A DNA stretch of 64,000 nt, taken from IMG/VR virus record IMGVR_UViG_3300001460_000004, positions 124,001 through 188,000 of that record; one strand, 5' to 3'. This document shows positions 1-64,000 of this stretch, one piece after another. The translations under genes were made by a program, and so were the position numbers. Position 1 is the stretch's first letter. The number at the start of each line of letters is the position of its first letter. The notes below the pieces were generated by a model. The model saw only the letters and a list, made by a program, of their open reading frames with translations. It searched no databases and had not been told where the DNA came from.

Positions 1-133
1 CACAATGTTCTTCCCAAACACGGTTCATTGCTTCCATACCTTCGAGTGCATCTCCCCGTCCAAAGTTTGTAATTGTTTTCCATGCATTGTCAAAACTTGG
101 TGTGTCTTCATAAAAATTTGGAATTCTAAACAT
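1..133 (-). CDS. Small hypothetical early protein, runs off the left edge (MFRIPNFYEDTPSFDNAWKTITNFGRGDALEGMEAMNRVWEEHC...)
   Basis: Hand-translated minus-strand frame from ATG at 133, GGAG SD upstream, and a sigma70 promoter at 164-192; not in the ORF track because it has no stop within the window. Confidence 0.7.
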   Translation of the reverse strand, partial: MFRIPNFYEDTPSFDNAWKTITNFGRGDALEGMEAMNRVWEEHC

Positions 134-163
134 ATGTTTCTCCGTTTTCTAACTTATATACAC

Positions 164-192
164 AGTATACGATTAAAACTTACAAAAGTCAA
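164..192 (-). promoter_or_regulatory. sigma70-type early promoter
   Basis: TTGACT-N17-TATACT on the minus strand. Confidence 0.7.
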
Positions 193-210
193 GAAAAACG
201 TTCCTTTTGA

Positions 211-298
211 AATCAATGACTTACATTACAAATTGGCTAAGTTATTGAAATATAACAAAAAATAAATGAAAAATAATTTATTTGATAAGTCTTTGATA
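211..298. promoter_or_regulatory. Cluster of IHF-consensus sites between divergent early genes
   Basis: AATCAATGACTTA (211-223) and minus-strand TATCAAAGACTTA (286-298) match WATCAANNNNTTR exactly; 238-250 (minus strand) has one mismatch. Confidence 0.55.
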
Positions 299-349
299 TA
301 TAAAGAAACTTAAAGGTTGATTTATTTTTTATTGTATGTTACTATATAA

Positions 350-1567
350 TTGAAGTTAAATTTTGTGAGGTGCTACATGGCTGTAAAGAAAAAAGTAGTT
401 AATCGTCGAGGTAAGCGAGTTAATCCTGATCCTGTATTTGAAGGATGCGAGAGTTGGAGTGGACAAAAGTTCCTTCGAGAACAGCATAAAGCCACTGACT
501 ACTATCGTACTGAGTACAAAGCATCTGATTTATTGCCTGATTATTTTAAATGGATGTCTAACAATGGCTACAGCAAAACTGATATCAGCCATTGCAGAAA
601 ACACGGCAGTTTTTTGAATGTTGCAGCTATATATGCCCGGTGCATTAATACTGGCATGGTAAATTCCCACCAAGGTGCAATTGAACATTGGGAAACACTA
701 CCTGGAACAACAGGCAATTTAAGACCAACTAGTGAGTTTCTGCATAGTAAAGCCAAAGAGTGTTTGCGTATAGACAACACAAGTCTTATGCCAGATTCAA
801 CTGCAACAACTGATACAAAAGAAACAACTAAGAAAACAATACAAGACCATCTTAAAGAAAAAGCTGGTGAGATGATGGGCGATCTTGAACAGATGTTTGA
901 TGATTATATTGATGAAGGTATGCCTAAAGCGTTTAAGCAAAAACCTTTTACTGTTCTTAATGAAAGTAACTTAGGCCCGCAGTTTATCAATAAAGCTATT
1001 GGTTACTGGGAAGGTCTTAAAGATGAAATGTTAGAGCTACAAGCAGGCGAATGCGAACAACTAAACGAGGGTTATGCACATTGGAATAAAATACAAGTTC
1101 GTAATGTAATAAAGTTTATTGAAGTTATTATTGCTGATTGTAACGGATACTTACAACTTAAAAAGTCTAATAAAAAGCCAAGAACTCGTAAACCTGTAAG
1201 TCCAGAAAAACTTACCCGCAAATTTAAATATCTTAAAGAGGATACAACTTTAAATATTAAGAGTGAAAAAGTAACTGAATTAGCTGAAGCCGGAGAGGCT
1301 TGGTTTTACGATACAAAAAAGAGAAAGCTAATACATGTAGTAGCAGATCAATATAGTAAAACGTTTACAGTTAAAGGTAGTACACTAATTGGCATTGATG
1401 CAAGTAAAACAGTACAAAAAACACTACGTAAACCTGTAGAACAACTTAAAGAGTTTATAAAAGCAAGTGTACCTAACAAACGAAAGTTTTACGATAGTGT
1501 TAAAGCTGTTGAAATCAAGTATACAGGGCGTGGCAGTGATAACTTATTGTTGCTTTCTATAAGGTAA
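350..1567 (+). CDS. Hypothetical phage protein (true start probably ATG at 377, MAVKKK)
   Basis: 405-aa ORF; GAGG SD precedes the internal ATG; no recognisable motif. Confidence 0.75.
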   Translation: MKLNFVRCYMAVKKKVVNRRGKRVNPDPVFEGCESWSGQKFLREQHKATDYYRTEYKASDLLPDYFKWMSNNGYSKTDISHCRKHGSFLNVAAIYARCINTGMVNSHQGAIEHWETLPGTTGNLRPTSEFLHSKAKECLRIDNTSLMPDSTATTDTKETTKKTIQDHLKEKAGEMMGDLEQMFDDYIDEGMPKAFKQKPFTVLNESNLGPQFINKAIGYWEGLKDEMLELQAGECEQLNEGYAHWNKIQVRNVIKFIEVIIADCNGYLQLKKSNKKPRTRKPVSPEKLTRKFKYLKEDTTLNIKSEKVTELAEAGEAWFYDTKKRKLIHVVADQYSKTFTVKGSTLIGIDASKTVQKTLRKPVEQLKEFIKASVPNKRKFYDSVKAVEIKYTGRGSDNLLLLSIR

Positions 1568-1598
1568 ATACATTGGCTAAAGGAGCCAATGAAGTATG
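1565..1598 (+). promoter_or_regulatory. Late promoter TAAATA plus hairpin covering the neck-gene RBS
   Basis: TAAATA 1565-1570; CATTGGCT (1571-1578) pairs with AGCCAATG (1584-1591); the AAGGAG SD lies across the loop and 3' arm. Confidence 0.6.
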
Positions 1599-2357
1599 TC
1601 CAATGAAACCTTAGATAAATTAAAAAGTGATTTGATCACCTATGTCAAAAATGAAATGGGTGATGGAATCATTGACTTGGAATTGGATCCAGCACACTAT
1701 GAAACTGCATATCAAAAAACACTTGGTGTGTATAGACAACGGGCACAAAATGCATACGAAGAAAGCTATAGTTTTATGGAGTTGCAAGACAACATAAATG
1801 TTTATACATTACCCCAAGAAGTCAATAGTGTAAGACAAATATTTCGTAGAACACTAGGGCAAAGGGGTAACCAAGGACAATCATTTGATCCGTTTGGCCA
1901 AGCAAGTGCAAATATTTACTTGCTTAATTTTAATAACGGCGTTGGCGGCCTTGCAACATATGATTTTTATCAACAGTATGTTGAGCTTGCTGCACGTATG
2001 TTTGGTGGATATATTAATTATAATTTTAATCCATCAACTAAAAAACTGCAATTGATTGCTGATCCAAAAGGTAGTGATGAGGTTGTATTGTTATGGACAT
2101 ATAACCAAAAACCAGAAATTACATTACTTACTGATAACTCAATTGTGCAATGGATAAGAGACTACATGACATTTGCATCCAAGCATATTATTGGCGAAGC
2201 TAGAGAAAAATATGCTAGTATTGCTGGCCCACAAGGGGGAAGTGTATTAAATGGTAGTGCAATGAAAGCCGAAGGCTCGGCTGGTATGGAACGTTGTATT
2301 CAAGAATTAAGAGATTATGTTGATGCAAGTGATCCTATAACATTTGTAATAGGATAA
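1596..2357 (+). CDS. Neck / head-tail connector protein (T4 gp13-like)
   Basis: N-terminal ...EMGDGIIDLELD... and C-terminal GEAREKYASIAGPQGGSVLNG pattern resemble gp13-type neck proteins; late promoter upstream. Confidence 0.7.
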   Translation: MSNETLDKLKSDLITYVKNEMGDGIIDLELDPAHYETAYQKTLGVYRQRAQNAYEESYSFMELQDNINVYTLPQEVNSVRQIFRRTLGQRGNQGQSFDPFGQASANIYLLNFNNGVGGLATYDFYQQYVELAARMFGGYINYNFNPSTKKLQLIADPKGSDEVVLLWTYNQKPEITLLTDNSIVQWIRDYMTFASKHIIGEAREKYASIAGPQGGSVLNGSAMKAEGSAGMERCIQELRDYVDASDPITFVIG

Positions 2358-2361
2358 TAGT

Positions 2362-2664
2362 ATGCGAGCAATTGATTTTATATCTGAAGATTATATTATA
2401 TCAGAACATAGTATGGTTTGGAAACGAGCCAGCAATGGAACTGTAAAACTTAAATGGAAATGTGGATTTGGTCCTCGTCGAGATCGAGTAGTAAGCGATG
2501 TTAAACAATGCAGTGCAGCACCAAACTTAAAAAAATCACAAGCAATGAAAAAGACTCGGGCTAGAACTAAAGTTAAACAAGCAAGAAAAGCCAAAAAAAC
2601 TAAAAAAGTAAACCCTGCAACCAGATTAGCAACTAGATTAAATAAACTTAGCCGCAGACGATAG
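2362..2664 (+). CDS. Basic small protein with capsid-targeting-like N-terminus (MRAIDFISE)
   Basis: 100-aa Lys/Arg-rich ORF directly after the neck gene. Confidence 0.65.
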   Translation: MRAIDFISEDYIISEHSMVWKRASNGTVKLKWKCGFGPRRDRVVSDVKQCSAAPNLKKSQAMKKTRARTKVKQARKAKKTKKVNPATRLATRLNKLSRRR

Positions 2665-2670
2665 AAACTC

Positions 2671-4122
2671 ATGCAAATTGAATGTTTAGACAATCCTAAC
2701 AAGGACACAGTAGATGTTCTGTTGATTACAGTTCCGTGGACTGATAGTAGCATGCCATTGATGGCACCAGCAGTATTACTTCCTGTTATTGAAAGTACTG
2801 GTGCTACTGCTAAATGTGTTGACTTAAATATTGAAGTGTATAACATGGTAAAAGACCATGAACATAAAGATGCACTTGTTCGTTTTTTCTTTGACGAAGT
2901 AATTGATCCTGATATTGAAGAATGGGTGTTAGACATGCTTACTAGCATTGCTACACAAATCATGTCATATCAACCCAAGTATGTAGGATTAAGTTTGTTT
3001 AGTTATGTGTGTCAACACACTGCAAAATGGCTTAGTTATGTTATTAAAAAAATAGATCCTAATGTTAAAATTGTAATTGGTGGAGCAGGGTGTTTAACAA
3101 CTTTTACCGGCCCAAGTGAGTTTGCACAAGACTGCATACAACAAGGAATAGTTGATTACCATCTAAGAGGTGACGGCGAACAAGCATTTTATGAACTATT
3201 AACTGGTAATGCAGATTATCCTGGAATTAATAGTTTAGAATGGAAAGAACTTGATAGAGAAGCTCTTGCTAAACTTCCTATACCAGATTATAGACACTAT
3301 AATTTTGATCTCTATCAACAAAGAAGTTTGCCATTAGTTGGTAGTAGGGGATGTGTAAGACAGTGTAAATTTTGTGATTACATTGCTAATTGGAAGAAGT
3401 TTCAATGGCGTAATGCCGATGACATTTTTAACGAAATGTATTATCAATATAAAAAATACAAAATTAGAGATTTTAAATTTCAAGATAGTTTAACCAATGG
3501 AAACATGAAAGAGTTTTTGAGACTTACTGAGCTGTTAGCAGAACACAATCAAACAAATCCAGATGAAAAGTTTACCTGGAGTGGATATTTTATTTTTAGA
3601 AATCCAACAACAAACAGTGATTACGAATGGGAAATGATTAAAGCAAGTGGTGCTAAAGTATTAGTTGTTGGTATTGAAAATTTAAACGAACATATACGTT
3701 ATCATATAGGTAAAAAATTCAGTAATGAAGCCATTGATTATCATTTAGAGCAAGCCTATAAACATAATATTACAATACAAGTATTAAACATAGTTGGATA
3801 TATTAATGAAACTCAAGCCGATATTGACTTTGCAAAGAAATGGTTAGATGAACACACAAAATACAAAGACATGATGTATTTGCAATGGGGAGGAACACTG
3901 GGTATATTTCCTAATACCTGGCTTGAGCGTAATATTAATGATTTAGGTATAATACAAACAGACAAACATCCACAAAGTTGGGTTAATGAAAGTATTGGAA
4001 GCACACCTAGTGTAAGAGCAAACTGGGTCAAGGATCTCAATCAGTATAGTAGTAATTTAGGCTATACCGTAGCAGACAACATTGACAATCACTTTTTATT
4101 GGAAATTTTAATGAATGCTTAA
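2671..4122 (+). CDS. Cobalamin-binding radical SAM protein (class B methyltransferase-like)
   Basis: B12-binding-like segment (VGLSLF...IVIGGAG...RGDGE) followed by SRGCVRQCKFC (CxxxCxxC) and a VGIE motif. Confidence 0.85.
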   Translation: MQIECLDNPNKDTVDVLLITVPWTDSSMPLMAPAVLLPVIESTGATAKCVDLNIEVYNMVKDHEHKDALVRFFFDEVIDPDIEEWVLDMLTSIATQIMSYQPKYVGLSLFSYVCQHTAKWLSYVIKKIDPNVKIVIGGAGCLTTFTGPSEFAQDCIQQGIVDYHLRGDGEQAFYELLTGNADYPGINSLEWKELDREALAKLPIPDYRHYNFDLYQQRSLPLVGSRGCVRQCKFCDYIANWKKFQWRNADDIFNEMYYQYKKYKIRDFKFQDSLTNGNMKEFLRLTELLAEHNQTNPDEKFTWSGYFIFRNPTTNSDYEWEMIKASGAKVLVVGIENLNEHIRYHIGKKFSNEAIDYHLEQAYKHNITIQVLNIVGYINETQADIDFAKKWLDEHTKYKDMMYLQWGGTLGIFPNTWLERNINDLGIIQTDKHPQSWVNESIGSTPSVRANWVKDLNQYSSNLGYTVADNIDNHFLLEILMNA

Positions 4123-4549
4123 CTTACAAACAGCACTAATTGAACTTGAATTTGAATTTGGTCGAGCTAATGATCGTTTTATAAACATAGTTATTAGTGA
4201 TGCTAAAAGTAAATTTAATGTTTTTCCTTATGAGGATAACGGATGGTTTGGCCATGTTGCTTTGCCAGTGCAGTTACCAACTAAGATTTTTATAGAGTGT
4301 AGTGGCAAAACTGATCAAGATGTAATAGTAGACAAAAATAATAATATAATACAAGACACATATGTAAAAATTAAAAACATAAAAATAGATGGATTTTTCT
4401 TATCTAAAAATTATATTGACCAAAAAATTATACAGCATACGTCAACTGGTGAAGAAATTATCAGTAGTTATATTGGACACAACTGCTCAATTGTTTTAGA
4501 CTTTTCAAAAAATAATGCAATTTATCAAGTTTTATACGCTAATCAGTAG
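4115..4549 (+). CDS. Hypothetical protein coupled to the B12 radical SAM gene
   Basis: 144-aa ORF overlapping the upstream stop. Confidence 0.65.
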   Translation: MLNLQTALIELEFEFGRANDRFINIVISDAKSKFNVFPYEDNGWFGHVALPVQLPTKIFIECSGKTDQDVIVDKNNNIIQDTYVKIKNIKIDGFFLSKNYIDQKIIQHTSTGEEIISSYIGHNCSIVLDFSKNNAIYQVLYANQ

Positions 4550-4578
4550 TTGACTTTATAGTGCATTAGTGCTATAAT
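4550..4578 (+). promoter_or_regulatory. sigma70-type promoter for exonuclease/dNMP kinase
   Basis: TTGACT-N17-TATAAT. Confidence 0.75.
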
Positions 4579-4608
4579 ATAAATTACTATAGAGTTTAGG
4601 AGAAAAAC

Positions 4609-5136
4609 GTGGATATTATGATTGATTTAGAGACAGCAGGAGTAGGCCCTGATGCTTGCATATTAACAATTGCTGCTCAAGTGTTTGATCCACTTAAAGT
4701 AACAAACTTTTCTGACCTACCATATGGTTACTGGCGTGTAGATATAGACAGCCAACCTGACCGACAAGTTGACCAATCCACGATTGAATGGTGGGCAACA
4801 CAGCCTAAGCATATACAAGACGAAGCATTTAGTGAAGGCGATCGTGTTAGTTTGTCGCAGGCATTAACTGAATTAGGAAAAATGATCTGGCATAGTACTC
4901 GCTTTTGGGCACAAGGTCCAACGTTTGATGCTACTATATTAGAACATGCATATAAAAGTAATGGGCAAAGTTTACCTTGGAAATTTTGGAGTGTTCGCGA
5001 CAGTCGAACTTTATTCAGTTTAGTTCCTAATTTGCCAAGTCATCCAGCCTCACACAATGCTTTAGAAGATTGTCGAAGGCAAGTTAACATGTTACATGAT
5101 GCTTTTAAAATTTTAAATATTAGAGAGATAAAATGA
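4609..5136 (+). CDS. DEDD 3'-5' exonuclease (DexA / Rv2179c-like)
   Basis: MIDLET (Exo I), GPTFD (Exo II), HNALED (Exo III). Confidence 0.85.
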   Translation: MDIMIDLETAGVGPDACILTIAAQVFDPLKVTNFSDLPYGYWRVDIDSQPDRQVDQSTIEWWATQPKHIQDEAFSEGDRVSLSQALTELGKMIWHSTRFWAQGPTFDATILEHAYKSNGQSLPWKFWSVRDSRTLFSLVPNLPSHPASHNALEDCRRQVNMLHDAFKILNIREIK

Positions 5137-5759
5137 TAATTGGTATTTGCGGATTAATAGGAAGTGGCAAAGGTACAGTTGCAGACATTCTTATTGATTA
5201 TCATGATTTTAAAAAAGTTAGCTTTGCTGATAAACTCAAAGATGGTGTGTCGGCAGTATTTGGGTGGGATCGATCGTTGTTAGAAGGCGATACTGATCGC
5301 AGCCGAATTTGGCGTGAGAAGGAAGATGCTTTTTGGAGCAATGAACTTGATCGAAGTATAACACCTAGACTTGTATTACAATTATTTGGCACTGATTGTA
5401 TGCGTAATGGGTTTGACCCTGACATATGGATGTCATTGGTCAAAAAAGAATTGTTGGATAACCCTAAGCAGAACTATGTTATTCCAGATGTGCGTTTCCA
5501 AAATGAAATGCAGATGATTAAATCAGTTGGAGGTAAGATAATACAAGCACGACGAGGTGCTTTACCCGATTGGTTTTTGAGTTTTAGGGATTATGGATTT
5601 CTTCCTGATCCCGAAATACACGAAAGCGAGTATATGTGGATTGGTCCAGATTGCGATTTTGATACAATTATATATAATGATGGCGGGCTAAGTCAACTTG
5701 AGCAAACAGTTAAAGATCAGGTAATACACCACCTCTCCCCCATGGTAGATTCAGTTTAG
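5133..5759 (+). CDS. Deoxynucleoside monophosphate kinase (T4 gp1-like)
   Basis: GLIGSGKGT P-loop, SFADKLK, TPRLVLQLFGT, DVRFQNE, HESE. Confidence 0.9.
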   Translation: MIIGICGLIGSGKGTVADILIDYHDFKKVSFADKLKDGVSAVFGWDRSLLEGDTDRSRIWREKEDAFWSNELDRSITPRLVLQLFGTDCMRNGFDPDIWMSLVKKELLDNPKQNYVIPDVRFQNEMQMIKSVGGKIIQARRGALPDWFLSFRDYGFLPDPEIHESEYMWIGPDCDFDTIIYNDGGLSQLEQTVKDQVIHHLSPMVDSV

Positions 5760-6054
5760 CAATTTCAATTGTACAATTTAAACAAACAGTTTTTAAATTT
5801 AATAGATCACAATTGTTTAAATTTCCATCAACATGATAAACTATCAGTTGTGCTTTATACTTACAACTAAAACCACAACGATCACAAGTTTTCTTTTGTT
5901 GGTATCCTGCTAATTTCCAATTTGGAATTTGTGGTTTTAGTTTTTTGTCTTTACGTATACAACTATTGCACCTAGTTCGATAGTAGGTTTTTCCGTTAAT
6001 TTTGTTATTAATTGCTGCAACTTTTCGATTACATATTTGACAAAAGGGTCTCAT
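5710..6054 (-). CDS. Zn-binding HNH-like protein (start revised to 6054, MRPFCQIC)
   Basis: Multiple CxxC pairs; VYHVDGNLNNCDLLNLKTVCLNC HNH-like core; TAAATA-N5-ATG supports the 6054 start. Confidence 0.7.
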   Translation of the reverse strand: MRPFCQICNRKVAAINNKINGKTYYRTRCNSCIRKDKKLKPQIPNWKLAGYQQKKTCDRCGFSCKYKAQLIVYHVDGNLNNCDLLNLKTVCLNCTIEIAKLNLPWGRGGVLPDL

Positions 6055-6162
6055 ACGGGTATTTATCAAGCAGACCTTAATTAAGGTACCTATTAAAGCT
6101 AGTTTCTATATATATTGCATAAATATTCTATAGCAATATAACTTAGAAGGAGCGTCCTCAAT

Positions 6163-9100
6163 ATGGCACTAGTATCACCAGGCGTAGAAGTTACTACAGT
6201 TGACGAATCGAATTATTTACCAGCAGCAACGAGTTCGGTTCCGTATATTCTTGTAGCAACAGCCGCAAACAAAGCTTCAGGTACAGATAGTACTGTGATA
6301 GCACCAGGAACCACATCAGCAAATGCTAATAAAGTTTACTTAGTCACAAGTCAAAGAGATTTGGCAGCGACTTTTGGTAATCCAACTTTTTACAACACTG
6401 CGAGTGGAACACCCTTAAACGGGTATGAATTAAATGAATACGGACTGTTAGCTGGATTTAGTTCGTTAGGTGTTAGTAATCGAGCTTATGTACAGCGAGC
6501 CAATATTGACTTAGCTCAATTAACTGCTACAACTGTACGCCCAGTAGGTGCTCCTGCAAATGGAACTTACTGGCTTGATACCGGAGCATCGCTTTGGGGT
6601 CTTAAGCAGTGGAATGCAGCTACATCAACTTTTACAGATAAAACACCAATTGTAATTACTAGTGCAACACAACTTAGTGGCGGCGTACCAGCTTCAAGTA
6701 TTGGAGCACAAGGCGATTATGCAGTTGTTGCAACAAATGCAAAGAATCCAATTTACTACAAAAACACATCAAATGCATGGGTGTTAGTAGGAAGTGACGC
6801 ATGGAAAAATAGTTGGCCAACATTAGTTGCTAGCAATGCTGTCACTGGTACACTTACAGCCGCAGACGTTATTATTATTAACGGAACTTCAGTAGCAGTG
6901 CCGGCTGCCGCAAATAATACATTAACTGGTCTAAAAGATGCAATTAATAGTGCTGCAATTACAGGTGTAACAGCAACCATAGACACAAGTAACAAACTTA
7001 CATTCTTTGTAGACAGTGATGCACAATCTGATGGTAGTAGTGCAGACGGTGGTATCATTAATATTGGTACTGGAAGTACAGCTGGATTGCTAACAACACT
7101 AGGATTAGAAGCAGGCGAAACACATAATTCCCCAGCTTTGCAGCAAAGTTACAACTACACAATTCCACGTTGGAGAACTACTGATAGTTCGCCTCGTCCT
7201 TCTGGATCAATTTGGAATATGTTGTCAGCAGTAAACAATGGCGCAGATCTCAGTGTTAAAAAATATAATTCAACTACAGCAGCTTTTACAGCACAAGATG
7301 TACCTTTGTATGCAAACGATCAATCTGCACTTAAAGCTCTTGATGCTACCAATGGTGGATCAGCTATTACAGTAGGATCGCTTTATGGACAGTACAATGT
7401 AGATCCTGAAGCAAATGCTATTTCACTTTACAACAATACCGCTACATTTAAAGTTTATGAAAGATATGCAACTGGTGCGTTAAACGTAACAGGTGATAAT
7501 ACAGCATCAGTTTTTGTAGCCGCAGAAGAATTTACAATTCAAGCAAGTGCTAAAAATAGCGACACATTATCAAGTGCGGTAACTGCCGTCCTTGGAGGAA
7601 CAACATCTGCAGACTTTGTTGCCGCAGTAAGTGCCGCAGGCGTAGCAAACGTAAGTGCAAGTGTAAGTGCCACTGGTGCAATTGTTATGACACATGATGA
7701 AGGTGGAGTTATTGTTCTTAAAGACACAACTGGTACTCCAGTTGCTGATGCAGGTTTTGCAACAACAATCACAACTGGTCAAGTTAAAGCAGGTACAGGC
7801 ACAGATACTGGTGCTCTTATCCTGAGTAACTGGATTGCACTAACTTATACAGCAAGTGCAAATGCCCCAAGTTTAGATCCAACAACTGGCACTAACTGGT
7901 ACTATAGCCCAGTTGATGAAGTAGACATTATGATTCAAAGTGGTGGAGCTTGGAAAGGTTATCAAACTGTATCACTAGACACACGTGGTATGAACCTTAC
8001 TAATACTAGTCCAAATGGACCAATTGTAAGTGCCAATGCACCGTCACAACAAAGTGATAAAACTGACCTAGTGTATGGTGATATTTGGATCGACACAAGT
8101 AACTTAGAAGAATATCCAGTAATTAAACGGTATTCTTCAGTTAACAATGTTGACACATGGGTAACAATATCAAATATAGATCAAACAACCGAAAATGGTA
8201 TACTATTTGCAGACGCACGTTGGGCTGGTAACGGTAATGTTGATCCAATTACAGATGACATTCCAACAGTCAAAAGTCTATTAACAAACAGCTATACTGA
8301 TGTAGATGCTCCAAACCCAGCACTATATCCTGAAGGTATGCTATTGTTCAATACACGTCGAAGTGGCTACAATGTTAAAACATACCAAACTAACTACTTT
8401 ATTCCAACTAGCTATACTTTTGCAACTTACGCAAGCACAACTGCTTATGTATCCGGCGATCGTGTAACCTATAACGGTGGAATTTATGTAGCAATTGCAA
8501 GTACAACTGGTAACGTACCAACTGATACTTCTTATTGGGCACTATTACAGCAAGCAGCTTGGGTAACAACTGCTGGTAATAAATCAGATGGATCTCCCTA
8601 CATGGGACGGTTAGCAGTTCGACAATTGGTTGTAGCAGCAATGAAATCAGCAATTGACACAAGTGATACATTGCGTGAAGAGCAGCTGGATTTTAATTTG
8701 TATGCAACACCAAACTATCCAGAACTAATTTCTAATATGGTTGCACTTAATAACGAGCGTGACAATACAGGATTTGTTATTGGCGATACACCAATGCGTA
8801 TGGCGCCTACTAGTGCTGATATACTTGCATGGTCAGGTAATACTACTGCTTGGAATACAGGCGACGGGCTTACAACAGCAAGTGAATTTATGGGTGTTTT
8901 CTATCCTTCCGGTCAAACAAACAACGTTGACGGAAAGATAGTTGTAGTACCTCCAAGTCATATGATGTTGCGTACTGTTATACGTAGTGACGATATTAGC
9001 TTTCCTTGGTTGGCACCAGCTGGATCCCGTCGAGGGCTAATTGATAATGCACTTGCAATTGGTTACATTAATGCTTCAACAGGAGAGTTTACTAAATTCT

Positions 9101-9564
9101 CAAATGGACAAGGCATTAGAGATACTTTGTATGAAAACAAAATTAACCCAATCACGTTTATTCCGGGTGCTGGATTGCAGAACTACGGTAACAAAACTGA
9201 AGCTGCAGCATCTAGTGCAATGGATAGAATCAACGTTGCACGACTTGTTGCATATATACGTGGAAGACTTGACTCGATTGCAAGTACATTCTTGTTTGAA
9301 CCAAATGATCAAATTACAAGAAATGAAATTTCAAATGCAATAAGTGGGTTGTTGAATGATCTAGTCGCTAAACGAGGAATTTATGATTACCTAGTTGTAT
9401 GTGACTTGTCAAACAATACACCGGCAAGAATTGATCGAAATGAGCTTTATGTAGATATTGCGATTGAACCGACTAAAGCAGTTGAATTTATCTACATTCC
9501 GGTTAGAATTAAAAACACAGGCGAATTAGCAGCAGGTAATGTTGCAACTTCGCAGACAGTTTAA
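6163..9564 (+). CDS. Contractile tail sheath protein (T4 gp18-like) with large insertions
   Basis: MALVSPGVEVTTVDES start; C-terminal WLAPAG..RG, LYENKINPI, RINVARL, FEPND, VCDLSNNTP, IEPTKAVEFI. Confidence 0.95.
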   Translation: MALVSPGVEVTTVDESNYLPAATSSVPYILVATAANKASGTDSTVIAPGTTSANANKVYLVTSQRDLAATFGNPTFYNTASGTPLNGYELNEYGLLAGFSSLGVSNRAYVQRANIDLAQLTATTVRPVGAPANGTYWLDTGASLWGLKQWNAATSTFTDKTPIVITSATQLSGGVPASSIGAQGDYAVVATNAKNPIYYKNTSNAWVLVGSDAWKNSWPTLVASNAVTGTLTAADVIIINGTSVAVPAAANNTLTGLKDAINSAAITGVTATIDTSNKLTFFVDSDAQSDGSSADGGIINIGTGSTAGLLTTLGLEAGETHNSPALQQSYNYTIPRWRTTDSSPRPSGSIWNMLSAVNNGADLSVKKYNSTTAAFTAQDVPLYANDQSALKALDATNGGSAITVGSLYGQYNVDPEANAISLYNNTATFKVYERYATGALNVTGDNTASVFVAAEEFTIQASAKNSDTLSSAVTAVLGGTTSADFVAAVSAAGVANVSASVSATGAIVMTHDEGGVIVLKDTTGTPVADAGFATTITTGQVKAGTGTDTGALILSNWIALTYTASANAPSLDPTTGTNWYYSPVDEVDIMIQSGGAWKGYQTVSLDTRGMNLTNTSPNGPIVSANAPSQQSDKTDLVYGDIWIDTSNLEEYPVIKRYSSVNNVDTWVTISNIDQTTENGILFADARWAGNGNVDPITDDIPTVKSLLTNSYTDVDAPNPALYPEGMLLFNTRRSGYNVKTYQTNYFIPTSYTFATYASTTAYVSGDRVTYNGGIYVAIASTTGNVPTDTSYWALLQQAAWVTTAGNKSDGSPYMGRLAVRQLVVAAMKSAIDTSDTLREEQLDFNLYATPNYPELISNMVALNNERDNTGFVIGDTPMRMAPTSADILAWSGNTTAWNTGDGLTTASEFMGVFYPSGQTNNVDGKIVVVPPSHMMLRTVIRSDDISFPWLAPAGSRRGLIDNALAIGYINASTGEFTKFSNGQGIRDTLYENKINPITFIPGAGLQNYGNKTEAAASSAMDRINVARLVAYIRGRLDSIASTFLFEPNDQITRNEISNAISGLLNDLVAKRGIYDYLVVCDLSNNTPARIDRNELYVDIAIEPTKAVEFIYIPVRIKNTGELAAGNVATSQTV

Positions 9565-9606
9565 CTGGATAAATAGTATTAATAATACGATAGGAGATAA
9601 AAAAAT

Positions 9607-10257
9607 ATGTCAAGTGCATCATTAAACAAGATGACGGTTCCTCTAGCAAACGATCAATCGTCACCTACTCAAGGGCTGTTGATGCCAAAGCTCAAATATC
9701 GCTTCCGGGTGATATTTGAAAACTTTGGTGTTAGCACACCTAGAACACAATTAACAAAACAAGTAATAGACTTTACTAGACCATCAGTAACGTTTGACGA
9801 AATACCAATTGAAATTTACAACAGTAGATTATATGTTGCTGGTAAGCACACATGGGAAATGCTGTCTGTTAACTTACGTGACGATGCTTCTGGTAGCGTT
9901 TCGAGACTAATGGGCGAGCAGTTGCAGAAACAATTAGATTTTGTTGAGCAAGCAAGTGCCGCATCGGGTATTGACTATAAATTCACTACTAAATGTGAAA
10001 TCCTCGATGGTGGTAATGGGCGAAGTGCACCAAACGTTCTCGAAACATGGGAAATGTATGGTTGTTACTTAAATCAAGTTAACTACAATGATTTAAACTA
10101 TGGATCAAGCGAAGCAGTCACAATTACTGCTCAGATACGATTTGACAATGCAGTACAAACACCTCTTGGTGATGGCGTTGGCGCTCCGGTAGTAAGAGGC
10201 ATTGATGATAACGCAACTGGTCCTGGAACAAGCTCGCTACTACAGTCATTATTTTAA
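9607..10257 (+). CDS. Tail tube protein (T4 gp19-like)
   Basis: Follows the sheath; PKLKYRFRV, AGKHTWE, LNYGSSE..ITAQIRFD pattern. Confidence 0.85.
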   Translation: MSSASLNKMTVPLANDQSSPTQGLLMPKLKYRFRVIFENFGVSTPRTQLTKQVIDFTRPSVTFDEIPIEIYNSRLYVAGKHTWEMLSVNLRDDASGSVSRLMGEQLQKQLDFVEQASAASGIDYKFTTKCEILDGGNGRSAPNVLETWEMYGCYLNQVNYNDLNYGSSEAVTITAQIRFDNAVQTPLGDGVGAPVVRGIDDNATGPGTSSLLQSLF

Positions 10258-10276
10258 TACGAGGCTTTAACTCAGC

Positions 10277-11380
10277 ATGTCTTTTGGAAATAGCTCAATC
10301 ACATCACTTTTTGGAAATCCTATCGTACGTGATTATAGACATGCTGAGAAGCTCTTTAGGTCAAATAACTATGCAAATAGTCCTCGCCTTAAATTTCTTT
10401 TCCATGTATATTTTAATCTTAACACTGGACAGATTCCGCAATTAAGGAATCTGTTCCAGAATACTGAAAGTAGTACTATAGGGTTGTTAGTTAAAAGTAT
10501 TGACTTGCCTAAATATTCAATTGAGACTGATGTAAAAATACAGTATAACAGAAAACGTATTATACAAAAAAGACTTAATTACGATCCTATACAAGCTGTG
10601 TTTCATGATGATCAAAACGATTTGATTAGAGAAATGTGGTATCAATATTATACATACTATTATAAGGATGCACAGAATCCTTATAATGGCCAGCCTGCAA
10701 ACAACGGAAGTATTGGTGCATATAATTTGAATAGCGAAGGATTTAGTTACAGCGACAGAGATATCTATGCACCTTTTAGAAGCGTTAATGATTGGGGGTA
10801 TACCGGTGAAAGTTATACTGACAGTACATCTAGTCAAGGCGGAAAACCTAGTTTCTTTACTGACATCAGAATATACGGAATAAATCAACACAAGTTTGCA
10901 GAATATATTTTAATTAACCCACTTATTAGCGAGTGGAGCCATGATACATTTGATTATGCACAAGGCGATGGTGTAATGGAAAACATAGTAACGTTACAAT
11001 ACGAAACTGTAAAGTATCGCAAAGGATGGATTGGTGATCAAAGACCCGATACAAATGTTACTGGGTTTGCATCACCAACACAATATGATGTAGAACCAAG
11101 CCCAAATGTTGTAAATGCAGGGCTTGCTAGTGTTATATCAAGTGGCGACCGTATTGATACAGGCGCAGGTATGATACAAGATTTACAAACAAGCGGCCTT
11201 ATGGGATCAGTTGGTGGAGTTCAATCAGCTGGGACTTTTTATAGTAGTCAAGCCGATCTTCCAGTAACTGGTGCAGCTAATGCTATAACAGTTAACGAAT
11301 TAAGTGATGTAGTTAATCAGGCACTAGGCGGTTCTCCAATATTTCCAGTAGCCAATAATGGAGGATCTAATGCCCAGTAA
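10277..11380 (+). CDS. Tail tube-like baseplate/tube initiator protein (gp48/gp54-like)
   Basis: Tube-fold-like motifs (VKSIDLPK, QYNRKR, YDPIQAVFHDD, HDTFDY...TLQYE); synteny with sheath and tube. Confidence 0.6.
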   Translation: MSFGNSSITSLFGNPIVRDYRHAEKLFRSNNYANSPRLKFLFHVYFNLNTGQIPQLRNLFQNTESSTIGLLVKSIDLPKYSIETDVKIQYNRKRIIQKRLNYDPIQAVFHDDQNDLIREMWYQYYTYYYKDAQNPYNGQPANNGSIGAYNLNSEGFSYSDRDIYAPFRSVNDWGYTGESYTDSTSSQGGKPSFFTDIRIYGINQHKFAEYILINPLISEWSHDTFDYAQGDGVMENIVTLQYETVKYRKGWIGDQRPDTNVTGFASPTQYDVEPSPNVVNAGLASVISSGDRIDTGAGMIQDLQTSGLMGSVGGVQSAGTFYSSQADLPVTGAANAITVNELSDVVNQALGGSPIFPVANNGGSNAQ

Positions 11381-11747
11381 TGTATTAAATTCAGCATCTA
11401 ACCCACAATTAGACAATACTGTAAGAATATTTGATAATTTTTACAAGTATGAACAGCAAGTAAATCCAGAAGAATATGATGTTGTTTTTGGTTACTTTAA
11501 AGACGTAATGACAACTGACCAAGCTGCTAATAATTTCACAACAGCATTGTTTCGAGTTGCATCAACAAGCAATCAAAATGTATTAACACTGCTAGATGAA
11601 ATAAAAACAATAGGCACCCAAAACACTCTTACTTTAAGTGCTGCTGTGGCTTATTATCTTAATGCTTCTCGCAGTAAATCTTCGTTATTGGGAGTTAATA
11701 GTCCACTTGCAACTAACAAGTTTGTGGCCCGTAATCTATTTGCATAA
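11370..11747 (+). CDS. Hypothetical, probably virion/baseplate protein (start probably 11370, MPSNV)
   Basis: ORF in the tail operon; GGAGG SD before the 11370 ATG. Confidence 0.6.
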   Translation: MPSNVLNSASNPQLDNTVRIFDNFYKYEQQVNPEEYDVVFGYFKDVMTTDQAANNFTTALFRVASTSNQNVLTLLDEIKTIGTQNTLTLSAAVAYYLNASRSKSSLLGVNSPLATNKFVARNLFA

Positions 11748-11750
11748 CTT

Positions 11751-12206
11751 ATGGCTAATAAATTCATACAAGGTGCCTACAAGCCTCTTAATCCTCAAAA
11801 GTATGTAGGAAAAGGAACCCCTAGATATCGTAGTGGCTGGGAATGGGCGTTCTTTCAATTTTGTGATACTAATGTTAGTGTTTTGGAATGGGCTAGTGAA
11901 GCTATTGCTATAAAATACAAACATCCTTTTACAGGAAAAATAACAAATTATATCCCAGATGTGTTTGTACGTTATCGCACTAAAAATAATAAAATTTGTA
12001 CAGAATTAGTTGAAATTAAACCCAAAAAACAAAGTGTACTTGAAGGTAAAATGAATGAAAAACAAAAAATAACTGTTGTTATTAATATGGCTAAGTGGGA
12101 AGCAGCAAGAGCCTGGTGTAAAAATGCAGGGATTGTTTTTAGAGTTATAACTGAAGAGCAGATGTTTCATAACGGAAATCCTAAAGCCAAGGCAAAAAGA
12201 CGTTAA
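11751..12206 (+). CDS. Head completion nuclease (T4 gp4-like, TnsA-type PD-(D/E)xK)
   Basis: PLNPQKYVG, YRSGWE, WASE, YIPD...VEIKP, KWEAARAWC...FRVITE. Confidence 0.9.
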   Translation: MANKFIQGAYKPLNPQKYVGKGTPRYRSGWEWAFFQFCDTNVSVLEWASEAIAIKYKHPFTGKITNYIPDVFVRYRTKNNKICTELVEIKPKKQSVLEGKMNEKQKITVVINMAKWEAARAWCKNAGIVFRVITEEQMFHNGNPKAKAKRR

Positions 12207-12766
12207 TGCGGTGTGCATTTGTACATATTCCTAAAACTGGTGGCGGAAGTGTAGTTGAATGGGCAAAACGAAATAATGTCTGGGACCAATTTATTTTTTA
12301 TGGACACAAAGATATTGATTATATTAAAAATTTAGACGATACCTTTGATGCTAGTTTTTGCATTGTAAGAAATACATACAGTCGTTTGGTAAGTGCCTAT
12401 GTGTTCAGTGAGGCAAAGTTTCGCAAAAATATAACCAAAGGTTATCAACTTGAATGGATGACTAATTTATTATTAGCATGGGAAAAAGGTATTGTACCTT
12501 GGCTTGAACTAATGCACGAAACACAACATGTAACATGTAGAGATCAACTTGATTTTAGTCAAGGAGTAGATTTTATTATACAGACATCAGATTTGTATAA
12601 ATCTACAAAGTTACACGAAATGTTTAATATAACTGATCCTATTAGAAAAGAACGCAGAGTACAAATGTTTAACCCTAGCCTGTATTATACTACAGACTTT
12701 ATTAATTGTGTCAATAGACTATATAAAGACGAGATAGCATACTTTAACTACCAACCGGATATATGA
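12206..12766 (+). CDS. Sulfotransferase family 2-like protein
   Basis: FVHIPKTGGGS (5'-PSB loop), VRNTYSRLVSAY (3'-PB). Confidence 0.8.
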   Translation: MRCAFVHIPKTGGGSVVEWAKRNNVWDQFIFYGHKDIDYIKNLDDTFDASFCIVRNTYSRLVSAYVFSEAKFRKNITKGYQLEWMTNLLLAWEKGIVPWLELMHETQHVTCRDQLDFSQGVDFIIQTSDLYKSTKLHEMFNITDPIRKERRVQMFNPSLYYTTDFINCVNRLYKDEIAYFNYQPDI

Positions 12767-12794
12767 TAAATAATAGCATATATTTGGATGAACA

Positions 12795-13280
12795 ATGACC
12801 AAACAACTTGAAGAATTATTTGATGTAGAATCAACACCAAAGGGCTGGGAAACAACCGTGCCAGATATTCCTGTTGAAGATACACAAACTTCATTATCAG
12901 AAACATATCAGGCCATTGATAAGATAGAAGCAGCATTGCCTACAGTCAGGGGACTAGAAGCATCTGATGCTGAAATGGATGACCTTGCAGTAAAAGCTAG
13001 AGAAAGTTTTGAAGACCTAATGAACTTAGGAATGAATGTTGATAGTCGCTATGCTAGTGACATATTAAGCGTTGCAAGCCAGATGCTTGGACATGCAATT
13101 ACTGCCAAAACAGCCAAAGCAAATAAAAAGCTAAAGATGATTGATCTACAATTAAAGAAAGCCCGGCTGGATCAAACAAGTGGTGATCCAAATATGCAAG
13201 AAGGATCGGGTACTCTAGTTGATCGTAACGAGTTGCTGCAATCACTGCGACAAGCTAAATCAAGCGATAGCGATAAATAA
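12795..13280 (+). CDS. Probable terminase small subunit-like helical protein
   Basis: Helical/coiled-coil ORF ending ...DRNELLQSL, late promoter upstream; size and style resemble gp16. Confidence 0.45.
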   Translation: MTKQLEELFDVESTPKGWETTVPDIPVEDTQTSLSETYQAIDKIEAALPTVRGLEASDAEMDDLAVKARESFEDLMNLGMNVDSRYASDILSVASQMLGHAITAKTAKANKKLKMIDLQLKKARLDQTSGDPNMQEGSGTLVDRNELLQSLRQAKSSDSDK

Positions 13281-13296
13281 AATATAGGATACTAAC

Positions 13297-13899
13297 ATGA
13301 AAAATTTGTCACAATATCTCACTGAGACTGCACAAACTTACGATTATAGAATTAAAATCGTAGGTGAATTACCAAATGGCTTTATGAAAAGTTTTAAAAA
13401 ATGCTTAGACAAATATAACCCGTCAAGCATTAGTGACATCAAAAAGACTCCAGTAGTAAGTGCCCCTCTTGACTTTCCCAATTTTAATAACGAATTAGTT
13501 AACATTATGGATGTAGTGTTTAACTACCCGGCTGCTGAAGATGAAATCCGTCAACTAGCAAAATTGTCAGGATTAAATCCAGATAAAATTATTATTAATA
13601 CTGCAAAATATGCAGCTAGTATGGATGCAGAAGTTGCAGGAATTCAAGACCAAAACACAGACTTGCTTAATTCAGCATATCCAGATGATAATGCAGAACA
13701 AAAGAAAGCAAGTAAAGATTATGGTGATGGTAATCAGCAAGTAGTAAAAAATAATGCAGACGAAGCAACTTGGACTGTAGCAGGTGGTAAAACACCTCCA
13801 GCTGAATATACTAGCAGCCTTCCAATGGGTGATAAAAGTCCACTAACTGACATCAAACGCCCACCACTACCAGCAACTGGTAATCACCCAAAAGGATAA
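13297..13899 (+). CDS. Putative internal head/prohead protein (MKNLSQYLTE N-terminus)
   Basis: Capsid-targeting-like N-terminus, TAAATA upstream. Confidence 0.55.
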   Translation: MKNLSQYLTETAQTYDYRIKIVGELPNGFMKSFKKCLDKYNPSSISDIKKTPVVSAPLDFPNFNNELVNIMDVVFNYPAAEDEIRQLAKLSGLNPDKIIINTAKYAASMDAEVAGIQDQNTDLLNSAYPDDNAEQKKASKDYGDGNQQVVKNNADEATWTVAGGKTPPAEYTSSLPMGDKSPLTDIKRPPLPATGNHPKG

Positions 13900-13903
13900 T
13901 ATT

Positions 13904-15538
13904 ATGAACAATATGTACAAAATTTTAGAATCGTTTAATTCAGTAACAAACGAAGATATTGCTGCAAAAGATGCTGCAGTAATGAACAAACAAAAAAACT
14001 ACAAACCTTTTGGTAAATCTGATCCTGACTATGAAACTGGTGTTGCTCGTGATCCTAAAAAAGATAAAATGTTTGACGAAGATATTGATGCAGAAGATGC
14101 TGCAGTAATGAACAAACAAAAAAACTACAAGCCTTTTGGTAAATCTGATCCTGATTATGAAACTGGTGTTGCCCGTAATTCTAAAAAAGATAAAATGTTT
14201 GACGAAGGCTATGGTTCCATGGTATCTCCAGCCGCTAAAAAAGCCATTGATGCTCGAGTAGCCGCTAATACAGCAGCACTTAAAGCAAAAGGCAAAAAGG
14301 CTGACGAATCTTACTCTCCTGGTGATGAAAACGAAGAAGATATGGTAAGCAATTGCTGTAGTGCCCCTATTTCAGATGTTAGGGATGGGCACGGCAGATG
14401 CTCAGATTGTAAAGAAATGGCAAGTGCAGTTAAATTAGATGAAGACGTGAATGAATCAAAATTTGTTTTTTTCAGTGCAGATGAAGGTGGAATTAATGTA
14501 TCAATTGATAAGGAAACAGCTGGCTGGGCATATAGTAGTGATGAGCTATGCGAATTGTTAAACAAATATAATATTAGCAGTGCTGATAGATTGGCGCACA
14601 GCAGCTCTATAGACTTTGCTAGTGAAGAAGGCTTTGATACAGACGGTGATGCACATGATATGATTCAAGATGCGTTTGTTAAGTGCGGTATTACTGAAGA
14701 TACTGCATTAATGAATGAAGCAGATGTTGAAGAAAATGCATTTAATCAAGCGGCGGCCGCGGCGGCAAGAGCCAATAAGTCAGAGTTTGAGTTTGGTGGT
14801 AAGACACATAAAACTACAATGAAAAAAGACACAGCACATAAGCTAGATGATGATGTACAAATTGACGAAGGTACAGAAATGGGCAGCATAGGCGGAATTG
14901 ATATTAAACAGTTTGGCATGGGCAAAGGTAAACTTGGCCTGCAACTTACTGGGCCTGATGGTGCTGTACAACTATCTAAAAAAGATTGTGCATCACTTGC
15001 AAAAAGAATTACTAAATGGTGCGATAGCGATGGTGCACGACCCGGCGAATACGACGAAGCAATAGAAGAAACTACTACCGCAGGTAGTGTTGCAGTATCC
15101 GAAGAACCAAAAAAGCCAGATATGAGTGCAAGTGTTTATGAGTCTGCTTATATTGATACACTTAACGAAAGTGTCAACATTACAACTAATATGAGTAGTG
15201 ACGGAGCTGACAGTATGACAGTAAGTGCTACTGACGAAGATGCAACAGCATTGGCTATGTTACTACGCAATGCTGGCATGGCAGGATCCTCATCTGGTTA
15301 TCAAGAAGTTGATGTTGATGTTGCTGAAGACTACAGCAACAGCCCTGAAGAGCAGTATCAAACTACTGAGTATCAGCAAAATAATATTGCAGGCGGCTTA
15401 AATGGACCAAAAACACAAGTTAATCCTAACAATCGCGGAGATAATCCTTTAGCAATGAAAGGTTTAGGAAACGGCGGATCAGGCCAAATTAATATTGATG
15501 AAACAAAACTATGGTCATTATATAAGGAAATGAACTAA
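13904..15538 (+). CDS. Acidic modular putative head polyprotein with internal duplication
   Basis: 544 aa, many hydrophobic-x-E sites, 42-aa tandem repeat. Confidence 0.65.
   Translation: MNNMYKILESFNSVTNEDIAAKDAAVMNKQKNYKPFGKSDPDYETGVARDPKKDKMFDEDIDAEDAAVMNKQKNYKPFGKSDPDYETGVARNSKKDKMFDEGYGSMVSPAAKKAIDARVAANTAALKAKGKKADESYSPGDENEEDMVSNCCSAPISDVRDGHGRCSDCKEMASAVKLDEDVNESKFVFFSADEGGINVSIDKETAGWAYSSDELCELLNKYNISSADRLAHSSSIDFASEEGFDTDGDAHDMIQDAFVKCGITEDTALMNEADVEENAFNQAAAAAARANKSEFEFGGKTHKTTMKKDTAHKLDDDVQIDEGTEMGSIGGIDIKQFGMGKGKLGLQLTGPDGAVQLSKKDCASLAKRITKWCDSDGARPGEYDEAIEETTTAGSVAVSEEPKKPDMSASVYESAYIDTLNESVNITTNMSSDGADSMTVSATDEDATALAMLLRNAGMAGSSSGYQEVDVDVAEDYSNSPEEQYQTTEYQQNNIAGGLNGPKTQVNPNNRGDNPLAMKGLGNGGSGQINIDETKLWSLYKEMN
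13952..14206 (+). repeat. 126-bp in-frame tandem duplication (2 copies)
   Basis: EDIAAKDAAVMNKQKNYKPFGKSDPDYETGVARDPKKDKMFD repeated nearly identically; units start at 13952 and 14078. Confidence 0.95.
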
Positions 15539-16839
15539 TGAAATCACTGGGAGCATATCTATTAGAAACAGAAAAATTACAAAACTATGCAATGCCCGGT
15601 GACGGATTTGGTTTAGAAATTAATAATTCATTAAGTTTAGACACGCATATAATTGAAGTATTTGAAGATGGAATACTCATTAACACTGACGACACAGCAT
15701 ATAATTTGTTAGCGGAAAATGGGTGTACATTTGAAGACCAAAGTCCCATGGAACTAAATGCTAGCATTGAAAATGATCACGTTGGCGAAGGCTACAAAGT
15801 TATGCCTCCAATGGACGACAAGTATCAACCACGTAATGGACTCGAAGGACCTTTTACTACGCTAAGTGGAAAAGTAGTATACTATGATCCACGAGAAGGT
15901 AGTTACTACGATCCAGACACAGACATTTATATGTCATACGATGAATTTCAAAACTATGATAAAGACTACACTGACATGCGAAGCGATGAAGACATGGGCA
16001 GTGATGCCGACGAAGCACGTTTAAAAGTAGCAAGTACATTAGATGCACAAGAAGGCCCAGTTGATGAAGCTGGCTGTTCAAATAGTAGGCTGAGAGAACT
16101 TGCTGGACTTCCTGAAACAACAATAAAAGATAGAGACGCATACGATGCTAGTGAACCAGGTGATAAGAAAAAAATTACACTTCCAAAAGCACCTTGGGAA
16201 AAAGACAAAGAAGTAAATGAAGCTGGTACTGTAAGAACAATGCCACTTGATAGTATTGATTGGCCAGATTCAAACATGCTACAAACTGCCACTGATGCTA
16301 TTAGATATGACTACACTTCAAATGATGCATTTAGTCACTTGTACAGTATGCATGGTGATGACCACGGAAAATGGTTAAGAGCAAACGAAGATGATATACT
16401 TGCAATGTTCTCACAGTATAGTATGGACGAAAGTATCGATGAAGAATCTGATGCAGAGATGGACGATCATGCAGAACGTGCAGGTAAAGAAGTTGCACAT
16501 GATGCACATTATGATGGTCGTAAGCACTCGGGTAGAGATGGCAAAGATGTCACTAAAGACTTAGAATATGATGATTACAAAGATCACCATATGGATGAAG
16601 CAGAATATCAAGGACGCAAAGTTAAATTAAACAAACCAATGCGTGGAGATGTTAAAAAATCAAAAGTATATGTCAAGGATCCTAAAACAGGAAACACTAA
16701 AAAAGTTAACTTTGGTGACCCAGATATGAAGATAAAAAAGTCAAACCCTAAAAGACGTAAAAGTTTTAGAGCCAGGCATAATTGTGAAAACCCAGGTCCA
16801 AAGACTAAAGCACGTTATTGGTCATGCAGAGCTTGGTAA
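15538..16839 (+). CDS. Acidic modular putative head protein with basic C-terminal module
   Basis: MKSLGAYLLE start, RLRELAGL motif, basic terminal module (...KKVNFGDP...RKSFRARHNC...ARYWSCRAW). Confidence 0.7.
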   Translation: MKSLGAYLLETEKLQNYAMPGDGFGLEINNSLSLDTHIIEVFEDGILINTDDTAYNLLAENGCTFEDQSPMELNASIENDHVGEGYKVMPPMDDKYQPRNGLEGPFTTLSGKVVYYDPREGSYYDPDTDIYMSYDEFQNYDKDYTDMRSDEDMGSDADEARLKVASTLDAQEGPVDEAGCSNSRLRELAGLPETTIKDRDAYDASEPGDKKKITLPKAPWEKDKEVNEAGTVRTMPLDSIDWPDSNMLQTATDAIRYDYTSNDAFSHLYSMHGDDHGKWLRANEDDILAMFSQYSMDESIDEESDAEMDDHAERAGKEVAHDAHYDGRKHSGRDGKDVTKDLEYDDYKDHHMDEAEYQGRKVKLNKPMRGDVKKSKVYVKDPKTGNTKKVNFGDPDMKIKKSNPKRRKSFRARHNCENPGPKTKARYWSCRAW

Positions 16840-16858
16840 AAGAAAAGGAAAATAAATT

Positions 16859-17137
16859 ATGGTAGCAGTATATTCAGGTGCAATTTCAGCACAAACATGG
16901 ACAACTGATAAAGCAACTATAGCAACTGGTACAACCGCTGTTACAGCACAAGTTGGGCTAGCTGGTAATCCCACTGGCAATGCATCAGTTACGTTGTATA
17001 CTAATCCTATCAATTGTCCAGCAAATTCAAATACACAAATATATGTAGGTGTAGGTAATCAGCTTACTATAGTTGGTACTAATAGCACAGCAATGGAATT
17101 AGGCACACGAACATCGGCGAACGCAGGAGTTTTCTAA
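16859..17137 (+). CDS. Small Thr/Ala/Gly-rich structural-type protein
   Basis: 92-aa ORF with virion-protein-like composition. Confidence 0.6.
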   Translation: MVAVYSGAISAQTWTTDKATIATGTTAVTAQVGLAGNPTGNASVTLYTNPINCPANSNTQIYVGVGNQLTIVGTNSTAMELGTRTSANAGVF

Positions 17138-17515
17138 ATGAAAGCCAAAGACGTCATTGGTGAAAGTGTAGCACGTAATAATGCTAGAACACCAGGCGAA
17201 TTAAAACCCAGTTATGACTATGCAAACCCAGGTGCATTAACAGGCAAAGGCATGGACCGTTATTATGATTTGTATCGGGCAAGCATGATGATGGGAAGAT
17301 TGCCTAGCGATTTAGACAATATTGATGAAGCAAGCTGGTTAAACAATACTGGATACTTTGGTTATACAAACGAAGTTGATAAAGCAAAGATTGAAGCTGC
17401 ATTTAAGGCACTAGGACTACCAGTTATAGAATTAATTGAACAAGGCAGTGAGGAAATGCCTGAGGTAAACACTAAATCTCCAGTTATAGGATTTAAAGGA
17501 TATCCAGGAACATGA
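17138..17515 (+). CDS. Hypothetical, paralogue of the next gene
   Basis: Shares Y.L.R..M, I..ASW and PEVNT.SPV.GFKGY with 17512-17877. Confidence 0.7.
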   Translation: MKAKDVIGESVARNNARTPGELKPSYDYANPGALTGKGMDRYYDLYRASMMMGRLPSDLDNIDEASWLNNTGYFGYTNEVDKAKIEAAFKALGLPVIELIEQGSEEMPEVNTKSPVIGFKGYPGT

Positions 17516-17877
17516 GAGCAATAGAGTTCATACAAGAAAACAAAGACGGTAAACTTAATAAAATTTCGTCTAATGCAATGACTCAAACTGATAAATTTAA
17601 AGATGATGGTAGTGATAGAGCGTATACATTAAATCGTATTATGATGGCTACCGCAGTAGCCGACGGATCTAACACAAAACCAGTTGATATAAATCAAGCA
17701 AGTTGGCAAGAAGATTATAACACAGCACATCCGTATACTGAACAAGAAATGAATATGATGCAAAGTGCATACAACACGGTTGACAGCAAAGTTAAAAAAG
17801 TTGTGAAACGCAAAGAATCTAAAGAACACCCTGAAGTAAACACTATTAGTCCAGTTACTGGATTTAAAGGTTATTAA
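17512..17877 (+). CDS. Hypothetical, paralogue of the previous gene (MRAIEFIQE N-terminus)
   Basis: Shared C-terminal PEVNTISPVTGFKGY. Confidence 0.7.
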   Translation: MRAIEFIQENKDGKLNKISSNAMTQTDKFKDDGSDRAYTLNRIMMATAVADGSNTKPVDINQASWQEDYNTAHPYTEQEMNMMQSAYNTVDSKVKKVVKRKESKEHPEVNTISPVTGFKGY

Positions 17878-17878
17878 T

Positions 17879-18346
17879 ATGTATCAATATAAATGTAAAA
17901 TACTACGAGTAGTTGATGGTGATACAGTTGATATTGATATTGACTTAGGATTTGGTGTATGGTTACATCGCGAACGTGTAAGAGTACATGGCATTGATGC
18001 ACCAGAAAGTAGAACACGAGATTTAACTGAAAAGTTATTTGGTATTGCAGCTAAAGAGCGTGTAAGGGAACTATTACCAGTTGGCAGTACTAGCACACTA
18101 GTATGTCAAGAATATGATAGCACAGGTAAATTCGGTCGTATACTTGGGGACTTCACAGTATACAATAATGTTGGAGATAGATGGGGATCAATGGCAAGTA
18201 TTCTTATTAATGAAGGATATGTTGCTCCTTATGCCGGCGGCAATAAAGAAGAAATAGAAAAAATCCATTTAACTAATAGACAGAAACTTCTGAACGAAGG
18301 TCGAGTAAGTGATGAAGAATATAAAAAAACATTGACTGAAGACTAA
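17879..18346 (+). CDS. Thermonuclease / SNase-like nuclease
   Basis: VVDGDTVD, RVRVHGIDAPE, GKFGRILG. Confidence 0.9.
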   Translation: MYQYKCKILRVVDGDTVDIDIDLGFGVWLHRERVRVHGIDAPESRTRDLTEKLFGIAAKERVRELLPVGSTSTLVCQEYDSTGKFGRILGDFTVYNNVGDRWGSMASILINEGYVAPYAGGNKEEIEKIHLTNRQKLLNEGRVSDEEYKKTLTED

Positions 18347-18367
18347 AAACATGTTAAGCTATATATA

Positions 18368-18589
18368 ATGGATATTGAAGACCTCAAAAGATTAAGTGGG
18401 CAAATAAACCCAGCTAACACAGCCAGGATGACTCCCTATGAAGCAACCGAGGGTAGTAATATAAGCATTACTGGCAACGAAAAAGGTGAACTAATGAAAA
18501 AAGATGGAATTGAACCTGGTACTCCAGAATGGTTTCAGCTATGGTTTAGTTTACCATATATGACAGGCGAACCACCTGTTGGAAAGTAA
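18368..18589 (+). CDS. Small hypothetical protein
   Basis: 73-aa ORF (LKRLSG; IEPGTPEWFQLWF). Confidence 0.65.
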   Translation: MDIEDLKRLSGQINPANTARMTPYEATEGSNISITGNEKGELMKKDGIEPGTPEWFQLWFSLPYMTGEPPVGK

Positions 18590-18600
18590 GTGAGAAAATT

Positions 18601-18852
18601 ATGGAATCAGTATTAGAAAAGCCCACTGTTCCAATTGATATTTTTGAATATAAAAATAATTGGAAACCTGGATTTACTGTTAAGCTGCACAGCGACTGGA
18701 CTGACAAGGGAAAAACTTGGTGCAGACGTAAACTAGAACGACATGAGTGGAGTATGACCTCGTGGACTAATGCATACGAGCATACTTTTCATTTTGAAAA
18801 AGAAGAAAACGCCCAGCAATTTGCACAAGCGTTTTCCGACAATATAAGTTAA
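18601..18852 (+). CDS. Small hypothetical protein
   Basis: 83-aa ORF, Trp-rich. Confidence 0.65.
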   Translation: MESVLEKPTVPIDIFEYKNNWKPGFTVKLHSDWTDKGKTWCRRKLERHEWSMTSWTNAYEHTFHFEKEENAQQFAQAFSDNIS

Positions 18853-18858
18853 ATTAAC

Positions 18859-19026
18859 CTATAATTTCTTTATTTCCATCATACATTTCTTCGATTGCTC
18901 TTGGTATCCCAATCTTGCGAGCTCCACCGCTGCTCTCGAGTAACCAATAATCTGCAACTGTCGATCGAGTGAAGACCACAAGCCAGACAATGGTGAAAAG
19001 ACATAGTTGCTTACTAATGATGTCAT
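18859..19026 (-). CDS. Small 55-aa protein missed by the ORF track (MTSLVSNYVFSPLSGLWSSLDRQLQIIGYSRAAVELARLGYQEQSKKCMMEIKKL)
   Basis: Hand-translated; start overlaps the DUF1127 stop (TAATG coupling) and the ORF fills the gap exactly. Confidence 0.7.
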   Translation of the reverse strand: MTSLVSNYVFSPLSGLWSSLDRQLQIIGYSRAAVELARLGYQEQSKKCMMEIKKL

Positions 19027-19286
19027 TAGACCCAACCTTTCAAATTGACATTTTCTTGATCAATCATAGGTTTTATTTTCCTAGGAAACGAACTATGTGC
19101 AACATACAAAATCTCACCACGTGACATGCCAATGTCGTTTAATTCGTAATCTGTAAGTTTTGACAATTCAGTAATTGTCACCCGAATACCTTGACGCCTT
19201 TTCATTTCAGCATGTAATTTTCTAAACCAGTTGGCAATAATTGTTAAACCAACCCAGCTAAATGTGTTTGCTACTAATACAGTCAT
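19026..19286 (-). CDS. DUF1127 (YjiS-like) small protein
   Basis: RR...TITELSKLTDYELNDIGMSRGEI is the DUF1127 signature. Confidence 0.85.
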   Translation of the reverse strand: MTVLVANTFSWVGLTIIANWFRKLHAEMKRRQGIRVTITELSKLTDYELNDIGMSRGEILYVAHSSFPRKIKPMIDQENVNLKGWV

Positions 19287-19442
19287 TTTTGTTCCTTCTA
19301 TATGTATATGTGTGTAATATGCAATAATATCATTCTTTATTGCATATTAACTATATTTAACACTAAAACCACCGTTTAACAACTGCAAAATAGGCATTTC
19401 GCCTCTGCGTATTTTGCATACCTAAAAAATTGCATTTTCTGG

Positions 19443-19473
19443 TTGACAATGCATTACTAGTATGTTATAAATA
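19443..19473 (+). promoter_or_regulatory. Composite promoter (sigma70 -35 plus T4-late TATAAATA)
   Basis: TTGACA-N17-TATAAATA. Confidence 0.55.
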
Positions 19474-19502
19474 CACATCGACGCAGAAAAAGAGGTTCCA
19501 GA

Positions 19503-20030
19503 ATGAGAACAATAACAACTGTAATATGTGTAGTGATTACTATTTTTGGTAGTACATCATATATTGGAGCATCTCCAAAAACACAAGAAGCATTAAAAAC
19601 TAGTCTTAATCCTCTAACTTTTGATGAACAAACTTTCCCTCAAGTCCACTGTATGGCATTGAATATTTACTATGAAGCTCGAAGCAGTAATTTAGCTGAT
19701 AGAGTTGCTACAGCCGATGTAGTTATAAATCGAGTACTAGATTCGCGATACCCTGATACTATTTGTGAAGTAGTCAAGGATGGATATGTACTAGGAAAAC
19801 GTAACTGTCAATTTAGTTGGTACTGTGATGGTAAATCAGATGACCCGCAAGACGAAGATCGATGGGTTGAGGCACAAACCTTAGCCTGGGCTGTAGTTAG
19901 GTGGGGACAATACCGAGGCATTACTGAAGGTGCTACCCATTACCATGCTACATATGTAAACCCAAGGTGGGCAAAAAGTTTGCAATTAGTTGGACGCATA
20001 GGAGCACACGTTTACTATCGTTGGCAGTAA
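19503..20030 (+). CDS. SleB-like cell wall hydrolase (Hydrolase_2)
   Basis: CMALNIYYEAR, VINRV, YPDTICEVV, CQFSWYCDG, GATHYHA, IGAHVYY; N-terminal hydrophobic anchor. Confidence 0.9.
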   Translation: MRTITTVICVVITIFGSTSYIGASPKTQEALKTSLNPLTFDEQTFPQVHCMALNIYYEARSSNLADRVATADVVINRVLDSRYPDTICEVVKDGYVLGKRNCQFSWYCDGKSDDPQDEDRWVEAQTLAWAVVRWGQYRGITEGATHYHATYVNPRWAKSLQLVGRIGAHVYYRWQ

Positions 20031-20050
20031 TAAAGTAGATAAGTACATGT

Positions 20051-21613
20051 ATGAACAGTACAGATCTCAGTTTAATAAAAACAGCCCATAAAAAAACATC
20101 ATTTACACAAGAAGAAATTGATGATTTCCGAGCTAGTGCTGATCCAGTAACTGGCCCGGATTTTTTCTTGAGTAACTTTTTCTATATACAGCATCCCGTT
20201 CAGGGTAGAATAAAATATCAACCTTTTGACTATCAAAGAAGGTTGACAAATGTTTATCATAATTATAGATTTAGCATTAGTTTAATGCCAAGGCAAACTG
20301 GTAAAAGTACAACAGCTGCCGGATATTTGTTATGGTATGCTATGTTTATTCCTGATAGTACTATTCTTGTTGCTGCACACAAGTTTTTAGGCGCACAAGA
20401 AATTATGCAACGTGTGAGATATGCATACGAAAGTTGTCCTGATCATATACGTGCAGGGGTGGTAAGCTACAACAAAGGTAGTATTGAATTTGACAACGGC
20501 AGTCGTATTGTAAGCCAAACTACTACTGAGAATACCGGACGTGGTATGAGTATATCTTTAATGTATGCAGACGAGTTTGCATTTGTGCGTCCAACTATTG
20601 CTAAAGAGTTTTGGACTAGTATTAGTCCCACTCTAGCAACAGGTGGTAAAGCAATTATTACTAGTACGCCTAACAGTGATGAAGATCAATTTGCATTTTT
20701 ATGGAAAGGTGCAAACAAGTGTTTAGATGAACACGGCAATGCAACAGAAGTTGGACAAAACGGTTTTAAAGCATTTAGGAGTTTTTGGGATGAACATCCA
20801 GATCGTGATGACAAATGGGCACAAGAACAACGTGCTGCATTAGGAACTGATCGTTTTCGTCGAGAAATGGACTGTGAATTTATTATTAATGATGAAACAT
20901 TAATTGCTCCAACTACCCTAATTGATTTAGAAAGCGAAGACCCACTGTATAAAACTGGCGAAGTACGTTGGTATCGCAGACCAGAACCAAATAAAATTTA
21001 TGTTATCGGACTTGACCCTAGTCTAGGAACTGGTGGTGATCCTGCTGCTATACAAGTGTATGAAGCTAACAGTACTGTGCAAGTAGCTGAATGGTGCCAT
21101 AACAGAACTGATATACCTACCCAAATTCGGATACTTTCTGATATTATAACAGCAATAAATGTAATAGTTAAAAATCCTCAAAGTATATACTATAGCGTTG
21201 AAAACAACAGTATAGGAGAAGCCGCATTGATTAGTATTAATGAATACGGTGAAGAGAATATCCAAGGTTACTTTTTAAGCGAATCTGGATCTAAAAATGC
21301 AAGTCGTTTTAGAAAAGGATTTAACACTACTCATAAAGTAAAGTTAGCAGCTTGTAGTAAGTTTAAAAACTTAGTTGAAAGTAAAAAGATGCGTATCAAC
21401 AGTGCTGGACTTATAAGCGAACTTAAAAACTTTGTAGCATTAGGAACAAGTTATTCAGCAAAAACTGGAGAACATGATGATCTAGTTATGTCTACATTAT
21501 TAGTTGTTCGGATGTTACAAATATTACAAACTTATCACGTAGAATTAGACACACAAATGAGAGATCACAATGACCCATCGCAAGAACCTTTACCCTTTAT
21601 CATGTCAATGTAA
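20051..21613 (+). CDS. terL: Terminase large subunit (T4 gp17-like)
   Basis: PRQTGKST Walker A, YADEFAF Walker B, TSTPN, GLDPS, VENN, HDDLVM nuclease motifs. Confidence 0.95.
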   Translation: MNSTDLSLIKTAHKKTSFTQEEIDDFRASADPVTGPDFFLSNFFYIQHPVQGRIKYQPFDYQRRLTNVYHNYRFSISLMPRQTGKSTTAAGYLLWYAMFIPDSTILVAAHKFLGAQEIMQRVRYAYESCPDHIRAGVVSYNKGSIEFDNGSRIVSQTTTENTGRGMSISLMYADEFAFVRPTIAKEFWTSISPTLATGGKAIITSTPNSDEDQFAFLWKGANKCLDEHGNATEVGQNGFKAFRSFWDEHPDRDDKWAQEQRAALGTDRFRREMDCEFIINDETLIAPTTLIDLESEDPLYKTGEVRWYRRPEPNKIYVIGLDPSLGTGGDPAAIQVYEANSTVQVAEWCHNRTDIPTQIRILSDIITAINVIVKNPQSIYYSVENNSIGEAALISINEYGEENIQGYFLSESGSKNASRFRKGFNTTHKVKLAACSKFKNLVESKKMRINSAGLISELKNFVALGTSYSAKTGEHDDLVMSTLLVVRMLQILQTYHVELDTQMRDHNDPSQEPLPFIMSM

Positions 21614-21624
21614 TAAATAACATT

Positions 21625-22971
21625 ATGGATAACTCAAGTAACAATATGTTGTTTAACCTTTTGGTAACAAAAGGATTTGAACCAGAACTATTAGATATTA
21701 GTGGTAAACCTATCACTAATCCTACTGAAGCAGAAATGTTTAGCTTTGAATATCGCGGTGACGAAAAAAATTACGGCACAGTTGTTATTTTGCTAGGCAA
21801 AGAAGGAGACTTGCAGGTTTTCTTTGGAGACAATCTTGGCAAAACAATGGAACTTGGAGACAAGGACGAATGGTATGATTTTCTTGCACAGATTAAAAAA
21901 TTTGCCACTCGTAATTTGTTAAACTTTAAAGTTAACAACATTAACAAACTAAAGTATACCATGCAAGGAATAGCAGCAATTAATGAGGGTCTGTTTGAAG
22001 GTCAGTACTATGGCAAAAAAGATGTTAGCTACAATGGCCCTAAGGATGGTGCTAGATTAATGATCAAACACAAAAATCCAATTGGGGAAAATGGCAAACG
22101 ATATACTCAAGTTGATAAGTTATACGTAGAAAATTCAGAAGGCGAAAGATTTAAGCTACCTTTTAAAAATATTTTAGGTGGAAAAATAATGACTCGTCAT
22201 GTTAAAAATGGCGGAACTCCTTACGATGCATTAGGTACTCATATTAATGATATGATGGAAGAAATGAATGTGTTAGGAAAATTTATTAATGCTACACGTA
22301 ATAAAACATACGAAGATGCAGGAAATGCTATGGTGGAAACTGCTATCCAGCATTATAAAAAACTAAAGAGTAAAGCTAAAAAAATGGTCAGTGACAGAGG
22401 ATATGCCAGAGCCAAACATGACTTTGATCCCGGTAAAATACATGAGAGTGAAATTGCAACAGAGGTATTAAAGAGATATTTTGTTGAACAATCAATTGAT
22501 CAACGCATTGAAGAAGCACTACCGATGCTTGCACGTTTGGGCATAGCCTCAGCGGCAAATAACGTAGGAGAAGAAAAAATGAAAGAAGTAAATGAATTTA
22601 GTGAATGGGTTGAAGATGTAACCGAAGGGACTTGGGCTGTTCCAGAAACACGTGAAGAAATAAAAGCACTTGAACAACTACTAGCGGAACCATTAATTTT
22701 AGGACCAGATGCAACCAACGCAACCAACGCAATTTACGGATACATTGGTGATGATGAATTGTTTGATACACTATACGAGTTATCACTTGATAATCCTGAT
22801 GCAGATGCAAGACCTGCTATTATAGCTCGTTTAGAAAATATGGGAATTGACATTAACATAGATGATCGTCCAGTAACACCAAATGAAGATTTAGACACTG
22901 ATGGTGTTATGATGACTACCCCAAGTAATATGAGCAGCGAGTCTCTTAAACGTTTAGCTGGAATGCTATAA
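21625..22971 (+). CDS. Hypothetical late protein, probably virion/prohead-associated
   Basis: 448 aa; leaderless late promoter; ends LKRLAGML. Confidence 0.7.
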   Translation: MDNSSNNMLFNLLVTKGFEPELLDISGKPITNPTEAEMFSFEYRGDEKNYGTVVILLGKEGDLQVFFGDNLGKTMELGDKDEWYDFLAQIKKFATRNLLNFKVNNINKLKYTMQGIAAINEGLFEGQYYGKKDVSYNGPKDGARLMIKHKNPIGENGKRYTQVDKLYVENSEGERFKLPFKNILGGKIMTRHVKNGGTPYDALGTHINDMMEEMNVLGKFINATRNKTYEDAGNAMVETAIQHYKKLKSKAKKMVSDRGYARAKHDFDPGKIHESEIATEVLKRYFVEQSIDQRIEEALPMLARLGIASAANNVGEEKMKEVNEFSEWVEDVTEGTWAVPETREEIKALEQLLAEPLILGPDATNATNAIYGYIGDDELFDTLYELSLDNPDADARPAIIARLENMGIDINIDDRPVTPNEDLDTDGVMMTTPSNMSSESLKRLAGML

Positions 22972-23004
22972 AAACTCAAACGGTAAAACTTTTTAATAAA
23001 TAAC

Positions 23005-23033
23005 TTGACATTACACTGTGACCAATGTATATT
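23005..23033 (+). promoter_or_regulatory. sigma70-type promoter for the SSB gene (TAAATA just upstream)
   Basis: TTGACA-N17-TATATT. Confidence 0.65.
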
Positions 23034-23040
23034 AGTAATA

Positions 23041-23127
23041 TATACACAGTGAGTGTATAGGCAATCAAAGATACGTAGTTGCGTATCATAGGCAAATGAA
23101 AGAGTAGTAGTAGCTACTCGTAGGCAA
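23041..23127 (+). promoter_or_regulatory. Three tandem hairpin+TAGGCAA units in the SSB leader
   Basis: Stems TATACAC/GTGTATA, GATACG/CGTATC, GAGTAG/CTACTC; loops begin AGT; TAGGCAA at 23058, 23089, 23121. Confidence 0.75.
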
Positions 23128-23141
23128 AAAGGATAAACATT

Positions 23142-24116
23142 ATGGCTTCATTAGCAGAAATTCGTGCAAGACTTGCACAAGCAGAAAACAAGCAATCAGG
23201 TGGACGAGCTCCAGATTCTGATAGCGTAGTATACCCCCACTGGAACATGGATGAAGGAAAGTCAGCGTTAATGCGTTTCTTACCTGATGGCGATAGTAAT
23301 AACACGTTCTTTTGGGTAGAGCGGGCAATGATCAAACTTCCATTTAATGGCGTCAAGGGAAGCATGGACAATAAAATGACTATGGTTCATGTGCCTTGTG
23401 TTGAGATGTGGGGAGACAACTGTCCAATTCTTGCAGAAGTACGTGGTTGGTTTAAAGATCCAAGTCTTGAAGATATGGGTCGTAAGTATTGGAAAAAGCG
23501 TTCATATATTATGCAAGGCTTTGTACGTGAAAACCCAATTAGTGATGATCGTGCTCCAGAAAATCCCATTAGACGTTTCATTATGGGACCGCAAATCTTT
23601 ACTGTTATTAAGAGTGCGTTAATGGATCCTGAGCTTGAGGAAATTCCAACTGATACTATGCGTGGGTTAGACTTTCGTATTAGTAAAACCTCTAAAGGTG
23701 GTTATGCAGATTATAGCACCAGTAAATGGGCTCGTAAAGAAACTCCTTTAACAGCGGATGAACAAGCCGCAGTAGACACACATGGTTTGTTTACGTTAAA
23801 TGACTTTCTTCCAAAACGTCCTGACGATGCAGCTCTTCAAGTAATGAAAGAGATGTTTGAAGCAAGCGTAGATGGACAAAGCTATGATTTAGATCGTTGG
23901 GGATCGTACTTCCGTCCAGTGGGAATGGGTCCTGTGGCTAACACAGCACCTGCACCAACACCAGTAGCTGCACCAGTAGCTGCACCAGTAGCTGCACCAG
24001 TAACTGAAGCACCAGAAGTTAACCCAGTTACAACTCCTCCTCCAGAGGCACCTAAGAGCGATAAAGCAGAGGACATTCTTGCAATGATCCGTGCTAAACA
24101 ATCAGCAACACAGTAG
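23142..24116 (+). CDS. Single-stranded DNA-binding protein (T4 gp32-like)
   Basis: MRFLPD, C..MWG..CPI, YWKKRSY, GLDFRISKT..GGYADYSTS; Pro/Ala linker near the C-terminus. Confidence 0.9.
   Translation: MASLAEIRARLAQAENKQSGGRAPDSDSVVYPHWNMDEGKSALMRFLPDGDSNNTFFWVERAMIKLPFNGVKGSMDNKMTMVHVPCVEMWGDNCPILAEVRGWFKDPSLEDMGRKYWKKRSYIMQGFVRENPISDDRAPENPIRRFIMGPQIFTVIKSALMDPELEEIPTDTMRGLDFRISKTSKGGYADYSTSKWARKETPLTADEQAAVDTHGLFTLNDFLPKRPDDAALQVMKEMFEASVDGQSYDLDRWGSYFRPVGMGPVANTAPAPTPVAAPVAAPVAAPVTEAPEVNPVTTPPPEAPKSDKAEDILAMIRAKQSATQ
23959..24006 (+). repeat. 12-bp tandem repeat x4 (CACCAGTAGCTG) encoding a PVAA linker
   Basis: Three exact copies and one near copy. Confidence 0.9.
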
Positions 24117-24119
24117 CAC

Positions 24120-24770
24120 ATGCTAACTGAACTGGATTGGCTCTTATATCCAGAAGACTGTGAGGTGCTAATAACGCCTCACAGTCTATCACCATATCTA
24201 ATTGAAAAGAATGGCAGTACTGCACTTCGTTGGTATAGTGAACAAAACAACTGGAAAATTGCTAAAAATCATCAAATATATGATTTAGAAAACATAGATG
24301 TTTTTATACGCCCGCCAAAAGTTAGATATTTAAGTGGACTGTATACCTGGTTGCAATGGCTTAAACGTGATCATAATTTAGACTTAGCAACTGCTGAATG
24401 GTTTGCTAAAGAGTTTAGTTTTTTAAACAGGCACTATCTACCACAGTTCCATTGGTTACTTAACTTGGCACGTTATGTAAACCCTACATGTACTATAAAC
24501 TTTCATAAATTTGAAACGTTTTCTCAACACTTCCCTAATAATCATAACCCACATGGGTTTAAGTATGAAGCTGATTGGGGTCGTAACGTATTACAGCAAC
24601 AAAAAAAACTGGATTTTTGGTTTTATCTTGATGATATATTACGTGAACTTGATGGCAAAAGTTTTAATTGGTATGAATTTAGAAATTATTTTAAATCAAA
24701 CTACAGTGATACATATCACGTGTTAACAAGGACTAGTAGCTCAATTAGTAATGTATTGTCCACGACTTGA
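24120..24770 (+). CDS. Sulfotransferase-like protein
   Basis: IEKNGSTALR and FIRPPKVRYLSG resemble 5'-PSB and 3'-PB motifs; HYLPQ. Confidence 0.55.
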   Translation: MLTELDWLLYPEDCEVLITPHSLSPYLIEKNGSTALRWYSEQNNWKIAKNHQIYDLENIDVFIRPPKVRYLSGLYTWLQWLKRDHNLDLATAEWFAKEFSFLNRHYLPQFHWLLNLARYVNPTCTINFHKFETFSQHFPNNHNPHGFKYEADWGRNVLQQQKKLDFWFYLDDILRELDGKSFNWYEFRNYFKSNYSDTYHVLTRTSSSISNVLSTT

Positions 24771-25737
24771 TCATTTTGCAAGACTAAACAGCAATGGCAC
24801 TATTGGAAAATGTGGTCATATGACAATCCAACATGGATTTAAAAATGTTGAACAAATGCAAAATAGCAAATGGTTGGCTAGAGTAAGAGAAGATTTTTTA
24901 AATCAAACTTGGCCAAAAGAATGTATACGCTGTAGAGATACTGAAGCAGTAACACAACGTAGTATTAGACTTTCTAGTATTGAAAGAGATCGATTATTAT
25001 CAAAATTTGATTCTAACTATTTAATTGTTGGTGGTGTACTTGACAACATATGTAATAGTGCATGTCAAAGCTGTAGCAGTGATCTAAGCACAAAAATTGG
25101 TGCATTGGATGGCAGTAGGATTAAAGTTAATAATGAACATTTACTGGATGCACTACCTTGGGAAAACATCATTGAGTTAGATATAAATGGTGGCGAACCT
25201 ACAGCAAGTCCACGCTATCAAACGTTGCTTGAAAATCCACCGCCAAATGTAAAAATCATTAGGATTAATACTAATTGTAGTAGGCCAATGCGAGCCATTG
25301 AAAAATTACTACAACGACGAATTAAAGTAATTGTAACAGCAAGTTTAGATGGTATAGGCGCAATACACGATTATGTGCGTTGGCCAATTAAATGGAACAA
25401 CTATATAAAAGTTATTAACATATATAAACAATTACGTGATCAATATAGTAATTTAGAACTACAAGCATGGACTACAGTTAGCTCGTTAAACGCAATGGAT
25501 TTACCAAACATAATTAAATATTGTAATACAAACAACATTAATCATGACTGGAGTTTTTTAACATTCCCTTCTGCATTAGATGCTCGATATTATAATAGAC
25601 TAACAGCTAATGTGTCATTAGACACAGTTGCAACATTACAAGACAATACTACACAACTTGATGAGTTTATTACTAAACAAGATAAACTACGAAACATAGC
25701 AATGGAGGACTATTATGAAGATTGCTATCACCGGTGA
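24751..25737 (+). CDS. Radical SAM protein with N-terminal twitch/SPASM-like Cys cluster
   Basis: CNSACQSC, GGEP, SLDG..DYVRWP; N-terminal CP...GKC...ECIRC. Confidence 0.85.
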   Translation: MYCPRLDHFARLNSNGTIGKCGHMTIQHGFKNVEQMQNSKWLARVREDFLNQTWPKECIRCRDTEAVTQRSIRLSSIERDRLLSKFDSNYLIVGGVLDNICNSACQSCSSDLSTKIGALDGSRIKVNNEHLLDALPWENIIELDINGGEPTASPRYQTLLENPPPNVKIIRINTNCSRPMRAIEKLLQRRIKVIVTASLDGIGAIHDYVRWPIKWNNYIKVINIYKQLRDQYSNLELQAWTTVSSLNAMDLPNIIKYCNTNNINHDWSFLTFPSALDARYYNRLTANVSLDTVATLQDNTTQLDEFITKQDKLRNIAMEDYYEDCYHR

Positions 25738-26284
25738 TACTGCTGGGATTGGACTAGCATTAAGTGAAGAATTATCATATCGTGGACATGACATTGTTGG
25801 ATTAAGCAAGCGTAATGGTTATAACATTCGTATTACACCTAAAATAGTTGATTTGATTAAACAGTGTGATATGTTTGTTAACAATGCCCAAGTTGATTTT
25901 GCACAAACACAGTTACTATACGGAGTTTGGAAATGTTGGCAAGAATGCCCTGGTAATATAATTTGGAATATTAGTACAATGCTAACACAATGTCCAAGTA
26001 CTACTGATATAACAGATCTTGATCCAGTTGATATGAATATGTATCGCAATCAAAAACTTGCACTTGAGGATGCACACAACCAATTAAAATTTTTTGGGCA
26101 TGGGCCAAAGATGTGTTTGATTAAACCTGGTAATATACAGACACACTCAGGAAAAACAAATGCATGTAACACCACAGTGTGGGCAAAAACTGTTGTTGAC
26201 ACATATGTAACAGCACATGCACAAGGTATGCATCTTGAAGAAATAAGTATTGGATGGTTAAGCAATAAGGATAACCAAATTTAA
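25715..26284 (+). CDS. Short-chain dehydrogenase/reductase
   Basis: ITGDTAGIG, FVNNA, NIS, YRNQK (YxxxK), IKPG. Confidence 0.85.
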   Translation: MKIAITGDTAGIGLALSEELSYRGHDIVGLSKRNGYNIRITPKIVDLIKQCDMFVNNAQVDFAQTQLLYGVWKCWQECPGNIIWNISTMLTQCPSTTDITDLDPVDMNMYRNQKLALEDAHNQLKFFGHGPKMCLIKPGNIQTHSGKTNACNTTVWAKTVVDTYVTAHAQGMHLEEISIGWLSNKDNQI

Positions 26285-27429
26285 TGGATCCAAAAACTGC
26301 ACTTAAAAATGGTACATTCTGTCCATGTCCGTGGACTGGGTTTATTATGCAAGCTGATGGTAGTATTAAAAACTGTGTTGCATCCCAAGATGAAATTGGC
26401 AACATAAACAAAAATACAATACAAGAAGTGTTGGCTAGTGATCATAACCGAGAAATTAAGACAGCAATGTTAAATGGTATAAAGCACAGTAGTTGTGAAA
26501 CATGCCACATAAAAGAACAAAACAATCCATTGCGTACTAATATTATAAGCAATAGAATATATTATCTTAAAGAATTAGCTAGAGTTCCGTATGATCTTTA
26601 TACTGACGACGATGCGTTTGATCTAAACACAGTTGATCTTAGATGGAGAAACACTTGTAATTTTGCGTGTGTGTATTGTGATCCAATCAGCAGTAGTAAA
26701 TGGGCACAAGAACTCAATCAAAAGATACATATGCAAAATAGCAGTAGGCAAGATTTACTTGACTATGTGTTAGAAAATGCACACAAGTTAAAGAATATTT
26801 ACTTTGCTGGTGGCGAACCTTTAATGATCAAAGAAAATAAACAAGTACTCAAAAAACTTAAACAAGTAAACCCATTGCTAAACATTAGAGTGAACACAAA
26901 TCTAAGTAAAACCAATACTGGTATATTTGAACAGTTGTGTGAATTTAAAAATGTACATTGGATTATAAGTGTTGACTCAATGAGTACTGAATTTGAATAT
27001 ATACGCCATGGTGGTAATTGGGAACAATTTAAACAAAACTTCAAAATTATTACACAATTAGATCACAAAATTAGTTTTAACATGCTTTGGTTGATACTAA
27101 ATGCTCATAGTTTGTTTGATACTATTGATTGGTTAACTGACCAAGGCATGCACAACAATAGTATAGTACTTGGTCCTATTACTGGACCAAGTTATCTAGA
27201 CGTGAGAAATTTGCCAATTGAATTGCAACATTCTTTAGAAGATCGTATTATACAACGGCAAGACACCAACAGCACCTGGTTACTGGAACATGGATATCAA
27301 GTGCTTTTAGATCATTTAAGAAAACCATTTAATGGTAATTTAGAAAATAGTCAACACCGTCTAAGTGAGATGGACAAGCGTCGAAATATTAATCATAGGG
27401 ATATTTTTCCATGGCTATACAAACTGTAA
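26284..27429 (+). CDS. Radical SAM protein with N-terminal twitch/SPASM-like Cys cluster
   Basis: FCPCPW...KNC...CETC; CNFACVYC; AGGEP; SVD..FEYIR. Confidence 0.9.
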   Translation: MDPKTALKNGTFCPCPWTGFIMQADGSIKNCVASQDEIGNINKNTIQEVLASDHNREIKTAMLNGIKHSSCETCHIKEQNNPLRTNIISNRIYYLKELARVPYDLYTDDDAFDLNTVDLRWRNTCNFACVYCDPISSSKWAQELNQKIHMQNSSRQDLLDYVLENAHKLKNIYFAGGEPLMIKENKQVLKKLKQVNPLLNIRVNTNLSKTNTGIFEQLCEFKNVHWIISVDSMSTEFEYIRHGGNWEQFKQNFKIITQLDHKISFNMLWLILNAHSLFDTIDWLTDQGMHNNSIVLGPITGPSYLDVRNLPIELQHSLEDRIIQRQDTNSTWLLEHGYQVLLDHLRKPFNGNLENSQHRLSEMDKRRNINHRDIFPWLYKL

Positions 27430-28286
27430 TTGTTTATCCACCTGGTGGGTTTGGTAGTATGCTTGAAGCAGTATTGCGTAGATATAGTGTGCAATATCAA
27501 AGTTTAAATGAAATTGCACCAGCAGACGACGGTTCATTTCATAATTATTCTCGTGGAGAACATGTGTTTATGGTCAATGACAGTACTAACCAAGTCCAAG
27601 ATCATGTGTATAGTGTAATCTATCCAGGATACAACAAAGATATACCTGTAGCATTTGACATATTAGAGAGCCACAAGACACAAAAAGTTTTTGTAAAGAT
27701 TGGCAATAGCTTTGAAATGATACAGTGTTGGTGTTTGTTTGATCACAAAGATGATCTATTAGATCCTAACAATTTGCTTTATAAAGCAATAAACAATGCA
27801 GAAAACTTATCAAGTTGGGGATGTAGTGATTATAGTGAACTAGAAACTTGGCAAAAACGTGAACATTTAAGTTATGTATTAGATGGCATATTTGAAAAAA
27901 CTTTACTTGCAAGTACTCAAGCTCCTGACAATTGGTTTGTTATTAACTTTTCACAGTTATTGTTATCACCTAGGTATGTAATACGCAGTTTGTTTGATCA
28001 TTACAATCTTGACATGAAAGATGAAGATGACTTCACATCGATGATAAACAACTGGAAGGATGTACAAAGCCCAATTTGTGCAAGAGCTGTGCTAATTACG
28101 GATATAATACATGCAACTTTGGGATTTACTGTACCAGTTGATGTCCCTGAACTTAGCATAATGGAACAAGCAATAATACAACAACAATTAAGACAACATG
28201 GATATGAGATAAAATGTCAAGATTTAAATCATTTTCCAAGAACAACAAGTATATTAAAAGATATAATTTATAGACTTGACAAATAG
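27411..28286 (+). CDS. Hypothetical protein, P-loop/sulfotransferase-like family (paralogue of 38581 and 47907)
   Basis: N-terminal YPPGGFGSML motif shared with FMPGAMGHFL and FPGGAHGNYV. Confidence 0.6.
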   Translation: MAIQTVIVYPPGGFGSMLEAVLRRYSVQYQSLNEIAPADDGSFHNYSRGEHVFMVNDSTNQVQDHVYSVIYPGYNKDIPVAFDILESHKTQKVFVKIGNSFEMIQCWCLFDHKDDLLDPNNLLYKAINNAENLSSWGCSDYSELETWQKREHLSYVLDGIFEKTLLASTQAPDNWFVINFSQLLLSPRYVIRSLFDHYNLDMKDEDDFTSMINNWKDVQSPICARAVLITDIIHATLGFTVPVDVPELSIMEQAIIQQQLRQHGYEIKCQDLNHFPRTTSILKDIIYRLDK

Positions 28287-28304
28287 ACAAAAATAAGTTA
28301 TTAT
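28276..28304 (+). promoter_or_regulatory. sigma70-type promoter for uvsX, -35 inside the upstream gene end
   Basis: TTGACA-N17-TATTAT. Confidence 0.55.
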
Positions 28305-28336
28305 AATAGTTAACATATCATAGTAGAGGAAACAAC

Positions 28337-29455
28337 ATGGCAGGTAAACCATTTGACGTAAGTAAATTCCGTAAGGACATTACTAAAAGCATTGACGGAC
28401 TAAGCATTGGCTTTCATGATCCAACTGACTGGATTAGCACAGGCAACTATGCACTAAACTATCTTATTAGTGGCGACTTTAACAGAGGTGTTCCTCTAGG
28501 AAAGGTAACAGTATTTGCAGGTGAAAGCGGTGCTGGTAAATCATATATTTGTAGTGGTAATATTGTTAAGTATGCACAAGAACAAGGCATTTTTGTTGTG
28601 CTAATTGATAGTGAGAACGCACTTGACGAAGCATGGTTACATGCATTGGGAGTCAGCACTGAGGAGGATAAATTACTAAAACTTTCAATGTCAATGATTG
28701 ATGATGTTGCAAAAACTATTAGTACCTTTATGAGTGATTACAAAGCATTACCCGACGGAGAACGCCCTAAAGTGTTGTTTGTTATTGACAGTTTAGGTAT
28801 GTTGTTAACTCCCACAGATGTTGATCAGTTTAACAAAGGTGACATGAAAGGTGATTTAGGTCGTAAACCCAAAGCACTTACTGCACTTGTGCGTAACACA
28901 GTTAACATGATTGGCAGTTACAATGTTGGGCTGGTATGTACTAACCACACATATGCTTCGCAAGATATGTTTGATCCAGACGATAAGATCTCAGGTGGTC
29001 AAGGCTTTGTGTACGCAAGTAGTATTGTTGTTGCGATGAAAAAGATGAAATTAAAAGAAGATGAAGCTGGCAACAAAATTAGTGATGTGCGTGGCATACG
29101 TGCAGGATGTAAAGTTATGAAAACACGTTATGCCAAACCTTTTGAAAGTCTACAAGTAAAGATCCCATATGAAACAGGTATGAACCCCTATAGTGGTCTT
29201 GTTGACATGGCTGAGAAAAGAGGATTGTTAACTAAAGTTGGTAATCGACTACAGTTTAAATCAAACAACGGTGAGGAAGTCTTGCAATTTCGTAAAGCAT
29301 GGGAAAGCAATGCTGATGGGTGTTTAGATAAATTAATGGCACAAGTAAGTTATCTTGATGAAATGGCTGATACTGATAAATTAATTCTTGACAGCGACGA
29401 TGATACATACATGGATGAACTACAACAACAGGAGGCACTGAATGGCGAAGAATGA
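28337..29455 (+). CDS. uvsX: RecA-like recombinase
   Basis: GESGAGKS Walker A, IDSE, VIDSLG, NHTY, SGGQG, KTRYAKP. Confidence 0.92.
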   Translation: MAGKPFDVSKFRKDITKSIDGLSIGFHDPTDWISTGNYALNYLISGDFNRGVPLGKVTVFAGESGAGKSYICSGNIVKYAQEQGIFVVLIDSENALDEAWLHALGVSTEEDKLLKLSMSMIDDVAKTISTFMSDYKALPDGERPKVLFVIDSLGMLLTPTDVDQFNKGDMKGDLGRKPKALTALVRNTVNMIGSYNVGLVCTNHTYASQDMFDPDDKISGGQGFVYASSIVVAMKKMKLKEDEAGNKISDVRGIRAGCKVMKTRYAKPFESLQVKIPYETGMNPYSGLVDMAEKRGLLTKVGNRLQFKSNNGEEVLQFRKAWESNADGCLDKLMAQVSYLDEMADTDKLILDSDDDTYMDELQQQEALNGEE

Positions 29456-29723
29456 TAGTAAATCATTAGAATTGGTTTACAAAGTATGGCAAGATTTAAG
29501 AGAACATTTTGAAACTAATGATAGATCGGAATCTATTGAAACTGTTGTATCTGTGTTGTCTGATAGTGGACATTCCAGTCAAGACATTCATGACGTGTTT
29601 CAAAATGATCCTGAATTTGATAGAATTGTTAGCTTATTTTTTGAAGAAGATGTTAACGACGAGGAAGACGATCCTGATAACTTAGATGACTATTTCTTTA
29701 ATCCAGAAGAAGATGATTATTAA
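29442..29723 (+). CDS. Small acidic hypothetical protein
   Basis: 93-aa ORF between uvsX and uvsY. Confidence 0.65.
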   Translation: MAKNDSKSLELVYKVWQDLREHFETNDRSESIETVVSVLSDSGHSSQDIHDVFQNDPEFDRIVSLFFEEDVNDEEDDPDNLDDYFFNPEEDDY

Positions 29724-30175
29724 TGTGGTATAGGCGAGTAACTGCTAGTTTAGGAGAAATTCCAAACTTTATTGAATTCTATAACAAAGAATTAATAGAA
29801 GCTAAAAAAGAATGTACTGTTTCTGGGCTAGTAGAACTTGCTATAAAAGAATTACCAGGCGTTACTGAACACAGATTTAATCAACTTCAAGAGATTGAAG
29901 CAATATTAAATTATTTAAATATACAAGCTAGAAAAATTAGACGCAAGCATTTTCAAAAATATCTTGAAGGATATGCAAAAGCACTTTCTAGTAGAGATGC
30001 TGAAAAGTATGTAGATGGTGAGGATGAAGTTATTGATTTTGAAACGTTGATCAATGAAGTTGCATTACTTCGGAATACATACTTGGGTATACTTAAAGGA
30101 TTAGAAACAAAACAATGGCAAATGGGACACATTGTAAGATTGCGTACTGCTGGCATGGAAGATATTAGAGTTTGA
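29723..30175 (+). CDS. uvsY: Recombination mediator (UvsY-like)
   Basis: 150-aa helical protein near uvsX; KYVDGEDEV...LKGLETKQWQMGHIV pattern. Confidence 0.7.
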   Translation: MWYRRVTASLGEIPNFIEFYNKELIEAKKECTVSGLVELAIKELPGVTEHRFNQLQEIEAILNYLNIQARKIRRKHFQKYLEGYAKALSSRDAEKYVDGEDEVIDFETLINEVALLRNTYLGILKGLETKQWQMGHIVRLRTAGMEDIRV

Positions 30176-30760
30176 TATTTTCACAAGCACATCAGAATGC
30201 AATTGAAAAAGGCAAAGAGTTTCATTTAGAAAACCCTACATGGTCTGGAACTGACAGTAAGCACTATCTTAAATACACTAAAAAGTTAGCAAAATATTAC
30301 AATATTAAAAACATACTTGATTACGGGTGTGGTAAGGGATTACAGTACGAAAAAGGTTACATGGATAAAATTGGTATTGAAGATGCTTATTTGTACGATC
30401 CTTGTGTTTCTAAATATAATAAATTTCCTCCCAAGGGTGCCAAGTTTGATGCTATATTGTGTATGCAAGTTATAAAACATATCCCAGATGAAGACTTACC
30501 TGCACTTAAACAATTCTTTGAACAAACTGCAACTAAATTTGTATTAATTGCCGATGTTGATCCCAGTGTTCCATCAAAAAAGAAAAAACAACTTATACAG
30601 GATTGGCGCAATCGAGATAACGCTTTTTACAAAAGTATGTTTGCTGACACCTGGTCCAGCTCGGCTAAATTATATTTTGCTTGGCACCAACCCATGGATA
30701 CAAAAGCAAGAGAAGATAACTTAAAAATACAGGAGATTAGAGTTTGACATTTTCATCAGC
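30164..30760 (+). repeat. Direct repeat at both junctions of the methyltransferase gene 30172-30747
   Basis: ATTAGAGTTTGA(T/C)ATTTTCAnnAGC at 30164-30188 and 30736-30760. Confidence 0.75.
30172..30747 (+). CDS. Class I SAM-dependent methyltransferase
   Basis: ILDYGCGKG, LYDP, FDAILCMQVIKHIP. Confidence 0.85.
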   Translation: MIFSQAHQNAIEKGKEFHLENPTWSGTDSKHYLKYTKKLAKYYNIKNILDYGCGKGLQYEKGYMDKIGIEDAYLYDPCVSKYNKFPPKGAKFDAILCMQVIKHIPDEDLPALKQFFEQTATKFVLIADVDPSVPSKKKKQLIQDWRNRDNAFYKSMFADTWSSSAKLYFAWHQPMDTKAREDNLKIQEIRV

Positions 30761-31490
30761 GGACTTGAGTCATCAGCATTCATTGCAAACCTTAGAAGAA
30801 CTATACCAGTTTGATGATTTTATGATGAGTGTGCGAACATTAGCTGATATGGGTTGCGGAAAAGGCAATGACATTGAATGGTGGGCAACTCGTACTACTC
30901 GGGATGAGCATAAAAAGCTATTAAATATCAAATGTACTGGAGTTGACACTACAGAAAAGTTACTGGTTGCTAATGAATATCCAAACATAAGTTATCAACG
31001 GCAGGACTTTGAAGATCCGTTTAAAAGAAAATTTGATGTAATATGGTGCCACGATGCTTTTCAGTACGCAATAAATCCACTTATTACTTTAAAAAATTGG
31101 AATAAAGCACTCACATCAGACGGGATGCTGGTAATTATTTTACCGCAACAAACTGTTATGGAGTTTAGAAGGCAAGCCTTTGATCAACCGCACGGCGTGT
31201 ATTATAACTGGACACTTATAAGTCTTATACATGCACTTGCTGTTAATGGATTTGATTGCGCCGGCGGATTTTTTAAAAAAGAAAGAGATGATCCTTGGTT
31301 ACATGCTATTGTGTACAAAAGCGAAGTAAAGCCAATGGATCCCCGTACTACTACTTGGTATGATTTAGCCGAAGCAGGGCTTTTACCAAGCACATTGTGT
31401 TCTGGTGTAGAAAAATATGCTAAAGCTAGACAACGTGATTTAATATTACCTTGGTTAGGTGGCTCTTTAATTTCATATAGTGATTACTGA
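30744..31490 (+). CDS. Class I SAM-dependent methyltransferase
   Basis: LADMGCGKG, FDVIWCHDAFQY. Confidence 0.85.
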   Translation: MTFSSADLSHQHSLQTLEELYQFDDFMMSVRTLADMGCGKGNDIEWWATRTTRDEHKKLLNIKCTGVDTTEKLLVANEYPNISYQRQDFEDPFKRKFDVIWCHDAFQYAINPLITLKNWNKALTSDGMLVIILPQQTVMEFRRQAFDQPHGVYYNWTLISLIHALAVNGFDCAGGFFKKERDDPWLHAIVYKSEVKPMDPRTTTWYDLAEAGLLPSTLCSGVEKYAKARQRDLILPWLGGSLISYSDY

Positions 31491-32336
31491 TTTTAATCTA
31501 GAAAGTGGTAATCCGTTAGCAATTTCTTCCACTGTAAATTCACTCCAGGCAATATCGTTGAGCCATTGTTGCCTGTCTGGCAGTAGAGGATTTTCTATAT
31601 CGTATAAAAAATCTATATCGTTAGCCACATCGTAAGCAAGACTATGGGTACTAACAAAAGCAGGAACACCATTGACACAAGAGTGCGTCCCCGGATTTGA
31701 GCTGTAACTGACAGTAGCCCACACATTATTGAAATCCATATCAAAGTCATCATAGGTGCCGTTAACATGTTGTGGTTCCTGTCTGTGTACATTTTTAAGT
31801 CCACGTTCTATATGTTCTAATCTACAACGTGGGTGTGGTCGAAATACAATTGGACGCTGTGTGTATTTACGTATTTCGTCGTATGTTTCTAAGAACCAAT
31901 TGCTCATACGTGGCATATTTTGCCACTGTAAACTCTTATCGTGTTGTCCGCATACTAAAATAAAATCCCCGTTGGATCTCCAAGGTTTACAAACCAGTCC
32001 CAAGCTAACAGCCCTAGACCTATCATTGTCTTGCTCACCAAAGTAAGCATCTCTGTTAATTCCATTTAGTCCTACTTTCCATGTTGTTCCGCGTTTGATA
32101 CTACCAACTTCGAGGACAATAACTGGTTTCCGAAGTTTTTGACAATGGGCCCAAATATCTTTGTTACGAGCCATTCTACCGTGAAACAAAACGCTCCAAA
32201 TAACATGAACATCGGAATCGTTAATATTATCACTGTTACCAATGTGGTGCCCATTAGCAATACAACTATGCTCAAAAGCATCAAAAATAGATTTTGCATT
32301 TAGTGCTCCATACTTTCTCCAGAGCTTGAATTTCAT
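31473..32336 (-). CDS. KpsS/KpsC-like capsular polysaccharide (GT-B) protein
   Basis: LVCGQHDKS, FRPHP, SSNPG..S..NGVPAF, RQQWL. Confidence 0.6.
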   Translation of the reverse strand: MKFKLWRKYGALNAKSIFDAFEHSCIANGHHIGNSDNINDSDVHVIWSVLFHGRMARNKDIWAHCQKLRKPVIVLEVGSIKRGTTWKVGLNGINRDAYFGEQDNDRSRAVSLGLVCKPWRSNGDFILVCGQHDKSLQWQNMPRMSNWFLETYDEIRKYTQRPIVFRPHPRCRLEHIERGLKNVHRQEPQHVNGTYDDFDMDFNNVWATVSYSSNPGTHSCVNGVPAFVSTHSLAYDVANDIDFLYDIENPLLPDRQQWLNDIAWSEFTVEEIANGLPLSRLKSVITI

Positions 32337-33205
32337 TATGAATTCCAGTACGCCTCTGGTCGATTGACCATTATATCTTTAGCCAAACTTTTACCTGTAT
32401 CCTTACGGGCACCTTTCATATGATCAAGCCATTTGCCAAGTGCACCATTAATTAAGGGATGCCCTCCCCCGCCTGATTTTGCTTCTTTTAAATACATCTC
32501 AGCACTGTAATCGTGTGCAGTTGGAAAGTCTGCTTTCATTTTATTAAGTATATGACCAAATACATAACTGTCATGCCATTCTTCTAATGTGAAAATACCA
32601 TGTTCAGCATCTTCATACATACGTTCAAACTCTTTAAGGAACTCGTGGCACACTGGATGATTTAGATTTAATCCATAAAATCCACACTCAGGCCAAGTCT
32701 GTGATCCTTTTCCTCTACCTACATATGTAATCCAGGCATTGTCTGGTAATTGTTCTGCAAACTGTTCATAACTCCATTCACTGTGTACAAATGTATCTGC
32801 ATCCATCCATATACACCAGTCTTTAGAGCGTGTACAAGCGTCATACACAGCATATGTCTTGTTAGCAAAGCGTATAGCATCCCATTTAAATGTTTTTTGC
32901 CAATCTTTACGACTGCGTTGCGGTTCATTACTAATATCACCGTTTGCTTTAGGTATATTACACCAACGTTCTTTAAATGCATTTAATTTTGGTAATGCTT
33001 GTTTTGCATTAATTATTTCTATTTGGCCAGGATTAGGGTTGTCAGGCATACAATCTTCTACATATACTAATAGTTTAATACGTTTGTCTACTTGTTGTAC
33101 AAAACTATTTAAAAAACGCTGTCCGTACTTTCTCATTCCATCTGGATGAAATGTTGTTAATACTGTTATATTTTTCTTCATATATATTTCCTCATGTGAC
33201 GCCAT
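32336..33205 (-). CDS. GT-A glycosyltransferase-like protein (start probably 33181)
   Basis: RFANK, WMDADT (DxD), ECGF, WHDSYVF, HMKG. Confidence 0.7.
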   Translation of the reverse strand: MASHEEIYMKKNITVLTTFHPDGMRKYGQRFLNSFVQQVDKRIKLLVYVEDCMPDNPNPGQIEIINAKQALPKLNAFKERWCNIPKANGDISNEPQRSRKDWQKTFKWDAIRFANKTYAVYDACTRSKDWCIWMDADTFVHSEWSYEQFAEQLPDNAWITYVGRGKGSQTWPECGFYGLNLNHPVCHEFLKEFERMYEDAEHGIFTLEEWHDSYVFGHILNKMKADFPTAHDYSAEMYLKEAKSGGGGHPLINGALGKWLDHMKGARKDTGKSLAKDIMVNRPEAYWNS

Positions 33206-34092
33206 GCCTCGCCGCTGCGTAGTTCTTCAAAGCTCCAGTGAAACATACTAATACGTTCTAACCATGCTTGTCTGTCAAACTCAATTGGATTTTCAATTCT
33301 ACTAAAATCGTTATGTGCAACTTCTTTGCACTGGCTTTTAATTGGGTCAGTTACAAATGCATGAAAACCTTGTATGATAGGACCAACTATACTGCTACTG
33401 TTATGATTAACAACAGCCCATGCTTTGTGTAAGTCTTGTTCAAGTGGAGTATCAAACGGGCTTATAGTAGTGTTATGCAAATTGTTTACTCGGCAGTTTT
33501 TTCCAGTCAGATACTCTTTGGCCCTTTTATCCCCTGGATGAGCTCGTATTACGATAAGACGGTCTGTGTGAACTCTAATTTTTCTTACAGTTTCAATTAT
33601 CCAATCTTGTATATTAATTCCATCCATGCTCCAACCACCATTGCGTTGACAGCAGAGTATTATATATTTTCCTCTAGTTTTATAAGGTAGTAATTCAATT
33701 TGGGTTTCGCGTTGTATTTTCTTCCATCGATGTCGGTGCGGATTATCATCAAAGTATATTCCAGTAGTTGGAAAAATACCATCAATGCTGTATCGTAAAT
33801 ACCCCCATGGATTTGCTGAATTTGAATACAGGAATAAGTTTGCATCGGCACATAAAGTTCTTGCATTGCACTCAATTACTCGTCGGCGCAAATCTAAGTG
33901 AGGAGTATGAGTTTGCTCATACACCCAACCTTGTATCATATTTAAGTCACTTGGGATAACATCAAATCCATCATGAATAATTCCTTGATCGCCACATGCA
34001 CAGACTCCTGTGATAAAATCTTGAAGGAGTTGTATTTTTTGAGGTTTATTATTTCTACCTGGAACTGATTTTAAATAGCTAACTACTTTCAT
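33178..34092 (-). CDS. KpsS/KpsC-like capsular polysaccharide (GT-B) protein
   Basis: LCCQR, IRAHP, VNHNSS, RQAWL; paralogous to 31473-32336. Confidence 0.6.
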   Translation of the reverse strand: MKVVSYLKSVPGRNNKPQKIQLLQDFITGVCACGDQGIIHDGFDVIPSDLNMIQGWVYEQTHTPHLDLRRRVIECNARTLCADANLFLYSNSANPWGYLRYSIDGIFPTTGIYFDDNPHRHRWKKIQRETQIELLPYKTRGKYIILCCQRNGGWSMDGINIQDWIIETVRKIRVHTDRLIVIRAHPGDKRAKEYLTGKNCRVNNLHNTTISPFDTPLEQDLHKAWAVVNHNSSSIVGPIIQGFHAFVTDPIKSQCKEVAHNDFSRIENPIEFDRQAWLERISMFHWSFEELRSGEAWRHMRKYI

Positions 34093-35803
34093 TTAGCATT
34101 TCCCATGCAAATCCTGACAACATTTCTTGAGGTGTAAATTGACAATAACTCAAATGTGCTGCAAATTCAATAACATCTTGTTTTTGTGGAATATATAAAT
34201 CATTTAAATCAGATATTTTTGTGTTACACAATGCACTGGCAGAATTAGCAGCAAGAGCAATAGCTGGTACTCCATGTAACATTGCTTCTGTTGCAGCAAT
34301 ACTATTATATGTTATTAACACATATGCTTTATCTAATGCATCCCATATAGTGTCAGAACTAATACGCTCGGTTCTAGTAGGTTTATCTCTCATATTAATA
34401 GGACGATCGGTGAATTTTCTAATTTCCTTTACAGTATTATACATCCACTTGTCGGGATCCTCCCCGTAAAATTTCATTACTTTCCCACTGGGTGGACAAA
34501 TTAATATTTCATCACCTCGTTTTTTCTTTTCAGGAAAGTGATATCCTATCTTGTTTAACCTATCGTGCGGCCGCTTTCTTATTTCACTTAAATTTTGCAT
34601 ACCGTTTTTAGTAATACGGTGATACGTTTTATGTTTAAAATTACCAAGATACCCAGTATCTAAATAATAAAAAGTTCTTCCATTTGCTATACAGTCTTTG
34701 ATTGCTTCCTGGCACTTTCCACTGAGACCTCGGATCAATAACGGAGTAGTTGATTTCTTTTCTCGATTGTAACTTGATATTCTGCCATTAGAGCCTTTAA
34801 CAAAATTAACACATATAGGATCGTATTTTAATCCTCTTTCCTCATAAGGTGCATCGCTTTCAATTGAAACACATCTTATTGTTTTACTATCTGGGTGTCG
34901 CATTTGATCTAGCTCCTTGTTATCAAAATATCTATCTTTTGGGTCTATGAGTCTTTCAAAACTTTTTTTTAAATATGCTCGGGCTTCAAGACTAAAAGGT
35001 AAATGATCGATTGGCTCTTCTTTACCTTCCCAGTACGGTGCTTTTAATTTTTCTTGAGTGTCAAATAATTGTTGGTGCAAACACCTTCTCTCAACTTTAT
35101 AGTATTCATTGGCATATTCACAATCTTCATGTTCTTTAAACCATGGGCCGCCTTCTGTGTAATGCAACGCTTTGGGTGTGCCGTGAACACCTTCATGGTA
35201 CCAACCTACTAACCAATTCCATTCGTGTGAAAACTCTCCTAAGTATCTATCAGTAATCCAGCTAAATCGATGCAAATACTTCCCAGTCTGTTGATTTACT
35301 ACTTTTGCTGTAACAAACTTGTTCTTTACATGTCCACAATTGATTAGCATACAACTGCTCCAATTTTTACGTGGATACAAGTGTTGGGCTTGTCCGTCCA
35401 TTTTAGTAGACTCAGTTGGAGTGTAGTCATGATGGGCACACATTATTGCATATTTGTCATCACGCTCATTAAATAATTTCCTAACATCATCCAAGAAAAC
35501 AAAGTCGCAATCAACAAACAATGCCCAACCTTTAAAATTACACAACTCGGGTATTAAAAATCGGGTAAACGTAAATTCAGTACTGCTAAGTGTATCAATT
35601 TCTCGGGTATACAATCCTGCCCCACGTAGATTTTTCTGTTTAAGGGGTACAATTTTAACTGGACCAGTAGCATGATCAAGTATACTTTGCTTGCATACTC
35701 GATAGGCAATATCTTCGCGGCTATCCCAACCTACAAATACATGCAGGGTTTCTAATTCTTCGTTTATGTTATCACCATCCAAAGATATAATCCTTCCTAA
35801 CAT
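34079..35803 (-). CDS. Fusion: GT8-like GT-A glycosyltransferase + KpsS-like domain
   Basis: FVGWDSRE, STEFTFTRF, FVDCDF, YPRKNWSS, HYTEGGPW; C-terminal LDTGY...NSIAATEAMLHGVP. Confidence 0.75.
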   Translation of the reverse strand: MLGRIISLDGDNINEELETLHVFVGWDSREDIAYRVCKQSILDHATGPVKIVPLKQKNLRGAGLYTREIDTLSSTEFTFTRFLIPELCNFKGWALFVDCDFVFLDDVRKLFNERDDKYAIMCAHHDYTPTESTKMDGQAQHLYPRKNWSSCMLINCGHVKNKFVTAKVVNQQTGKYLHRFSWITDRYLGEFSHEWNWLVGWYHEGVHGTPKALHYTEGGPWFKEHEDCEYANEYYKVERRCLHQQLFDTQEKLKAPYWEGKEEPIDHLPFSLEARAYLKKSFERLIDPKDRYFDNKELDQMRHPDSKTIRCVSIESDAPYEERGLKYDPICVNFVKGSNGRISSYNREKKSTTPLLIRGLSGKCQEAIKDCIANGRTFYYLDTGYLGNFKHKTYHRITKNGMQNLSEIRKRPHDRLNKIGYHFPEKKKRGDEILICPPSGKVMKFYGEDPDKWMYNTVKEIRKFTDRPINMRDKPTRTERISSDTIWDALDKAYVLITYNSIAATEAMLHGVPAIALAANSASALCNTKISDLNDLYIPQKQDVIEFAAHLSYCQFTPQEMLSGFAWEMLNESS

Positions 35804-36392
35804 TAGTAATTTCTTTTGCTCCGTGCATTTTTAAATATTTTCCTGCACATTCTTCAGTATCAGGATGCTGTTCGCATACTATAACAGGTTTGTACTTTAG
35901 TATAGTATTCATTGCACCTTGCAATACTTGTAACTCGTGCCTTTCACAATCAATTTTTAATAAACCAAACTTTGGTAAATTTAAATCATCCATTCTTTTG
36001 ATTGATATATCACCTTCACCAACTTCACTAACAAAACTATTACCAGTATTGTTGCTATCGTACTCCATTATTACTTGACTGTTTGTATTACCTAATGCAC
36101 ATTCATTAACTTGCACTGGTAATCCTTGCACATTTAAATGTAAGCATTCATAAACTTGTTGCATTGGTTCATATGCAATGACTTGATCAAATTTTTCAAC
36201 TAAATGCACAGCCCATAAACCAACGTTTGCGCCAACATCAACTGCAAGAGAAAAATCGGTTACATACTTGTATGCTTCGTCTCTAACATCATCTTGATAT
36301 TGCGGCGGCCCGCCATTTCTTACACGTTTTTTAATTAAACGTTCAAAATGATTATCACTATCTGGCATCCAGTAATTAAAAACTTGTTTCAC
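35772..36392 (-). CDS. FkbM-family methyltransferase
   Basis: VDVGANVG, YEP, LKIDCE..ELQVLQGA. Confidence 0.88.
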   Translation of the reverse strand: MKQVFNYWMPDSDNHFERLIKKRVRNGGPPQYQDDVRDEAYKYVTDFSLAVDVGANVGLWAVHLVEKFDQVIAYEPMQQVYECLHLNVQGLPVQVNECALGNTNSQVIMEYDSNNTGNSFVSEVGEGDISIKRMDDLNLPKFGLLKIDCERHELQVLQGAMNTILKYKPVIVCEQHPDTEECAGKYLKMHGAKEITNVRKDYIFGW

Positions 36393-37048
36393 TTTACACC
36401 TATGATTTTATTTTTACCGCCAGCGTAAGCAATTGATTGATACCCCAAAGGGCTTAATATTTCTAAGACTGTATCTTTTGAATGTCCATATCTAGCTTCA
36501 TGCCCTTTGCATTCATATAAAATTACAGGACGATGTGTTGTTATTAATTTAATACCACCTTTGATAATCAAAGGTTCATAACCTTCTGCGTCTATTTTAA
36601 TAAAGTCAACATCGGTTAGTTCAAGTGAATCAAGTGGTTTTACTGGAATATCTCCATCACTGCCTGGGGTAACATGTGTACTAAATGTTGACTTTTTTGC
36701 ATTGTAATTTAAACTTACATTTTGTTCTATTTCTCCTATGCCATGGGCATAAGTTTTGACATTGTCTAAGTTAAACTTTGCCATGTTCATTTCTAAACAC
36801 TTGTAAACCTTGGGTTCAATTTCAAATGCATGCACTTGCTGAAAGCGACGGCTCATGTGCTGACACATTAGTCCATAGTTTGCACCAATGTCAATTCCTG
36901 TACGATAGTTCTCACAAAGATCCATGGCTGTTTCAATTTGTTGTCTCTGGTAAGATTCCAACAACGGGCTACTAGTTCTTTTTAATGCCCGTATGAGTGT
37001 TTTGTCATCTTTAATAATTGTCCAACCTTGTATTACATCATGTTCCAC
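36389..37048 (-). CDS. FkbM-family methyltransferase
   Basis: IDIGANYG, FIKIDAEGYE. Confidence 0.88.
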   Translation of the reverse strand: MEHDVIQGWTIIKDDKTLIRALKRTSSPLLESYQRQQIETAMDLCENYRTGIDIGANYGLMCQHMSRRFQQVHAFEIEPKVYKCLEMNMAKFNLDNVKTYAHGIGEIEQNVSLNYNAKKSTFSTHVTPGSDGDIPVKPLDSLELTDVDFIKIDAEGYEPLIIKGGIKLITTHRPVILYECKGHEARYGHSKDTVLEILSPLGYQSIAYAGGKNKIIGVK

Positions 37049-37806
37049 TATGTACGCCTCTCAATGTCGTCTTCTTGTAATGTAGTGCCCATCCAAACTT
37101 CTATCACTTTGGCAGGCACATCTCCTATATTAGTGGCTTTATGCCACGTCATGGTGGGGATATCAATACTCTCACTTGGACCATATGTTTTTGATAGTTT
37201 ATCACCATTGGGGTATTCTAGTTCCATTTTAACTAGTCCATCAACTACACACCAATGCTCACTACGAACAAAATGACGCTGATCACTTAGTGATTTGTTG
37301 ACATCAAAGCATAGTTCTTTAACTTGCCATGTGTCTTGCTTGTCAAGTATAGTATAGTTTCCCCAGAGTCTTTGTGTTTTTGGTTTTTCCCAATTTTTTA
37401 ATATCCAGCTGCTGCTATTCTTCTTATCTTCGCCACCTACACCAAATGCAAATTCAACATCATCAAAAACCATTTCCGGAATGTTTTCTGCACTGCGATC
37501 GCCACCGTTTGCAAAGATAACATGTGAATCTGGATACATCATTTTTACATTTTTGATTGCTTCAATTGCAGTATCATCGTCGTCTGTAAAACACAAACAA
37601 TGATCTACAATACCTAACTCTTGAATTATGTTGACTCGTTCTGGTCCAGGCATAAAGGCCCTACCTTTTTTACGTGTAAGCCAGGCATCGCTGTTTACAC
37701 CAACAACCAACTTATTTCCTAATTTTTTTGCTGCCTTAAAATAGGCAATGTGTCCGCTATGGAGTGGATCAAATCCACCAGTGACTAGTACTATTTTTTC
37801 TTGCAT
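37048..37806 (-). CDS. Cytidylyltransferase-like (RfaE/TagD-type) domain fused to a mannose-6-P isomerase-type cupin
   Basis: GGFDPLHSGH (HxGH), NSDAWL.RKKG, ANGGDR, NSSS; C-terminal RLWG, SDQRH..RSEHW, EDDIER. Confidence 0.88.
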   Translation of the reverse strand: MQEKIVLVTGGFDPLHSGHIAYFKAAKKLGNKLVVGVNSDAWLTRKKGRAFMPGPERVNIIQELGIVDHCLCFTDDDDTAIEAIKNVKMMYPDSHVIFANGGDRSAENIPEMVFDDVEFAFGVGGEDKKNSSSWILKNWEKPKTQRLWGNYTILDKQDTWQVKELCFDVNKSLSDQRHFVRSEHWCVVDGLVKMELEYPNGDKLSKTYGPSESIDIPTMTWHKATNIGDVPAKVIEVWMGTTLQEDDIERRT

Positions 37807-37864
37807 AAAGTTATTTAGTGACGTTTAAATGCAGTAAATATGTTTTTAGAAGGCAAAAATTTAT

Positions 37865-38584
37865 ATGGATAATACAGTAAATTGTGCATGTTTGATACAT
37901 GGCGATGTGTATGAATGGCAGTATGTAGAAAAGTTATACAGTATGTTGAAAAGAAACATCAGCTATCCAGTAAGATTGCATGTGTTTACTGAGCCTGAAA
38001 GACCAGTGCCAGCTGAATTTGTTAAACATGACTTAACTATATGGGATGGAGTTAGCGGTCCTAAAAAAAGCTGGTGGTACAAAGTCCAAATGTTTGATAG
38101 AAAACATTTTGCAGGAAAACTTTTGTATTTTGATTTAGATGTTGTTATTACTGGAAACTTAGACTGGATACTAGCATGCAATCCTCAATATCTTTGGGCT
38201 ATACGAGATTTCAAACATTTATGGAGACCACAATGGAATGGTATAAACAGTAGTATGATGTACTGGGATACAATGCAATATCATCGAGTATGGAAAAACT
38301 TTAGCAAAGGTGATATAAAAGAAATTATGCGTAGGTTTCCTGGTGATCAAGATTATATTAGTAATACTGTTGACTTTAAACAATTTAGATTTTTTGATCC
38401 TCAAAAGATAGTAAGCTGGCGCTGGCAAGCAAAAGATGGAGGAATGAGTTTTGAGGGTAGCAGACATTATGCTCGTCCTGANGCAGGCACAGTTTTACCT
38501 CAAGGGTGTAATGTAATGATATTTCACGGATCGCCTAAACCACATCAAGTAAACGATCCTATAATAAATGGTTATTGGGTATGA
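37865..38584 (+). CDS. GT-A glycosyltransferase-like protein (ambiguous base N at 38482)
   Basis: WWYK, YFDLDVVI, NSSMM, GDQDYI, FHGSPKP. Confidence 0.8.
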   Translation: MDNTVNCACLIHGDVYEWQYVEKLYSMLKRNISYPVRLHVFTEPERPVPAEFVKHDLTIWDGVSGPKKSWWYKVQMFDRKHFAGKLLYFDLDVVITGNLDWILACNPQYLWAIRDFKHLWRPQWNGINSSMMYWDTMQYHRVWKNFSKGDIKEIMRRFPGDQDYISNTVDFKQFRFFDPQKIVSWRWQAKDGGMSFEGSRHYARPXAGTVLPQGCNVMIFHGSPKPHQVNDPIINGYWV

Positions 38585-39366
38585 TTATAATAAACTTTAT
38601 GCCAGGAGCAATGGGACATTTTCTATTAGGGCAAATTTATAGATGCTTTCCCAGTTACTATGAAGATAAAGTAGTGCAAATGAACCAACGATATTCATAC
38701 ATGCAACAAAAATCTACCAATCATCATGCAGAGCCTGATTTACGTTTACCGCGTCACGACATAATTGAACCACATCATTTGAGTTGGTTATTTGATAATC
38801 ATGGATCGTTACATAAAACTGTTTTGTTACACAATTATAATATATTACCCAAACGTGAGTTACGCTACAACAGTATAATTAATATAACTTGTAATGGATT
38901 AGCAACACAGCATACTTGTGCTTTTTTAAGCTGGATTAAGAACGGTAAATGGCATATAAAAAGTATCCAAGAGTCAGTTGCGTTAGGAAACAATCTTTAT
39001 CAAGAGACATGTGAGGAAATGCATCGATATACAAAAATGTACATGCCGTATCCAGAATCACATTGCAACATTGAATTTTGGGATATGAAAAATCCTGATA
39101 ACTTATTGGGTGTGTTAGGATCAGTTGCCCGGCATATAAATACTAATCGTATTACACCAATTAATAGAGTACAATATACACAGACTTATGCAAACACATT
39201 ACAACCAATACATAAACACGAAGAACTGTATCAAAACATGATGTGGGTATACAGTTGTTTACAACAGTATGCAAAAGATCCAGTTCCGCAGTATCAAGAT
39301 GCATTTAAAAATGATACAAAAAGGTTTAAATATACAGTTGAACAATTATTCAAGGTGTTTGAATAA
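38581..39366 (+). CDS. Hypothetical protein, P-loop/sulfotransferase-like family
   Basis: IINFMPGAMGHFL motif; start probably 38581. Confidence 0.55.
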   Translation: MIIINFMPGAMGHFLLGQIYRCFPSYYEDKVVQMNQRYSYMQQKSTNHHAEPDLRLPRHDIIEPHHLSWLFDNHGSLHKTVLLHNYNILPKRELRYNSIINITCNGLATQHTCAFLSWIKNGKWHIKSIQESVALGNNLYQETCEEMHRYTKMYMPYPESHCNIEFWDMKNPDNLLGVLGSVARHINTNRITPINRVQYTQTYANTLQPIHKHEELYQNMMWVYSCLQQYAKDPVPQYQDAFKNDTKRFKYTVEQLFKVFE

Positions 39367-39413
39367 AACATCATAAATAGTAGAGACAGAATTTCAATAG
39401 GAGCTTCATAGCA

Positions 39414-40223
39414 ATGGCAAAAACATTACGAATTATTGGTTTGGGATTTCACGCATCACAAGCAACAGTAACAATCAAACTTGACGGGGCAACAGTTTAT
39501 ACCGGAAATGTACCAACAGATACAGTGAATCCGTATACTGTAGATATGACAAATGCACAATTGTCAACAGCTTTTGCAACACCAGTACATACATGGGATG
39601 TTGCAGTTGATTCAGCTGGCACAAACAGTTTAGAAATTGAAGCAACACAAGGAGACTTTGTTTTCTTAAGAGCTGACAGTAATTATATGCCAATTAGCTA
39701 CATTGCATCTCCAAGTGATATGTTTAGTTCCGGTGAGTTTGGATATATTAACTGCTATTATACAACTACTTCAGATGGCGTTTATAGAGATCCCAACAGT
39801 AGTGTACAAATTGATAGCGTTGCTCTTACTCCTTCGCGTAGTGCCGGTCAACTTTTAGGACAATGGAACTGGGGAATTGAAAGTGGCCAAGTGTTTACTA
39901 GTACGTTAAATGTAAGTGCTGGGCTTGAAACACCTGATCCACTTGATGAAGCAACACTAATTAAATCAACTCTAAGTTACACCGGTGATGGTACAACAAA
40001 CTCTTTTGCAATCCCAACTGATGCAGGTGGTGCAGTACGTACAACAACAACTGGACTAGTCAATGGTGCTGATCAGCTTACAAACTGGGTAGTTGATCAA
40101 GCTAGTAATCCAAAAGTTGGCGCATTTAATGTAGTTCCAGCTAGTGGTACAGCTATTGTTATTAATCGTGTTGAGAGATTTGATGACAGCTTAACAAGCT
40201 ATGCTAATTTTGAACTAGTATAA
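39414..40223 (+). CDS. Putative virion structural/adhesin-like beta-rich protein
   Basis: Thr/Ser/Gly-rich, YTGDGTTNSF motif, TAAATA upstream, terminator downstream. Confidence 0.6.
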   Translation: MAKTLRIIGLGFHASQATVTIKLDGATVYTGNVPTDTVNPYTVDMTNAQLSTAFATPVHTWDVAVDSAGTNSLEIEATQGDFVFLRADSNYMPISYIASPSDMFSSGEFGYINCYYTTTSDGVYRDPNSSVQIDSVALTPSRSAGQLLGQWNWGIESGQVFTSTLNVSAGLETPDPLDEATLIKSTLSYTGDGTTNSFAIPTDAGGAVRTTTTGLVNGADQLTNWVVDQASNPKVGAFNVVPASGTAIVINRVERFDDSLTSYANFELV

Positions 40224-40234
40224 TATACCAAAAT

Positions 40235-40259
40235 AAAGGCACTTTTGGGTGCCTTTTTT
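40235..40259 (+). terminator. Intrinsic terminator
   Basis: AAAGGCAC-TTTTGG-GTGCCTTT followed by a T tract. Confidence 0.85.
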
Positions 40260-40285
40260 CTTGACTTTTTTTCCAATTCCTTATT

Positions 40286-40298
40286 AATCAACGACTTA
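40286..40298 (+). promoter_or_regulatory. IHF-consensus site upstream of early promoters
   Basis: AATCAACGACTTA matches WATCAANNNNTTR. Confidence 0.5.
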
Positions 40299-40379
40299 GT
40301 TGCCCAAGAAAAGGTTGCTCAAACGAGCATTGTGTCATATAATATATGTAACAGTTAAAAAACAAAAAAGAAAAAAAAG

Positions 40380-40565
40380 ATGACAGAAGAGCATAGTCCA
40401 AGGGTAGACGGATTCAATGAAGTTGTTGTATACTGTGATACTAATAGAACTTGGTGTATGGGCGAACAAATGGATCATCCTAAAGTATACTACACAATAC
40501 CAGATGGCGGAGAAGCTATATGTGGTTACTGTGATATAAAGTTTAGATTAAAAAAACCATTATAG
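40380..40565 (+). CDS. zf-CHCC zinc-finger protein (NDUFS6-like)
   Basis: C.G...DHPKVY......ICGYCD. Confidence 0.8.
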   Translation: MTEEHSPRVDGFNEVVVYCDTNRTWCMGEQMDHPKVYYTIPDGGEAICGYCDIKFRLKKPL

Positions 40566-40660
40566 CAATATAAAGGTTGACATAGTAATAAAACTGTGTT
40601 ACTGTATTAATATAAGTTGACAAAGAGCAACAAACAAATCGTGTTAATTAGGAGCAATAA

Positions 40661-41668
40661 ATGAATAAAGTTGAAATTAAAAACGGTACGTATCGCGGCG
40701 TTGAAGTTAACGGTGTGTTTTCATTAGTCAAACCTGTACAAACAGGAACAAAAGGAATGTTTCTCACCGTGCAAGGGCAAGGTCAATTTGAAGGTCGAGA
40801 TAAAATTCGAGTGTTAGTTGATAACAAAGACTCGTTTGAATACATTGGTGGTAACCCAGTAACTGATGTCAAACAAGATGTTGAGACAGATGAACAAATA
40901 ATCAAGCGTATTGAAGAGCGTTTTCAAATACTTGAAGATATGACCAAAGCTACAATTAACAGTGATGTACGTGCTATGATTGTCACAGGACCTCCAGGTG
41001 TTGGTAAAAGTTTTGGTGTTGAAACTGAACTTGAAAAAGCAAGTTTGTTTGAACAGATTGCAGGCAAAGGACTCAAGTACGAGGTTGTTAAGGGTGCAAT
41101 GACTCCAATTGGATTGTATGCAACACTTTACAAACATGCAGATAAAAATCATGTACTAGTGTTTGATGATTGTGATAGTATTTTGTTAGATGATTTGAGT
41201 TTAAACATTCTCAAAGCCGCACTTGACAGCGGTAAACGTAGACGTATTCATTGGAATGCAGACAGCAGTAAATTGCGTAATGAAGGTATTCCAAATAGTT
41301 TTGATTTTAAAGGCGGAGTAATTTTTATTACTAACTTAAACTTTGAAACACTAAAAAGCAAACGTCTTAAAGATCATTTGGATGCATTGCAATCACGTTG
41401 TCACTATTTGGATCTTACATTAAACACCATGCGTGATAAGATCTTGCGTATTAAACAGATCTTTAACAAAGGCGACTTGTTTGTTGACTATGATTTTGAT
41501 GCAGAAACAGGTGATGAAATTATTGCCTTTATGGGCGAAAATAAAGATCGTTTGCGTGAAGTTAGTTTGCGTATGGCACTTAAAATTGCAGACTTAACTA
41601 AAGTTAGCAAAACAAATTGGAGAAATTTAGCTAAGTCAACTTGCATGCGAAATGCATACGCAAAATAA
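40661..41668 (+). CDS. AAA+/P-loop ATPase of unknown function
   Basis: GPPGVGKS, LVFDDCD, FITN, ALQSR (arginine finger). Confidence 0.85.
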   Translation: MNKVEIKNGTYRGVEVNGVFSLVKPVQTGTKGMFLTVQGQGQFEGRDKIRVLVDNKDSFEYIGGNPVTDVKQDVETDEQIIKRIEERFQILEDMTKATINSDVRAMIVTGPPGVGKSFGVETELEKASLFEQIAGKGLKYEVVKGAMTPIGLYATLYKHADKNHVLVFDDCDSILLDDLSLNILKAALDSGKRRRIHWNADSSKLRNEGIPNSFDFKGGVIFITNLNFETLKSKRLKDHLDALQSRCHYLDLTLNTMRDKILRIKQIFNKGDLFVDYDFDAETGDEIIAFMGENKDRLREVSLRMALKIADLTKVSKTNWRNLAKSTCMRNAYAK

Positions 41669-41673
41669 GAACA

Positions 41674-41745
41674 ACCGGGATGATACTTACACGTTTCTAG
41701 CTCCTGAGTCATCCCGGTAACCTTGGAGTGAAATACTCCACAAGG
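41674..41745 (+). ncRNA. Candidate structured 3' UTR / small RNA (two hairpins, anti-SD loop)
   Basis: ACCGGGATGA/TCATCCCGGT stem enclosing CTAGCTCCT; second stem CCTTGGAGT..ACTCCACAAGG. Confidence 0.4.
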
Positions 41746-41777
41746 GGTACTAGTTTAATACTAGTACCTCTTTTTTT
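41744..41777 (+). terminator. Intrinsic terminator
   Basis: GGGGTACTAGT-TTAAT-ACTAGTACCTC followed by T7. Confidence 0.85.
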
Positions 41778-41791
41778 GATTAAATAATGAT

Positions 41792-42937
41792 ATGATCTTC
41801 TGTCATGCTCCCTGGACAAATATTGATATTAACCAACAAGGCACAATAGCACCTTGTTGTAAGTTTCGTCATGTTCATTACAATGAATCTGAATACAATA
41901 TTTTTGATCATTCTGTGGAACAGTATATTGAAAGCGATACATTAACTTCAGTTAAAGAAGATTTCAAACAAGGTAATTGGCCAATTGGGTGTATACGTTG
42001 TAAAACAGAAGAAGAAAACAGGATACCAAGCAAAAGGCAAATGGATTATAAACGTTGGCAATCGGTGTTAGACTCTCGTGACTTAATCAAAAAAGAATTT
42101 ATAACTAGTAGTATTGCATTTGGAAATACATGCAATCTTAAATGTATTACATGCAGCAGCTGGGCTAGTAGTCGGTGGCACAAAGAATATAAAGACTTAA
42201 CTGGTATGGATATTAAACCAGTACACTTTCGTAAAAATAAATTTGTAGAAGAGTTTGTTAAATGGGCACCTGATATGTTGCACATTGACATTCCAGGCGG
42301 TGAACCATTTTTAAGTGGTGTACCAGCACAACATCAATTATTAGACTACTATATTACAACAGGCAAAGCTCAACACATGACATTGCACTATACAACAAAT
42401 GTTACAATTTGGCCTAATGACGAATGGTGGACTAGATGGCAACATTTTAAAAACGTAGAAATACAATTGAGTTTGGATGGTATTGATCAACAGTTTGAAT
42501 ACATTAGACATCCGGCAAACTGGAATACAGTATTACAACACATCAAACAATACCAAACCAAACAGATAAAATACATTAACGTTGAGCTAAGTGTTGCCCA
42601 CACTGTAAGTGCATACAATGTTTATTACCTTGACAAGTTTTATGCATGGTGCGAAAGCGTTGGGTTACCAAAACCTTGGTGCGGCAGAGTACATGATCCA
42701 AATGAAATGCGTCCAACTGTTTGGCATGGTAAAGCCAAGCAAGCTATAATAAAAAGATTATATAAAAGTAAATTTATTGATGTAAGGAAATGGGCTCAAC
42801 TGATGTTAGAAAATGATGACAGTGAGCATTATGATGCATTTGTAAAACGTACGGCATGGCATGACCAATACCGCGGCACAAACTTTTCAAAAATTTTTCC
42901 TGAAATGTCTGAATATCTGTTGACACATGCGTCCTAA
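41792..42937 (+). CDS. Radical SAM protein with N-terminal twitch/SPASM-like Cys cluster
   Basis: FCHAPW...PCC...GCIRC; CNLKCITC; GGEP; SLDG..FEYIRHP. Confidence 0.9.
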   Translation: MIFCHAPWTNIDINQQGTIAPCCKFRHVHYNESEYNIFDHSVEQYIESDTLTSVKEDFKQGNWPIGCIRCKTEEENRIPSKRQMDYKRWQSVLDSRDLIKKEFITSSIAFGNTCNLKCITCSSWASSRWHKEYKDLTGMDIKPVHFRKNKFVEEFVKWAPDMLHIDIPGGEPFLSGVPAQHQLLDYYITTGKAQHMTLHYTTNVTIWPNDEWWTRWQHFKNVEIQLSLDGIDQQFEYIRHPANWNTVLQHIKQYQTKQIKYINVELSVAHTVSAYNVYYLDKFYAWCESVGLPKPWCGRVHDPNEMRPTVWHGKAKQAIIKRLYKSKFIDVRKWAQLMLENDDSEHYDAFVKRTAWHDQYRGTNFSKIFPEMSEYLLTHAS

Positions 42938-42948
42938 TAACGTATAAT
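42920..42948 (+). promoter_or_regulatory. Perfect-consensus sigma70 promoter, 6 nt before an ATG
   Basis: TTGACA-N17-TATAAT-N6-ATG. Confidence 0.8.
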
Positions 42949-42954
42949 AATTAT

Positions 42955-43737
42955 ATGTCAAAAAAAGTATTAGTAACTGGCTGTAGTATGACCCGAGGGC
43001 ATGGATTACGCAATGAACAAGACGATAAATGTCTATGGGTCAATGCATTGTTACCTAACTGTATAATTAACAATTATGCAGTTGATGGTGCAAACAACTA
43101 TAGTATTTTTATGCAAACTCTTGCACACTTACGACAAAACTATTATGATGTAGTATTAGTTGGCTGGAGTGCAATACCTCGTTGGTGTTTTAATGTTGGA
43201 CTTGAATTGTATCAAACACACACTGTACTTAGAGATGACGGACACAGTATAAACACAAACGACGGTGGACATTTTACTAGCAAATGGTTAGGCGAAACTG
43301 GTGACCGACTACGTAAAATACAAAACGATCACTGGGATCTATTAGACTTAGTTGCATTTGTGAATGTAATACGTGACATTCAAGTTACAATGAGAGGTGG
43401 TAAACTTGTATTTGTTAACACCCTTGGGCCATGGCCCAGTGAATACTTTGAAAGAAAAAACATTTCATTACCAGACGAACTAGACGAATTTGAAAAAGTC
43501 ATGTATAATATAAACAATAGAGATGATGAAGAAATATTAACCTTGTACAATAAAGTTCACGACGACTACAAATACAATGGCGGAATTCGTAGTGAATTGT
43601 GGTTGAACTTGTACAACAGTTTAGCATCTCTACAACAAGACACGGTAAGTGCAGAAGATTTACATCCTGGGTATGCTAGCCAAGCACATTATACTGATGC
43701 TTTTAAAAATAAAATTGATCGGATGATTGCAGAATGA
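42955..43737 (+). CDS. SGNH/GDSL-like protein
   Basis: TGCSMTRG (block I), NYAVDGANN (block II), DLHPG (block V). Confidence 0.65.
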   Translation: MSKKVLVTGCSMTRGHGLRNEQDDKCLWVNALLPNCIINNYAVDGANNYSIFMQTLAHLRQNYYDVVLVGWSAIPRWCFNVGLELYQTHTVLRDDGHSINTNDGGHFTSKWLGETGDRLRKIQNDHWDLLDLVAFVNVIRDIQVTMRGGKLVFVNTLGPWPSEYFERKNISLPDELDEFEKVMYNINNRDDEEILTLYNKVHDDYKYNGGIRSELWLNLYNSLASLQQDTVSAEDLHPGYASQAHYTDAFKNKIDRMIAE

Positions 43738-45200
43738 AACAAGCAACTCTCATAGTACGAGACGAAGTTAATATTAAATTTGAAGGCTTAGATTTAGATA
43801 CTCGCAAAAAACTGCATGCTAAATTTAAATTTCCTGTACCTTATGCAAGATATTTACCAGCAGTTAAACTTGGACGATGGGATGGCAAGATTGCATTTTT
43901 TCAAATGGGAGGTAGTAGCTATGTAAACTTATTGCCACAAATACTTCCGATGGTAGTTGACGAAGGATATGACATAGAATTAAGTGACCTGCGTGAATAT
44001 ACAACCACATTTGATTTTGACAAAGTAACGAGTAATTCATTTGCACATATCAAATGGCCAGAAAAACATCCAGCTGCTGGCGAAAGTATAACATTACGTG
44101 ATTATCAAGTTGAAATAGTTAATAAGTTTTTAGAAAACCCACAATGTTTACAGGAAATTGCAACCGGCGCAGGTAAAACTATTATGACTGCGGCACTGAG
44201 TCAACGCATTGAATCATATGGACGTAGTATTGTTATTGTTCCCAATAAAAGTTTAGTAACACAAACTGAAAAAGATTACATCAACATGGGATTGGATGTG
44301 GGTGTATTTTTTGGTGACAGAAAAGAATTTGGTAAAACACATACAATTTGTACTTGGCAAAGTTTGAATATACTGTTAAAGAATACAAAAAGTTTTGAAG
44401 CCGAAGTTACAATACAAGATTTTTTAGAAGATGTTGTTTGTGTTATAGTTGATGAAGTACATATGGCTAAAGCAGACGCACTAAAAACACTATTAACTGG
44501 TGTAATGAGTCAAATACCTATACGTTGGGGATTAACAGGAACAATACCCAAGGAAGCATTTGAATTTGAAGCATTACATGTAAGTATAGGCCCAGTTGAA
44601 AGTCAACTGAGTGCTAGTGAATTACAAGAGAGAGGTGTATTGGCAAATTGCCATGTGAATATTGTACAATTAATTGACCAGGTAGAATATAATAATTATC
44701 AAAGTGAATTAAAATACTTATTGGAAGAAACAGGTAGACTGGATACTATAAGCGAACTTGTTAGTCGAGTTAACTTAACTGGAAATACATTAGTATTAGT
44801 TGATAGAATTAGTGCAGGCACAGCATTACAACAAAGATTGCCTGACAGTGTTTTTATTAGTGGTGGTACTAAATCAGGTGAAAGGCAAGATGAGTATGAT
44901 GAAGTGGCTACTGCCCAAGGTAAAATTATTATTGCCACTTATGGGGTGGCTGCTGTGGGGATTAATATTCCCCGTATCTTTAATTTGGTTTTGTTGGAAC
45001 CTGGAAAAAGTTTTGTTCGAGTTATCCAAAGTATCGGGCGTGGGATAAGAAAAGCAGAGGACAAAGATCATGTGCAAATATGGGATATCACTAGTACATG
45101 TAAATACGCCAAACGACATTTAACAAAAAGAAAAACATTTTACAAAGAGGCAAATTATCCCTTTAGTATTGAAAAATTAGATTGGATGAAAATTAAATGA
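43734..45200 (+). CDS. uvsW: SF2 DNA helicase (UvsW-like)
   Basis: LRDYQ, ATGAGKT, DEVH, GLTGT, QSIGRGIR. Confidence 0.9.
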   Translation: MKQATLIVRDEVNIKFEGLDLDTRKKLHAKFKFPVPYARYLPAVKLGRWDGKIAFFQMGGSSYVNLLPQILPMVVDEGYDIELSDLREYTTTFDFDKVTSNSFAHIKWPEKHPAAGESITLRDYQVEIVNKFLENPQCLQEIATGAGKTIMTAALSQRIESYGRSIVIVPNKSLVTQTEKDYINMGLDVGVFFGDRKEFGKTHTICTWQSLNILLKNTKSFEAEVTIQDFLEDVVCVIVDEVHMAKADALKTLLTGVMSQIPIRWGLTGTIPKEAFEFEALHVSIGPVESQLSASELQERGVLANCHVNIVQLIDQVEYNNYQSELKYLLEETGRLDTISELVSRVNLTGNTLVLVDRISAGTALQQRLPDSVFISGGTKSGERQDEYDEVATAQGKIIIATYGVAAVGINIPRIFNLVLLEPGKSFVRVIQSIGRGIRKAEDKDHVQIWDITSTCKYAKRHLTKRKTFYKEANYPFSIEKLDWMKIK

Positions 45201-45213
45201 TAAGAGACTTAAA

Positions 45214-45717
45214 ATGAAAATACTACAACTTGATACAAATAGATCATACAACTTAGAAACACTGCCAGATGAAATTGGTGATTTACGTTTTGCAATATTT
45301 GACAATAGTGATCCTACTAATCCAGATTATTTCTTTATACCTTTAATTTACTTAGAGTCTTTTAGTAGCCCTGCATTGGTGTTACGCATTGGAGAACATA
45401 CAGTAAAAATGCCAATGGATTGGCAACTTTTAATTGGTGAACATGATACTGGAGATCTTGAAGTATTGCCATTGACCAGTTTAAACGATCGAGGATTTAG
45501 TGCATTTAAATTTAATCCATTAACTGATTTTCGACCCGAGTTTTACCCTGTAGAAGTAATTGATGTCTATCAAGATGTTACATGGTATGCGCCTAAACTT
45601 AAAAACGGACAATTACTTTGTGTGCCACTTAGTGACGACCCAAAGCCAGAATGTGTATACTTTGTTAAGGATGTAAACCGCAACAGTGAAATTGTTGATT
45701 ATAACAAGGCTTGGTAA
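45214..45717 (+). CDS. Hypothetical beta-rich protein
   Basis: 167-aa ORF in the replication operon. Confidence 0.7.
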   Translation: MKILQLDTNRSYNLETLPDEIGDLRFAIFDNSDPTNPDYFFIPLIYLESFSSPALVLRIGEHTVKMPMDWQLLIGEHDTGDLEVLPLTSLNDRGFSAFKFNPLTDFRPEFYPVEVIDVYQDVTWYAPKLKNGQLLCVPLSDDPKPECVYFVKDVNRNSEIVDYNKAW

Positions 45718-46041
45718 ATGGGAAAATATTTAATTGTCTTTGTGACACTGTTTGTTGGTGCTTGCAGTAATTTACCTCAACCGCCTATAAGTTTTAATAA
45801 AAAAACAGTTATTATACCAAGAATCACTCCAGTTAAATTAAGAGAGGTTGACTGGATGACAATAAGCATGTATAATATAGATGAAACAATTACAACCCTG
45901 CAATCTAAAGGACAGCCTGCTACAGTGTTTGGTCTCAGCGGTCAAGACTATGAGGACATAAGCGTAAACTTTGAAGCAATGCGGGACTATATAAAAGCAC
46001 AACAACGTATTATTGATGCATATGAGGAATATCTCAAGTGA
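45718..46041 (+). CDS. Lipoprotein, probable o-spanin
   Basis: Lipobox (VGAC), Pro-rich linker, C-terminal amphipathic helix. Confidence 0.6.
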   Translation: MGKYLIVFVTLFVGACSNLPQPPISFNKKTVIIPRITPVKLREVDWMTISMYNIDETITTLQSKGQPATVFGLSGQDYEDISVNFEAMRDYIKAQQRIIDAYEEYLK

Positions 46042-46493
46042 GTGAAAAACTAAACATAGCAAATGAAATGCGATGTGTGGATCAAAAAGATCGAGCCTTC
46101 TATGACAGTTTGACTGACGAAGAAAGAAAAAAGTTTTCAAACTTTCTTATGATACGGTGGAGTAGTTGTGTTAGCGGTGGTCGAGAAATGCAAGAGTACT
46201 ATGTACAAAGTTGCAATCATTTTTTAAACAAACATTTTTTTACTATTAACAAACATCCTAAACTACAATGGTTATGTGCTACAGCTATTAGTCCAGGAAT
46301 GGGAACGCATCGACACAATTGGATAAGCCCTAAAAAGAAAAATAAAGGAACTGATGCAAAGGTTCGCAAAATACTTTTACAAGAATTTCCTAATACAAAG
46401 TCTGATGACTTAGATGTACTATTAAAAATAAACAATTTAAAAGATGTACGAGCGTTTTTAAAAGAACGAGGGCATGATTCTAAAAGTCAGTAA
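46038..46493 (+). CDS. Possible clamp-loader small subunit (gp62-like)
   Basis: FLMIRWSS...N...HPKLQW...RHNWI pattern and size resemble gp62; weak. Confidence 0.45.
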   Translation: MSEKLNIANEMRCVDQKDRAFYDSLTDEERKKFSNFLMIRWSSCVSGGREMQEYYVQSCNHFLNKHFFTINKHPKLQWLCATAISPGMGTHRHNWISPKKKNKGTDAKVRKILLQEFPNTKSDDLDVLLKINNLKDVRAFLKERGHDSKSQ

Positions 46494-47220
46494 TATTGTA
46501 TTCAAACCCTTTATTACGTATGCGTTCTAATACAGTATCAAATACAGTACCATCATCCCCAATAGATATTAGTATTACATTAGGAGATTGGTAAGTTAAT
46601 CCGGTTAAACGCCCGTCCTTTAAGGCACAATTTATTAATTGATGATCATGTGGACCAAACCAAAATTGATTTTGTATTTCTTCTTCAGAATTGGCTATTA
46701 TCTCTAACCGTTTTCCACTAGTTGCATGTGGTAAAAGTGATCGGCAGTGCAAGTGTATCCGACTTTCAGTTCCATAATTTTGTGCAGTATGTGTTAAGCC
46801 AGTGTCCATTAAACTCCAAACACCGTTAACAGGCATATGGTGTATAGTTTGATTATCAAAGTCCATCATAACAGCTAGTGGATTTGTAGTAATAGCTAAG
46901 TGATACCGATCATCTTGATCACTGTGGGCACCGTAATACCTACGTGGATCTAGTTTTCTTAAATAGGCACCACCAACTGGTCCTAATAAATTTAATGCAT
47001 CTCCAACAGGAGTATTTTCAAATTCTGGTAACAACACATATGGATCGTTTACATTTAAATTGGCTCCTGGTTTGACAACTGCATCGCTACCATCTGGGGC
47101 AGTGTTTACTTTGTATGCCCATCCATTGTCTTTACCATTTGCCCATGGCATATTTAACACTTGCTCTATGAGCAAAGCTGTGTTAATATTAGCTAAGTGT
47201 GTTAGAGGTGTGAGTAGCAT
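46480..47220 (-). CDS. 2OG-Fe(II)/cupin oxygenase (Asp/Asn beta-hydroxylase-like); start revised to 47220
   Basis: HSD..RYHL...HTAQN...RIHL facial-triad pattern; TAAGTA-N5-ATG at 47220. Confidence 0.7.
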   Translation of the reverse strand: MLLTPLTHLANINTALLIEQVLNMPWANGKDNGWAYKVNTAPDGSDAVVKPGANLNVNDPYVLLPEFENTPVGDALNLLGPVGGAYLRKLDPRRYYGAHSDQDDRYHLAITTNPLAVMMDFDNQTIHHMPVNGVWSLMDTGLTHTAQNYGTESRIHLHCRSLLPHATSGKRLEIIANSEEEIQNQFWFGPHDHQLINCALKDGRLTGLTYQSPNVILISIGDDGTVFDTVLERIRNKGFEYNITDF

Positions 47221-47238
47221 GTTAGTACTTATTAAGAA

Positions 47239-47913
47239 ATGAAATACAAGTGTAAATATTGCAAAAAAGAATTTCAAAGGGAGAATACTCTTGCAGTGCA
47301 TGTGTGCGAAAAGAAACGTAGATATTTAAATCGTAACGAACCTGGGGTATTAATTGGCTACAAGGCATATCTACGTTTCTATGAAATAACACAGGGCAGT
47401 AAAAAAACAAAAACATATGAAGAATTTAGTAACACTGCATATTACAGAGCATTTGTAAAGTTTGGTTATTCTTGCAGAGACATTAGATGTGTTAACATTG
47501 TACAGTTTACAGAATGGCTAATCAAACATAATAAAAAATTAGACAATTGGTGCAGTGACCGATTGTATACTGAATTTCTTGAGGTGTACTTAACAGTAGA
47601 AAGTGTAAACGATGCACTCACTCGAGCAATTGAAGAAAGCATACGCTGGAATGAAAAAACTGGTAATCCAACACATGATTATTTGCGTTATGGAAATATA
47701 AATGAATTGTGTTATGCAGTTACAACAGGTAGAATAAGTGGATGGGTGTTGTATAACTGTAATAGCGGCCAGGAGTTGTTGACTAAGTTAAATAAAGAAC
47801 AAATTGAAATGCTTTGGCCATGGATTACTAGTGATATTTGGGCTAAAAAGTTTAAAGAGTATCCAGAAGATATGAAATATGCAAAACACATACTTAAAAC
47901 AGCAGGTTGGTAA
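47239..47913 (+). CDS. Hypothetical protein with N-terminal C2H2/C2HC-type zinc finger
   Basis: YKCKYCKKEFQRENTLAVHVC. Confidence 0.75.
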   Translation: MKYKCKYCKKEFQRENTLAVHVCEKKRRYLNRNEPGVLIGYKAYLRFYEITQGSKKTKTYEEFSNTAYYRAFVKFGYSCRDIRCVNIVQFTEWLIKHNKKLDNWCSDRLYTEFLEVYLTVESVNDALTRAIEESIRWNEKTGNPTHDYLRYGNINELCYAVTTGRISGWVLYNCNSGQELLTKLNKEQIEMLWPWITSDIWAKKFKEYPEDMKYAKHILKTAGW

Positions 47914-48899
47914 TGATACTAATTGATTTTCCAGGTGGTGCACACGGCAACTATGTTGAATACATTTGCAATAGATTTCTAGCCGGAGTAAAAACCAATC
48001 CTAGTCCTTTTAAAAGCAGTGGTGTGAGTCATGCCAAAGAATACTATAGTCCAATTAAATTTGAGGCTAAACATTATTTTCAATTTGAACCCAAAAGTGT
48101 GCTAGGTAGTACCCTAATTTCAATACAAGTAAAACAGCAACATTTGATGCAATTAATAGCGATCAATTTTTTACGTGCAGGCGAAGGAAATATTGATGTA
48201 AGAAAATTAGAAGATACACTGTATGATAGGTTAAAAGTTACCAACACTGGAATGATTGATAGCATACGCAAGAATTATATCAACCAAAGTATACTTGGAT
48301 ACAAAGATATCAAGGATCCTAAGTGGCCCAATTGTGATAGTATAGAAGAATATCATCAATTACCACAGTACATTAAAAAAGAATTAACTGAACTACACAA
48401 CTTTGAATTTTGGGAGTTTGATGAAAACAACCCTTATTGTCCACGATGGATAATGAGAGATTATTTTTATCAAGGATTTATGGCCGAAGAAAACAGCGGT
48501 TTTTGGCAGTTTTGTTTAACACAAGAACGTGTGCGTCAAACAGCCCAACAAAGTTTGAGCATTGATTTTATGGATTTGTATAATATAGATAGTTTCACAA
48601 ATATTGTACAGCAAATTGCTAACTTTACTGGGTATACATTTGAAGAGACACAAGAGTTTAGAAACATACATCAAACATTTTTAAATAACCAACCTTTTAA
48701 AAACAGCTACAATTTTTGTAGTATGTTAATTACCGATATTATTAATAACCAAATTGATAAATTACCAGAACTTGATGTCTTGCAAGAAGGTTATATCTGT
48801 GCTAAACTATGTAAACATTATGACACCACTGTAGATTTAAGCGATGCCAGAGACTGGTTTAAAACATCAATATTACTTAAAGGATTTGTAAATGATTAA
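47907..48899 (+). CDS. Hypothetical P-loop/sulfotransferase-like protein with an inserted DPxWP module
   Basis: DFPGGAHGNY; YKDIKDPKWPNC...LPQYIKKEL. Confidence 0.6.
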   Translation: MVMILIDFPGGAHGNYVEYICNRFLAGVKTNPSPFKSSGVSHAKEYYSPIKFEAKHYFQFEPKSVLGSTLISIQVKQQHLMQLIAINFLRAGEGNIDVRKLEDTLYDRLKVTNTGMIDSIRKNYINQSILGYKDIKDPKWPNCDSIEEYHQLPQYIKKELTELHNFEFWEFDENNPYCPRWIMRDYFYQGFMAEENSGFWQFCLTQERVRQTAQQSLSIDFMDLYNIDSFTNIVQQIANFTGYTFEETQEFRNIHQTFLNNQPFKNSYNFCSMLITDIINNQIDKLPELDVLQEGYICAKLCKHYDTTVDLSDARDWFKTSILLKGFVND

Positions 48900-49173
48900 G
48901 CCAGTGATACAGTTTTTTAAAGAAAGCTATAGGCTTTCACCGCTTGCATATTATTGCGAATTAGCAGAAACTATATTATTAGTTTCTGCAAGTGCAATTC
49001 TTACATTAACAGTACTGGATCCTGCAACAAAGATTTTTATTCCGTTGTACCTGGCAGGCAGTATACTTGGAGTAGTTAGCACAGTAATTCGCAAAGCAGG
49101 CTTTGCTATTGTATTGTGTGGGTGGTTTGTTGTAATGAATAGTATTGCAATGGTACAACTTTTTATACTATAG
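48892..49173 (+). CDS. Small membrane protein (about 3 TM segments)
   Basis: Strongly hydrophobic 93-aa ORF. Confidence 0.7.
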   Translation: MIKPVIQFFKESYRLSPLAYYCELAETILLVSASAILTLTVLDPATKIFIPLYLAGSILGVVSTVIRKAGFAIVLCGWFVVMNSIAMVQLFIL

Positions 49174-49180
49174 GTGAATA

Positions 49181-49744
49181 ATGGATATTGATATTGACTT
49201 TGCAGATCGTAAACATGTTTTAGATAGTCTAAAACATGTGCCAGCAAGAATGGACACTGTAAAAGGAGTGCGTAATCACAATAGTGGTGTGTACTTTACT
49301 GAAATTCCATATGATAGTAAACATCAATGTGCTAGTATTGATTATGAAACTGCCGAAGAACGTGGGTATTTTAAAATTGATTTTTTAAATATGCATGTAT
49401 ACAATTTAATTAAAGATACTAATCATTACACAGCAATGCAAAACGCACAAGTACCGTGGGAACGATTATGGGAAGATGTTGAATTTGCTCAACTGTTGGT
49501 TCATGTTGGTAATCATACCAACTTGTTGCAATCAATGCGTCCGGACAGTATAACTAGAATGGCTGCATTTATAAGTGTAATACGCCCTGGTAAAGCACAT
49601 TTACAAAATAAACCCTGGGATCAAGTCTTTGACAGTGTATTTGACGGTGACAACAGCAAAGGGTTTATCTTTAAAAAGAGTCATGCAATCAGTTATGCAG
49701 CTTTGGTAGCATTGCATATGAATTTAATCCACTTTGCGGACTAG
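49181..49744 (+). CDS. Miniature DnaE-like (family C DNA polymerase) catalytic core
   Basis: DIDID, HNSGVY, KIDFL, IRPG, FKKSHAISY in the same order as the DnaE palm/fingers motifs. Confidence 0.8.
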   Translation: MDIDIDFADRKHVLDSLKHVPARMDTVKGVRNHNSGVYFTEIPYDSKHQCASIDYETAEERGYFKIDFLNMHVYNLIKDTNHYTAMQNAQVPWERLWEDVEFAQLLVHVGNHTNLLQSMRPDSITRMAAFISVIRPGKAHLQNKPWDQVFDSVFDGDNSKGFIFKKSHAISYAALVALHMNLIHFAD

Positions 49745-50101
49745 CATAATACTACGGCGCCTACCTTTGTTACGTTGTATATTCTTTAAACTACACACAG
49801 GACCATGAATTATTTGTAGATGTTTGTTGCTAAAAGTTTTTAAACAAAACTTAAATGGTTCCCAATCCTTCTTTAAAAACAAGTTTATTGGTATACTTCG
49901 ATTGCTCTCCCACCACCATTGATGTGCTAATTCTAAGTATTCTTCCTTGAGTCCTCTTTCGATTACATCACCAAAGTCATATATGCTTGTTAGCGTATCG
50001 CCTCGATTTTGTATTACGCCTATGTGTTCATTTCCCACATAGTCGACAAGGCTCAAGAAGGGGTAATTTTGGTTTAGTTTGTTAAAGACATTGTTTACCA
50101 T
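49724..50101 (-). CDS. Hypothetical protein
   Basis: 125-aa ORF (YPFLS...WWWESNRSIPINLF). Confidence 0.7.
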   Translation of the reverse strand: MVNNVFNKLNQNYPFLSLVDYVGNEHIGVIQNRGDTLTSIYDFGDVIERGLKEEYLELAHQWWWESNRSIPINLFLKKDWEPFKFCLKTFSNKHLQIIHGPVCSLKNIQRNKGRRRSIMLVRKVD

Positions 50102-50123
50102 AAATATTATAAGGAGTTCCTAG

Positions 50124-50903
50124 ATGTATGCAGCTACAGTATATTTATACCAACAAATTCAGAAGGTCTTACTTGTGGACAACTCTGATGGAAGTTACTT
50201 TGACCGGAGGTGGAGTGAAGTGTATTCAAAAAAATTAAAATTAAATTTAGGAGTCGATAATGTTATTTTGTTTGCATTTGAAAATCAAGATCAAAAACCA
50301 GTAAACATTTCAGGCAGTACATTCACATTTCGTCTCATAAGCCAAAATGGTGAACAGTTACTATTAGCCAAAGAGTTAGTTAGTCTCAATAATGCCAAAG
50401 GACGTGCTAAAGTTACCATTACCAGTGCTGACATAAACACATTATTTGAGCAACCTGCTAGTTGGAGTATTGAGCAAGCAAGTGGTAATCTTGAAACCGC
50501 AGTATTAGTAGATGCATACAGTGGTGCTCGCGGAGACATTGAAGTTAATAACAGTGTGTATCCTGCATTTGTGCCCAGCAAAACATTAACTATTCCTGCA
50601 CAAGCGCCAGACAGTACAATTTATTATACTAGCACAGTAACAACAGAAGGTGTAGACCAAACAACATTTGTAGTAACTCCTAATGGATTCACAGGAGAGA
50701 TAAGAGTTAATGGTGCAGTTGATACTAGCGGTGATTGGTATGATATTACTTTTGTAGACTTTTCAACACAAGCAACTGTTGACGAAGTGCAACTTGTCAA
50801 TAGCAGTGATTTAATTGGACTCAACGTCCCAGGATATCATCCCTATTTGCGTTTAGAATTTGTTATAAGTGCAGGAAGCATTAGCAACATACTTTATCGA
50901 TAA
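50124..50903 (+). CDS. Putative structural beta-sandwich protein
   Basis: TAAATA and AGGAG upstream; NQDQKPVNISG..F.F Ig-like pattern. Confidence 0.6.
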   Translation: MYAATVYLYQQIQKVLLVDNSDGSYFDRRWSEVYSKKLKLNLGVDNVILFAFENQDQKPVNISGSTFTFRLISQNGEQLLLAKELVSLNNAKGRAKVTITSADINTLFEQPASWSIEQASGNLETAVLVDAYSGARGDIEVNNSVYPAFVPSKTLTIPAQAPDSTIYYTSTVTTEGVDQTTFVVTPNGFTGEIRVNGAVDTSGDWYDITFVDFSTQATVDEVQLVNSSDLIGLNVPGYHPYLRLEFVISAGSISNILYR

Positions 50904-51607
50904 TGAAAAAAATTGTAAGTTTTGGAGATAGCTATGTTTGGGGCGATGAATTAATTGATCCTAAATTAGCAACACAACCTGATGCACATCCAGTGTTGAT
51001 TGAAAATACCAAATACAGAGAACAAAACTGTTATACGGGTTTGTTGGCCAACAGCTATGGTATTCCATACGAAAACTTTGGAATACCAGGTGGAAGTTTA
51101 CAAAGCACAGTTTGGACATATCTTTGGTGGCTTGATAATGAAAAACTACCCATTGAAGATTGTTTAGTTCTAGTTGGACTTACTGAACCTGGTAGGCACA
51201 GTTTTTATAATCCAAAGCATCGTGTGTATCCAAATGATACAGATTGGAATCGTTTTGTACACAGTAGCTGGATACATAGTAACAATAGCAGTGACAATGA
51301 ACAGTGGCATGAACTTGTTAAGTTACACACAGTATTGACAGATTGTCAAGCGTTAAGAGATCTAACACTACATACCACTCAATTGTTTTTTGAAAACACA
51401 CAACATTCACATCCTGTGGTACAATTTTTTACATTGAATCACACAGCTACTAAACCATACTCCACATTGTGGAATTCTACACAAAGCCTACGTGACTTAA
51501 CCCTGTCACCAAAATTACAAAAACCAAATGGTCATCCCAACGAAATTGGACATAAAATTATAAAAGAAGTCTTGCAAGAATACATATACCGTGCTATACT
51601 AAGTTAA
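50903..51607 (+). CDS. SGNH/GDSL-like protein
   Basis: FGDSYVWG, NFGIPGGS, GHPNEIGH. Confidence 0.7.
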   Translation: MKKIVSFGDSYVWGDELIDPKLATQPDAHPVLIENTKYREQNCYTGLLANSYGIPYENFGIPGGSLQSTVWTYLWWLDNEKLPIEDCLVLVGLTEPGRHSFYNPKHRVYPNDTDWNRFVHSSWIHSNNSSDNEQWHELVKLHTVLTDCQALRDLTLHTTQLFFENTQHSHPVVQFFTLNHTATKPYSTLWNSTQSLRDLTLSPKLQKPNGHPNEIGHKIIKEVLQEYIYRAILS

Positions 51608-52560
51608 TGTTAAATGCAATTGAATTATTTCCAACTGGTAAACAAACCAGTAGTGGCTGGTACAGCTACAATGCTCCTTGTTGTGTACACAATGGAGAAA
51701 ATGCCGATCGACGCAAGCGTGGTGGACTAAAGCCACGTGACAATGGTTGGAGTTATCATTGTTTTAATTGTGGATATACTGCTAGTTTTACAATTGGTAG
51801 ACAAGTAAGTTTTAAAGCAAGACGCTTACTGTCCTGGTTTGGTGTTGATAGTTCTGATATTGATAGATTAAATTTAGAAAGTCTACGCCAACGCAGTTTA
51901 TTGGATGCAATTGATCAACAACCCAAACGTAAAATAACATTTGATTTTGCAGAAAAACAATTGCCAGATGGGTGCTCTAACCCAACAGAACAAACAAATG
52001 AATACATAATTAATCGTGGCATACATCAAGTGGGTTTTCCTTTTTTAAGTTATAAAAGAGGACCAAGACTTGGTATTGTAACTCCGTTTACGTACAACGA
52101 CACGATAGTAGGAAGTAGTATACGTTTCCTAGATGATCGTATACCTAAGTATATTAACGATAAACCACAAGGATATGTTTTTGGTATAGATTTGCAACGT
52201 AATAACTGGGAACATGTATTTGTAGTTGAAGGTGTATTTGATGCGTTGTCAATACAAGGTGTTGCTGTGTTACATGACGATGTAAATGATGCACAAGCTG
52301 AACTCATCAACAATTTAAGACGTAGTGTAACAGTAATACCTGACCAAGACAACGCAGGTGTAAAACTAATAGACCGTGCAGTTGAACTAGGTTGGGCTGT
52401 AAGTATACCAAAGTGGCCCAACAACGATATCAAAGACGTAAATGACGCAGTTGTAAAATATGGAATGACAGCAACAATGATTTTTATAATGCAAGCACGT
52501 AATACAAGTAAAATTAAAATTGAATTAGCAAAAAAAGCATTGGTTAGGAAGTTAAAATGA
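51607..52560 (+). CDS. DNA primase (zinc finger + TOPRIM; gp61-like)
   Basis: PCC...YHCFNC, PKY, VEGVFDA, PDQD, KDVND. Confidence 0.9.
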   Translation: MLNAIELFPTGKQTSSGWYSYNAPCCVHNGENADRRKRGGLKPRDNGWSYHCFNCGYTASFTIGRQVSFKARRLLSWFGVDSSDIDRLNLESLRQRSLLDAIDQQPKRKITFDFAEKQLPDGCSNPTEQTNEYIINRGIHQVGFPFLSYKRGPRLGIVTPFTYNDTIVGSSIRFLDDRIPKYINDKPQGYVFGIDLQRNNWEHVFVVEGVFDALSIQGVAVLHDDVNDAQAELINNLRRSVTVIPDQDNAGVKLIDRAVELGWAVSIPKWPNNDIKDVNDAVVKYGMTATMIFIMQARNTSKIKIELAKKALVRKLK

Positions 52561-52588
52561 TAAACAACTGTACGCAGGAGAACACTTA

Positions 52589-53977
52589 ATGCTTAAAGAA
52601 TACAATCTCGATGTACAGAAATTGTTTTTAGAAATGATGTTAGAAGATGCACAAAGTTATGTGCGTATTCAAAACATATTCAATCCAGAAAACTTTGATC
52701 GAAGCTTGATCGAAGTAGCTAAGTTCATTAAAGATCATTGTGATGATTACAAAACAATGCCAGAGATAGCTCAGATAAACTCCAGCACTGGCGTGACACT
52801 AAGTCCAGTACCTGATCTCAACAGTGGACACTTTGAATGGTTTATGACCGAGTTTGAAAACTTTACTAAAAGACAAGAACTTGAACGAGCAATACTAAAA
52901 GCTGCAGACTTATTAGAAAAAGGTACGTATGAGCCAGTTGAAAAACTTATCAAAGATGCAGTACAAATAAGTTTGACACGTGATTTAGGAATAAATTATT
53001 TTGATGATCCACGTGCCAGGCTAACTGCTTTAAAAAACAACAATGGTCAAAACAGCACAGGCTGGAAAGCACTTGATAAAATGTTGTATGGTGGGTTTAA
53101 CAGAGGCGAACTACAAATATTTGCAGGCGGATCGGGCTCGGGCAAGAGTTTGGTTATGCAAAATTTAGCAGTTAACTGGATACAAGCAGGACTCAATGGT
53201 GTGTACATTACACTAGAATTAAGTGAAGGCTTAACTGCAATGCGTGTTGATAGCATGTTAACGGGCACCAGTAGCAAAGACATTTTTCGAGAGTTAGATA
53301 ATGTTGAAATGAAAATTAAAATGGCTGGCAAAGCAAGTGGGCAACTACAAGTCAAGTACATGCCAGCACAAAGCAATGTAAATGACATTAGGGCGTATTT
53401 AAAAGAATTAGAAATACAAAGTGGTTACAAAACAGACTTTTTGTTAGTTGACTATCTAGACTTATTGATGCCGGTTAGTGCAAAAGTTAGCCCAAATGAT
53501 CAATTTATTAAAGACAAGTATGTAAGCGAAGAACTACGCAATTTAGCAAAAGAGTTAAATGTATTGTTTGTAACAGCATCGCAATTAAATCGTAGTGCAG
53601 TTGAAGAAATTGAATTCGACCACAGTCATATTGCTGGTGGTATTAGTAAAATTAATACAGCAGATAATGTGTTTGGTATATTTACTAGCAGGGCAATGCG
53701 TGAACGTGGGCGATATCAGATACAAGCAATGAAAACACGTAGTAGTAGTGGAGTTGGACAAAAAATTGATTTAGATTTTGATATAGCTAGTTTAAGAATT
53801 ATGGATTGCGATGAAGATGCACAGCAAAGCAGTAGCGGGCATGGTAACATATACGAAAGCATTAAAGCAACAACAAATGTTAACGACACAAGTAGTCCAG
53901 TTACCGAAACTCGAAAAGTTGAAGCAGATGTGCAAAGTAGTAAACTTAAAGGCTTGCTAGCATCAATGAAATCATGA
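52589..53977 (+). CDS. Replicative DnaB-like helicase (gp41-like)
   Basis: GGSGSGKS, TLEL, VDYLDL, TASQLNR, TADNV, KTR. Confidence 0.92.
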   Translation: MLKEYNLDVQKLFLEMMLEDAQSYVRIQNIFNPENFDRSLIEVAKFIKDHCDDYKTMPEIAQINSSTGVTLSPVPDLNSGHFEWFMTEFENFTKRQELERAILKAADLLEKGTYEPVEKLIKDAVQISLTRDLGINYFDDPRARLTALKNNNGQNSTGWKALDKMLYGGFNRGELQIFAGGSGSGKSLVMQNLAVNWIQAGLNGVYITLELSEGLTAMRVDSMLTGTSSKDIFRELDNVEMKIKMAGKASGQLQVKYMPAQSNVNDIRAYLKELEIQSGYKTDFLLVDYLDLLMPVSAKVSPNDQFIKDKYVSEELRNLAKELNVLFVTASQLNRSAVEEIEFDHSHIAGGISKINTADNVFGIFTSRAMRERGRYQIQAMKTRSSSGVGQKIDLDFDIASLRIMDCDEDAQQSSSGHGNIYESIKATTNVNDTSSPVTETRKVEADVQSSKLKGLLASMKS

Positions 53978-54831
53978 TATTACCTAAGTTAGTTATTCCC
54001 AGTAGAATTAATCAACATTGGATAGAGAGTGGAATGGACTCGTACGATCTCTGTGTTGACAAAAAACATTTTAAAAAATACCCACACACTGTAAAATATT
54101 ATTACAACAGCCGTGGTTTTCGTGACCGTGAATGGCCTAACTCAGTAGATGATTGCATATGGTGTGTTGGTGATAGTTTTACAGTAGGGTTAGGGGTACC
54201 ACATGAACACAGCTGGAGTTATATACTAGGGGAACGTTTGAATAAACGCACAATAAATGTTAGCATGGATGGTGCTAGCAACACATGGATACGCAGGCAA
54301 GCTGTACAAATACTAGAACTACAACCCAAGTTACTAATACTACAATGGAGTTACATCACTAGACGAGAAGCAACTATGGATCAATTGTGGCAAAAGTTCT
54401 ACGATAGTGTGAGAGATCCAAGTTGGCCAGAATGTAAAACCTATGCACAAATTTCAGAGTTACCCGAGTGGATAAGAACTGAACTTGAAACAGTGCATAA
54501 CTGTAGCAATGTTATGGAAAACATCGACGATACTAATAAGCGTCTACGTTATACTCATACCAGCGACGAACAAGACAAAGAACATTTATACGATCAAATT
54601 ACACAAGTTGAAAGTGCAGTAGATTCAACTTTATTAATACATAGTTTTGTGCCTCATTTTAGTCCAAATGGATATGCTGTTCCCATTCCTAAAAGTATAC
54701 AACCAAGACATATACCTGAAATAACTAAATTAGATCTTGCTCGGGACGGTCATCACTATGATCGGTTAACTGCTGAACATTTTGTTGATCAGTTGGAGAA
54801 TTTAATAACTGAGAACAGTGCCATTTCCTAA
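53974..54831 (+). CDS. SGNH-like protein with an inserted DPxWP module
   Basis: YNSRGFRD, VGDSFTVG, NVSMDGASN, RDGHH; FYDSVRDPSWPEC insertion. Confidence 0.7.
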   Translation: MILPKLVIPSRINQHWIESGMDSYDLCVDKKHFKKYPHTVKYYYNSRGFRDREWPNSVDDCIWCVGDSFTVGLGVPHEHSWSYILGERLNKRTINVSMDGASNTWIRRQAVQILELQPKLLILQWSYITRREATMDQLWQKFYDSVRDPSWPECKTYAQISELPEWIRTELETVHNCSNVMENIDDTNKRLRYTHTSDEQDKEHLYDQITQVESAVDSTLLIHSFVPHFSPNGYAVPIPKSIQPRHIPEITKLDLARDGHHYDRLTAEHFVDQLENLITENSAIS

Positions 54832-55936
54832 GTTCTTCGGATTCTTTTACAGCACTATCATCGCTGTTGTATGGCTTACCTATCCCGTTTTCTGCAACCC
54901 ATTCGTTATACCAACCAGCAACTTCATCAAAGTTTTTAATCATTAATTTTTTTTCAGCCATAGTTTGTAATTTTATAGGCATTCCGGTTACTAATGCACC
55001 ACGATCGGTTAGCTCTTTGATTGCTAGAAAACTTTTGGTGTATGCTTTGCTATTGTTTAACAAGTACTGTTGATCAGTATTGCTTAAACTTTGAATAATA
55101 CCATTACGAGTGCTAGTATCATCTGGCACACTTAATTGAAAGTTTGGTTTGTTACTTTTATCTTCTAACAGCAATGTTGGTTCTACTTGTTTACTAAGTC
55201 CACTTATATCTCCCAGCAAGTAATGACATCGATTCCAGTCTTCAAATTCAATGCCAAATATATCATTCCAGTTACGTTTTTCTTGATGATTAAAGCAAGG
55301 TAATTCTAAACAAAATTCTTCAGCTCGAGGCATGTCTTGCTCGTAAACAAAGTAACTACCAACAGTAAAATATTGATCTACCCACTCTAAGTATTTTGCA
55401 TAGTCTTGAAGATATTTTATTAAACTCATGCGAGGAACTTTAATTTTTATACTGTAAAGGTCTTCGTAGTAATCTGCTTTATCTAATGGGTTGTAAACAT
55501 TAAGTTTGTCACTGCGGGTTACAATAACCCAACTTAGTGCATGTTCAAACAAATTTTCTCTTTGGGCACTAATAATATAAAAATGTTCATTTAGATATTT
55601 GTAAAATTCAACTTGTTGTGCAATTGGGTCATTGCGATTGCGAATATGATATTGTGCTAATCTGCTAGTTTTATAATGATCTACACTGCTTAGTAAATCT
55701 GTTATTTCGCTAAGTGTTTGATGATATCCTCTAGGTTGGTCAATTCTTTCTGGCTTTCCAAGAATTTCACTATTGTATTCTGGGCTAAAGTATCGTATAA
55801 TACCATTAGTAAGTTCGTGTAAGTTTATTACTGGACGATCGTATTTGTGTGCATTCATTAAAATAGTCAGTAATCTTTGCAAAAAAGTACTGCCAACTCG
55901 ATCTGGAGTTAATATTAATACATTGTTATGGTTCAT
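54725..55936 (-). CDS. Sulfotransferase-like (Stf0-like) protein
   Basis: LTPDRVGSTFL, LHE, RENLFEHALS, YE. Confidence 0.55.
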   Translation of the reverse strand: MNHNNVLILTPDRVGSTFLQRLLTILMNAHKYDRPVINLHELTNGIIRYFSPEYNSEILGKPERIDQPRGYHQTLSEITDLLSSVDHYKTSRLAQYHIRNRNDPIAQQVEFYKYLNEHFYIISAQRENLFEHALSWVIVTRSDKLNVYNPLDKADYYEDLYSIKIKVPRMSLIKYLQDYAKYLEWVDQYFTVGSYFVYEQDMPRAEEFCLELPCFNHQEKRNWNDIFGIEFEDWNRCHYLLGDISGLSKQVEPTLLLEDKSNKPNFQLSVPDDTSTRNGIIQSLSNTDQQYLLNNSKAYTKSFLAIKELTDRGALVTGMPIKLQTMAEKKLMIKNFDEVAGWYNEWVAENGIGKPYNSDDSAVKESEELRKWHCSQLLNSPTDQQNVQQLTDHSDDRPEQDLI

Positions 55937-55986
55937 GATAATATTTATAACTACCCTAACTGCCCCAGGCTATAAGTAACACTGCA

Positions 55987-57249
55987 ATGAGCAAACTATT
56001 CCCTGGAAAAGAAATATTCCCTGTTAACTCGCCAACTGCTTGTATGTTAAAATGGAGTTGGAGTACAATAAACCTGCAGGATGCATACACTAGTAGTTGT
56101 CACCGGGTAGAAGGTGAATATTTTGATATTGAACAATTTGATAATTTTCATAACTTACCTGAGAAAATCCTTGCAAGAGAAAAAATGCAACAAGGTATTT
56201 GGCCAGGCAAAGGATGCGAGTATTGCGAACGTGTTGAATGTGCCGGCGGCATCAGTGACAGGACAATGACACTAGAAAGGCAACACACCCGAGATAAAAT
56301 ACCACCTGAGTTGCATGACAACCCCAATGCCACACATGTAACACCTACAATACTCGAAGTGTACTTTAATAATACGTGTAATATGAGTTGTGTGTATTGT
56401 GCACCAAGTGTAAGTAGTCAAATAAATGCAGAAGTTACAAAGAATGGTGGTTTCAGTGTAGGTAACATGCATGTTGAACCTTTTGTTACTAACAACACAA
56501 GGCAAAAACTATTAGTAGAAAAACTTTGGAAGTATCTAAGTACTAACAATCGATATCAACACATACGGCACTTTAATATATTGGGTGGTGAACCATTATT
56601 ACAACAAGAGTTTGATCAGTGCATACAATTTTGGAATGACCATCCCAATCCTAGTTTAACTATTAATTTAGTGAGCAATTTAAACTTTGATCCTAAATTT
56701 TTTAAAAACAGAATAAACCAACTGCGCCAGTTAGTTGATGAATATAAAATATTTCAAGTTGAAATTACTGCAAGTTTAGATTGTTTAGGACCAGAGCAAG
56801 AATATGTTCGCCGTGGACTAAAACTACAAGACTATTGGGTACCAAACTTTGAATTTTTATTACAACAAGATTGGATCAAACCCAGTGTACACAGTTGTAT
56901 AAGTAGTCTCACAATTAAAACATTTGATCAATTAGTCAACAAACTTAACAGTTGGAACCACCAATACAATACTACAATAGATCATTCGTTTGATGTAGTA
57001 GTGGGGAAAAGTTGGCAAGAAATTGCTATGCATCCTATGTTTTTTGGACCTGGCGTATTTGACGAAGATTTTGATCGAATAATTCAAGCTATGCCACAAG
57101 GACACAGTCGACAACACATGCAAGGAATTGCTGATAGTATTCAAGCCGCCCAACGTGATGAAGTTAAAATAAACCAGTTAAAACAGTATTTACGGATACT
57201 AGACACTAGAAGAAATACAGATTATACAGAATTATTTCCTTGGCTTTAG
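55987..57249 (+). CDS. Radical SAM protein with N-terminal twitch/SPASM-like Cys cluster
   Basis: CMLKW...SCH...GCEYC; CNMSCVYC; GGEP; SLD..QEYVR. Confidence 0.9.
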   Translation: MSKLFPGKEIFPVNSPTACMLKWSWSTINLQDAYTSSCHRVEGEYFDIEQFDNFHNLPEKILAREKMQQGIWPGKGCEYCERVECAGGISDRTMTLERQHTRDKIPPELHDNPNATHVTPTILEVYFNNTCNMSCVYCAPSVSSQINAEVTKNGGFSVGNMHVEPFVTNNTRQKLLVEKLWKYLSTNNRYQHIRHFNILGGEPLLQQEFDQCIQFWNDHPNPSLTINLVSNLNFDPKFFKNRINQLRQLVDEYKIFQVEITASLDCLGPEQEYVRRGLKLQDYWVPNFEFLLQQDWIKPSVHSCISSLTIKTFDQLVNKLNSWNHQYNTTIDHSFDVVVGKSWQEIAMHPMFFGPGVFDEDFDRIIQAMPQGHSRQHMQGIADSIQAAQRDEVKINQLKQYLRILDTRRNTDYTELFPWL

Positions 57250-57293
57250 AAGTCATATTACAATAAATACATTTAGACAAAAGAGGTAGTGAC

Positions 57294-57551
57294 ATGCAGA
57301 GAAAGACTAAAAGCATACTTGAAGAATTAGATAGTATCTATAAAGATAAGTATGCCAATATTGACCGCCAACAAACTATTAACAATAGGGCAAATCATGT
57401 TATTGCTAGTGCAATTCGTCTTTTAGAAGATTTTGAAACTCATTATAATGATGAAGATGCTCAAAAATTGCAACGCAAATTGCTCAATGCTATTCGGACC
57501 AAAGAACAAACTAAATTTACAAACACAATGAGACGAGTAAATGTCAAGTAA
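57294..57551 (+). CDS. Small helical hypothetical late protein
   Basis: TAAATA and GAGG upstream. Confidence 0.7.
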   Translation: MQRKTKSILEELDSIYKDKYANIDRQQTINNRANHVIASAIRLLEDFETHYNDEDAQKLQRKLLNAIRTKEQTKFTNTMRRVNVK

Positions 57552-59454
57552 TATTCTTTTAACTGAAGGCGGTAATGTTTTTAAAGACCCTGAGGGCAAT
57601 ATTAAAACTCAGCGTATACAGCTTGCCGACATTGCCCCCACCATTAAATGGTTAGAAAACTTAACTGGATTACCATTAAGTGTTAACATGTTGGGAAGTA
57701 CCGGGCAAAAACCTTCTAGTGGTGATTTAGATTTAGCAGTTGATATTAACAAAGTCAGCAAAGAAGAACTTGACAAGACTCTTACAGATTGGCTTGTAAA
57801 GTCTGGCGTTGCTCCAGAAGATGTACATAAAAAACCCAATGGCTGGGTTATAAAGACTGGCATTAACGTACACTTCCTCACACCTATAGCCGGTAATCCT
57901 AAAAATGGTTATGTTCAAACTGATTTTATGTTTTTGCGTAAACCTGACTGGAGTAAGTTTATACTAACACAGGATCCCAACAGCGAATACAAAGGCGCAA
58001 GTCGTAATGTATTGTTAAACAGTATGGCTAAGAGCATGGGGTTGAAACTAAATCAAAATGATGGAATTATGTCACGTGAAGATAATAGACTTATTAGTGA
58101 TGATCCAGATGTTGTTGCAGAACTGTTACTAGGTAAGCCATACACTGCTCAAGACTTGATGAGTGTTGAAAAAATAATGAAAGCTCTCCAGAGTAATGGT
58201 AATCGAGACGCACTTATTGCTGATTGGCTAGCACATATGGAACGTCAAGGTACTCCATATCAAGGTGAAGTAAACGAAGATAACGAAGTAAGTTTAATGG
58301 CTAGGTTGCGTGATAGAATTATCAATCAAGGCATGAGTGTTATTACCGAAAACCCATATAATTTATATGTATTAAAAGAAGGAGCACGTATTGCACATCC
58401 TGAGGATCTAATATTTGACTTAGGTGCTGCAGGAGCAAACGATGCAATGCGGCAATTACAAGCTACTAGCGATAGTCCTACTAGTGCTACAGTTAAATGG
58501 GACGGAAAACCTGCAATTATTTTTGGTAGAGACGAAACTGGGCAGTTTATACTCACTGATAAGAGTGCATTTGTGGCAACTAAATATGATGGTATAGCAA
58601 AATCACCCAAACAGTTAGCACAAATAATGAATATGAGAAAAGGTGACAGGACTGATTTAAATAAAATGTATGCTAGTATATGGCCAAAAGTAGAAGCTAG
58701 TTTACCTCAAAACTTTAGAGGATTTGTAATGGCTGACTTGCTATACAGTAATACACCTCCTTTAAAAAATGGAAATTATATTTTTAAACCCAATACTGTA
58801 ACTTACAGTGTAAATGCAAATAGCGAATTGGGCAAACGTATTGCTGACAGTAGTGTAGGATTAGCAGTACACACTTACAAAAAAGGACCAGGTGACAGCG
58901 GAAGTCCTATACAAAGTTTAGATATAAATCCAGGTACAGGTGTTACCATATTTGGTAGCAAAGATGAAGGTATACAAAGTGCAAAATTAAATAGTGCATT
59001 ATACAAACAAACAGCCGGCATGATAAAACAACATACTTCTGGTATCAACACACTGTTTGCACCAGAGAATTTGAGAAGTAATAAAATAAGCAACTTACCC
59101 GAGCTTATGAAACAGTATGTTAATCACAGAGTACGCAGTGGGGGATTTAAAAACTTGCTCACAGATTTTGCCCCTTGGGTGCGAGCTAAAGCACCGACTA
59201 AAAGCGAACGTATACTTAAATGGGCAAATGAAAACGAAGCTGCATTCGTAGCCGTATTTGAGATATTTTTAAAGATAACCCAACTCAAAAATGATTTAGT
59301 TGCACAGTTTGATAAACAAACAAAAGACGTACAAGCAAGCTATGATACTGGTGATCGTGGCCATGAAGGGTATGTAGCAAACGATTTAAAATTTGTAGAT
59401 CGTTTTAAATTTAGTAGAGCAAACTTTGCACAAAATAATCCTGACTTAACATGA
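57541..59454 (+). CDS. Fusion of a Pol-beta-type nucleotidyltransferase and an ATP-dependent ligase-like domain
   Basis: LGS...GDLDL...QTDF; then KWDG, EGYV, LKFV (ligase motifs I, IV, V). Confidence 0.65.
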   Translation: MSSNILLTEGGNVFKDPEGNIKTQRIQLADIAPTIKWLENLTGLPLSVNMLGSTGQKPSSGDLDLAVDINKVSKEELDKTLTDWLVKSGVAPEDVHKKPNGWVIKTGINVHFLTPIAGNPKNGYVQTDFMFLRKPDWSKFILTQDPNSEYKGASRNVLLNSMAKSMGLKLNQNDGIMSREDNRLISDDPDVVAELLLGKPYTAQDLMSVEKIMKALQSNGNRDALIADWLAHMERQGTPYQGEVNEDNEVSLMARLRDRIINQGMSVITENPYNLYVLKEGARIAHPEDLIFDLGAAGANDAMRQLQATSDSPTSATVKWDGKPAIIFGRDETGQFILTDKSAFVATKYDGIAKSPKQLAQIMNMRKGDRTDLNKMYASIWPKVEASLPQNFRGFVMADLLYSNTPPLKNGNYIFKPNTVTYSVNANSELGKRIADSSVGLAVHTYKKGPGDSGSPIQSLDINPGTGVTIFGSKDEGIQSAKLNSALYKQTAGMIKQHTSGINTLFAPENLRSNKISNLPELMKQYVNHRVRSGGFKNLLTDFAPWVRAKAPTKSERILKWANENEAAFVAVFEIFLKITQLKNDLVAQFDKQTKDVQASYDTGDRGHEGYVANDLKFVDRFKFSRANFAQNNPDLT

Positions 59455-60065
59455 TACAATTAGACCGTAGCAGTCTTATTTTAACAACATATCGTACTGG
59501 AAGTACAGCCCTGTGTTCGCAACTGCAAGATAGTGGATACCACAATCACGACGAAGCATTTACGTGGGGTAAAAATGCATTTGATTTTACAGAAGCTGTT
59601 AGGAATATTGATTACAAATTTGTTGTTAAAGTTATGCCTGATCAACTCAACGATAGCATTATTGCATATCTTAATAGGTTAATTAAAACAAATCATGTAC
59701 AAGTAATTAGACTATATCGACGAGATATTGTTGCACAAATTGCTAGCATTTATATTGCAAAAAAAACAAAAAATTGGCATGTTACTGATAGAGAAGATAC
59801 AACTCAACAACAGATTGCAATTGATGATCGATTCTTAGCAGAAACAGTACACAACATGTTATCAATGTCATATAACTTAACACAATTGCCTATAGGTATT
59901 GATACACAATTAGTTTATGAAGATTTAGATTTATCTAACAGTCAGTACAAAGTAAATCCAAAACCCAATAACTACAATACAATATTAGATAAAATTCAAA
60001 CAATTATACATAATAATACAGATTTAACCAATCAATACAGTACATTTTACAGTTGGTATGAATAA
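59451..60065 (+). CDS. Stf0-like sulfotransferase
   Basis: TYRTGSTALC, RRDIVAQIAS, VYEDL. Confidence 0.75.
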   Translation: MIQLDRSSLILTTYRTGSTALCSQLQDSGYHNHDEAFTWGKNAFDFTEAVRNIDYKFVVKVMPDQLNDSIIAYLNRLIKTNHVQVIRLYRRDIVAQIASIYIAKKTKNWHVTDREDTTQQQIAIDDRFLAETVHNMLSMSYNLTQLPIGIDTQLVYEDLDLSNSQYKVNPKPNNYNTILDKIQTIIHNNTDLTNQYSTFYSWYE

Positions 60066-60134
60066 GTTTTGCTCAACTGGGCTAAATAAAAGTAGGACTT
60101 AAATTAAAGAGTCCACAAACTTAGGAGAAATACA

Positions 60135-60602
60135 ATGGCAGTTTTTAACCCGTTTAACGGTGATGCACAACCGGTAATGAACACAGACGTTCATAACGGA
60201 TCACAATCAGGTGCAATTTCATCAGCAGCATTGGTCCAAATGGACGGACCAAATCTAGACTTTTTTGGACTAACAGTTCAAAACAGTGGTAACACAGACC
60301 AAGACCTACGCAGTGAGCTAGGACTTTACAGTAGTGCAGTGTTTGATCCAGGCATTTTTGTACAAATTTTGCAAGCAATTCAAACTAAAGGCACAGTTGC
60401 TAAGTACCAAGTTGAAGCATCAGCTGGTGGAGAAGCATCTTTTGCTGTATATCCACAAGGCGCATGGACACAAGCTACACTACAAGCAGCTATCCAGGCA
60501 CTGGGTACAGTTACAGTAACTAAATCAGATGGCACAACACGTACAGTTGACGTATCTGGTTCAGACGTAACTGACACAGGATTTAAACTAGCAGCAGCAT
60601 AA
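60135..60602 (+). CDS. Stand-alone late structural protein (possible capsid decoration)
   Basis: Own TAAATA (60083), AGGAG SD and terminator; Ala/Gly/Thr-rich. Confidence 0.6.
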   Translation: MAVFNPFNGDAQPVMNTDVHNGSQSGAISSAALVQMDGPNLDFFGLTVQNSGNTDQDLRSELGLYSSAVFDPGIFVQILQAIQTKGTVAKYQVEASAGGEASFAVYPQGAWTQATLQAAIQALGTVTVTKSDGTTRTVDVSGSDVTDTGFKLAAA

Positions 60603-60623
60603 GCTAGTAATTAACTAAACTTT

Positions 60624-60654
60624 AAAGGCTCAGTTTTTACTGGGCCTTTTTTTT
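60624..60654 (+). terminator. Intrinsic terminator
   Basis: AAAGGCTCAGT-TTTT-ACTGGGCCTTT followed by a T tract. Confidence 0.85.
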
Positions 60655-60671
60655 GTGCGTTAAATACTGTT

Positions 60672-61082
60672 ATGCATACTATCACACTTTATACACGTTT
60701 TGACATCACGTATACTGGAATCAGACAACATCATAGTAAACTGATACCGACTACAGATCGCAGCGGTTATGAAATTTCTACACTGTTACAATTTAATGTT
60801 AGTCGTAGTCAACAAAGTAATTGGGAAACAATTAATCAACTTATAAGTTTACGTACATTACCGGATAACATCAAAGATCCAGTAGTGGACACAGTTGATG
60901 GTAAAAAAGTGTGGAGATTTAGCTTTGATGTATCAAATCTTGATGCAATTGGCTCAGAAGACACTCCACTTAGTATGTTAATTGGCGATTGTAAAGGTAC
61001 ACCATTTATAACGGGACTTACAGAAGAGACTTCTGATATTACTATCTCAGATAAAAACACTTGGTTTAAGATAAGTAATTGA
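60672..61082 (+). CDS. Hypothetical late protein
   Basis: TAAATA-N5-ATG. Confidence 0.7.
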   Translation: MHTITLYTRFDITYTGIRQHHSKLIPTTDRSGYEISTLLQFNVSRSQQSNWETINQLISLRTLPDNIKDPVVDTVDGKKVWRFSFDVSNLDAIGSEDTPLSMLIGDCKGTPFITGLTEETSDITISDKNTWFKISN

Positions 61083-61100
61083 ATACTATGGAGCTATAAA

Positions 61101-61370
61101 ATGGTACAAATACAATCAACTGATTTAGAAAAGAAAAACCTGGAGGCTCATGTTGATTTATGTGCCGAGAGATACAAGTACTTGGAACAAGCATTAGCTC
61201 AAACTAATGCAGACATGCAAGAATTAAAAGTTATGATGCAACAACTACATGAGTTGCAAATAGCTAGTAATTCAAAAAGCCTGGCTCGCATATGGCAAAT
61301 TGGTGGTGGAACTATTGGTACATTACTAATTATAGTTGGATATCTTTTAACAACATACGTATTGGTATAA
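61101..61370 (+). CDS. Coiled-coil + single TM protein (holin-like candidate)
   Basis: HVDLCAERY coiled coil and C-terminal hydrophobic helix. Confidence 0.55.
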   Translation: MVQIQSTDLEKKNLEAHVDLCAERYKYLEQALAQTNADMQELKVMMQQLHELQIASNSKSLARIWQIGGGTIGTLLIIVGYLLTTYVLV

Positions 61371-61375
61371 AACAC

Positions 61376-61810
61376 ATGAATAAACCTAAAGCGTTAGAAA
61401 CTTTTTTTAGCAAACATCTGGGCTCAGTGATGCATAAAATTATCCTTCCTTTGGATGATAATTGCTATCGTGTGTATAAAGAATATATTTTAACAAAAGC
61501 CGGAGCTTCAAAGGTCACTATACGCAAATCTGGGCATGATGTTCAAACATTTATTGATGCAAAAACTGCTATATCGTGGTGTGCATATGATAAGAAAAAT
61601 AATTTTGTAGATGCAAGAATGGTACTACGACTTGATAAAGATCGCCGACGTATACGAGATGATGTGTTTTTTAGTAACCAACAACTTAGAGTGTGCCCAA
61701 GCGAAGACCGCAAGTACACATTAGAACTAAAAACACAACATAAGCAACGTCTATTGGATGGTGTAGAAAACCAGATAAATAAATTCGTAGATAAAGCTAA
61801 ATACGTATAA
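61376..61810 (+). CDS. Hypothetical protein (start probably 61376, MNKPK)
   Basis: The internal ATG avoids a long overlap with the upstream gene. Confidence 0.6.
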   Translation: MNKPKALETFFSKHLGSVMHKIILPLDDNCYRVYKEYILTKAGASKVTIRKSGHDVQTFIDAKTAISWCAYDKKNNFVDARMVLRLDKDRRRIRDDVFFSNQQLRVCPSEDRKYTLELKTQHKQRLLDGVENQINKFVDKAKYV

Positions 61811-61830
61811 TATATACAAAGGAATCGATT

Positions 61831-62697
61831 ATGAAATTACACGAGTTAGATAACCCATCGCGTGTTGCAAACATTTCAAAAGTATTTGAATCACAGTATG
61901 GTGTGCCATTCAATGCAGAAAAACTTTCAACAAACAGCGCCAGGGCGTTACTTAAAAAAGTTCGTAAAACATTAGGTGAGCAACGTTCGCTAACTTCGTT
62001 TTACACTAGTCAAAACAATCCTAGTTATCTTAAACTAGTAATAATGGAACAAGCATTAGAACAGCACATTGACGAGGACGAAGGTCTTCCAATTGACATG
62101 AATGATCCAAAATTAAAACAAACCATGGACAAAGCCAAGCGTGGTTCCCAACTTAGTCCCGAAGAACAAAAAACTATGACAGCCGTTGCACTTGCACAAG
62201 GTGTTAAGAAAGAAAGTTCACATAGACAAAAACGCATGGTTAAAGAAGGTGAAATGCAAGAAGCCCAGGTGGTACTTGCAGCACAGGATTTTGTTGATCG
62301 TATCCAAGACATGATTGAAGATGTTAGCTCAATGCAATATAAAGATTTACCTGCATTAGTTGATACTATACGTGCTGATATTGGTGCTGATCAAGCTGCG
62401 GCATTTAACACTGCCTCCATTAACGGTCTTACAAGTTTGCTAGATTGTTTGCAAACCAGTAAAGTTGACCTTGAAGCTGCACAGTCTACTCTAACTGGTG
62501 ATGATGTTATTATCCCAGGTGCCGAAGATGTTGCACCAGATGTAGATGCTGAAGTAGATGCACTTGACATTGATGCAGAAGAAATTGATGTTGACGTTGA
62601 TACTGACGGAGATGTTGCAGATATGGATGACACCGAAACAGTTGATGTTGATATTGACATTGACGATGTACAAGACGTTGGTAGAGAACGGAGGTAA
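61831..62697 (+). CDS. Acidic prohead core/scaffold-like protein
   Basis: Helical core with xxE sites and a long Asp-rich tail; TAAATA upstream. Confidence 0.55.
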   Translation: MKLHELDNPSRVANISKVFESQYGVPFNAEKLSTNSARALLKKVRKTLGEQRSLTSFYTSQNNPSYLKLVIMEQALEQHIDEDEGLPIDMNDPKLKQTMDKAKRGSQLSPEEQKTMTAVALAQGVKKESSHRQKRMVKEGEMQEAQVVLAAQDFVDRIQDMIEDVSSMQYKDLPALVDTIRADIGADQAAAFNTASINGLTSLLDCLQTSKVDLEAAQSTLTGDDVIIPGAEDVAPDVDAEVDALDIDAEEIDVDVDTDGDVADMDDTETVDVDIDIDDVQDVGRERR

Positions 62698-62703
62698 ACT
62701 TCA

Positions 62704-63036
62704 GTGTTTGCTCGTGAGATACTTGAAACTACATCAACAGAAGTAGAACAGTTAGCAGCTATCACTCGATTCCTGATAGGTAGAGCTGACGATGAAATGG
62801 CTGAGAAAAAAATCTCAGTTGACGTATTGATTTCACTAGCAAATGATTTTGGACTTCCTATAAACAAAAGACAATTGCGTGACTTATCCCAAAAACCTCC
62901 AATGGATAGCTTTATTCAAAAAATCACCAATGATGAAATTTTCTTTACTGGAGCAACACAAGATATGGATGATAACATGGATATTGATAAAGCTAGAGAT
63001 ACTGTAAAGAAGATGGCCAAACGTGCAGCAAAGTAA
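62704..63036 (+). CDS. Hypothetical protein (MFAREILE N-terminus)
   Basis: 110-aa ORF, GGAGG SD. Confidence 0.65.
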   Translation: MFAREILETTSTEVEQLAAITRFLIGRADDEMAEKKISVDVLISLANDFGLPINKRQLRDLSQKPPMDSFIQKITNDEIFFTGATQDMDDNMDIDKARDTVKKMAKRAAK

Positions 63037-63047
63037 TATTTGCAAAA

Positions 63048-63665
63048 ATGTTTCAAAAATATCAGCTTACCCCAACTAACTTAGAACACGATTATCTTTG
63101 GTATAATAACAATTGCGGATGGGTAAGTGTTCCTAAAAATGCAAATATGATGATTCGTAATATTTGCGAACATTTCAACATGGATTATAAATTAAAATCT
63201 GTAGCAGAACGTCCTGTTGAAATGTTTTGTGTTGTACGCAATCCATGGCTGCGTTTTGTAAGTGGCATGGCGGAGTGCTTGTATCGACGGCACAACGGAA
63301 CTACTCGCACAAGTATGAATGAGTTGCTGTTAGCAATAGATCAATTTTACGAAGAGCCACATTTGTTTGATGAACATTTAGAACCGCAAATTGCATATGT
63401 ACACGGGTATACTTTTACTAAAATTGTAAAATTTGAAAACTTACTAAATGACTTATTAAAAGTTGAGTATTTAAACAAGGACAAATACTTAGTAGCAAGA
63501 TATACAAACCCTAGTTTAACACAAGTGAGTAAATACTTTAACAGTATACATCAAGTTGTCAAACAACATGAATTATTAATTAATAAAGTAATTGAAAAGT
63601 ATTATGCACGTGATTATGAAATATGGCTTTGCCCGCCAGAATACGAAAACAAACTTATAACTTAA
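63048..63665 (+). CDS. Sulfotransferase family 2-like protein
   Basis: VPKNAN, VRNPWLRFVSG, HLEPQ, KFENL, YARDYE. Confidence 0.75.
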   Translation: MFQKYQLTPTNLEHDYLWYNNNCGWVSVPKNANMMIRNICEHFNMDYKLKSVAERPVEMFCVVRNPWLRFVSGMAECLYRRHNGTTRTSMNELLLAIDQFYEEPHLFDEHLEPQIAYVHGYTFTKIVKFENLLNDLLKVEYLNKDKYLVARYTNPSLTQVSKYFNSIHQVVKQHELLINKVIEKYYARDYEIWLCPPEYENKLIT

Positions 63666-63675
63666 AGGAGCACAC

Positions 63676-64000
63676 ATGTTTAAATTTACTAAGCCAGCAT
63701 TATCGAGAATAGTTAATGCTATTGAAGGCACTGACTACAAAGGTATTTTTGTAGATATTAAAAAAAGTGGTTGCACTGGATATAGATATGTGTTACAATA
63801 TGTAGATACAGTTGATGCAGAATGGAGTAAAAGCACTTCGGATGGCATTGACATTTATTGTGATAAAACACAATATTTTATTAATACTACTATTGACTAT
63901 AAAAGTGATATCTTTAAGGAAGGTTTTGAATTTGTTAATCCTAATGAAAGTGCCCAATGTGGCTGTGGGGAGAGTGTAAACTTTGATATCCCATCGCTAC
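63676..64000 (+). CDS. A-type Fe-S carrier (IscA/SufA/HesB family), runs off the right edge
   Basis: Hand translation MFKFTKPA...KKSGCTGYRY...IDY...FEFVNPNESAQCGCGES; AAGGAG SD; absent from the ORF track. Confidence 0.9.
   Translation, partial: MFKFTKPALSRIVNAIEGTDYKGIFVDIKKSGCTGYRYVLQYVDTVDAEWSKSTSDGIDIYCDKTQYFINTTIDYKSDIFKEGFEFVNPNESAQCGCGESVNFDIPSL

What the first reader, a model, noticed from the sequence alone, without database searches (positions are those of the whole stretch)
2671..64000. Dispersed, largely late-promoter-driven enzyme toolkit: candidate virion surface-decoration system
Seen: about 30 accessory enzyme genes slotted singly or in small groups between core genes: 5 radical SAM, about 5 sulfotransferase-like (12206, 24120, 54725, 59451, 63048), 3 SGNH-like (42955, 50903, 53974), 3 paralogous PGxxG-motif proteins, SDR, 2OG oxygenase, 4 methyltransferases, several glycosyltransferases and an Fe-S carrier. 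Several have their own TAA(A/G)TA late promoter (37806, 37865, 41792, 47220, 55936, 55987) or lie inside structural operons. Inference: a diversifying pathway that builds and tailors (sulfates, methylates, acylates, oxidises) a glycan on the virion or infected-cell surface, rather than an early host-takeover function. No PAPS-synthesis genes are visible in this window.
Basis: partly seen in the sequence, partly recalled or inferred. Interest (0 to 1): 0.8.

Follow-up and report, generated by a model that had tools for sequence, protein, structure and literature searches.

The report
Marine jumbo phage glycan-tailoring gene islands
A marine jumbo phage carries about 30 sugar-building and tailoring enzyme genes in several independently inherited islands; the central one is a late-expressed glycan-assembly operon that is also found in a cultured SAR11 phage, but what the glycan is attached to remains unknown.

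Summary
The gene inventory is largely real. There are five radical SAM genes: four paralogs of the N-terminal-twitch family NF033640 and one B12 class. Five proteins carry both PAPS-binding motifs of sulfotransferases. There are also four methyltransferases, six glycosyltransferase domains, a nucleotidyltransferase-cupin fusion, a 2OG hydroxylase and an Fe-S carrier. The SGNH, SDR and PGxxG calls rest on short motifs only.

TAA(A/G)TA is a genuine upstream signal. It precedes structural genes but not replication genes. As TAA(A/G)TA-N5-ATG it marks eight probably leaderless genes, including terminase, a virion protein and four accessory units. About one third of the toolkit, however, sits in sigma70-type units headed by gp32, UvsX and a UvsW-adjacent promoter.

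This is not one pathway. The genes form separately inherited modules in variable slots of a conserved backbone. The clear glycan module (31473-38584) has three GT8-like and three beta-Kdo-transferase-like domains, two FkbM methyltransferases and an RfaE-like nucleotidyltransferase. It is widespread in the clade and homologous to an island in Pelagibacter phage Mosig that includes a sulfotransferase. All its enzymes are soluble.

Virion decoration is the best guess (about 0.4). Host-envelope remodelling is a close rival.

The parts
2671..4122 (+). Class B (B12-binding) radical SAM enzyme. It follows the gp13 neck gene and has TAAATA 34 nt upstream.
   Evidence: Pfam Radical_SAM E 1.5e-9 plus B12-binding. 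NCBIfam gives only partial matches to class B methyltransferases. Homologs sit in rSAM arrays of a relative (L092) and of Halobacteriovorax (L086).
12206..12766 (+). Sulfotransfer_2-like protein inside the tail operon, next to a TnsA-like endonuclease.
   Evidence: Pfam E 9e-4, below cut-off. PKTGG-S and RN...R..S motifs. Paralog of 63048. Homolog of the Mosig island sulfotransferase.
24120..27429 (+). Cassette A: a sulfotransferase-like gene (24120), an N-twitch rSAM (24751), a Rossmann/SDR-like gene (25715) and an N-twitch rSAM (26284). It follows gp32 directly, downstream of a sigma70-like promoter.
   Evidence: Inherited as a block in 16 of 80 UvsX-anchored loci and absent from many others. 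Promoter at 23005-23033, 11 of 12 matches.
27411..28286 (+). PGxxG-loop protein of unknown fold.
   Evidence: N-terminal strand plus PPGGFGS loop. No family hit.
30172..31490 (+). Two class I SAM methyltransferases (30172-30747 and 30744-31490) at the end of the UvsX unit.
   Evidence: Pfam Methyltransf_23/31/11, E 1e-10. 30744 is conserved in 32 of 80 loci.
31473..37806 (-). Seven-gene late operon (island B). In transcription order: nucleotidyltransferase-cupin 37048; FkbM methyltransferases 36389 and 35772; two-domain GT 34079 (GT8-like plus Kdo-transferase-like); Kdo-transferase-like 33178; GT-A with DxD motif 32336; Kdo-transferase-like 31473.
   Evidence: AlphaFold model of 33178 has pLDDT 92. 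Foldseek top hits are KpsC, WbbB and KrkA, E 1e-7 to 1e-5. The HP motif aligns to WbbB. TAAATA-N5-ATG sits at 37806. No transmembrane segments.
37807..37864 (.). 58-bp divergent late-promoter region: TAAATA-N5-ATG leftward and TAAATA at -32 rightward.
37865..38584 (+). GT8-like GT-A glycosyltransferase with a YLDLD motif. It is the most conserved GT of the island and resembles phage P1 PmgQ.
   Evidence: PHROG 1962, E 2e-22. Profile against PDB hits 6mw5, the Skp1 alpha-galactosyltransferase, E 0.0025. Present in 63 of 80 clamp-loader-anchored loci. P1 PmgQ 28% and Mosig 32% identity.
38575..39366 (+). PGxxG-loop protein of unknown fold.
39414..40223 (+). Late gene with its own TAAATA, an SD sequence and a strong terminator. 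It encodes a lectin/CBM-like beta-sandwich with a disordered Ser/Thr-rich C-terminal tail. It is a candidate acceptor or glycan-binding virion protein.
   Evidence: 22% Ser+Thr, against a proteome median of 11.7%. AlphaFold: residues 1-170 confident, 177-269 with pLDDT below 50. Weak Foldseek hits to Ca-dependent CBM and lectins, and to a viral SGNH-fusion protein. About half of relatives have a Ser/Thr-rich protein in the same slot. Terminator at 40235-40256.
41792..42937 (+). N-terminal-twitch radical SAM gene. It forms its own leaderless late unit after a terminator.
   Evidence: NF033640, 294 bits against a cut-off of 170. Terminator at 41742-41772. TAAATA-N5-ATG. At least 967 metagenomic homologs.
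42955..43737 (+). SGNH-like protein (GCS ... DLHP) heading the UvsW unit from a perfect sigma70-type promoter.
   Evidence: Motifs. TTGACA-17-TATAAT ends 7 nt before the ATG. No family hit.
46480..47220 (-). 2OG/Fe(II) Asp/Arg-beta-hydroxylase-like cupin in a leaderless late unit. The true start is 47220.
   Evidence: PF05118, E 1e-5. The called product is 246 aa. TAAGTA-N5-ATG.
47907..48899 (+). PGxxG-loop protein. It shares a motif of about 34 aa with 53974.
50903..51607 (+). SGNH-like protein (GDS ... GHP), downstream of 50124, which has a TAAATA.
   Evidence: Motifs only. No family hit.
53974..54831 (+). GDSL/SGNH-like protein overlapping the end of the DnaB-like helicase gene.
   Evidence: Pfam Lipase_GDSL_2, E 1.6e-4, below cut-off.
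54725..55936 (-). Stf0/Sulfotransfer_1/3-like protein in a leaderless late unit with a perfect TATAAATA-N5-ATG.
   Evidence: Atlas feature and structure neighbours are sulfotransferases. Pfam Sulfotransfer_1, E 0.036. Motifs. Promoter. Strain-specific: it was found only in copies of this genome.
55987..57249 (+). N-terminal-twitch radical SAM gene, divergent from 54725, with TAAGTA-N8-ATG.
   Evidence: NF033640, 191 bits..
59451..60065 (+). Stf0-like sulfotransferase after DUF6267.
   Evidence: PF09037, E 6e-7. NF047724, E 1e-4. Motifs.
63048..63665 (+). Sulfotransfer_2-like protein.
   Evidence: PHROG 3347, E 1e-4. Pfam E 0.024. Paralog of 12206.
63676..64000 (+). Fe-S A-type carrier, cut by the window end.
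   Evidence: PF01521 on the 110-aa product in the full contig.

Best explanation
The window comes from a marine jumbo myovirus of about 250 kb, related to PA5oct and Rak2. Its conserved backbone has variable slots that hold several independently inherited accessory modules, not one pathway.

The core module is island B (31473-38584). It is a cytoplasmic oligosaccharide-assembly set with these parts:
- an RfaE-domain-II-like nucleotidyltransferase fused to a PMI-type cupin, which would activate a sugar phosphate;
- three GT8-like GT-A domains and three GT-B domains closest to CMP-dependent beta-Kdo transferases, which would build the chain;
- two FkbM methyltransferases, which would O-methylate it.

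The scattered sulfotransferase-like proteins probably sulfate the same glycan, because a member of one of these families lies inside the homologous island of pelagiphage Mosig. The SGNH-like and 2OG enzymes are plausible further tailoring steps (inferred).

Island B and several singletons are transcribed from T4-type late promoters, often as leaderless mRNAs. The terminase and a virion protein gene use exactly the same signal. The most likely acceptor is therefore a phage-made late product, meaning virion proteins. Candidates are the Ser/Thr-rich lectin-like protein encoded beside the island, or the tube and sheath extensions.

Cassette A (sulfotransferase, rSAM, SDR-like, rSAM), expressed earlier with gp32, may supply a modified precursor.

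Shown here: the enzyme families, the modular inheritance, the promoter association and the solubility of the enzymes. Inferred: the donor sugars, the sulfation and the acceptor.
For: Families.

Modularity and diversification:
- Island B genes occur in 50-71 of 160 related loci.
- Kdo-transferase-like copy number ranges from 1 to 6 per locus.
- Cassette A is present in 16 of 80 loci.

Late signal:
- TAA(A/G)TA precedes 8 of 9 structural or packaging genes but only 1 of 10 replication genes (Fisher p = 0.001).
- TAA(A/G)TA-N5-ATG occurs 9 times against about 2 expected. Eight of these start ORFs of at least 80 aa, including TerL, 21625, the island B operon, rSAM 41792, sulfotransferase 54725 and the 2OG gene.

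Other points:
- There are no transmembrane segments in any GT, sulfotransferase, rSAM or methyltransferase. No flippase, polymerase or ligase is present.
- The nearest Atlas clusters are 100% viral, so these are long-standing phage families and not recent host copies.
- GT37865 is nearly core. It is followed in about half of relatives by a small Ser/Thr-rich protein, and it resembles P1 PmgQ, which database records annotate as having a putative morphogenetic function.
- The Mosig island holds eight homologous genes, including a sulfotransferase.
- In another T4-like lineage the nucleotidyltransferase-cupin lies just upstream of gp13-gp18.
- There is a precedent: phage-encoded GTs glycosylate mycobacteriophage capsid and tail tube (Freeman et al. 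2023, as cited in PMC12619734).
Against: - No acceptor has been identified and no virion glycan data exist.
- The GT families (GT8, Kdo-transferase-like, RfaE-like) are those of the LPS inner and outer core, whose enzymes are also soluble or peripheral.
- The island lies in the replication module (UvsX to clamp loader), not in a structural operon.
- About 10 accessory genes sit in sigma70-type units.
- 'Late' is inferred from motif association only. No gp55 homolog is present in the window.
- The catalytic Asp of retaining Kdo transferases is not conserved in the phage family.
- The N-twitch rSAM family occurs without any GT in Bdellovibrio-like genomes.
- No PAPS or ulosonic-acid synthesis genes were seen.
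Confidence: 0.4

Rival explanations
1. Host-envelope remodelling. The island extends or caps the infected cell's LPS core or capsule with a methylated, sulfated oligosaccharide. This would block superinfection or stop progeny from adsorbing to debris.
For: - Every identifiable family has its best-known members in LPS or capsule assembly. These are GT8 (Atlas neighbour clusters), KpsC and WbbB, RfaE domain II, and FkbM with an RfbT-like hit.
- PF05118 also contains the lipid A hydroxylase LpxO (established knowledge).
- Core GTs need no transmembrane segment and use the host's own export route.
- LPS-type gene clusters are already known in marine myoviruses (own knowledge).
Against: - Late, terminase-like promoter timing leaves little time to renew the surface.
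- The families are virus-only clusters and not host-like copies.
- No membrane, flippase or ligase component is present.
- The apparent transmembrane anchor on the 2OG enzyme was an artefact of an over-long ORF.
Confidence: 0.25
2. The toolkit is not one function. Island B makes a glycan. The radical SAM enzymes, with their Fe-S carrier and perhaps the sulfotransferase-like and PGxxG proteins, modify something else: a protein or peptide, through epimerisation, C-methylation or cross-links, or a metabolite or nucleotide.
For: - N-twitch rSAMs form tandem arrays of up to 8 paralogs with no GT nearby in Bacteriovoracaceae and Bdellovibrionales.
- One relative has six N-twitch rSAMs plus the B12 rSAM in a row (L092).
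- Secondary NCBIfam hits are to peptide maturases such as PapB, SkfB and the rSAM_ocin family.
- The modules are inherited independently.
- T4-like marine genomes with up to 12 rSAM genes plus Fe-S carriers have been reported (PMC5332604).
Against: - No precursor peptide was found. The 93-aa gene at 29442 is a conserved backbone gene, not an rSAM partner.
- Twitch enzymes such as BtrN and MoaA act on small molecules, including sugars (established knowledge).
- rSAM and sulfotransferase genes are repeatedly adjacent here (24120/24751 and 54725/55987).
Confidence: 0.2
3. DNA hypermodification. The GTs and tailoring enzymes decorate modified bases of the phage genome to evade restriction.
For: - Phage GTs often glycosylate DNA (review statements in PMC12619734).
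- A gp1-like dNMP kinase lies at 5133.
- Cassette A is co-transcribed with gp32.
Against: - No homolog of T4 gp42, alpha-GT or beta-GT is present in the window.
- No hydroxymethylase Pfam was seen in about 30 kb of flanks.
- The GT operon carries the late signal, not the replication-gene signal.
- Six GT domains plus methylation and sulfation exceed known DNA glycans.
Confidence: 0.08

Closest known systems
Glycan island of Pelagibacter phage Mosig EXVC030M (MT647606, about 124.8-130.7 kb)
   Same: Eight homologous genes lie in one cluster: two FkbM methyltransferases, a 32336-like GT-A, a GT8-like GT (45% identity to the N-half of 34079), two Kdo-transferase-like proteins, a 12206/63048-like sulfotransferase and a 37865-like GT. 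It is also a marine T4-like myovirus of low GC content.
   Different: Mosig is a 141-kb phage of the Kyanoviridae, not a jumbo phage. It has no nucleotidyltransferase-cupin in the cluster, and no N-twitch rSAM was detected in cultured phages other than three Vibrio phages. Its island is annotated but has not been studied functionally.
Virion glycosylation of mycobacteriophages (Che8, Corndog and Myrna type; Freeman et al. 2023)
   Same: Phage-encoded soluble GTs, with methyltransferases in some cases, would modify phage structural proteins in the cytoplasm late in infection.
   Different: In those phages the GT genes lie in the structural operon and the glycans sit on C-terminal extensions of capsid and tail tube. 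Here the island is in the replication module, the GT families differ, sulfotransferases and rSAM enzymes are present, and no glycosylated protein is known.
Retaining beta-Kdo transferases KpsC (GT107), WbbB (GT99) and KrkA
   Same: They are the best structural matches to the 33178/31473/34079-C family (Foldseek E 1e-7 to 1e-5). They share the R-x-H-P-G and N-S-S motifs.
   Different: TM-score is only about 0.5 and sequence identity 10-15%. The Asp nucleophile four residues after the conserved Gln is not conserved in the phage family. Donor and acceptor are unknown.
LPS/carbohydrate gene clusters and rSAM/Fe-S gene sets of marine T4-like phages (for example cyanophage P-SSM2; environmental genome TARA_ERS488813_N000010)
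   Same: These are variable islands of GTs, methyltransferases and cupin/2OG enzymes, with multiple rSAM genes and A-type Fe-S carriers (PMC5332604). The nucleotidyltransferase-cupin fusion is very common in marine viral contigs.
   Different: Those reports give gene lists without promoter architecture, fold assignment or acceptor. The present clade is a jumbo PA5oct/Rak2-like lineage.
NCBIfam NF033640, N-terminal twitch radical SAM proteins
   Same: Three of the four paralogs pass the curated cut-off. The CX3CX2C motif and four N-terminal Cys residues are invariant.
   Different: The family has no assigned function. The phage copies are dispersed singly, whereas in Bdellovibrio-like bacteria they form tandem arrays.

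Membership tests
NF033640 N-terminal-twitch radical SAM | Score above the curated cut-off (170 bits) | tested here: met
   41792 scores 294.5 bits, 26284 scores 255.6 and 55987 scores 191.2. 24751 scores 130.5, below the cut-off.
NF033640 N-terminal-twitch radical SAM | CX3CX2C SAM-cluster motif plus an N-terminal Cys set for an auxiliary cluster | tested here: met
   C125, C129 and C132, and C13, C31, C71 and C74, are invariant in the four paralogs.
PAPS-dependent sulfotransferases | 5'-PSB loop (P/x-K/R-x-G-S/T-S/T) and 3'-PB motif (R-x-x-x-x-R-x-x-S) | tested here: met
   Both motifs were seen by inspection in 12206, 24120, 54725, 59451 and 63048, and they are conserved in 14 orthologs of 24120.
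PAPS-dependent sulfotransferases | Significant match to a sulfotransferase family model | tested here: inconclusive
   59451 scores 29.6 bits on PF09037 (cut-off 22), but no single stretch passes. 12206, 63048 and 54725 are below cut-off. 24120 has no hit. Atlas neighbours of 54725 are sulfotransferases.
PAPS-dependent sulfotransferases | Sulfate transfer from PAPS | not testable with these tools
   No PAPS-synthesis genes were found in the window or the flanks examined. The host would have to supply PAPS.
Retaining beta-Kdo glycosyltransferases (GT99/GT107) | GT-B-like two-Rossmann fold closest to KpsC and WbbB | tested here: met
   The AlphaFold model has pLDDT 92. The first 27 Foldseek PDB hits are all KpsC, WbbB or KrkA, E 1.6e-7 to 2e-5, TM about 0.5.
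Retaining beta-Kdo glycosyltransferases (GT99/GT107) | HP motif of the CMP-binding site | tested here: met
   The profile aligns R-x-H-P-G-S and N-S-S with WbbB residues 256-321, E 0.015.
Retaining beta-Kdo glycosyltransferases (GT99/GT107) | Asp nucleophile in the Q-x-x-x-D motif | tested here: not met
   The Gln is conserved in at least 60% of 26 sequences, but no Asp is conserved four residues later. The expected position of the motif is recalled from the literature, not aligned structurally.
GT8-like GT-A glycosyltransferases | DxD motif and similarity to GT8 members | tested here: met
   32336 has an invariant W-x-D-x-D. 37865 has an invariant D-L-D, and its profile hits the GT8 Skp1 galactosyltransferase 6mw5 at E 0.0025. 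Atlas neighbour clusters carry PF01501.
T4-type late promoter | TATAAATA-like element upstream of late (structural) genes and not of replication genes | tested here: met
   The element precedes 8 of 9 structural genes against 1 of 10 replication genes, Fisher p = 0.001. The core here is TAA(A/G)TA; the full TATAAATA occurs only 4 times.
T4-type late promoter | gp55-type late sigma factor | tested here: not met
   No window ORF resembles T4 gp55; the best E-value is 0.49. The rest of the 250-kb genome was not examined.
Phage virion glycosylation system (mycobacteriophage type) | GT genes embedded in the virion structural operon | tested here: not met
   The island lies between UvsX and the clamp-loader-like ATPase. 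The link to structural genes is through the promoter type only.
Phage virion glycosylation system (mycobacteriophage type) | Glycans on virion proteins | not testable with these tools
   This needs purified virions.
T-even-type DNA glycosylation | dCMP/dUMP hydroxymethylase plus a DNA glucosyltransferase | tested here: not met
   No homolog of T4 gp42, alpha-GT or beta-GT is present in the window.
SGNH hydrolases | Block I G-D-S and block V D-x-x-H, plus a family-model match | tested here: inconclusive
   The motifs are present: GDS in 50903 and 53974, GCS in 42955. Only 53974 has a Pfam hit, 22.7 bits against a cut-off of 32.9.

The most novel reading that the evidence does not exclude
Abundant marine myoviruses, both this jumbo clade and SAR11 pelagiphages such as Mosig, build a methylated, sulfated oligosaccharide containing ulosonic acid or heptose in the cytoplasm late in infection. 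They attach it to virion proteins, giving ocean phages a variable anionic glycan coat. N-terminal-twitch radical SAM enzymes, otherwise found as arrays in predatory Bdellovibrio-like bacteria, tailor the glycan or its protein acceptor.
Probability: 0.2. Interest if true: 0.8.

Novelty: new variant of a known kind. Interest (0 to 1): 0.5.

Why it matters
If marine phage particles carry sulfated, methylated glycans, several things would change: how they adsorb to hosts, how they stick to marine gels and particles, and how they resist proteases and grazers. It would also mean that part of the so-called auxiliary metabolic gene load of ocean viruses is really virion chemistry.

The homologous island in the cultured phage Mosig makes the question testable at the bench. 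Two by-products stand on their own. One is the leaderless TAA(A/G)TA-N5-ATG late start signal. The other is the sharing of a function-unknown radical SAM family between phages and Bdellovibrio-like predators.

Tried and rejected
- Megablast of 24 kb against GenBank phages found no match.
- Single-sequence PDB searches of 34079 and 54725 found nothing.
- Profiles of 32336 and 24120 against the PDB gave no credible hit.
- The PGxxG trio has no family hit, and paralogy is not demonstrable.
- A lipid-A-hydroxylase-like membrane anchor on the 2OG enzyme was rejected. The hydrophobic N-terminus belongs to an over-long ORF. The real start is 47220.
- The 93-aa gene at 29442 was considered as an rSAM precursor or partner and rejected. 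It is a conserved backbone gene beside a variable slot.
- T4 gp55, gp42, alpha-GT and beta-GT were compared with all window ORFs, with no similarity.
- The annotated neighbourhood of the only cultured-phage rSAM homologs (Vibrio phage K566) consists of hypothetical proteins only.
- RNA evidence was uninformative. No RNA run was listed for the island. Metatranscriptome contigs laid on 36900-42899 gave only short conserved pieces from relatives and one 166-nt exact piece in 37048-37806.
- Walking the genome about 30 kb beyond both window ends found a UDP-glucose/GDP-mannose dehydrogenase, RNR, tail fibres and neck genes. It found no PAPS, Kdo or hydroxymethylase genes.
- A search for close relatives of 54725 returned only copies of this genome.
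- The 'moraphage' paper (PMC12619734) describes a different lineage.

Full report
**What the window is**

The 64-kb window has 34-37% GC and no tRNA genes. It encodes a T4-like backbone:
- neck protein gp13 (1596);
- a 1133-aa sheath (6163), a tail tube (9607) and a tube-like protein (10277);
- a cell-wall hydrolase (19503), large terminase (20051) and a virion protein (21625);
- gp32-like SSB (23142), UvsX (28337), a clamp-loader-like ATPase (40661) and a UvsW-like helicase (43734);
- primase (51607) and a DnaB-like helicase (52589).

The terminase is 52% identical to that of Pseudomonas jumbo phage PA5oct. More distant relatives include Phosso, Atu_ph07 and XaC1, and a conserved neighbour gene also matches Rak2-like phages.

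The same genome occurs as contigs of 230-251 kb in several marine and brine metagenomes. More than 600 IMG/VR contigs carry UvsX at 80-88% identity, so this is an abundant uncultured marine jumbo-phage clade.

**Checking the inventory**

*Radical SAM genes.* There are five. 2671 is a B12-binding class B enzyme. 24751, 26284, 41792 and 55987 are paralogs of one another. Three of them pass the curated cut-off of NCBIfam NF033640, the N-terminal-twitch radical SAM family. The CX3CX2C motif and four N-terminal cysteines are invariant.

*Sulfotransferase-like genes.* All five quoted genes carry both PAPS-binding-type motifs. Model support ranges from moderate to none:
- 59451: Stf0, E 6e-7;
- 12206 and 63048: sub-threshold matches;
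- 54725: Atlas neighbours only;
- 24120: no model hit, although the motifs are conserved in 14 orthologs.

*Other enzymes.* The four methyltransferases, the nucleotidyltransferase-cupin fusion, the 2OG hydroxylase and the Fe-S carrier (63676 to the window end) are solid. The SGNH-like genes, the SDR-like gene and the PGxxG proteins rest on short motifs. The PGxxG trio cannot be shown to be paralogous.

**The glycosyltransferases**

The minus-strand run 37806 to 31473, together with 37865 on the plus strand, holds six GT domains.
- 34079 has two domains. The N-half is GT8-like. The C-half is paralogous to 31473 and 33178.
- An AlphaFold model of 33178, built from 26 homologs, has pLDDT 92. Its closest PDB folds are the CMP-Kdo-dependent retaining transferases KpsC, WbbB and KrkA (E 1e-7 to 1e-5, TM about 0.5). 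These rank ahead of ordinary GT-B enzymes and of UDP-GlcNAc 2-epimerases, which share that fold.
- A sequence profile independently aligns the R-x-H-P-G and N-S-S motifs with WbbB.
- The Asp nucleophile expected four residues after the conserved Gln is not conserved. I therefore call these proteins Kdo-transferase-like, not members of that family.
- 32336 has an invariant W-x-D-x-D motif. 37865 has an invariant D-L-D motif and hits the GT8 Skp1 galactosyltransferase at E 0.0025. Both are GT-A enzymes.
- The first gene of the operon fuses an RfaE-domain-II-like nucleotidyltransferase to the cupin of type II phosphomannose isomerases. This fusion is very common in marine viral contigs, with more than 8000 relatives, the top 120 of them at 67-100% identity.
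- None of these proteins, and none of the sulfotransferases, rSAMs or methyltransferases, has a predicted membrane segment. No flippase, polymerase, ligase or polyprenyl-phosphate transferase is present.

**Promoters**

TAA(A/G)TA alone is frequent, at 109 copies on both strands. It is nevertheless strongly concentrated upstream of genes: it precedes 25 of 77 genes against about 3.5 expected.

The motif partitions by gene class. It precedes 8 of 9 identifiable structural or packaging genes but only 1 of 10 replication genes (Fisher p = 0.001). Near-consensus sigma70-type promoters sit in the intergenic regions before the exonuclease (4609), gp32, UvsX and 42955.

The exact arrangement TAA(A/G)TA-N5-ATG occurs nine times against about two expected. 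Eight of these start ORFs of at least 80 aa. Spacings of 2-4 and 6-11 give none or one. The eight genes are:
- TerL (20051);
- virion protein 21625;
- 60672;
- a previously unlisted gene at 5710-6054 on the minus strand;
- four accessory units: the island B operon (37806), rSAM 41792, the 2OG gene (47220) and sulfotransferase 54725 (55936).

In T4 the transcript starts a few bases after TATAAATA (own knowledge), so these mRNAs are probably leaderless.

By position, about 19 accessory genes lie in TAA(A/G)TA-headed units. About 10 lie in sigma70-type units. These are cassette 24120-28286 behind gp32, the two methyltransferases behind UvsX, 42955, 53974 and probably 47907. That the motif is 'late' is an inference from this association. 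No gp55 homolog is in the window.

**Comparison with relatives**

The backbone order is conserved: TerL, 21625, gp32, UvsX, 29723, clamp loader, UvsW and onward. The accessory genes occupy variable slots.
- Cassette A (sulfotransferase-like, rSAM, SDR-like, rSAM) is present as a block in 16 of 80 UvsX-anchored loci and absent from many others.
- Island B is present in most loci, but its composition changes. The two-domain GT is often split. Kdo-transferase-like copies number 1-6 per locus. FkbM and other methyltransferases come and go. Some genomes lack the island altogether.
- Island proteins are 30-50% identical between relatives, against 60-88% for backbone proteins.
- GT37865 is nearly core, present in 63 of 80 clamp-loader loci. 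It almost always ends the island.
- In about half of the loci GT37865 is followed by a small Ser/Thr-rich protein (17-25% Ser+Thr).
- In the window that slot holds 39414. It has its own TAAATA, an SD sequence and a strong terminator. It encodes a confident lectin/CBM-like beta-sandwich followed by a disordered Ser/Thr-rich tail.

The accessory set is therefore several independently inherited modules, not one dispersed pathway.

**Links outside the clade**

Pelagibacter phage Mosig is a cultured SAR11 myovirus. One cluster in its genome carries eight homologs: two FkbM methyltransferases, a 32336-like GT-A, a GT8-like GT, two Kdo-transferase-like proteins, a 12206/63048-like sulfotransferase and a 37865-like GT. 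This is the best evidence that the sulfotransferase-like proteins belong functionally with the glycan island.

Other links:
- GT37865 resembles P1 PmgQ, which database records annotate as having a putative morphogenetic function.
- The two-domain GT also occurs in Caulobacter jumbo phages.
- In another T4-like lineage the nucleotidyltransferase-cupin lies just upstream of gp13-gp18, beside rSAM, cupin and 2OG genes.

The N-twitch rSAM family behaves differently. In a scan of one genome per bacterial and archaeal species, full-length bacterial members are mainly in Bdellovibrionales, Bacteriovoracaceae and Halobacteriovorax. There they form tandem arrays of up to eight paralogs among housekeeping genes, with no GT nearby. 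One locus also has a homolog of the B12 rSAM. Several MAG contigs labelled Legionellales or Porticoccaceae are in fact phage contigs of this clade. One of them has six N-twitch rSAMs plus the B12 rSAM in a row.

**Interpretation**

Shown here:
- a late-signal, soluble, multi-GT operon with a sugar-activating enzyme and methyltransferases;
- the diversification of that operon;
- membership of its genes in virus-only protein clusters.

Inferred: the donor sugars (heptose/mannose type and a CMP-activated ulosonic acid), sulfation, and the acceptor.

I favour virion proteins as the acceptor, at about 0.4, for four reasons:
- the promoter signal is shared with the terminase and a virion protein gene;
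- there is no membrane or export machinery;
- a Ser/Thr-rich late protein repeatedly neighbours the island;
- there is a precedent in mycobacteriophages.

Remodelling of host LPS or capsule is a close rival (0.25), because every recognisable family is an LPS-core or capsule family and such enzymes are also soluble. An unrelated role for the rSAM set, in protein, peptide or metabolite modification, is plausible (0.2) and is compatible with either of the first two. DNA glycosylation is unlikely (0.08). No hydroxymethylase or T-even GT homolog was found, and the operon carries the structural-gene signal, not the replication-gene signal.

Early expression of cassette A does not contradict the main explanation if the cassette makes a precursor pool. 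That point is conjecture.

**Novelty**

Carbohydrate and 'LPS' islands, and multiple rSAM and Fe-S genes, are already known in marine T4-like phages (PMC5332604; own knowledge of cyanophage genomes). Virion glycosylation is established for mycobacteriophages.

New here:
- the fold-level assignment of the island (GT8-like plus Kdo-transferase-like plus an RfaE-like fusion);
- its homology to a cultured pelagiphage island that contains a sulfotransferase;
- its late, leaderless promoter architecture;
- the sharing of the rSAM family between phages and Bdellovibrio-like bacteria.

No paper in the searchable library describes this combination. I rate it a new variant of a known kind, of moderate interest. 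It would be of high interest if a sulfated glycan coat on marine virions were demonstrated.

Noticed in passing
window 20051, 21625, 41792, 60672 (+); 55936, 47220, 37806, 6054 (-): TAA(A/G)TA followed by exactly 5 nt and ATG occurs 9 times. Eight of these start ORFs of at least 80 aa. Spacings of 2-4 and 6-11 give none or one. This probably marks leaderless late mRNAs. 42955 likewise has a perfect TTGACA-17-TATAAT ending 7 nt before its ATG.
   Followed up: yes
window 5710-6054 (-): A 114-aa gene lies in the 403-bp 'gap' before the sheath gene, divergent from it, with TAAATA-N5-ATG. It shows weak zinc-ribbon and HNH-like hits. It is called as a gene in the public contig.
   Followed up: partly
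L093, L091, L097, L096, L090, L086 (Bacteriovoracaceae, Bdellovibrionales and Halobacteriovorax genomes): N-terminal-twitch radical SAM genes form tandem arrays of 2-8 paralogs among housekeeping genes in predatory Bdellovibrio-like bacteria. Halobacteriovorax also has a homolog of the phage B12 rSAM next to one. The function of these arrays is unknown.
   Followed up: partly
L085, L092, L101 (MAG 'Legionellales bacterium SP228'); L094 (Porticoccaceae MAG MED13): These MAG contigs carry TerL, gp32, UvsX or DnaB genes of this phage clade, so they are mis-binned phage contigs. L092 has six N-twitch rSAMs plus a B12 rSAM in a row, followed by a small P-loop kinase-like ORF and an HxGH nucleotidyltransferase-like ORF.
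   Followed up: partly
window 47907-48899 and 53974-54831: Two otherwise unrelated proteins share a stretch of about 34 aa (D-P-x-W-P-x-C ... L-P-x-x-I-K/R-x-E-L ... H-N) at 38% identity, E 2e-6.
   Followed up: no
window 11751-12206: A TnsA-like endonuclease gene sits inside the tail operon directly before sulfotransferase-like 12206. It may be a mobile-element remnant that delivered the neighbouring gene.
   Followed up: no
window 6163-9564: The tail sheath is 1133 aa, with inserted CBM5/12-like and flagellin-IN-like segments, and 20% Ser+Thr.
   Followed up: no
L212 20042-21289 (about 20 kb downstream of the window in the same genome): This flank holds a UDP-glucose/GDP-mannose dehydrogenase gene, another nucleotide-sugar enzyme outside the window. 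Nearby are an IMPDH-like gene, HSP20, ClpS and UvdE. RNR, glutaredoxin, a PAAR protein and a pectate-lyase-like protein follow the Fe-S carrier.
   Followed up: partly
window 46480-47301 (-): The longest ORF overstates the 2OG gene by 27 codons. Those extra codons create a spurious hydrophobic N-terminus and overlap gene 47239 on the other strand.
   Followed up: yes

Follow-up and report, generated by a model that had tools for sequence, protein, structure and literature searches.

A T4-type late promoter core fused to the start codons of predicted leaderless genes in an uncultured giant phage

In an uncultured giant T4-like phage and its relatives, the six-nucleotide core of the T4-type late promoter (TAAATA or TAAGTA, hereafter TAARTA) lies exactly 5 nt upstream of the ATG of about 15 genes that, with one possible exception, have no recognizable Shine-Dalgarno (SD) sequence. 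These genes are therefore most likely transcribed as leaderless mRNAs starting at the A of AUG, an inference that rests on sequence analysis alone. We examined a 64,000-nt window (positions 124,001 to 188,000 of IMG/VR record IMGVR_UViG_3300001460_000004), the 230-kb contig containing it, and related loci and genomes. An initial annotation of the window had reported eight TAARTA-N5-ATG sites without an SD sequence, as well as two sigma70-type promoters ending 6 nt before an ATG. All ten of these sites were confirmed.

Placement of the hexamer relative to start codons

On the plus strand the motif starts at 20040, 21614, 41781 and 60661, with the corresponding ATGs at 20051, 21625, 41792 and 60672. 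On the minus strand it starts at 6065, 37817, 47231 and 55947, with ATGs at 6054, 37806, 47220 and 55936. None of the eight has an SD core of 4 nt or more at 4–13 nt. A ninth match at 33796 (+) lies antisense inside a minus-strand gene and opens only a 50-codon ORF, and hence is probably due to chance. The bare pattern count in the window was not significant; 9 matches were found against 4.36 ± 2.24 in dinucleotide shuffles, and 6 of 100 shuffles reached 9. However, the placement of the motif was highly significant. In the whole contig, ORF-opening ATGs at a spacing of 5 numbered 16, compared to a mean of 1.83 at spacings 0–30 (Poisson P = 1.4e-10). The absence of a genome-wide peak at 5 nt had been named beforehand as an outcome that would refute the proposal, and this outcome was not observed.

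Of the 15 gene starts in the contig, 14 have no SD core of 4 nt or more at 4–13 nt, while one has AGGT at 10 nt. All 15 use ATG, 13 are the first start codon of their ORF, and 14 have a pyrimidine at −1; the only GTG/TTG match is an internal codon. Pooling 38 N5 sites from three genomes, the −1 base was T in 24, C in 12, A in 2 and G in none, which is the usual pyrimidine(−1)/purine(+1) start preference. The hexamer was also specific in sequence. Of all TAAATA, TAAGTA and TAACTA occurrences, 6.0%, 3.0% and 1.6%, respectively, lie at N5 before an ORF-opening ATG, whereas every other single substitution gave 0.9% or less. Only A, G or C is tolerated at position 4. The distribution of spacings at gene starts was bimodal, with distances of 4–6 nt or at least 16 nt; spacing 8 occurred once and spacings 9–15 were unused. 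Predicted folding energy of the first 30 nt did not differ from that of SD-led genes.

In the window, the minus-strand site at 6052–6065 (TAAATA) starts a 114-aa Cys-rich protein (gene 5710–6054). Orthologues keep TAAATA-N4-ATG (related locus L132) or TAAGTA-N5-ATG (related locus L135), and L132 has no upstream in-frame start. The site at 20040–20053 (+, TAAGTA) starts the large terminase gene TerL (20051–21613). TAARTA is kept at exactly N5 in 33 of 78 TerL orthologues, or in 26 at N5 plus 9 at N4, N6 or N7 after removal of identical contexts, while a few orthologues carry GGAG or GGTG instead. The site at 21614–21627 (+, TAAATA) starts a virion structural protein gene (21625–22971), 11 nt after the TerL stop, and 58 distinct orthologous contexts keep TAAATA at N4–N7. 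In Phosso, Atu_ph07 and XaC1 the same gene has TAAATA plus an SD leader, suggesting that the short spacing in this clade is derived. The site at 37804–37817 (−, TAAATA) precedes a heptose-phosphate nucleotidyltransferase-like gene (37048–37806), the first gene of the minus-strand block 31473–37806. It is divergent from a gene at 37865 (+), which has its own TAAATA at 37835 followed by a 24-nt leader.

The site at 41781–41794 (+, TAAATA) starts a radical SAM gene (41792–42937). The site at 47218–47231 (−, TAAGTA) starts an Asp/Asn-hydroxylase-like gene (46480–47220), and only 18 nt separate its ATG from the divergent ATG at 47239, whose gene is full length against phrog_11058. The 77%-identical orthologue of the hydroxylase-like gene is 246 aa and has TAAATA-N5-ATG. 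The site at 55934–55947 (−) contains the full T4 octamer TATAAATA at N5 and starts a 403-aa protein of unknown function (54725–55936). The site at 60661–60674 (+, TAAATA) starts a 136-aa protein of unknown function (60672–61082). The initial annotation had held that the motif corrects two ORF starts, and both corrections are backed by the orthologues.

The two sigma70-type promoters have their own spacing. The first (42920–42957, +) consists of TTGACA (42920–25), 17 nt, TATAAT (42943–48) and 6 nt before ATG 42955 (gene 42955–43737, function unknown), a 12/12 consensus match. The second (51572–51609, +) consists of TTGCAA (51572–77), 17 nt, TATACT (51595–600) and 6 nt before ATG 51607 of a primase gene (51607–52560; phrog_47). 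As this ATG overlaps the upstream stop codon (TAATG), translational coupling is an equally good explanation at this site. Sigma70-type promoters at N6, their own canonical distance to +1, were found in 3 cases here, 5 and 5 in two relatives, and 0 in T4.

Late promoter identity, genomic context and conservation

Several observations support the reading of the hexamer as a T4-type late promoter core. In T4 the late promoter box TATAAATA occupies −13 to −6 (PMC2988020), so that TAAATA plus 5 nt places the A of ATG at +1. A gp55-type sigma factor is encoded at G000:C1:81652-82647 of the phage genome, matching phrog_12791 (E = 1.6e-73), phrog_234 (2.5e-23) and T4 gp55 (9.5e-6), and was found in all 5 relatives tested. 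The motif is 3.6 times denser in non-coding DNA. It also occurs 16–45 nt upstream of SD-led genes, preceding tail sheath, tail tube, adaptor, endolysin and virion protein genes. For example, at 6120–6165 (+) TAAATA is followed by a 37-nt leader containing AAGGAG and then the ATG of the tail sheath gene (6163–9564); similar leadered forms lie before 1596, 9607, 13297, 19503, 50124 and 61831. No conserved column was found upstream of −12 in the 15 sites, consistent with the absence of a −35 element. The two upstream bases of the octamer are not conserved; only 2 of the 15 sites (window 55947; genome 8766) have the full sequence, and position −12 is A in 8 of 15. Searches with T4 gp33, T4 gp45, PF02916 and PF09116 returned no hit in a contig that is only about 66% complete, for proteins that diverge fast.

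The positions of the motif are also consistent with a promoter. An intrinsic-terminator-like hairpin of 13 pairs with a T-run (41742–41778, +; −18.3 kcal/mol) ends 2–3 nt before the motif at 41781, and another of 11 pairs with a T-run (60624–60655, +; −15.9 kcal/mol) ends about 5 nt before the motif at 60661. The terminator stems occupy the space of a −35 element at these two sites. Over three genomes, terminator hairpins ended 2–8 nt before the motif at 7 of 73 sites, compared to 6 of 612 control starts. Moreover, 8 of the 15 genes are heads of divergent units, against 30 of 246 other genes (Fisher P = 3e-4).

To determine whether the arrangement is conserved, 625 kb of 80 related loci were examined. 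ORF-opening counts were 14, 58, 22 and 45 at spacings of 4–7, against about 1 elsewhere, in 15 gene families on both strands. Two near-complete related genomes (G001 and G002) showed the same peak. Although the exact N5 spacing holds in this genome, the relatives vary between N4 and N7; either the start site shifts or leaders of 1–3 nt are tolerated, and such leaders reduce leaderless translation in model bacteria. T4, PA5oct, Atu_ph07, Phosso and XaC1 did not show the peak, and the cultured relatives had no excess over a reversed-pattern control.

Interpretation and alternative explanations

The most likely explanation for these results is that TAAATA, with G (or, in relatives, C) also tolerated at position 4, is the −10-type core of this phage's late promoter, read by host RNA polymerase carrying the gp55-like sigma factor and needing no −35 element. 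In this view the promoter is used in two layouts. In about 45 genes it lies 16–45 nt upstream of the ATG and the transcript would carry a normal SD leader. In about 15 genes, eight of them in this window, it lies exactly 5 nt upstream; transcription would then start at the A of ATG, and the 5'-terminal AUG would presumably be bound directly by ribosomes, as in other leaderless mRNAs. A few sigma70-type promoters would do the same with N6. Our analysis establishes the motif, its spacing and sequence specificity, the lack of SD sequences, the gp55 homologue, the conservation in relatives, and the positions relative to terminators and divergent genes. The 5' end of the RNA, the late, replication-coupled timing and the mode of translation are inferred. 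We hold this explanation with reasonable, though not full, confidence. The initial annotation had proposed that transcripts start at the A of AUG from a compact 11-nt element supplying both timing and translation, and this interpretation is supported by every computational test we could apply. Its suggestion that new genes could thereby be plugged in on either strand is only indirectly supported.

An alternative is that TAAATA is a real late promoter that matters little for these genes, which would be expressed mainly from read-through transcripts and translated by coupling or re-initiation after the upstream stop, or by S1-dependent binding to A/U-rich RNA, with the short distance reflecting genome compaction only. 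The genes at 20051 and 21625 follow same-strand genes by 20 and 11 nt, so read-through transcripts also exist there. In addition, genes with neither an SD nor the motif have a median gap of −1 nt to the upstream gene, indicating that coupling is common in this genome. However, a start codon overlapping or abutting the upstream stop was found only at 51607, 8 of the 15 genes have no upstream same-strand gene, and two follow terminators directly. Compaction also does not explain a single preferred spacing, the empty 9–15 nt zone, or the pyrimidine at −1. We consider this alternative unlikely.

It is less likely still that the hexamer is an RNA-level translation signal, i.e. a non-SD, A/U-rich ribosome-binding element as in Bacteroidetes-type genomes (GeneMarkS-2 group B). 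Its fixed short distance from the ATG would suit such a role, and A-rich non-SD motifs about 9 nt upstream are known (PMC6028130). However, it precedes only 15 of 262 genes (about 6%), while most genes have GGAG-type SDs; five of its six positions tolerate no substitution; and it is enriched at unit heads rather than inside operons. It also matches the T4-family late promoter core in a phage that encodes gp55, and 16–45 nt upstream of SD-led late genes it cannot act as a ribosome-binding site. Chance co-occurrence in an AT-rich genome is effectively refuted by the spacing peak and its replication in relatives with 41–47% GC, despite the weak window count and the 15 such strings in T4, which open mostly very short frames and, judged without the T4 gene table, look internal.

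A more speculative possibility, which we regard as doubtful but not excluded, is that the leaderless genes form a separate translational class in a whole clade of uncultured jumbo T4-superfamily phages. The 11-nt element (late promoter core plus spacer) would then be a self-sufficient expression signal, often packaged as terminator-TAAATA-N5-ATG, allowing accessory genes such as radical SAM enzymes, hydroxylases and sugar nucleotidyltransferases to be inserted in either orientation. It would also keep them translated independently of SD pairing late in infection, for example if the phage or the host stress response alters canonical initiation.

Late transcription in the T4 family has been a model system for decades, and all known late mRNAs there carry leaders. 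A large environmental clade of jumbo phages places the same promoter core at zero-leader distance from many start codons. If confirmed, our interpretation would show that gp55-type holoenzymes drive leaderless mRNAs. It would also define one of the smallest complete expression signals known, 11 nt without a −35 element or ribosome-binding site, which is useful for synthetic biology. Furthermore, it gives a simple rule for fixing gene starts in these genomes, and points to hosts, probably Alphaproteobacteria, whose ribosomes handle leaderless mRNAs well.

Comparison with known systems

The closest system is the T4 late promoter (TATAAATA; gp55, gp33 and gp45 dependent). The core TAAATA, the absence of a conserved −35 element, the gp55-family sigma factor, the occurrence on both strands, the association with structural genes and the distance to the predicted +1 are shared. 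S-PM2 uses NATAAATA (PMC2984593). In T4, ORF-opening ATGs lie 13–29 nt after TATAAATA, with a peak at 28 and none at 12 or less, so T4 late mRNAs are leadered and carry an SD, whereas here a third class is predicted to have zero leader. The present motif further differs in its unconserved upstream bases, in allowing G or C at hexamer position 4, and in that gp33 and gp45 homologues were not detected in the incomplete contig. A viral late promoter motif merged with the start codon also occurs in poxviruses (TAAAT at the initiator, often overlapping the start codon as TAAATG), but the polymerase is unrelated and poxvirus late mRNAs gain a poly(A) leader by slippage, making this an analogy only.

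The phage carries an alphaproteobacterial-type tmRNA, from which the likely host class was judged, although the host itself is unknown. Caulobacter crescentus has hundreds of leaderless mRNAs, which strongly prefer AUG and lose about 2-fold per added 5' nucleotide (bioRxiv 10.1101/2020.05.06.081141). This matches the 15 of 15 ATG starts and the sharp N5 spacing, whereas the relatives tolerate N4–N7. In lambda cI mRNA from the PRM promoter and other sigma70-driven leaderless phage mRNAs, a −10 hexamer lies 6 nt before the ATG, as at 42955 and 51607, and the mRNA starts with AUG. Those are single regulatory genes in temperate phages; here the layout recurs in a virulent-type jumbo phage and is coupled to late promoters. 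Finally, in leaderless genes of Actinobacteria and Deinococcus (GeneMarkS-2 group C) a −10 box lies 6–8 nt before the start codon of SD-less genes that are first in their operons, a signature accepted as predictive of leaderless transcription (PMC6028130). The arrangement described here shares a −10-type box at a fixed short distance, the lack of an SD and the position of the genes as first in their operons, but the spacing is N5, the box would be read by a phage late sigma factor rather than the housekeeping sigma, and it is found in a virus and only in a minority of its genes.

The phage contig and the motif sites

The 230,036-bp IMG/VR viral contig (bases 124001-188000 of which form the window) has 36% GC and was estimated by CheckV to be about 66% complete. 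Its large terminase (TerL) belongs to the T4 superfamily, with Pseudomonas phage PA5oct as the best cultured match at 52% amino-acid identity, followed by Sinorhizobium phage Phosso and Agrobacterium phage Atu_ph07. A megablast search of 6 kb against cultured phages found no match at the DNA level. The contig carries a two-piece (permuted) tmRNA of the alphaproteobacterial type (RF01849, 132 bits) at contig positions 15197-15581, outside the window (positions 291-639 of locus L137), with tag ANDNYAPAMAIAA, as well as tRNA-Trp, tRNA-Ser and tRNA-Pro. The tmRNA suggests an alphaproteobacterial host, with low-GC freshwater or marine Alphaproteobacteria as candidates. No alternative genetic code was needed.

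The initial annotation had claimed eight TAARTA-N5-ATG sites and two sigma70-type promoters ending 6 nt before an ATG, and this observation was confirmed, with all eight sites and both promoters present at the stated coordinates. The first sigma70-type promoter consists of TTGACA, 17 nt, TATAAT, 6 nt and the ATG at 42955, a 12/12 match to the consensus, and the second consists of TTGCAA, 17 nt, TATACT, 6 nt and the ATG at 51607, which starts a primase gene. Two further sigma70-type promoters abut start codons outside the window, at contig positions 52992 (-) (TTGACT, 17 nt, TATAAT, N6, ATG) and 19507 (+) (TTAACA, 18 nt, TATAAT, N7, ATG). A ninth TAAATA-N5-ATG match at 33796-33809 (+) lies antisense inside the minus-strand gene 33178-34092 and opens an ORF of only 50 codons. 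This match is probably due to chance, although it could be an antisense late start. The divergent partner of the 55936 gene, a radical-SAM-like gene (55987-57249), has TAAGTA 8 nt before its ATG and no SD (55973-55989, +), and may be a near-leaderless case that was not listed in the initial annotation.

Position and identity of the TAARTA hexamer

The bare pattern count in the window was not significant, as 9 matches were found against 4.4 ± 2.2 in shuffled sequences. The signal is instead positional. In the whole contig, ATGs opening 60 or more codons lie at spacing 5 from TAARTA 16 times, whereas the mean at spacings 0-30 is 1.83 (Poisson P = 1.4e-10). Our gene model of 262 genes contains 15 gene starts of this type. 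Fourteen have no SD core and one has a marginal AGGT, all 15 use ATG, and 13 are the first start codon in the ORF. Position -1 is T in 11 and C in 3 of the 15.

The contig encodes a gp55-family late sigma factor at 81652-82647 (phrog_12791, E = 1.6e-73; T4 gp55, E = 9.5e-6). This protein is 331 aa, compared to 185 aa in T4, and the similarity to T4 gp55 starts only in the second half, indicating an N-terminal extension. TAARTA is 3.6 times denser in non-coding than in coding DNA, and about 45 genes have the hexamer 16-45 nt upstream followed by a clear SD. In the window these include the genes for the head-tail adaptor (1596), tail sheath (6163), tail tube (9607), virion proteins (13297 and 61831) and endolysin (19503). 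The hexamer therefore behaves as the late promoter core of the T4 family, for which T4 uses TATAAATA and cyanophage S-PM2 uses NATAAATA (PMC2984593), although only 2 of the 15 sites have the full octamer. Searches with T4 gp33, T4 gp45, PF02916 and PF09116 gave no hit, in a contig that is about 66% complete.

Several features of these sites support the inference that the transcripts are leaderless. The T4 review places the first T of the box at -13, such that the box spans -13 to -6 (PMC2988020), and TAAATA plus five bases therefore puts the A of ATG at +1. The sigma70-type promoters that abut start codons use N6, their own canonical distance, with 3 cases in this contig, 5 and 5 in two relatives, and none in T4. 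At gene starts the hexamer spacing is either 4-6 nt (18 genes) or at least 16 nt, while spacing 8 occurs once and spacings 9-15 never, as expected if a leader must either hold an SD or be absent. In 38 N5 sites from three genomes the -1 base is a pyrimidine in 36. Scanning of single substitutions showed that 6.0% of TAAATA, 3.0% of TAAGTA and 1.6% of TAACTA occurrences lie at N5 before an ORF-opening ATG, whereas all other variants gave 0.9% or less.

The genomic context of the sites was also examined. Terminator-like hairpins with T-runs at 41742-41778 and 60624-60655 end 2-8 nt before the motif. Over three genomes this arrangement holds for 7 of 73 such sites, against 6 of 612 control starts, and any promoter for the downstream gene must then lie within the last 15 nt or so. 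Eight of the 15 genes are heads of divergent units, against 30 of 246 other genes (Fisher P = 3e-4), and at 47220/47239 the two start codons are only 18 nt apart. Folding energy of the first 30 nt did not separate leaderless-type from SD-led genes (P = 0.44, 0.13 and 0.10). As both classes are unstructured, this comparison does not discriminate between them.

Relatives, controls and start codon assignments

A scan of IMG/VR with TerL returned 80 loci at 70-80% identity. Of 78 TerL orthologues, 33 keep TAARTA at exactly N5 even though the flanks and the five spacer bases differ. Most of the others have the motif shifted by one base, and a minority have GGAG/GGTG instead. Pooled over 625 kb at 45% GC, ORF-opening ATGs at spacings of 4, 5, 6 and 7 number 14, 58, 22 and 45, against about 1 elsewhere, and they fall in 15 gene families on both strands. 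Two near-complete relatives show the same. G002 (316 kb, 47% GC) has 15 at spacing 5 and 7 at spacing 7, and G001 (342 kb, 41% GC) has 8, 11, 7 and 6 at spacings 4-7. All five relatives tested encode the gp55-like sigma factor. The exact N5 is thus a property of this genome, whereas the clade uses N4-N7, implying either some flexibility in start-site choice or leaders of 1-3 nt. In the N4 class of several relatives (G001 and G002), the hexamer is flanked by short inverted repeats, for example GCGG-TAAATA-CCGC-ATG, such that the promoter would sit in the loop of a potential hairpin.

In T4, used as a control, TATAAATA is followed by ORF-opening ATGs only at 13-29 nt. The small excess of TAARTA-N5-ATG strings in T4 (15) is not convincingly at gene starts. 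These strings open mostly very short frames and do not look like gene starts. PA5oct, Atu_ph07, Phosso, XaC1 and T4 show no excess over a reversed-pattern control. The gene after TerL has TAAATA plus an SD-containing leader in Phosso, Atu_ph07 and XaC1, whereas in this clade the same gene has TAAATA 4-7 nt from the ATG. The leaderless layout, as inferred here, is therefore derived and specific to this clade.

The initial annotation had also proposed that the motif corrects two ORF starts, and both corrections are supported. For the gene starting at 6054, the alternative start is a TTG at 6069 with an apparent TAAGG. However, this TAAGG is part of a perfect 12-nt palindrome, CCTTAATTAAGG, located at 6073-6084 on the minus strand just upstream of the TAAATA and conserved in a 58%-identical orthologous locus (L132). 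The palindrome could be an operator or a hairpin, and it mimics an SD for the TTG. Orthologues at 51-58% identity have TAAATA-N4-ATG with no upstream in-frame start (L132) or TAAGTA-N5-ATG (orthologous locus L135). For the genes at 47220 and 55936, a search for related loci returned only 100%-identical copies. IMG 3300037558 and 3300037672 carry identical contigs, and Logan runs SRR29965055, SRR29965061 and SRR29965062 carry a 77% relative. The 47220 start was settled by searching for homologous proteins and the contigs encoding them. The 77%-identical homologue is 246 aa, and its locus has TAAATA-N5-ATG and no ATG in the upstream extension. The public gene call for the window's own protein is also 246 aa.

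Leaderless interpretation and known systems

The initial annotation interpreted the sites as starts of leaderless late genes, and our computational results support this reading. The motif sites, their spacing and their distribution are established by the analysis, whereas the 5' ends of the transcripts and their leaderless translation are inferred from sequence alone, and late timing is inferred from homology and gene content. Several leaderless-type genes encode enzymes rather than virion parts, namely radical SAM proteins, a nucleotidyltransferase, a hydroxylase-like protein and a metallophosphoesterase. At least four radical SAM genes are present (26284-27429, 41792-42937 and 55987-57249 in the window, and 7546-8766 in the genome), together with a heptose-phosphate nucleotidyltransferase-like gene (37048-37806), a glycosyltransferase gene (37865-38584) and an Asp/Asn hydroxylase-like gene (46480-47220), which looks like a large modification or glycan-building gene set. 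Of the alternatives, translational coupling is an equal explanation at 51607, where the ATG overlaps the upstream stop codon, and the genes at 20051 and 21625 also sit on inferred read-through transcripts. A generic A/U-rich translation enhancer is not consistent with the sequence specificity of the hexamer, which is far too high.

We found no report of leaderless late genes in T4-like or jumbo phages, although only open-access papers were searched and this result is not proof of absence. The PA5oct study lists only sigma70-like promoters and no leaderless genes, and no leaderless transcript was detected in phiKZ. The late promoter core of the T4 family and leaderless transcription are each already known, and it is their combination, inferred here in silico, that is new. 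A -10 box 6-8 nt before start codons is an accepted signature of leaderless transcription (PMC6028130), and in Caulobacter leaderless mRNAs need a 5' AUG and lose about 2-fold per added nucleotide (bioRxiv 10.1101/2020.05.06.081141).

What the first reader, a model, noticed from the sequence alone, without database searches (positions are those of the whole stretch)
13904..16839. Two apparent protease-punctuated polyproteins whose duplication unit equals one cleavage module
Seen: both ORFs read as strings of unrelated short modules separated by hydrophobic-x-E sites (MFDE, LDE, VNE, ITE, MNE, VEE, IDE, IEE, VYE, LNE, VAE; VGE, VDE, VNE, MDE). Modules include a Cys4 one (SNCCSAP...RCSDC) and a basic terminal one. 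The recent 126-bp duplication begins and ends at such Glu junctions. Inference: an expandable array of peptides released by the prohead protease inside the capsid, evolving by module gain and loss.
Basis: partly seen in the sequence, partly recalled or inferred. Interest (0 to 1): 0.7.

Follow-up and report, generated by a model that had tools for sequence, protein, structure and literature searches.

The report
Modular capsid-cargo precursor proteins, jumbo phage
Two neighbouring genes of an uncultured marine jumbo phage encode chains of small shuffled protein modules that look like cargo loaded into the phage head and cut apart there by the head-maturation protease, an expanded version of the phage T4 internal-protein system.

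Summary
The observation largely holds. Both ORFs are real and are mosaics: hundreds of metagenomic relatives share only discrete modules. The 126-bp tandem duplication is real. [LIVM]-x-Glu is enriched about 2-fold, while the Asp equivalent is not.

The protease reading is indirectly well supported. The window belongs to a 230-kb fragment of a roughly 350-kb myophage that encodes a T4 gp21-type prohead protease. Five of six consecutive genes here begin like the T4 capsid-targeting sequence.

The basic C-terminal module of ORF2 is preceded by [LVMI]-x-E|A in 136 of 137 diverse relatives. In eight viral genomes without that protease, seven encode the module free-standing. Five of these begin Met-Ala at the position matching the predicted cut. 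Four cultured protease-positive phages, and this genome, carry the extended form.

- Many hxE sites are unconserved or lie inside folded domains.
- The duplicated unit ends in Asp in most relatives, so "duplication unit = cleavage module" does not hold.
- No proteomic evidence exists.

Verdict: a new variant of a known kind, namely T4 internal proteins and giant-phage propeptides.

The parts
13904..15538 (+). ORF1, 544 aa, acidic (net -43), a mosaic multi-module protein.
   Evidence: 281 metagenomic homologues, most sharing only single modules.
13904..13930 (+). ORF1 N-terminus MNNMYKILE|S, a CTS-like leader with I7-L8-E9.
   Evidence: The family N-terminus is MDNIYKILES or MDNIYDTLAKL, and E9 is conserved in only about 40% of relatives.
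13950..14207 (+). Tandem 126-bp duplication, 2 x 42 aa (aa 17-58 and 59-100). It is a K/D-rich unit (...NKQKNYKPFGKSDPDYETGVAR..KKDKMFD) followed by Glu.
   Evidence: The region is predicted disordered (pLDDT 33-44). A single-copy allele is in L045.
14342..14428 (+). Cys4 module (aa 147-175, CC...CxxC), a small beta ribbon.
   Evidence: (pLDDT 55-75). The same module occurs in P0158 alongside ORF2-type modules. One search shows loose ends from another contig.
14456..14698 (+). Confident alpha/beta domain (aa 185-265). It follows the linker KLDE|DVNE|S.
   Evidence: pLDDT 75-95. No significant PDB fold match.
14711..14869 (+). Module C (aa 270-322): MNE|ADVEE|NAFNQAAAAAARA.K.EFEFGGKTHKTTMKKDTAHKLDDDVQIDE|G. 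It is the most widespread ORF1 module.
   Evidence: E272 90% and E277 100% conserved, P3 hydrophobic 97-100%. One search gives pLDDT 90-94.
15056..15535 (+). Module D, the conserved C-terminal region (aa 385-544). It has conserved sites IEE|T (389), VYE|S (413) and LNE|S (422), and a scaffold-like LLRNAGMAG motif (aa 450-461, nt 15251-15286).
15538..16839 (+). ORF2, 433 aa, an acidic body with a strongly basic C-terminal module.
15538..15738 (+). ORF2 N-module (aa 1-67), a helix plus beta-sheet domain. It starts with the CTS-like MKSLGAYLLE|T.
   Evidence: family consensus M-K-[STN]-[LF]-[RK]-[DE]-Y-[LI]-x-E-[SA], with E10 in 54/72 and [LI]8 in 66/72. One search gives pLDDT 84-89.
15781..15972 (+). 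VGE|G junction followed by the Tyr-rich beta-hairpin K module (aa 85-145; phrog_13298). The module is free-standing in KVP40-type vibriophages.
   Evidence: E84 nearly invariant, G85 invariant in module-bearing relatives with unrelated upstream sequence; pLDDT 94-97.
16084..16116 (+). Internal SRLRELAGLPE motif. It has the same form as the conserved C-terminus of the scaffolding protein.
16222..16431 (+). Four-helix module M2 (aa 229-298). It is preceded by VNE|A and followed by MDE|S and IDE|E.
   Evidence: all five relatives with this module have x-x-E before it, four with a hydrophobic P3, and [MV]DE after it..
16591..16602 (+). Best-supported predicted cleavage site, M-D-E|A (aa 352-355).
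   Evidence: E354 in 71/72, A355 in 68/72. P1 Glu in 136/137, P1' Ala in 137/137, P3 L/V/M/I/F in 134/137, with otherwise unrelated upstream sequence.
16600..16836 (+). Basic C-terminal module (aa 355-433; phrog_7595), a virus-only family. It is free-standing in podoviral pelagiphages and roseophages and in an archaeal virus.
   Evidence: (3960 clusters at 50% identity).
12795..13899 (+). Two upstream genes of the same cluster. w12795 starts MTKQLEELFDVE. w13297 starts MKNLSQYLTE|T, and its N-half is homologous to the PA5oct and 121Q virion structural proteins.
17138..17877 (+). Two small downstream genes with CTS-like starts (MKAKDVIGE|S and MRAIEFIQE|N). They share a C-terminal PEVNTxSPVxGFKGY motif.

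Best explanation
ORF1 and ORF2 are precursors of capsid-internal (ejection or internal) proteins. They sit in a hypervariable cargo locus of a T4-superfamily jumbo myophage, between the tail-tube and head-completion genes and the terminase gene.

Inferred mechanism: a roughly 10-residue N-terminal leader, equivalent to the T4 capsid-targeting sequence, brings each precursor into the scaffolding core of the prohead. A scaffold-like 'L-x-x-L-A-G-[ILM]' motif may contribute. The gp21-type prohead protease then cuts after Glu in [LIVM]-x-E followed by a small residue. This removes the leader, cuts acidic linkers, and at least frees the basic C-terminal module of ORF2, which then begins at Ala355. 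The folded modules would stay with the DNA and enter the host with it.

The locus evolves by shuffling, insertion, loss and tandem duplication of modules that are free-standing small genes in other viruses.

Shown: the mosaic architecture, the Glu-specific motif enrichment, the conserved junctions, the presence of the protease, the co-variation with it, synteny with a virion protein of PA5oct, and the duplication polymorphism.

Inferred: encapsidation, cleavage, and the fate and function of the products.
For: 1. Protease. Peptidase_S77 lies at genome 99751-100389. The adjacent scaffold-like protein has 27 hxE against 10.8 expected (z 6.4, the top of 219 proteins). The protease ranks 3rd, ORF2 7th and ORF1 8th.

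2. Glu specificity. hxE is enriched and hxD is not, both in the two ORFs and in 240 relatives. hxE[AGS] is 2.8-3.6x expected, while hxD[AGS] is 0.76-0.78x. In T4, Asp at CTS position 10 blocks processing (PMC9026906).

3. CTS-like leaders. [LIVM]-x-E ending at residue 9 or 10 occurs in 14 of 262 genes. Five of these lie among six consecutive genes here, and two more are the protease and the core gene beside it. The ORF2-family consensus MKSLRDYLxE[SA] resembles the T4 CTS MKTYQEFIAE (sequence found in bioRxiv 10.1101/2021.01.19.427310). It has hydrophobic or aromatic residues at positions 4 and 7 and I/L-x-E at 8-10, the positions reported as important in T4.

4. Junction before the basic module. 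[LVMI]-x-E|A occurs in 136 of 137 instances with unrelated upstream sequence.

5. Natural experiment across 12 other viral genomes plus this one.
- Four S77-positive cultured phages carry the module with an N-extension or fusion ending h-x-E|[A/S/G]. They are HTVC008M, C48C1, Melnitz-3 and immuto. This genome does the same.
- Eight S77-negative genomes were checked. Seven have it free-standing. Five of those begin M-A-x-Y, matching ORF2 residues A355-Y357.
- The eighth, CRP-6, fuses it to an XkdF-type prohead protease.
-.

6. Synteny. The same slot in a related 133-kb fragment holds three different small module proteins. In PA5oct the same slot holds EST35_0203, annotated as a structural protein found by ESI-MS/MS (PMC7318152).

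7. Structure. The AF2 models place E84, E228, E298/302 and E354 (ORF2), and E180/184, E272/277, E322 and E389-422 (ORF1), in or within a few residues of linkers between confident domains.
Against: - There is no direct evidence of encapsidation or cleavage for these proteins or any close relative.
- The CTS-like helix of ORF2 (aa 4-13) is modelled as part of the folded N-domain.
- Half of the ORF1 family lacks Glu at position 9.
- hxE glutamates are on average no better conserved than other glutamates (0.42 vs 0.40 and 0.39 vs 0.32).
- They are not enriched in low-confidence segments (11/20 and 9/16, against about 46% of residues).
- Breakpoint coincidence with hxE is weak, and null for ORF2.
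- The conserved E-A at the start of the basic module could be part of that subfamily's fold.
- The co-variation rests on few independent lineages; three of the S77-positive phages are Kyanoviridae.
- The Atlas lists predicted structural look-alikes of the basic module inside proteins annotated as enzymes, such as a cytidylyltransferase. Capsid loading is not obvious for these.
Confidence: 0.6

Rival explanations
1. The proteins are packaged virion proteins but are not polyproteins. At most a leader or long propeptide is removed. The inner modules stay linked as one multi-domain protein with flexible acidic linkers, as in many giant-phage head proteins.
For: - Only a subset of hxE sites is conserved.
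- The N-module and the basic C-module travel together in most of the 120 ORF2 relatives, with a variable middle. This fits 'propeptide plus mature domain' as described for SPN3US and phiKZ (PMC5694885).
- The PA5oct syntenic protein is listed simply as a structural protein.
Against: - Conserved h-x-E|G/A sites flank the K and M2 modules in relatives with unrelated neighbours.
- hxE followed by a small residue is enriched 2.8-3.6x along the whole proteins.
- P0245 carries two basic modules, each with its own h-x-E|A.
Confidence: 0.22
2. The proteins are not virion cargo. They are cytoplasmic accessory or host-interaction proteins made of fused small domains, and the hxE excess is a by-product of acidic linkers abutting hydrophobic domain ends.
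For: - Free-standing copies of the basic module in podoviruses lie among early and DNA-metabolism genes.
- No known virion family hits either ORF in Pfam or PHROGs.
- Breakpoints correlate with any Glu-rich stretch.
Against: - The Asp control argues against a simple acidic-linker effect: Asp is commoner than Glu in both ORFs, yet hxD is at or below expectation.
- The genes lie inside the structural gene block, with a virion-protein homologue directly upstream.
- The CTS-like leaders are clustered.
- The module is fused to a prohead protease in CRP-6.
Confidence: 0.12
3. The proteins are auxiliary prohead-core or scaffold components, like T4 gp67, gp68 and gp22. They would be degraded to small peptides and mostly expelled, with no function after assembly.
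For: - They are acidic and hxE-rich.
- They carry the scaffold's C-terminal LAG-type motif.
- The duplicated unit is disordered.
Against: - They contain several confidently folded, widely conserved modules, and a basic module that exists as an independent gene in viruses of other types.
- The locus is hypervariable, whereas scaffold genes are conserved.
Confidence: 0.06

Closest known systems
Phage T4 internal proteins (IPI, IPII, IPIII, Alt) with their capsid-targeting sequence, processed by gp21
   Same: - A gp21-type protease is encoded.
- There is a roughly 10-residue leader ending [I/L]-x-E.
- The payloads behind a shared leader are diverse and fast-evolving.
- The protease motif is specific for Glu over Asp.
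- The payload includes a small basic protein.
(PMC3012670.)
   Different: - There is no sequence homology to the T4 IPs.
- These precursors are long chains of 4-6 modules with several internal candidate sites, not one leader plus one domain.
- The modules are shared with unrelated virus types.
- A second, scaffold-like motif is present.
Processed head and ejection proteins of giant phages phiKZ, 201phi2-1 and SPN3US (long propeptides, multiple cleavage sites)
   Same: Many head proteins are cut after Glu at a three-residue motif. Propeptides carry redundant sites and are thought to target the protein into the prohead (PMC5694885; PMC9026906).
   Different: - The phage lineage is different and so is the motif (S/A/G-x-E or A-x-E there).
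- Those proteins are not reported as shuffled arrays of modules that are independent genes elsewhere.
- No homology was detected.
Polyvalent proteins of phages and conjugative elements (Iyer et al. 2017, PMC5512222)
   Same: Many unrelated domains sit in one polypeptide, encoded among virion genes. They are predicted to be packaged and injected, sometimes after proteolytic processing.
   Different: - Polyvalent proteins are large, built mainly of recognisable enzymatic effector domains, and often carry their own peptidase.
- Here the modules are small and uncharacterised, no peptidase is embedded, and cutting is inferred to be done in trans by the prohead protease.
T4 prohead core proteins gp22, gp67 and gp68
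   Same: They are acidic and dense in L/I-x-E sites. The genome's own scaffold homologue shows the strongest such signal.
   Different: ORF1 and ORF2 are not adjacent to the protease. They have a weaker site density, contain conserved folded modules, and lie in a variable locus.

Membership tests
T4-type CTS-bearing internal proteins | The genome encodes a gp21-type (Peptidase_S77) prohead protease. | tested here: met
   92 bits against a cut-off of 27, at genome 99751-100389.
T4-type CTS-bearing internal proteins | An N-terminal leader of about 10 residues ends in [I/L]-x-E, with hydrophobic residues at positions 4 and 7. | tested here: met
   ORF2 starts MKSLGAYLLE, and this is conserved in the family. 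ORF1 starts MNNMYKILE (E9), conserved in only about 40% of relatives.
T4-type CTS-bearing internal proteins | Sequence homology to IPI, IPII, IPIII or Alt. | tested here: not met
   No Pfam or PHROG internal-protein family hit. tblastn of ORF1 against 50,697 phage records found nothing.
T4-type CTS-bearing internal proteins | The protein is present in the mature head with the leader removed. | not testable with these tools
   This needs virion mass spectrometry. The only indirect support is synteny with a PA5oct protein detected by ESI-MS/MS.
T4-type CTS-bearing internal proteins | The genes lie in a hypervariable locus with a conserved leader and divergent payloads. | tested here: met
   The same slot in L036 holds three different genes, and the relatives are mosaic.
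Viral polyprotein (every segment released as a product) | A conserved protease site at every module boundary. | tested here: inconclusive
   Strong at E84|G, E354|A, E272/277 and E389. Absent or unconserved at others, for example E59/E101, where relatives have Asp.
Viral polyprotein (every segment released as a product) | The segments exist as separate stable products. | not testable with these tools
   Only the basic module and the K module are known as free-standing genes elsewhere. Module C is almost never free-standing.
Polyvalent proteins (Iyer et al. 2017) | Several recognisable effector or enzymatic domains, often with an embedded MPTase-type peptidase. | tested here: not met
   No significant Pfam domain in either ORF. 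No significant PDB fold match.
phiKZ/SPN3US processed head proteins | Homology to those proteins and the S/A/G-x-E cleavage motif of their protease. | tested here: not met
   The nearest cultured relatives are PA5oct, Atu_ph07 and the RaK2 group. The enriched motif has a hydrophobic P3.

The most novel reading that the evidence does not exclude
Marine jumbo phages of the PA5oct/RaK2/Atu_ph07 supergroup run an open-ended cargo system. Dozens of small, virus-only protein modules, each a free-standing gene in other viruses, are strung behind transferable capsid-loading tags. One tag is a T4-like N-terminal leader. The other is the scaffold's own C-terminal 'LxxLAG[IL]' peptide, used like an encapsulin cargo-loading peptide. 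The prohead protease then frees the modules inside the head. New injected payloads would be acquired simply by inserting or duplicating a module between Glu sites.
Probability: 0.25. Interest if true: 0.8.

Novelty: new variant of a known kind. Interest (0 to 1): 0.62.

Why it matters
If the reading is right, it extends the T4 internal-protein principle to an abundant group of uncultured marine and brine jumbo phages. That principle is a short leader plus a Glu-specific protease, which lets almost any protein be loaded into the head and injected.

It also shows the principle operating on concatenated, shuffled modules rather than on single proteins.

It assigns a likely location, inside the capsid, to a very large virus-only protein family. 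That family has 3960 clusters at 50% identity for the basic module alone and no known function.

Finally, it yields precise, testable cleavage-site predictions (E10|T11, E84|G85, E354|A355) and a candidate new capsid-loading peptide. Such tags are also of practical interest for packaging foreign proteins in phage heads.

Tried and rejected
- **Fold searches.** Foldseek of both AF2 models against the PDB gave no match with E <= 0.001. The best were weak RNase-H-like/S11-like and OCRE/WW-like resemblances, so no module function could be assigned.
- **Complex prediction.** The major capsid protein was folded with the last 35 residues of the scaffold to test the LAG motif as a capsid-binding peptide. 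The tool returned 'no answer' (score 0.12, mark 0.34). This is not evidence either way.
- **Breakpoint statistic.** BLAST segment ends were compared with hxE positions under circular shifts. The result was weak for ORF1 (P 0.02-0.07) and null for ORF2 (P 0.2-0.6). Junctions do sit in Glu-rich stretches in general. BLAST ends are fuzzy, and conserved sites lie inside segments, so the test has low power.
- **Disorder test.** hxE sites are not enriched in segments with pLDDT below 50.
- **Conservation test.** Mean conservation of site glutamates is about equal to that of other glutamates.
- **Free-standing module C.** The search returned only four short ORFs, three of them on contigs under 5 kb and probably gene fragments. 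The independent check used for the basic module could not be repeated.
- **Fragment alignment.** An alignment of BLAST-cut fragments (A1) was misaligned by MAFFT and was discarded.
- **Other searches.** tblastn of ORF1 against cultured phages found nothing. The PA5oct supplementary proteome tables are not held. A literature search for the LAG motif strings found nothing relevant.
- **Protease in related fragments.** The S77 search in five related IMG/VR fragments was uninformative, because they are only 14-37% complete.
- **Assembly artefact rejected.** The junction piece is present in four independent runs.
Full report
**Context.** The window is bases 124001-188000 of a 230-kb IMG/VR viral record. 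The record is estimated to be 66% complete, so the genome is roughly 350 kb. The gene content is that of a T4-superfamily jumbo myophage:
- tail sheath (nearest relatives Atu_ph07 and PA5oct, 42-45% identity);
- two tail-tube paralogues and a head-completion protein;
- large terminase, gp32-like SSB and UvsX.

A Peptidase_S77 (T4 gp21-type) prohead protease lies 24 kb upstream of the window. It is flanked, as in T4, by an acidic core gene, a scaffold homologue and the major capsid protein. The phage is found in marine and brine metagenomes from many studies between 2014 and 2025.

**The observation.** Both ORFs are present as described, and every listed hydrophobic-x-Glu string is there.
- Against shuffles of each protein, [LIVM]xE occurs 14 times against 7.3 expected and 12 times against 5.7 expected (P about 0.005 each).
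- The Asp equivalent is under-represented, although Asp is the commoner residue in both proteins.
- The genome supplies a positive control. Ranked by [LIVM]xE z-score, the scaffold homologue is first of 219 proteins (27 against 10.8), the protease third, ORF2 seventh and ORF1 eighth. The genome-wide ratio is only 1.18.
- The signal is a family property. In 120 relatives of each ORF the ratio is 1.65 and 1.79. It rises to 2.8 and 3.6 when a small residue follows the Glu. The Asp versions are 0.99 and 1.10, and 0.76 and 0.78 with the small residue. The relatives share conserved modules, so they are not independent samples.

**Modularity.** ORF1 has 281 significant metagenomic relatives. Only about a dozen relatives of each ORF align along most of its length. 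The rest share discrete blocks.

ORF1 blocks:
- the repeat-bearing N-region (aa 1-101);
- the Cys4 module;
- an alpha/beta domain;
- module C (aa 270-322);
- the C-terminal region D.

ORF2 blocks:
- the N-module (aa 1-67);
- the Tyr-rich K module (aa 85-145, phrog_13298);
- helical module M2;
- the basic C-module (aa 355-433, phrog_7595).

Modules cross between the two families. P0158 combines ORF2's K and M2 modules with ORF1's Cys4 module. The AF2 models agree, showing confident islands separated by low-confidence stretches. The syntenic slot in a related 133-kb fragment holds three different small genes built from the same module pool.

**The duplication.** The 126-bp unit is repeated 2.05 times at 94% identity, with 7 differences of which 4 change the residue.
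- It is not an assembly artefact. A piece bridging the copy 1/copy 2 junction occurs at flank-level depth in four metagenomes from four studies.
- A contig from another sample is 100% identical over 3.9 kb, except that it has one copy, equal to copy 1. The copy number is therefore polymorphic.
- The seven differences, against a background of zero elsewhere, argue against a very recent in-situ duplication. Unequal recombination with a diverged allele is one possible explanation.
- The unit does begin and end after Glu in this sequence.
- The same unit occurs once or twice in about 45 relatives, where it mostly ends in MFDD, with Asp. It is predicted disordered.
- The claim that the duplication unit equals a cleavage module is therefore not supported. 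The looser claim that the array grows by unit duplication is supported.

**Evidence bearing on the protease reading.**

*First: leaders.* [LIVM]-x-E ending at residue 9 or 10 occurs in 14 of 262 genes. Five of these are among six consecutive genes (w13297, ORF1, ORF2, w17138, w17512). Two more are the protease and the core gene next to it. By my own binomial estimate, the chance of such a run is below 1e-3.

Across 72 ORF2 relatives the consensus is M-K-[STN]-[LF]-[RK]-[DE]-Y-[LI]-x-E-[SA]. The T4 capsid-targeting sequence is MKTYQEFIAE (found in bioRxiv 10.1101/2021.01.19.427310). In T4, targeting depends mainly on residues 4 and 7, processing depends on residues 8 and 10, and Asp at position 10 blocks processing (PMC9026906).

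*Second: the junction before the basic module.* This is the best-supported site.
- In 137 instances from proteins that are at most 50% identical overall, P1 is Glu in 136, P1' is Ala in all 137, and P3 is L/V/M/I/F in 134. The preceding residues are otherwise unrelated.
- One protein, P0245, has two basic modules, each with its own h-x-E|A.

*Third: a natural experiment.*
- Eight viral genomes without an S77 protease carry the basic module.
  - Seven have it free-standing.
  - Five of those begin M-A-x-Y, matching ORF2 residues A355-Y357: Aegir, HTVC202P, HTVC112P, CRP-902 and a Nitrosopumilaceae spindle-shaped virus.
  - Two have other short starts: CRP-235 and MedDCM-S30-C28.
  - The eighth, CRP-6, fuses it to an XkdF-type prohead protease.
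- Four cultured S77-positive phages carry it behind an extension or fusion that ends h-x-E|[A/S/G]: HTVC008M, C48C1, Melnitz-3 and immuto. In C48C1 the extension starts MKKFKQYIDE. This genome does the same.
-.
- Removal of the initiator Met before Ala is established knowledge rather than a result obtained here. It would give the free-standing proteins the same N-terminus as the predicted cleavage product.

*Fourth: the other modules.* The K and M2 modules are likewise flanked by conserved x-x-E|G/A/S in relatives whose neighbouring sequence is unrelated, and P3 is hydrophobic in most. Module C always begins h-x-E-A-[DE]-[VIL]-[ED]-E-N-A-F.

*Fifth: virion context.* The upstream gene w13297 is homologous to proteins annotated as virion structural in PA5oct and 121Q-type phages. 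The PA5oct gene in ORF1's slot is annotated as detected by ESI-MS/MS (PMC7318152).

**What does not fit.**
- Taken as a whole, hxE glutamates are no better conserved than other glutamates.
- They are not enriched in low-confidence segments.
- They coincide only weakly with BLAST breakpoints.
- Several lie inside confidently folded domains, for example E40/E43 of ORF2 and E217 of ORF1.
- The leader helix of ORF2 is modelled as packed on its N-domain.
- About half of the ORF1 family has MDNIYDTLAKL, without a Glu at position 9.
- The N-module and the basic module of ORF2 travel together in most relatives. This fits 'long propeptide plus mature C-terminal protein', as in SPN3US and phiKZ (PMC5694885), as well as it fits a polyprotein.
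- No proteomic data exist for these proteins.

**Mechanism proposed.** These are cargo precursors in a hypervariable internal-protein locus. They are loaded into the prohead through an N-terminal leader and cut by the prohead protease at a subset of [LIVM]-x-E|small sites. The minimum is after the leader and before the basic module.

I put about 0.6 on that statement. I put about 0.3 on the fuller claim that every module is released as a separate functional product. Module functions remain unknown, with no significant fold or family matches.

**A further motif.** The scaffolding protein of this phage ends ...IDIKRLAGI. The same C-terminal motif is conserved in PA5oct (LRRLAGIK), Atu_ph07 (LKRLAGIKK), CBB (ISRNAGISKNR), 121Q (LDVLSGINKK) and RaK2 (LSILSGIIKK).

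The motif also occurs in other places:
- inside ORF2 (RLRELAGLPE), w13297 and region D of ORF1;
- at the C-terminus of the 448-aa protein after the terminase;
- at both the N- and C-termini of 32 module-C proteins;
- at the ends of all three variable-slot proteins in L036;
- three times in PA5oct EST35_0203.

By analogy with scaffold C-termini that bind coat proteins in other phages (my own knowledge, not tested here), it may be a second prohead-loading tag. A complex prediction gave no verdict.

**Comparison and novelty.** The system works like the T4 internal proteins, with a leader, a gp21-type protease and diverse payloads. It also resembles the multiply processed head proteins of giant phages, and it overlaps conceptually with polyvalent proteins (PMC5512222).

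It is not a sequence member of any of these. It differs in being a chain of small shuffled modules that are independent genes in unrelated viruses. I found no description of this family, of the conserved junction, or of the LAG motif in the searchable literature. I rate it a new variant of a known kind.

Noticed in passing
Genome 100373-101503 (outside the window, in L001); window 16084-16116, 15251-15286 and the 3' end of 21625-22971; L036; L055; L060; L062-L065: A 'L-x-x-[LN]-[AS]-G-[ILM]' motif forms the conserved C-terminus of the scaffolding protein across the PA5oct, Atu_ph07, CBB, 121Q and RaK2 jumbo phages. It recurs at the termini and junctions of the variable-locus module proteins. 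It may be a capsid-loading peptide.
   Followed up: partly
Genome 98662-99738 (outside the window, in L001:346-1422): The very acidic gene just upstream of the prohead protease sits in the position of T4 gp67/gp68. It contains a tandem duplicate of about 54 aa whose copies are each bounded by VDE|A. It starts MIDKFEQLIE, which resembles a CTS.
   Followed up: no
L057 (Roseobacter phage CRP-6 gp55): The basic module is fused to the N-terminus of an XkdF-type (Peptidase_S78_2) prohead protease. This is an independent hint that the module acts inside capsids.
   Followed up: partly
P0245 (218 aa, metagenomic): The protein consists of two tandem copies of the basic module. Each copy is preceded by its own h-x-E|A (NLEE|AEYQGRK and TIEE|AEYQGKT).
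   Followed up: no
Window 17138-17515, 17512-17877 and 2362-2664: w17138 and w17512 share a C-terminal PEVNTxSPVxGFKGY motif. w17512 (MRAIEFIQE) and the 100-aa ORF at 2362 (MRAIDFISE) share almost the same leader.
   Followed up: no
Window 14384-14427: In two of the four metagenomes laid on the window, a longer contig of another organism or phage matches only the core of the Cys4 module (44 nt, 3 mismatches). This fits a co-occurring phage with a P0158-like gene and recent exchange of the module.
   Followed up: no
Window 12206-12766 and 24751-27429: A sulfotransferase-like gene (phrog_3347) sits inside the structural block, between the head-completion gene and the cargo cluster. Two radical-SAM genes lie next to the SSB and UvsX region.
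   Followed up: no
L053 (Methylophilales phage Melnitz-3, gene 18): A cultured Kyanoviridae phage has a multi-module protein of more than 600 aa. It contains DUF5824 and a CC..C motif and ends in the basic module behind MME|S. This makes it a tractable isolate for testing the cleavage prediction.
   Followed up: partly
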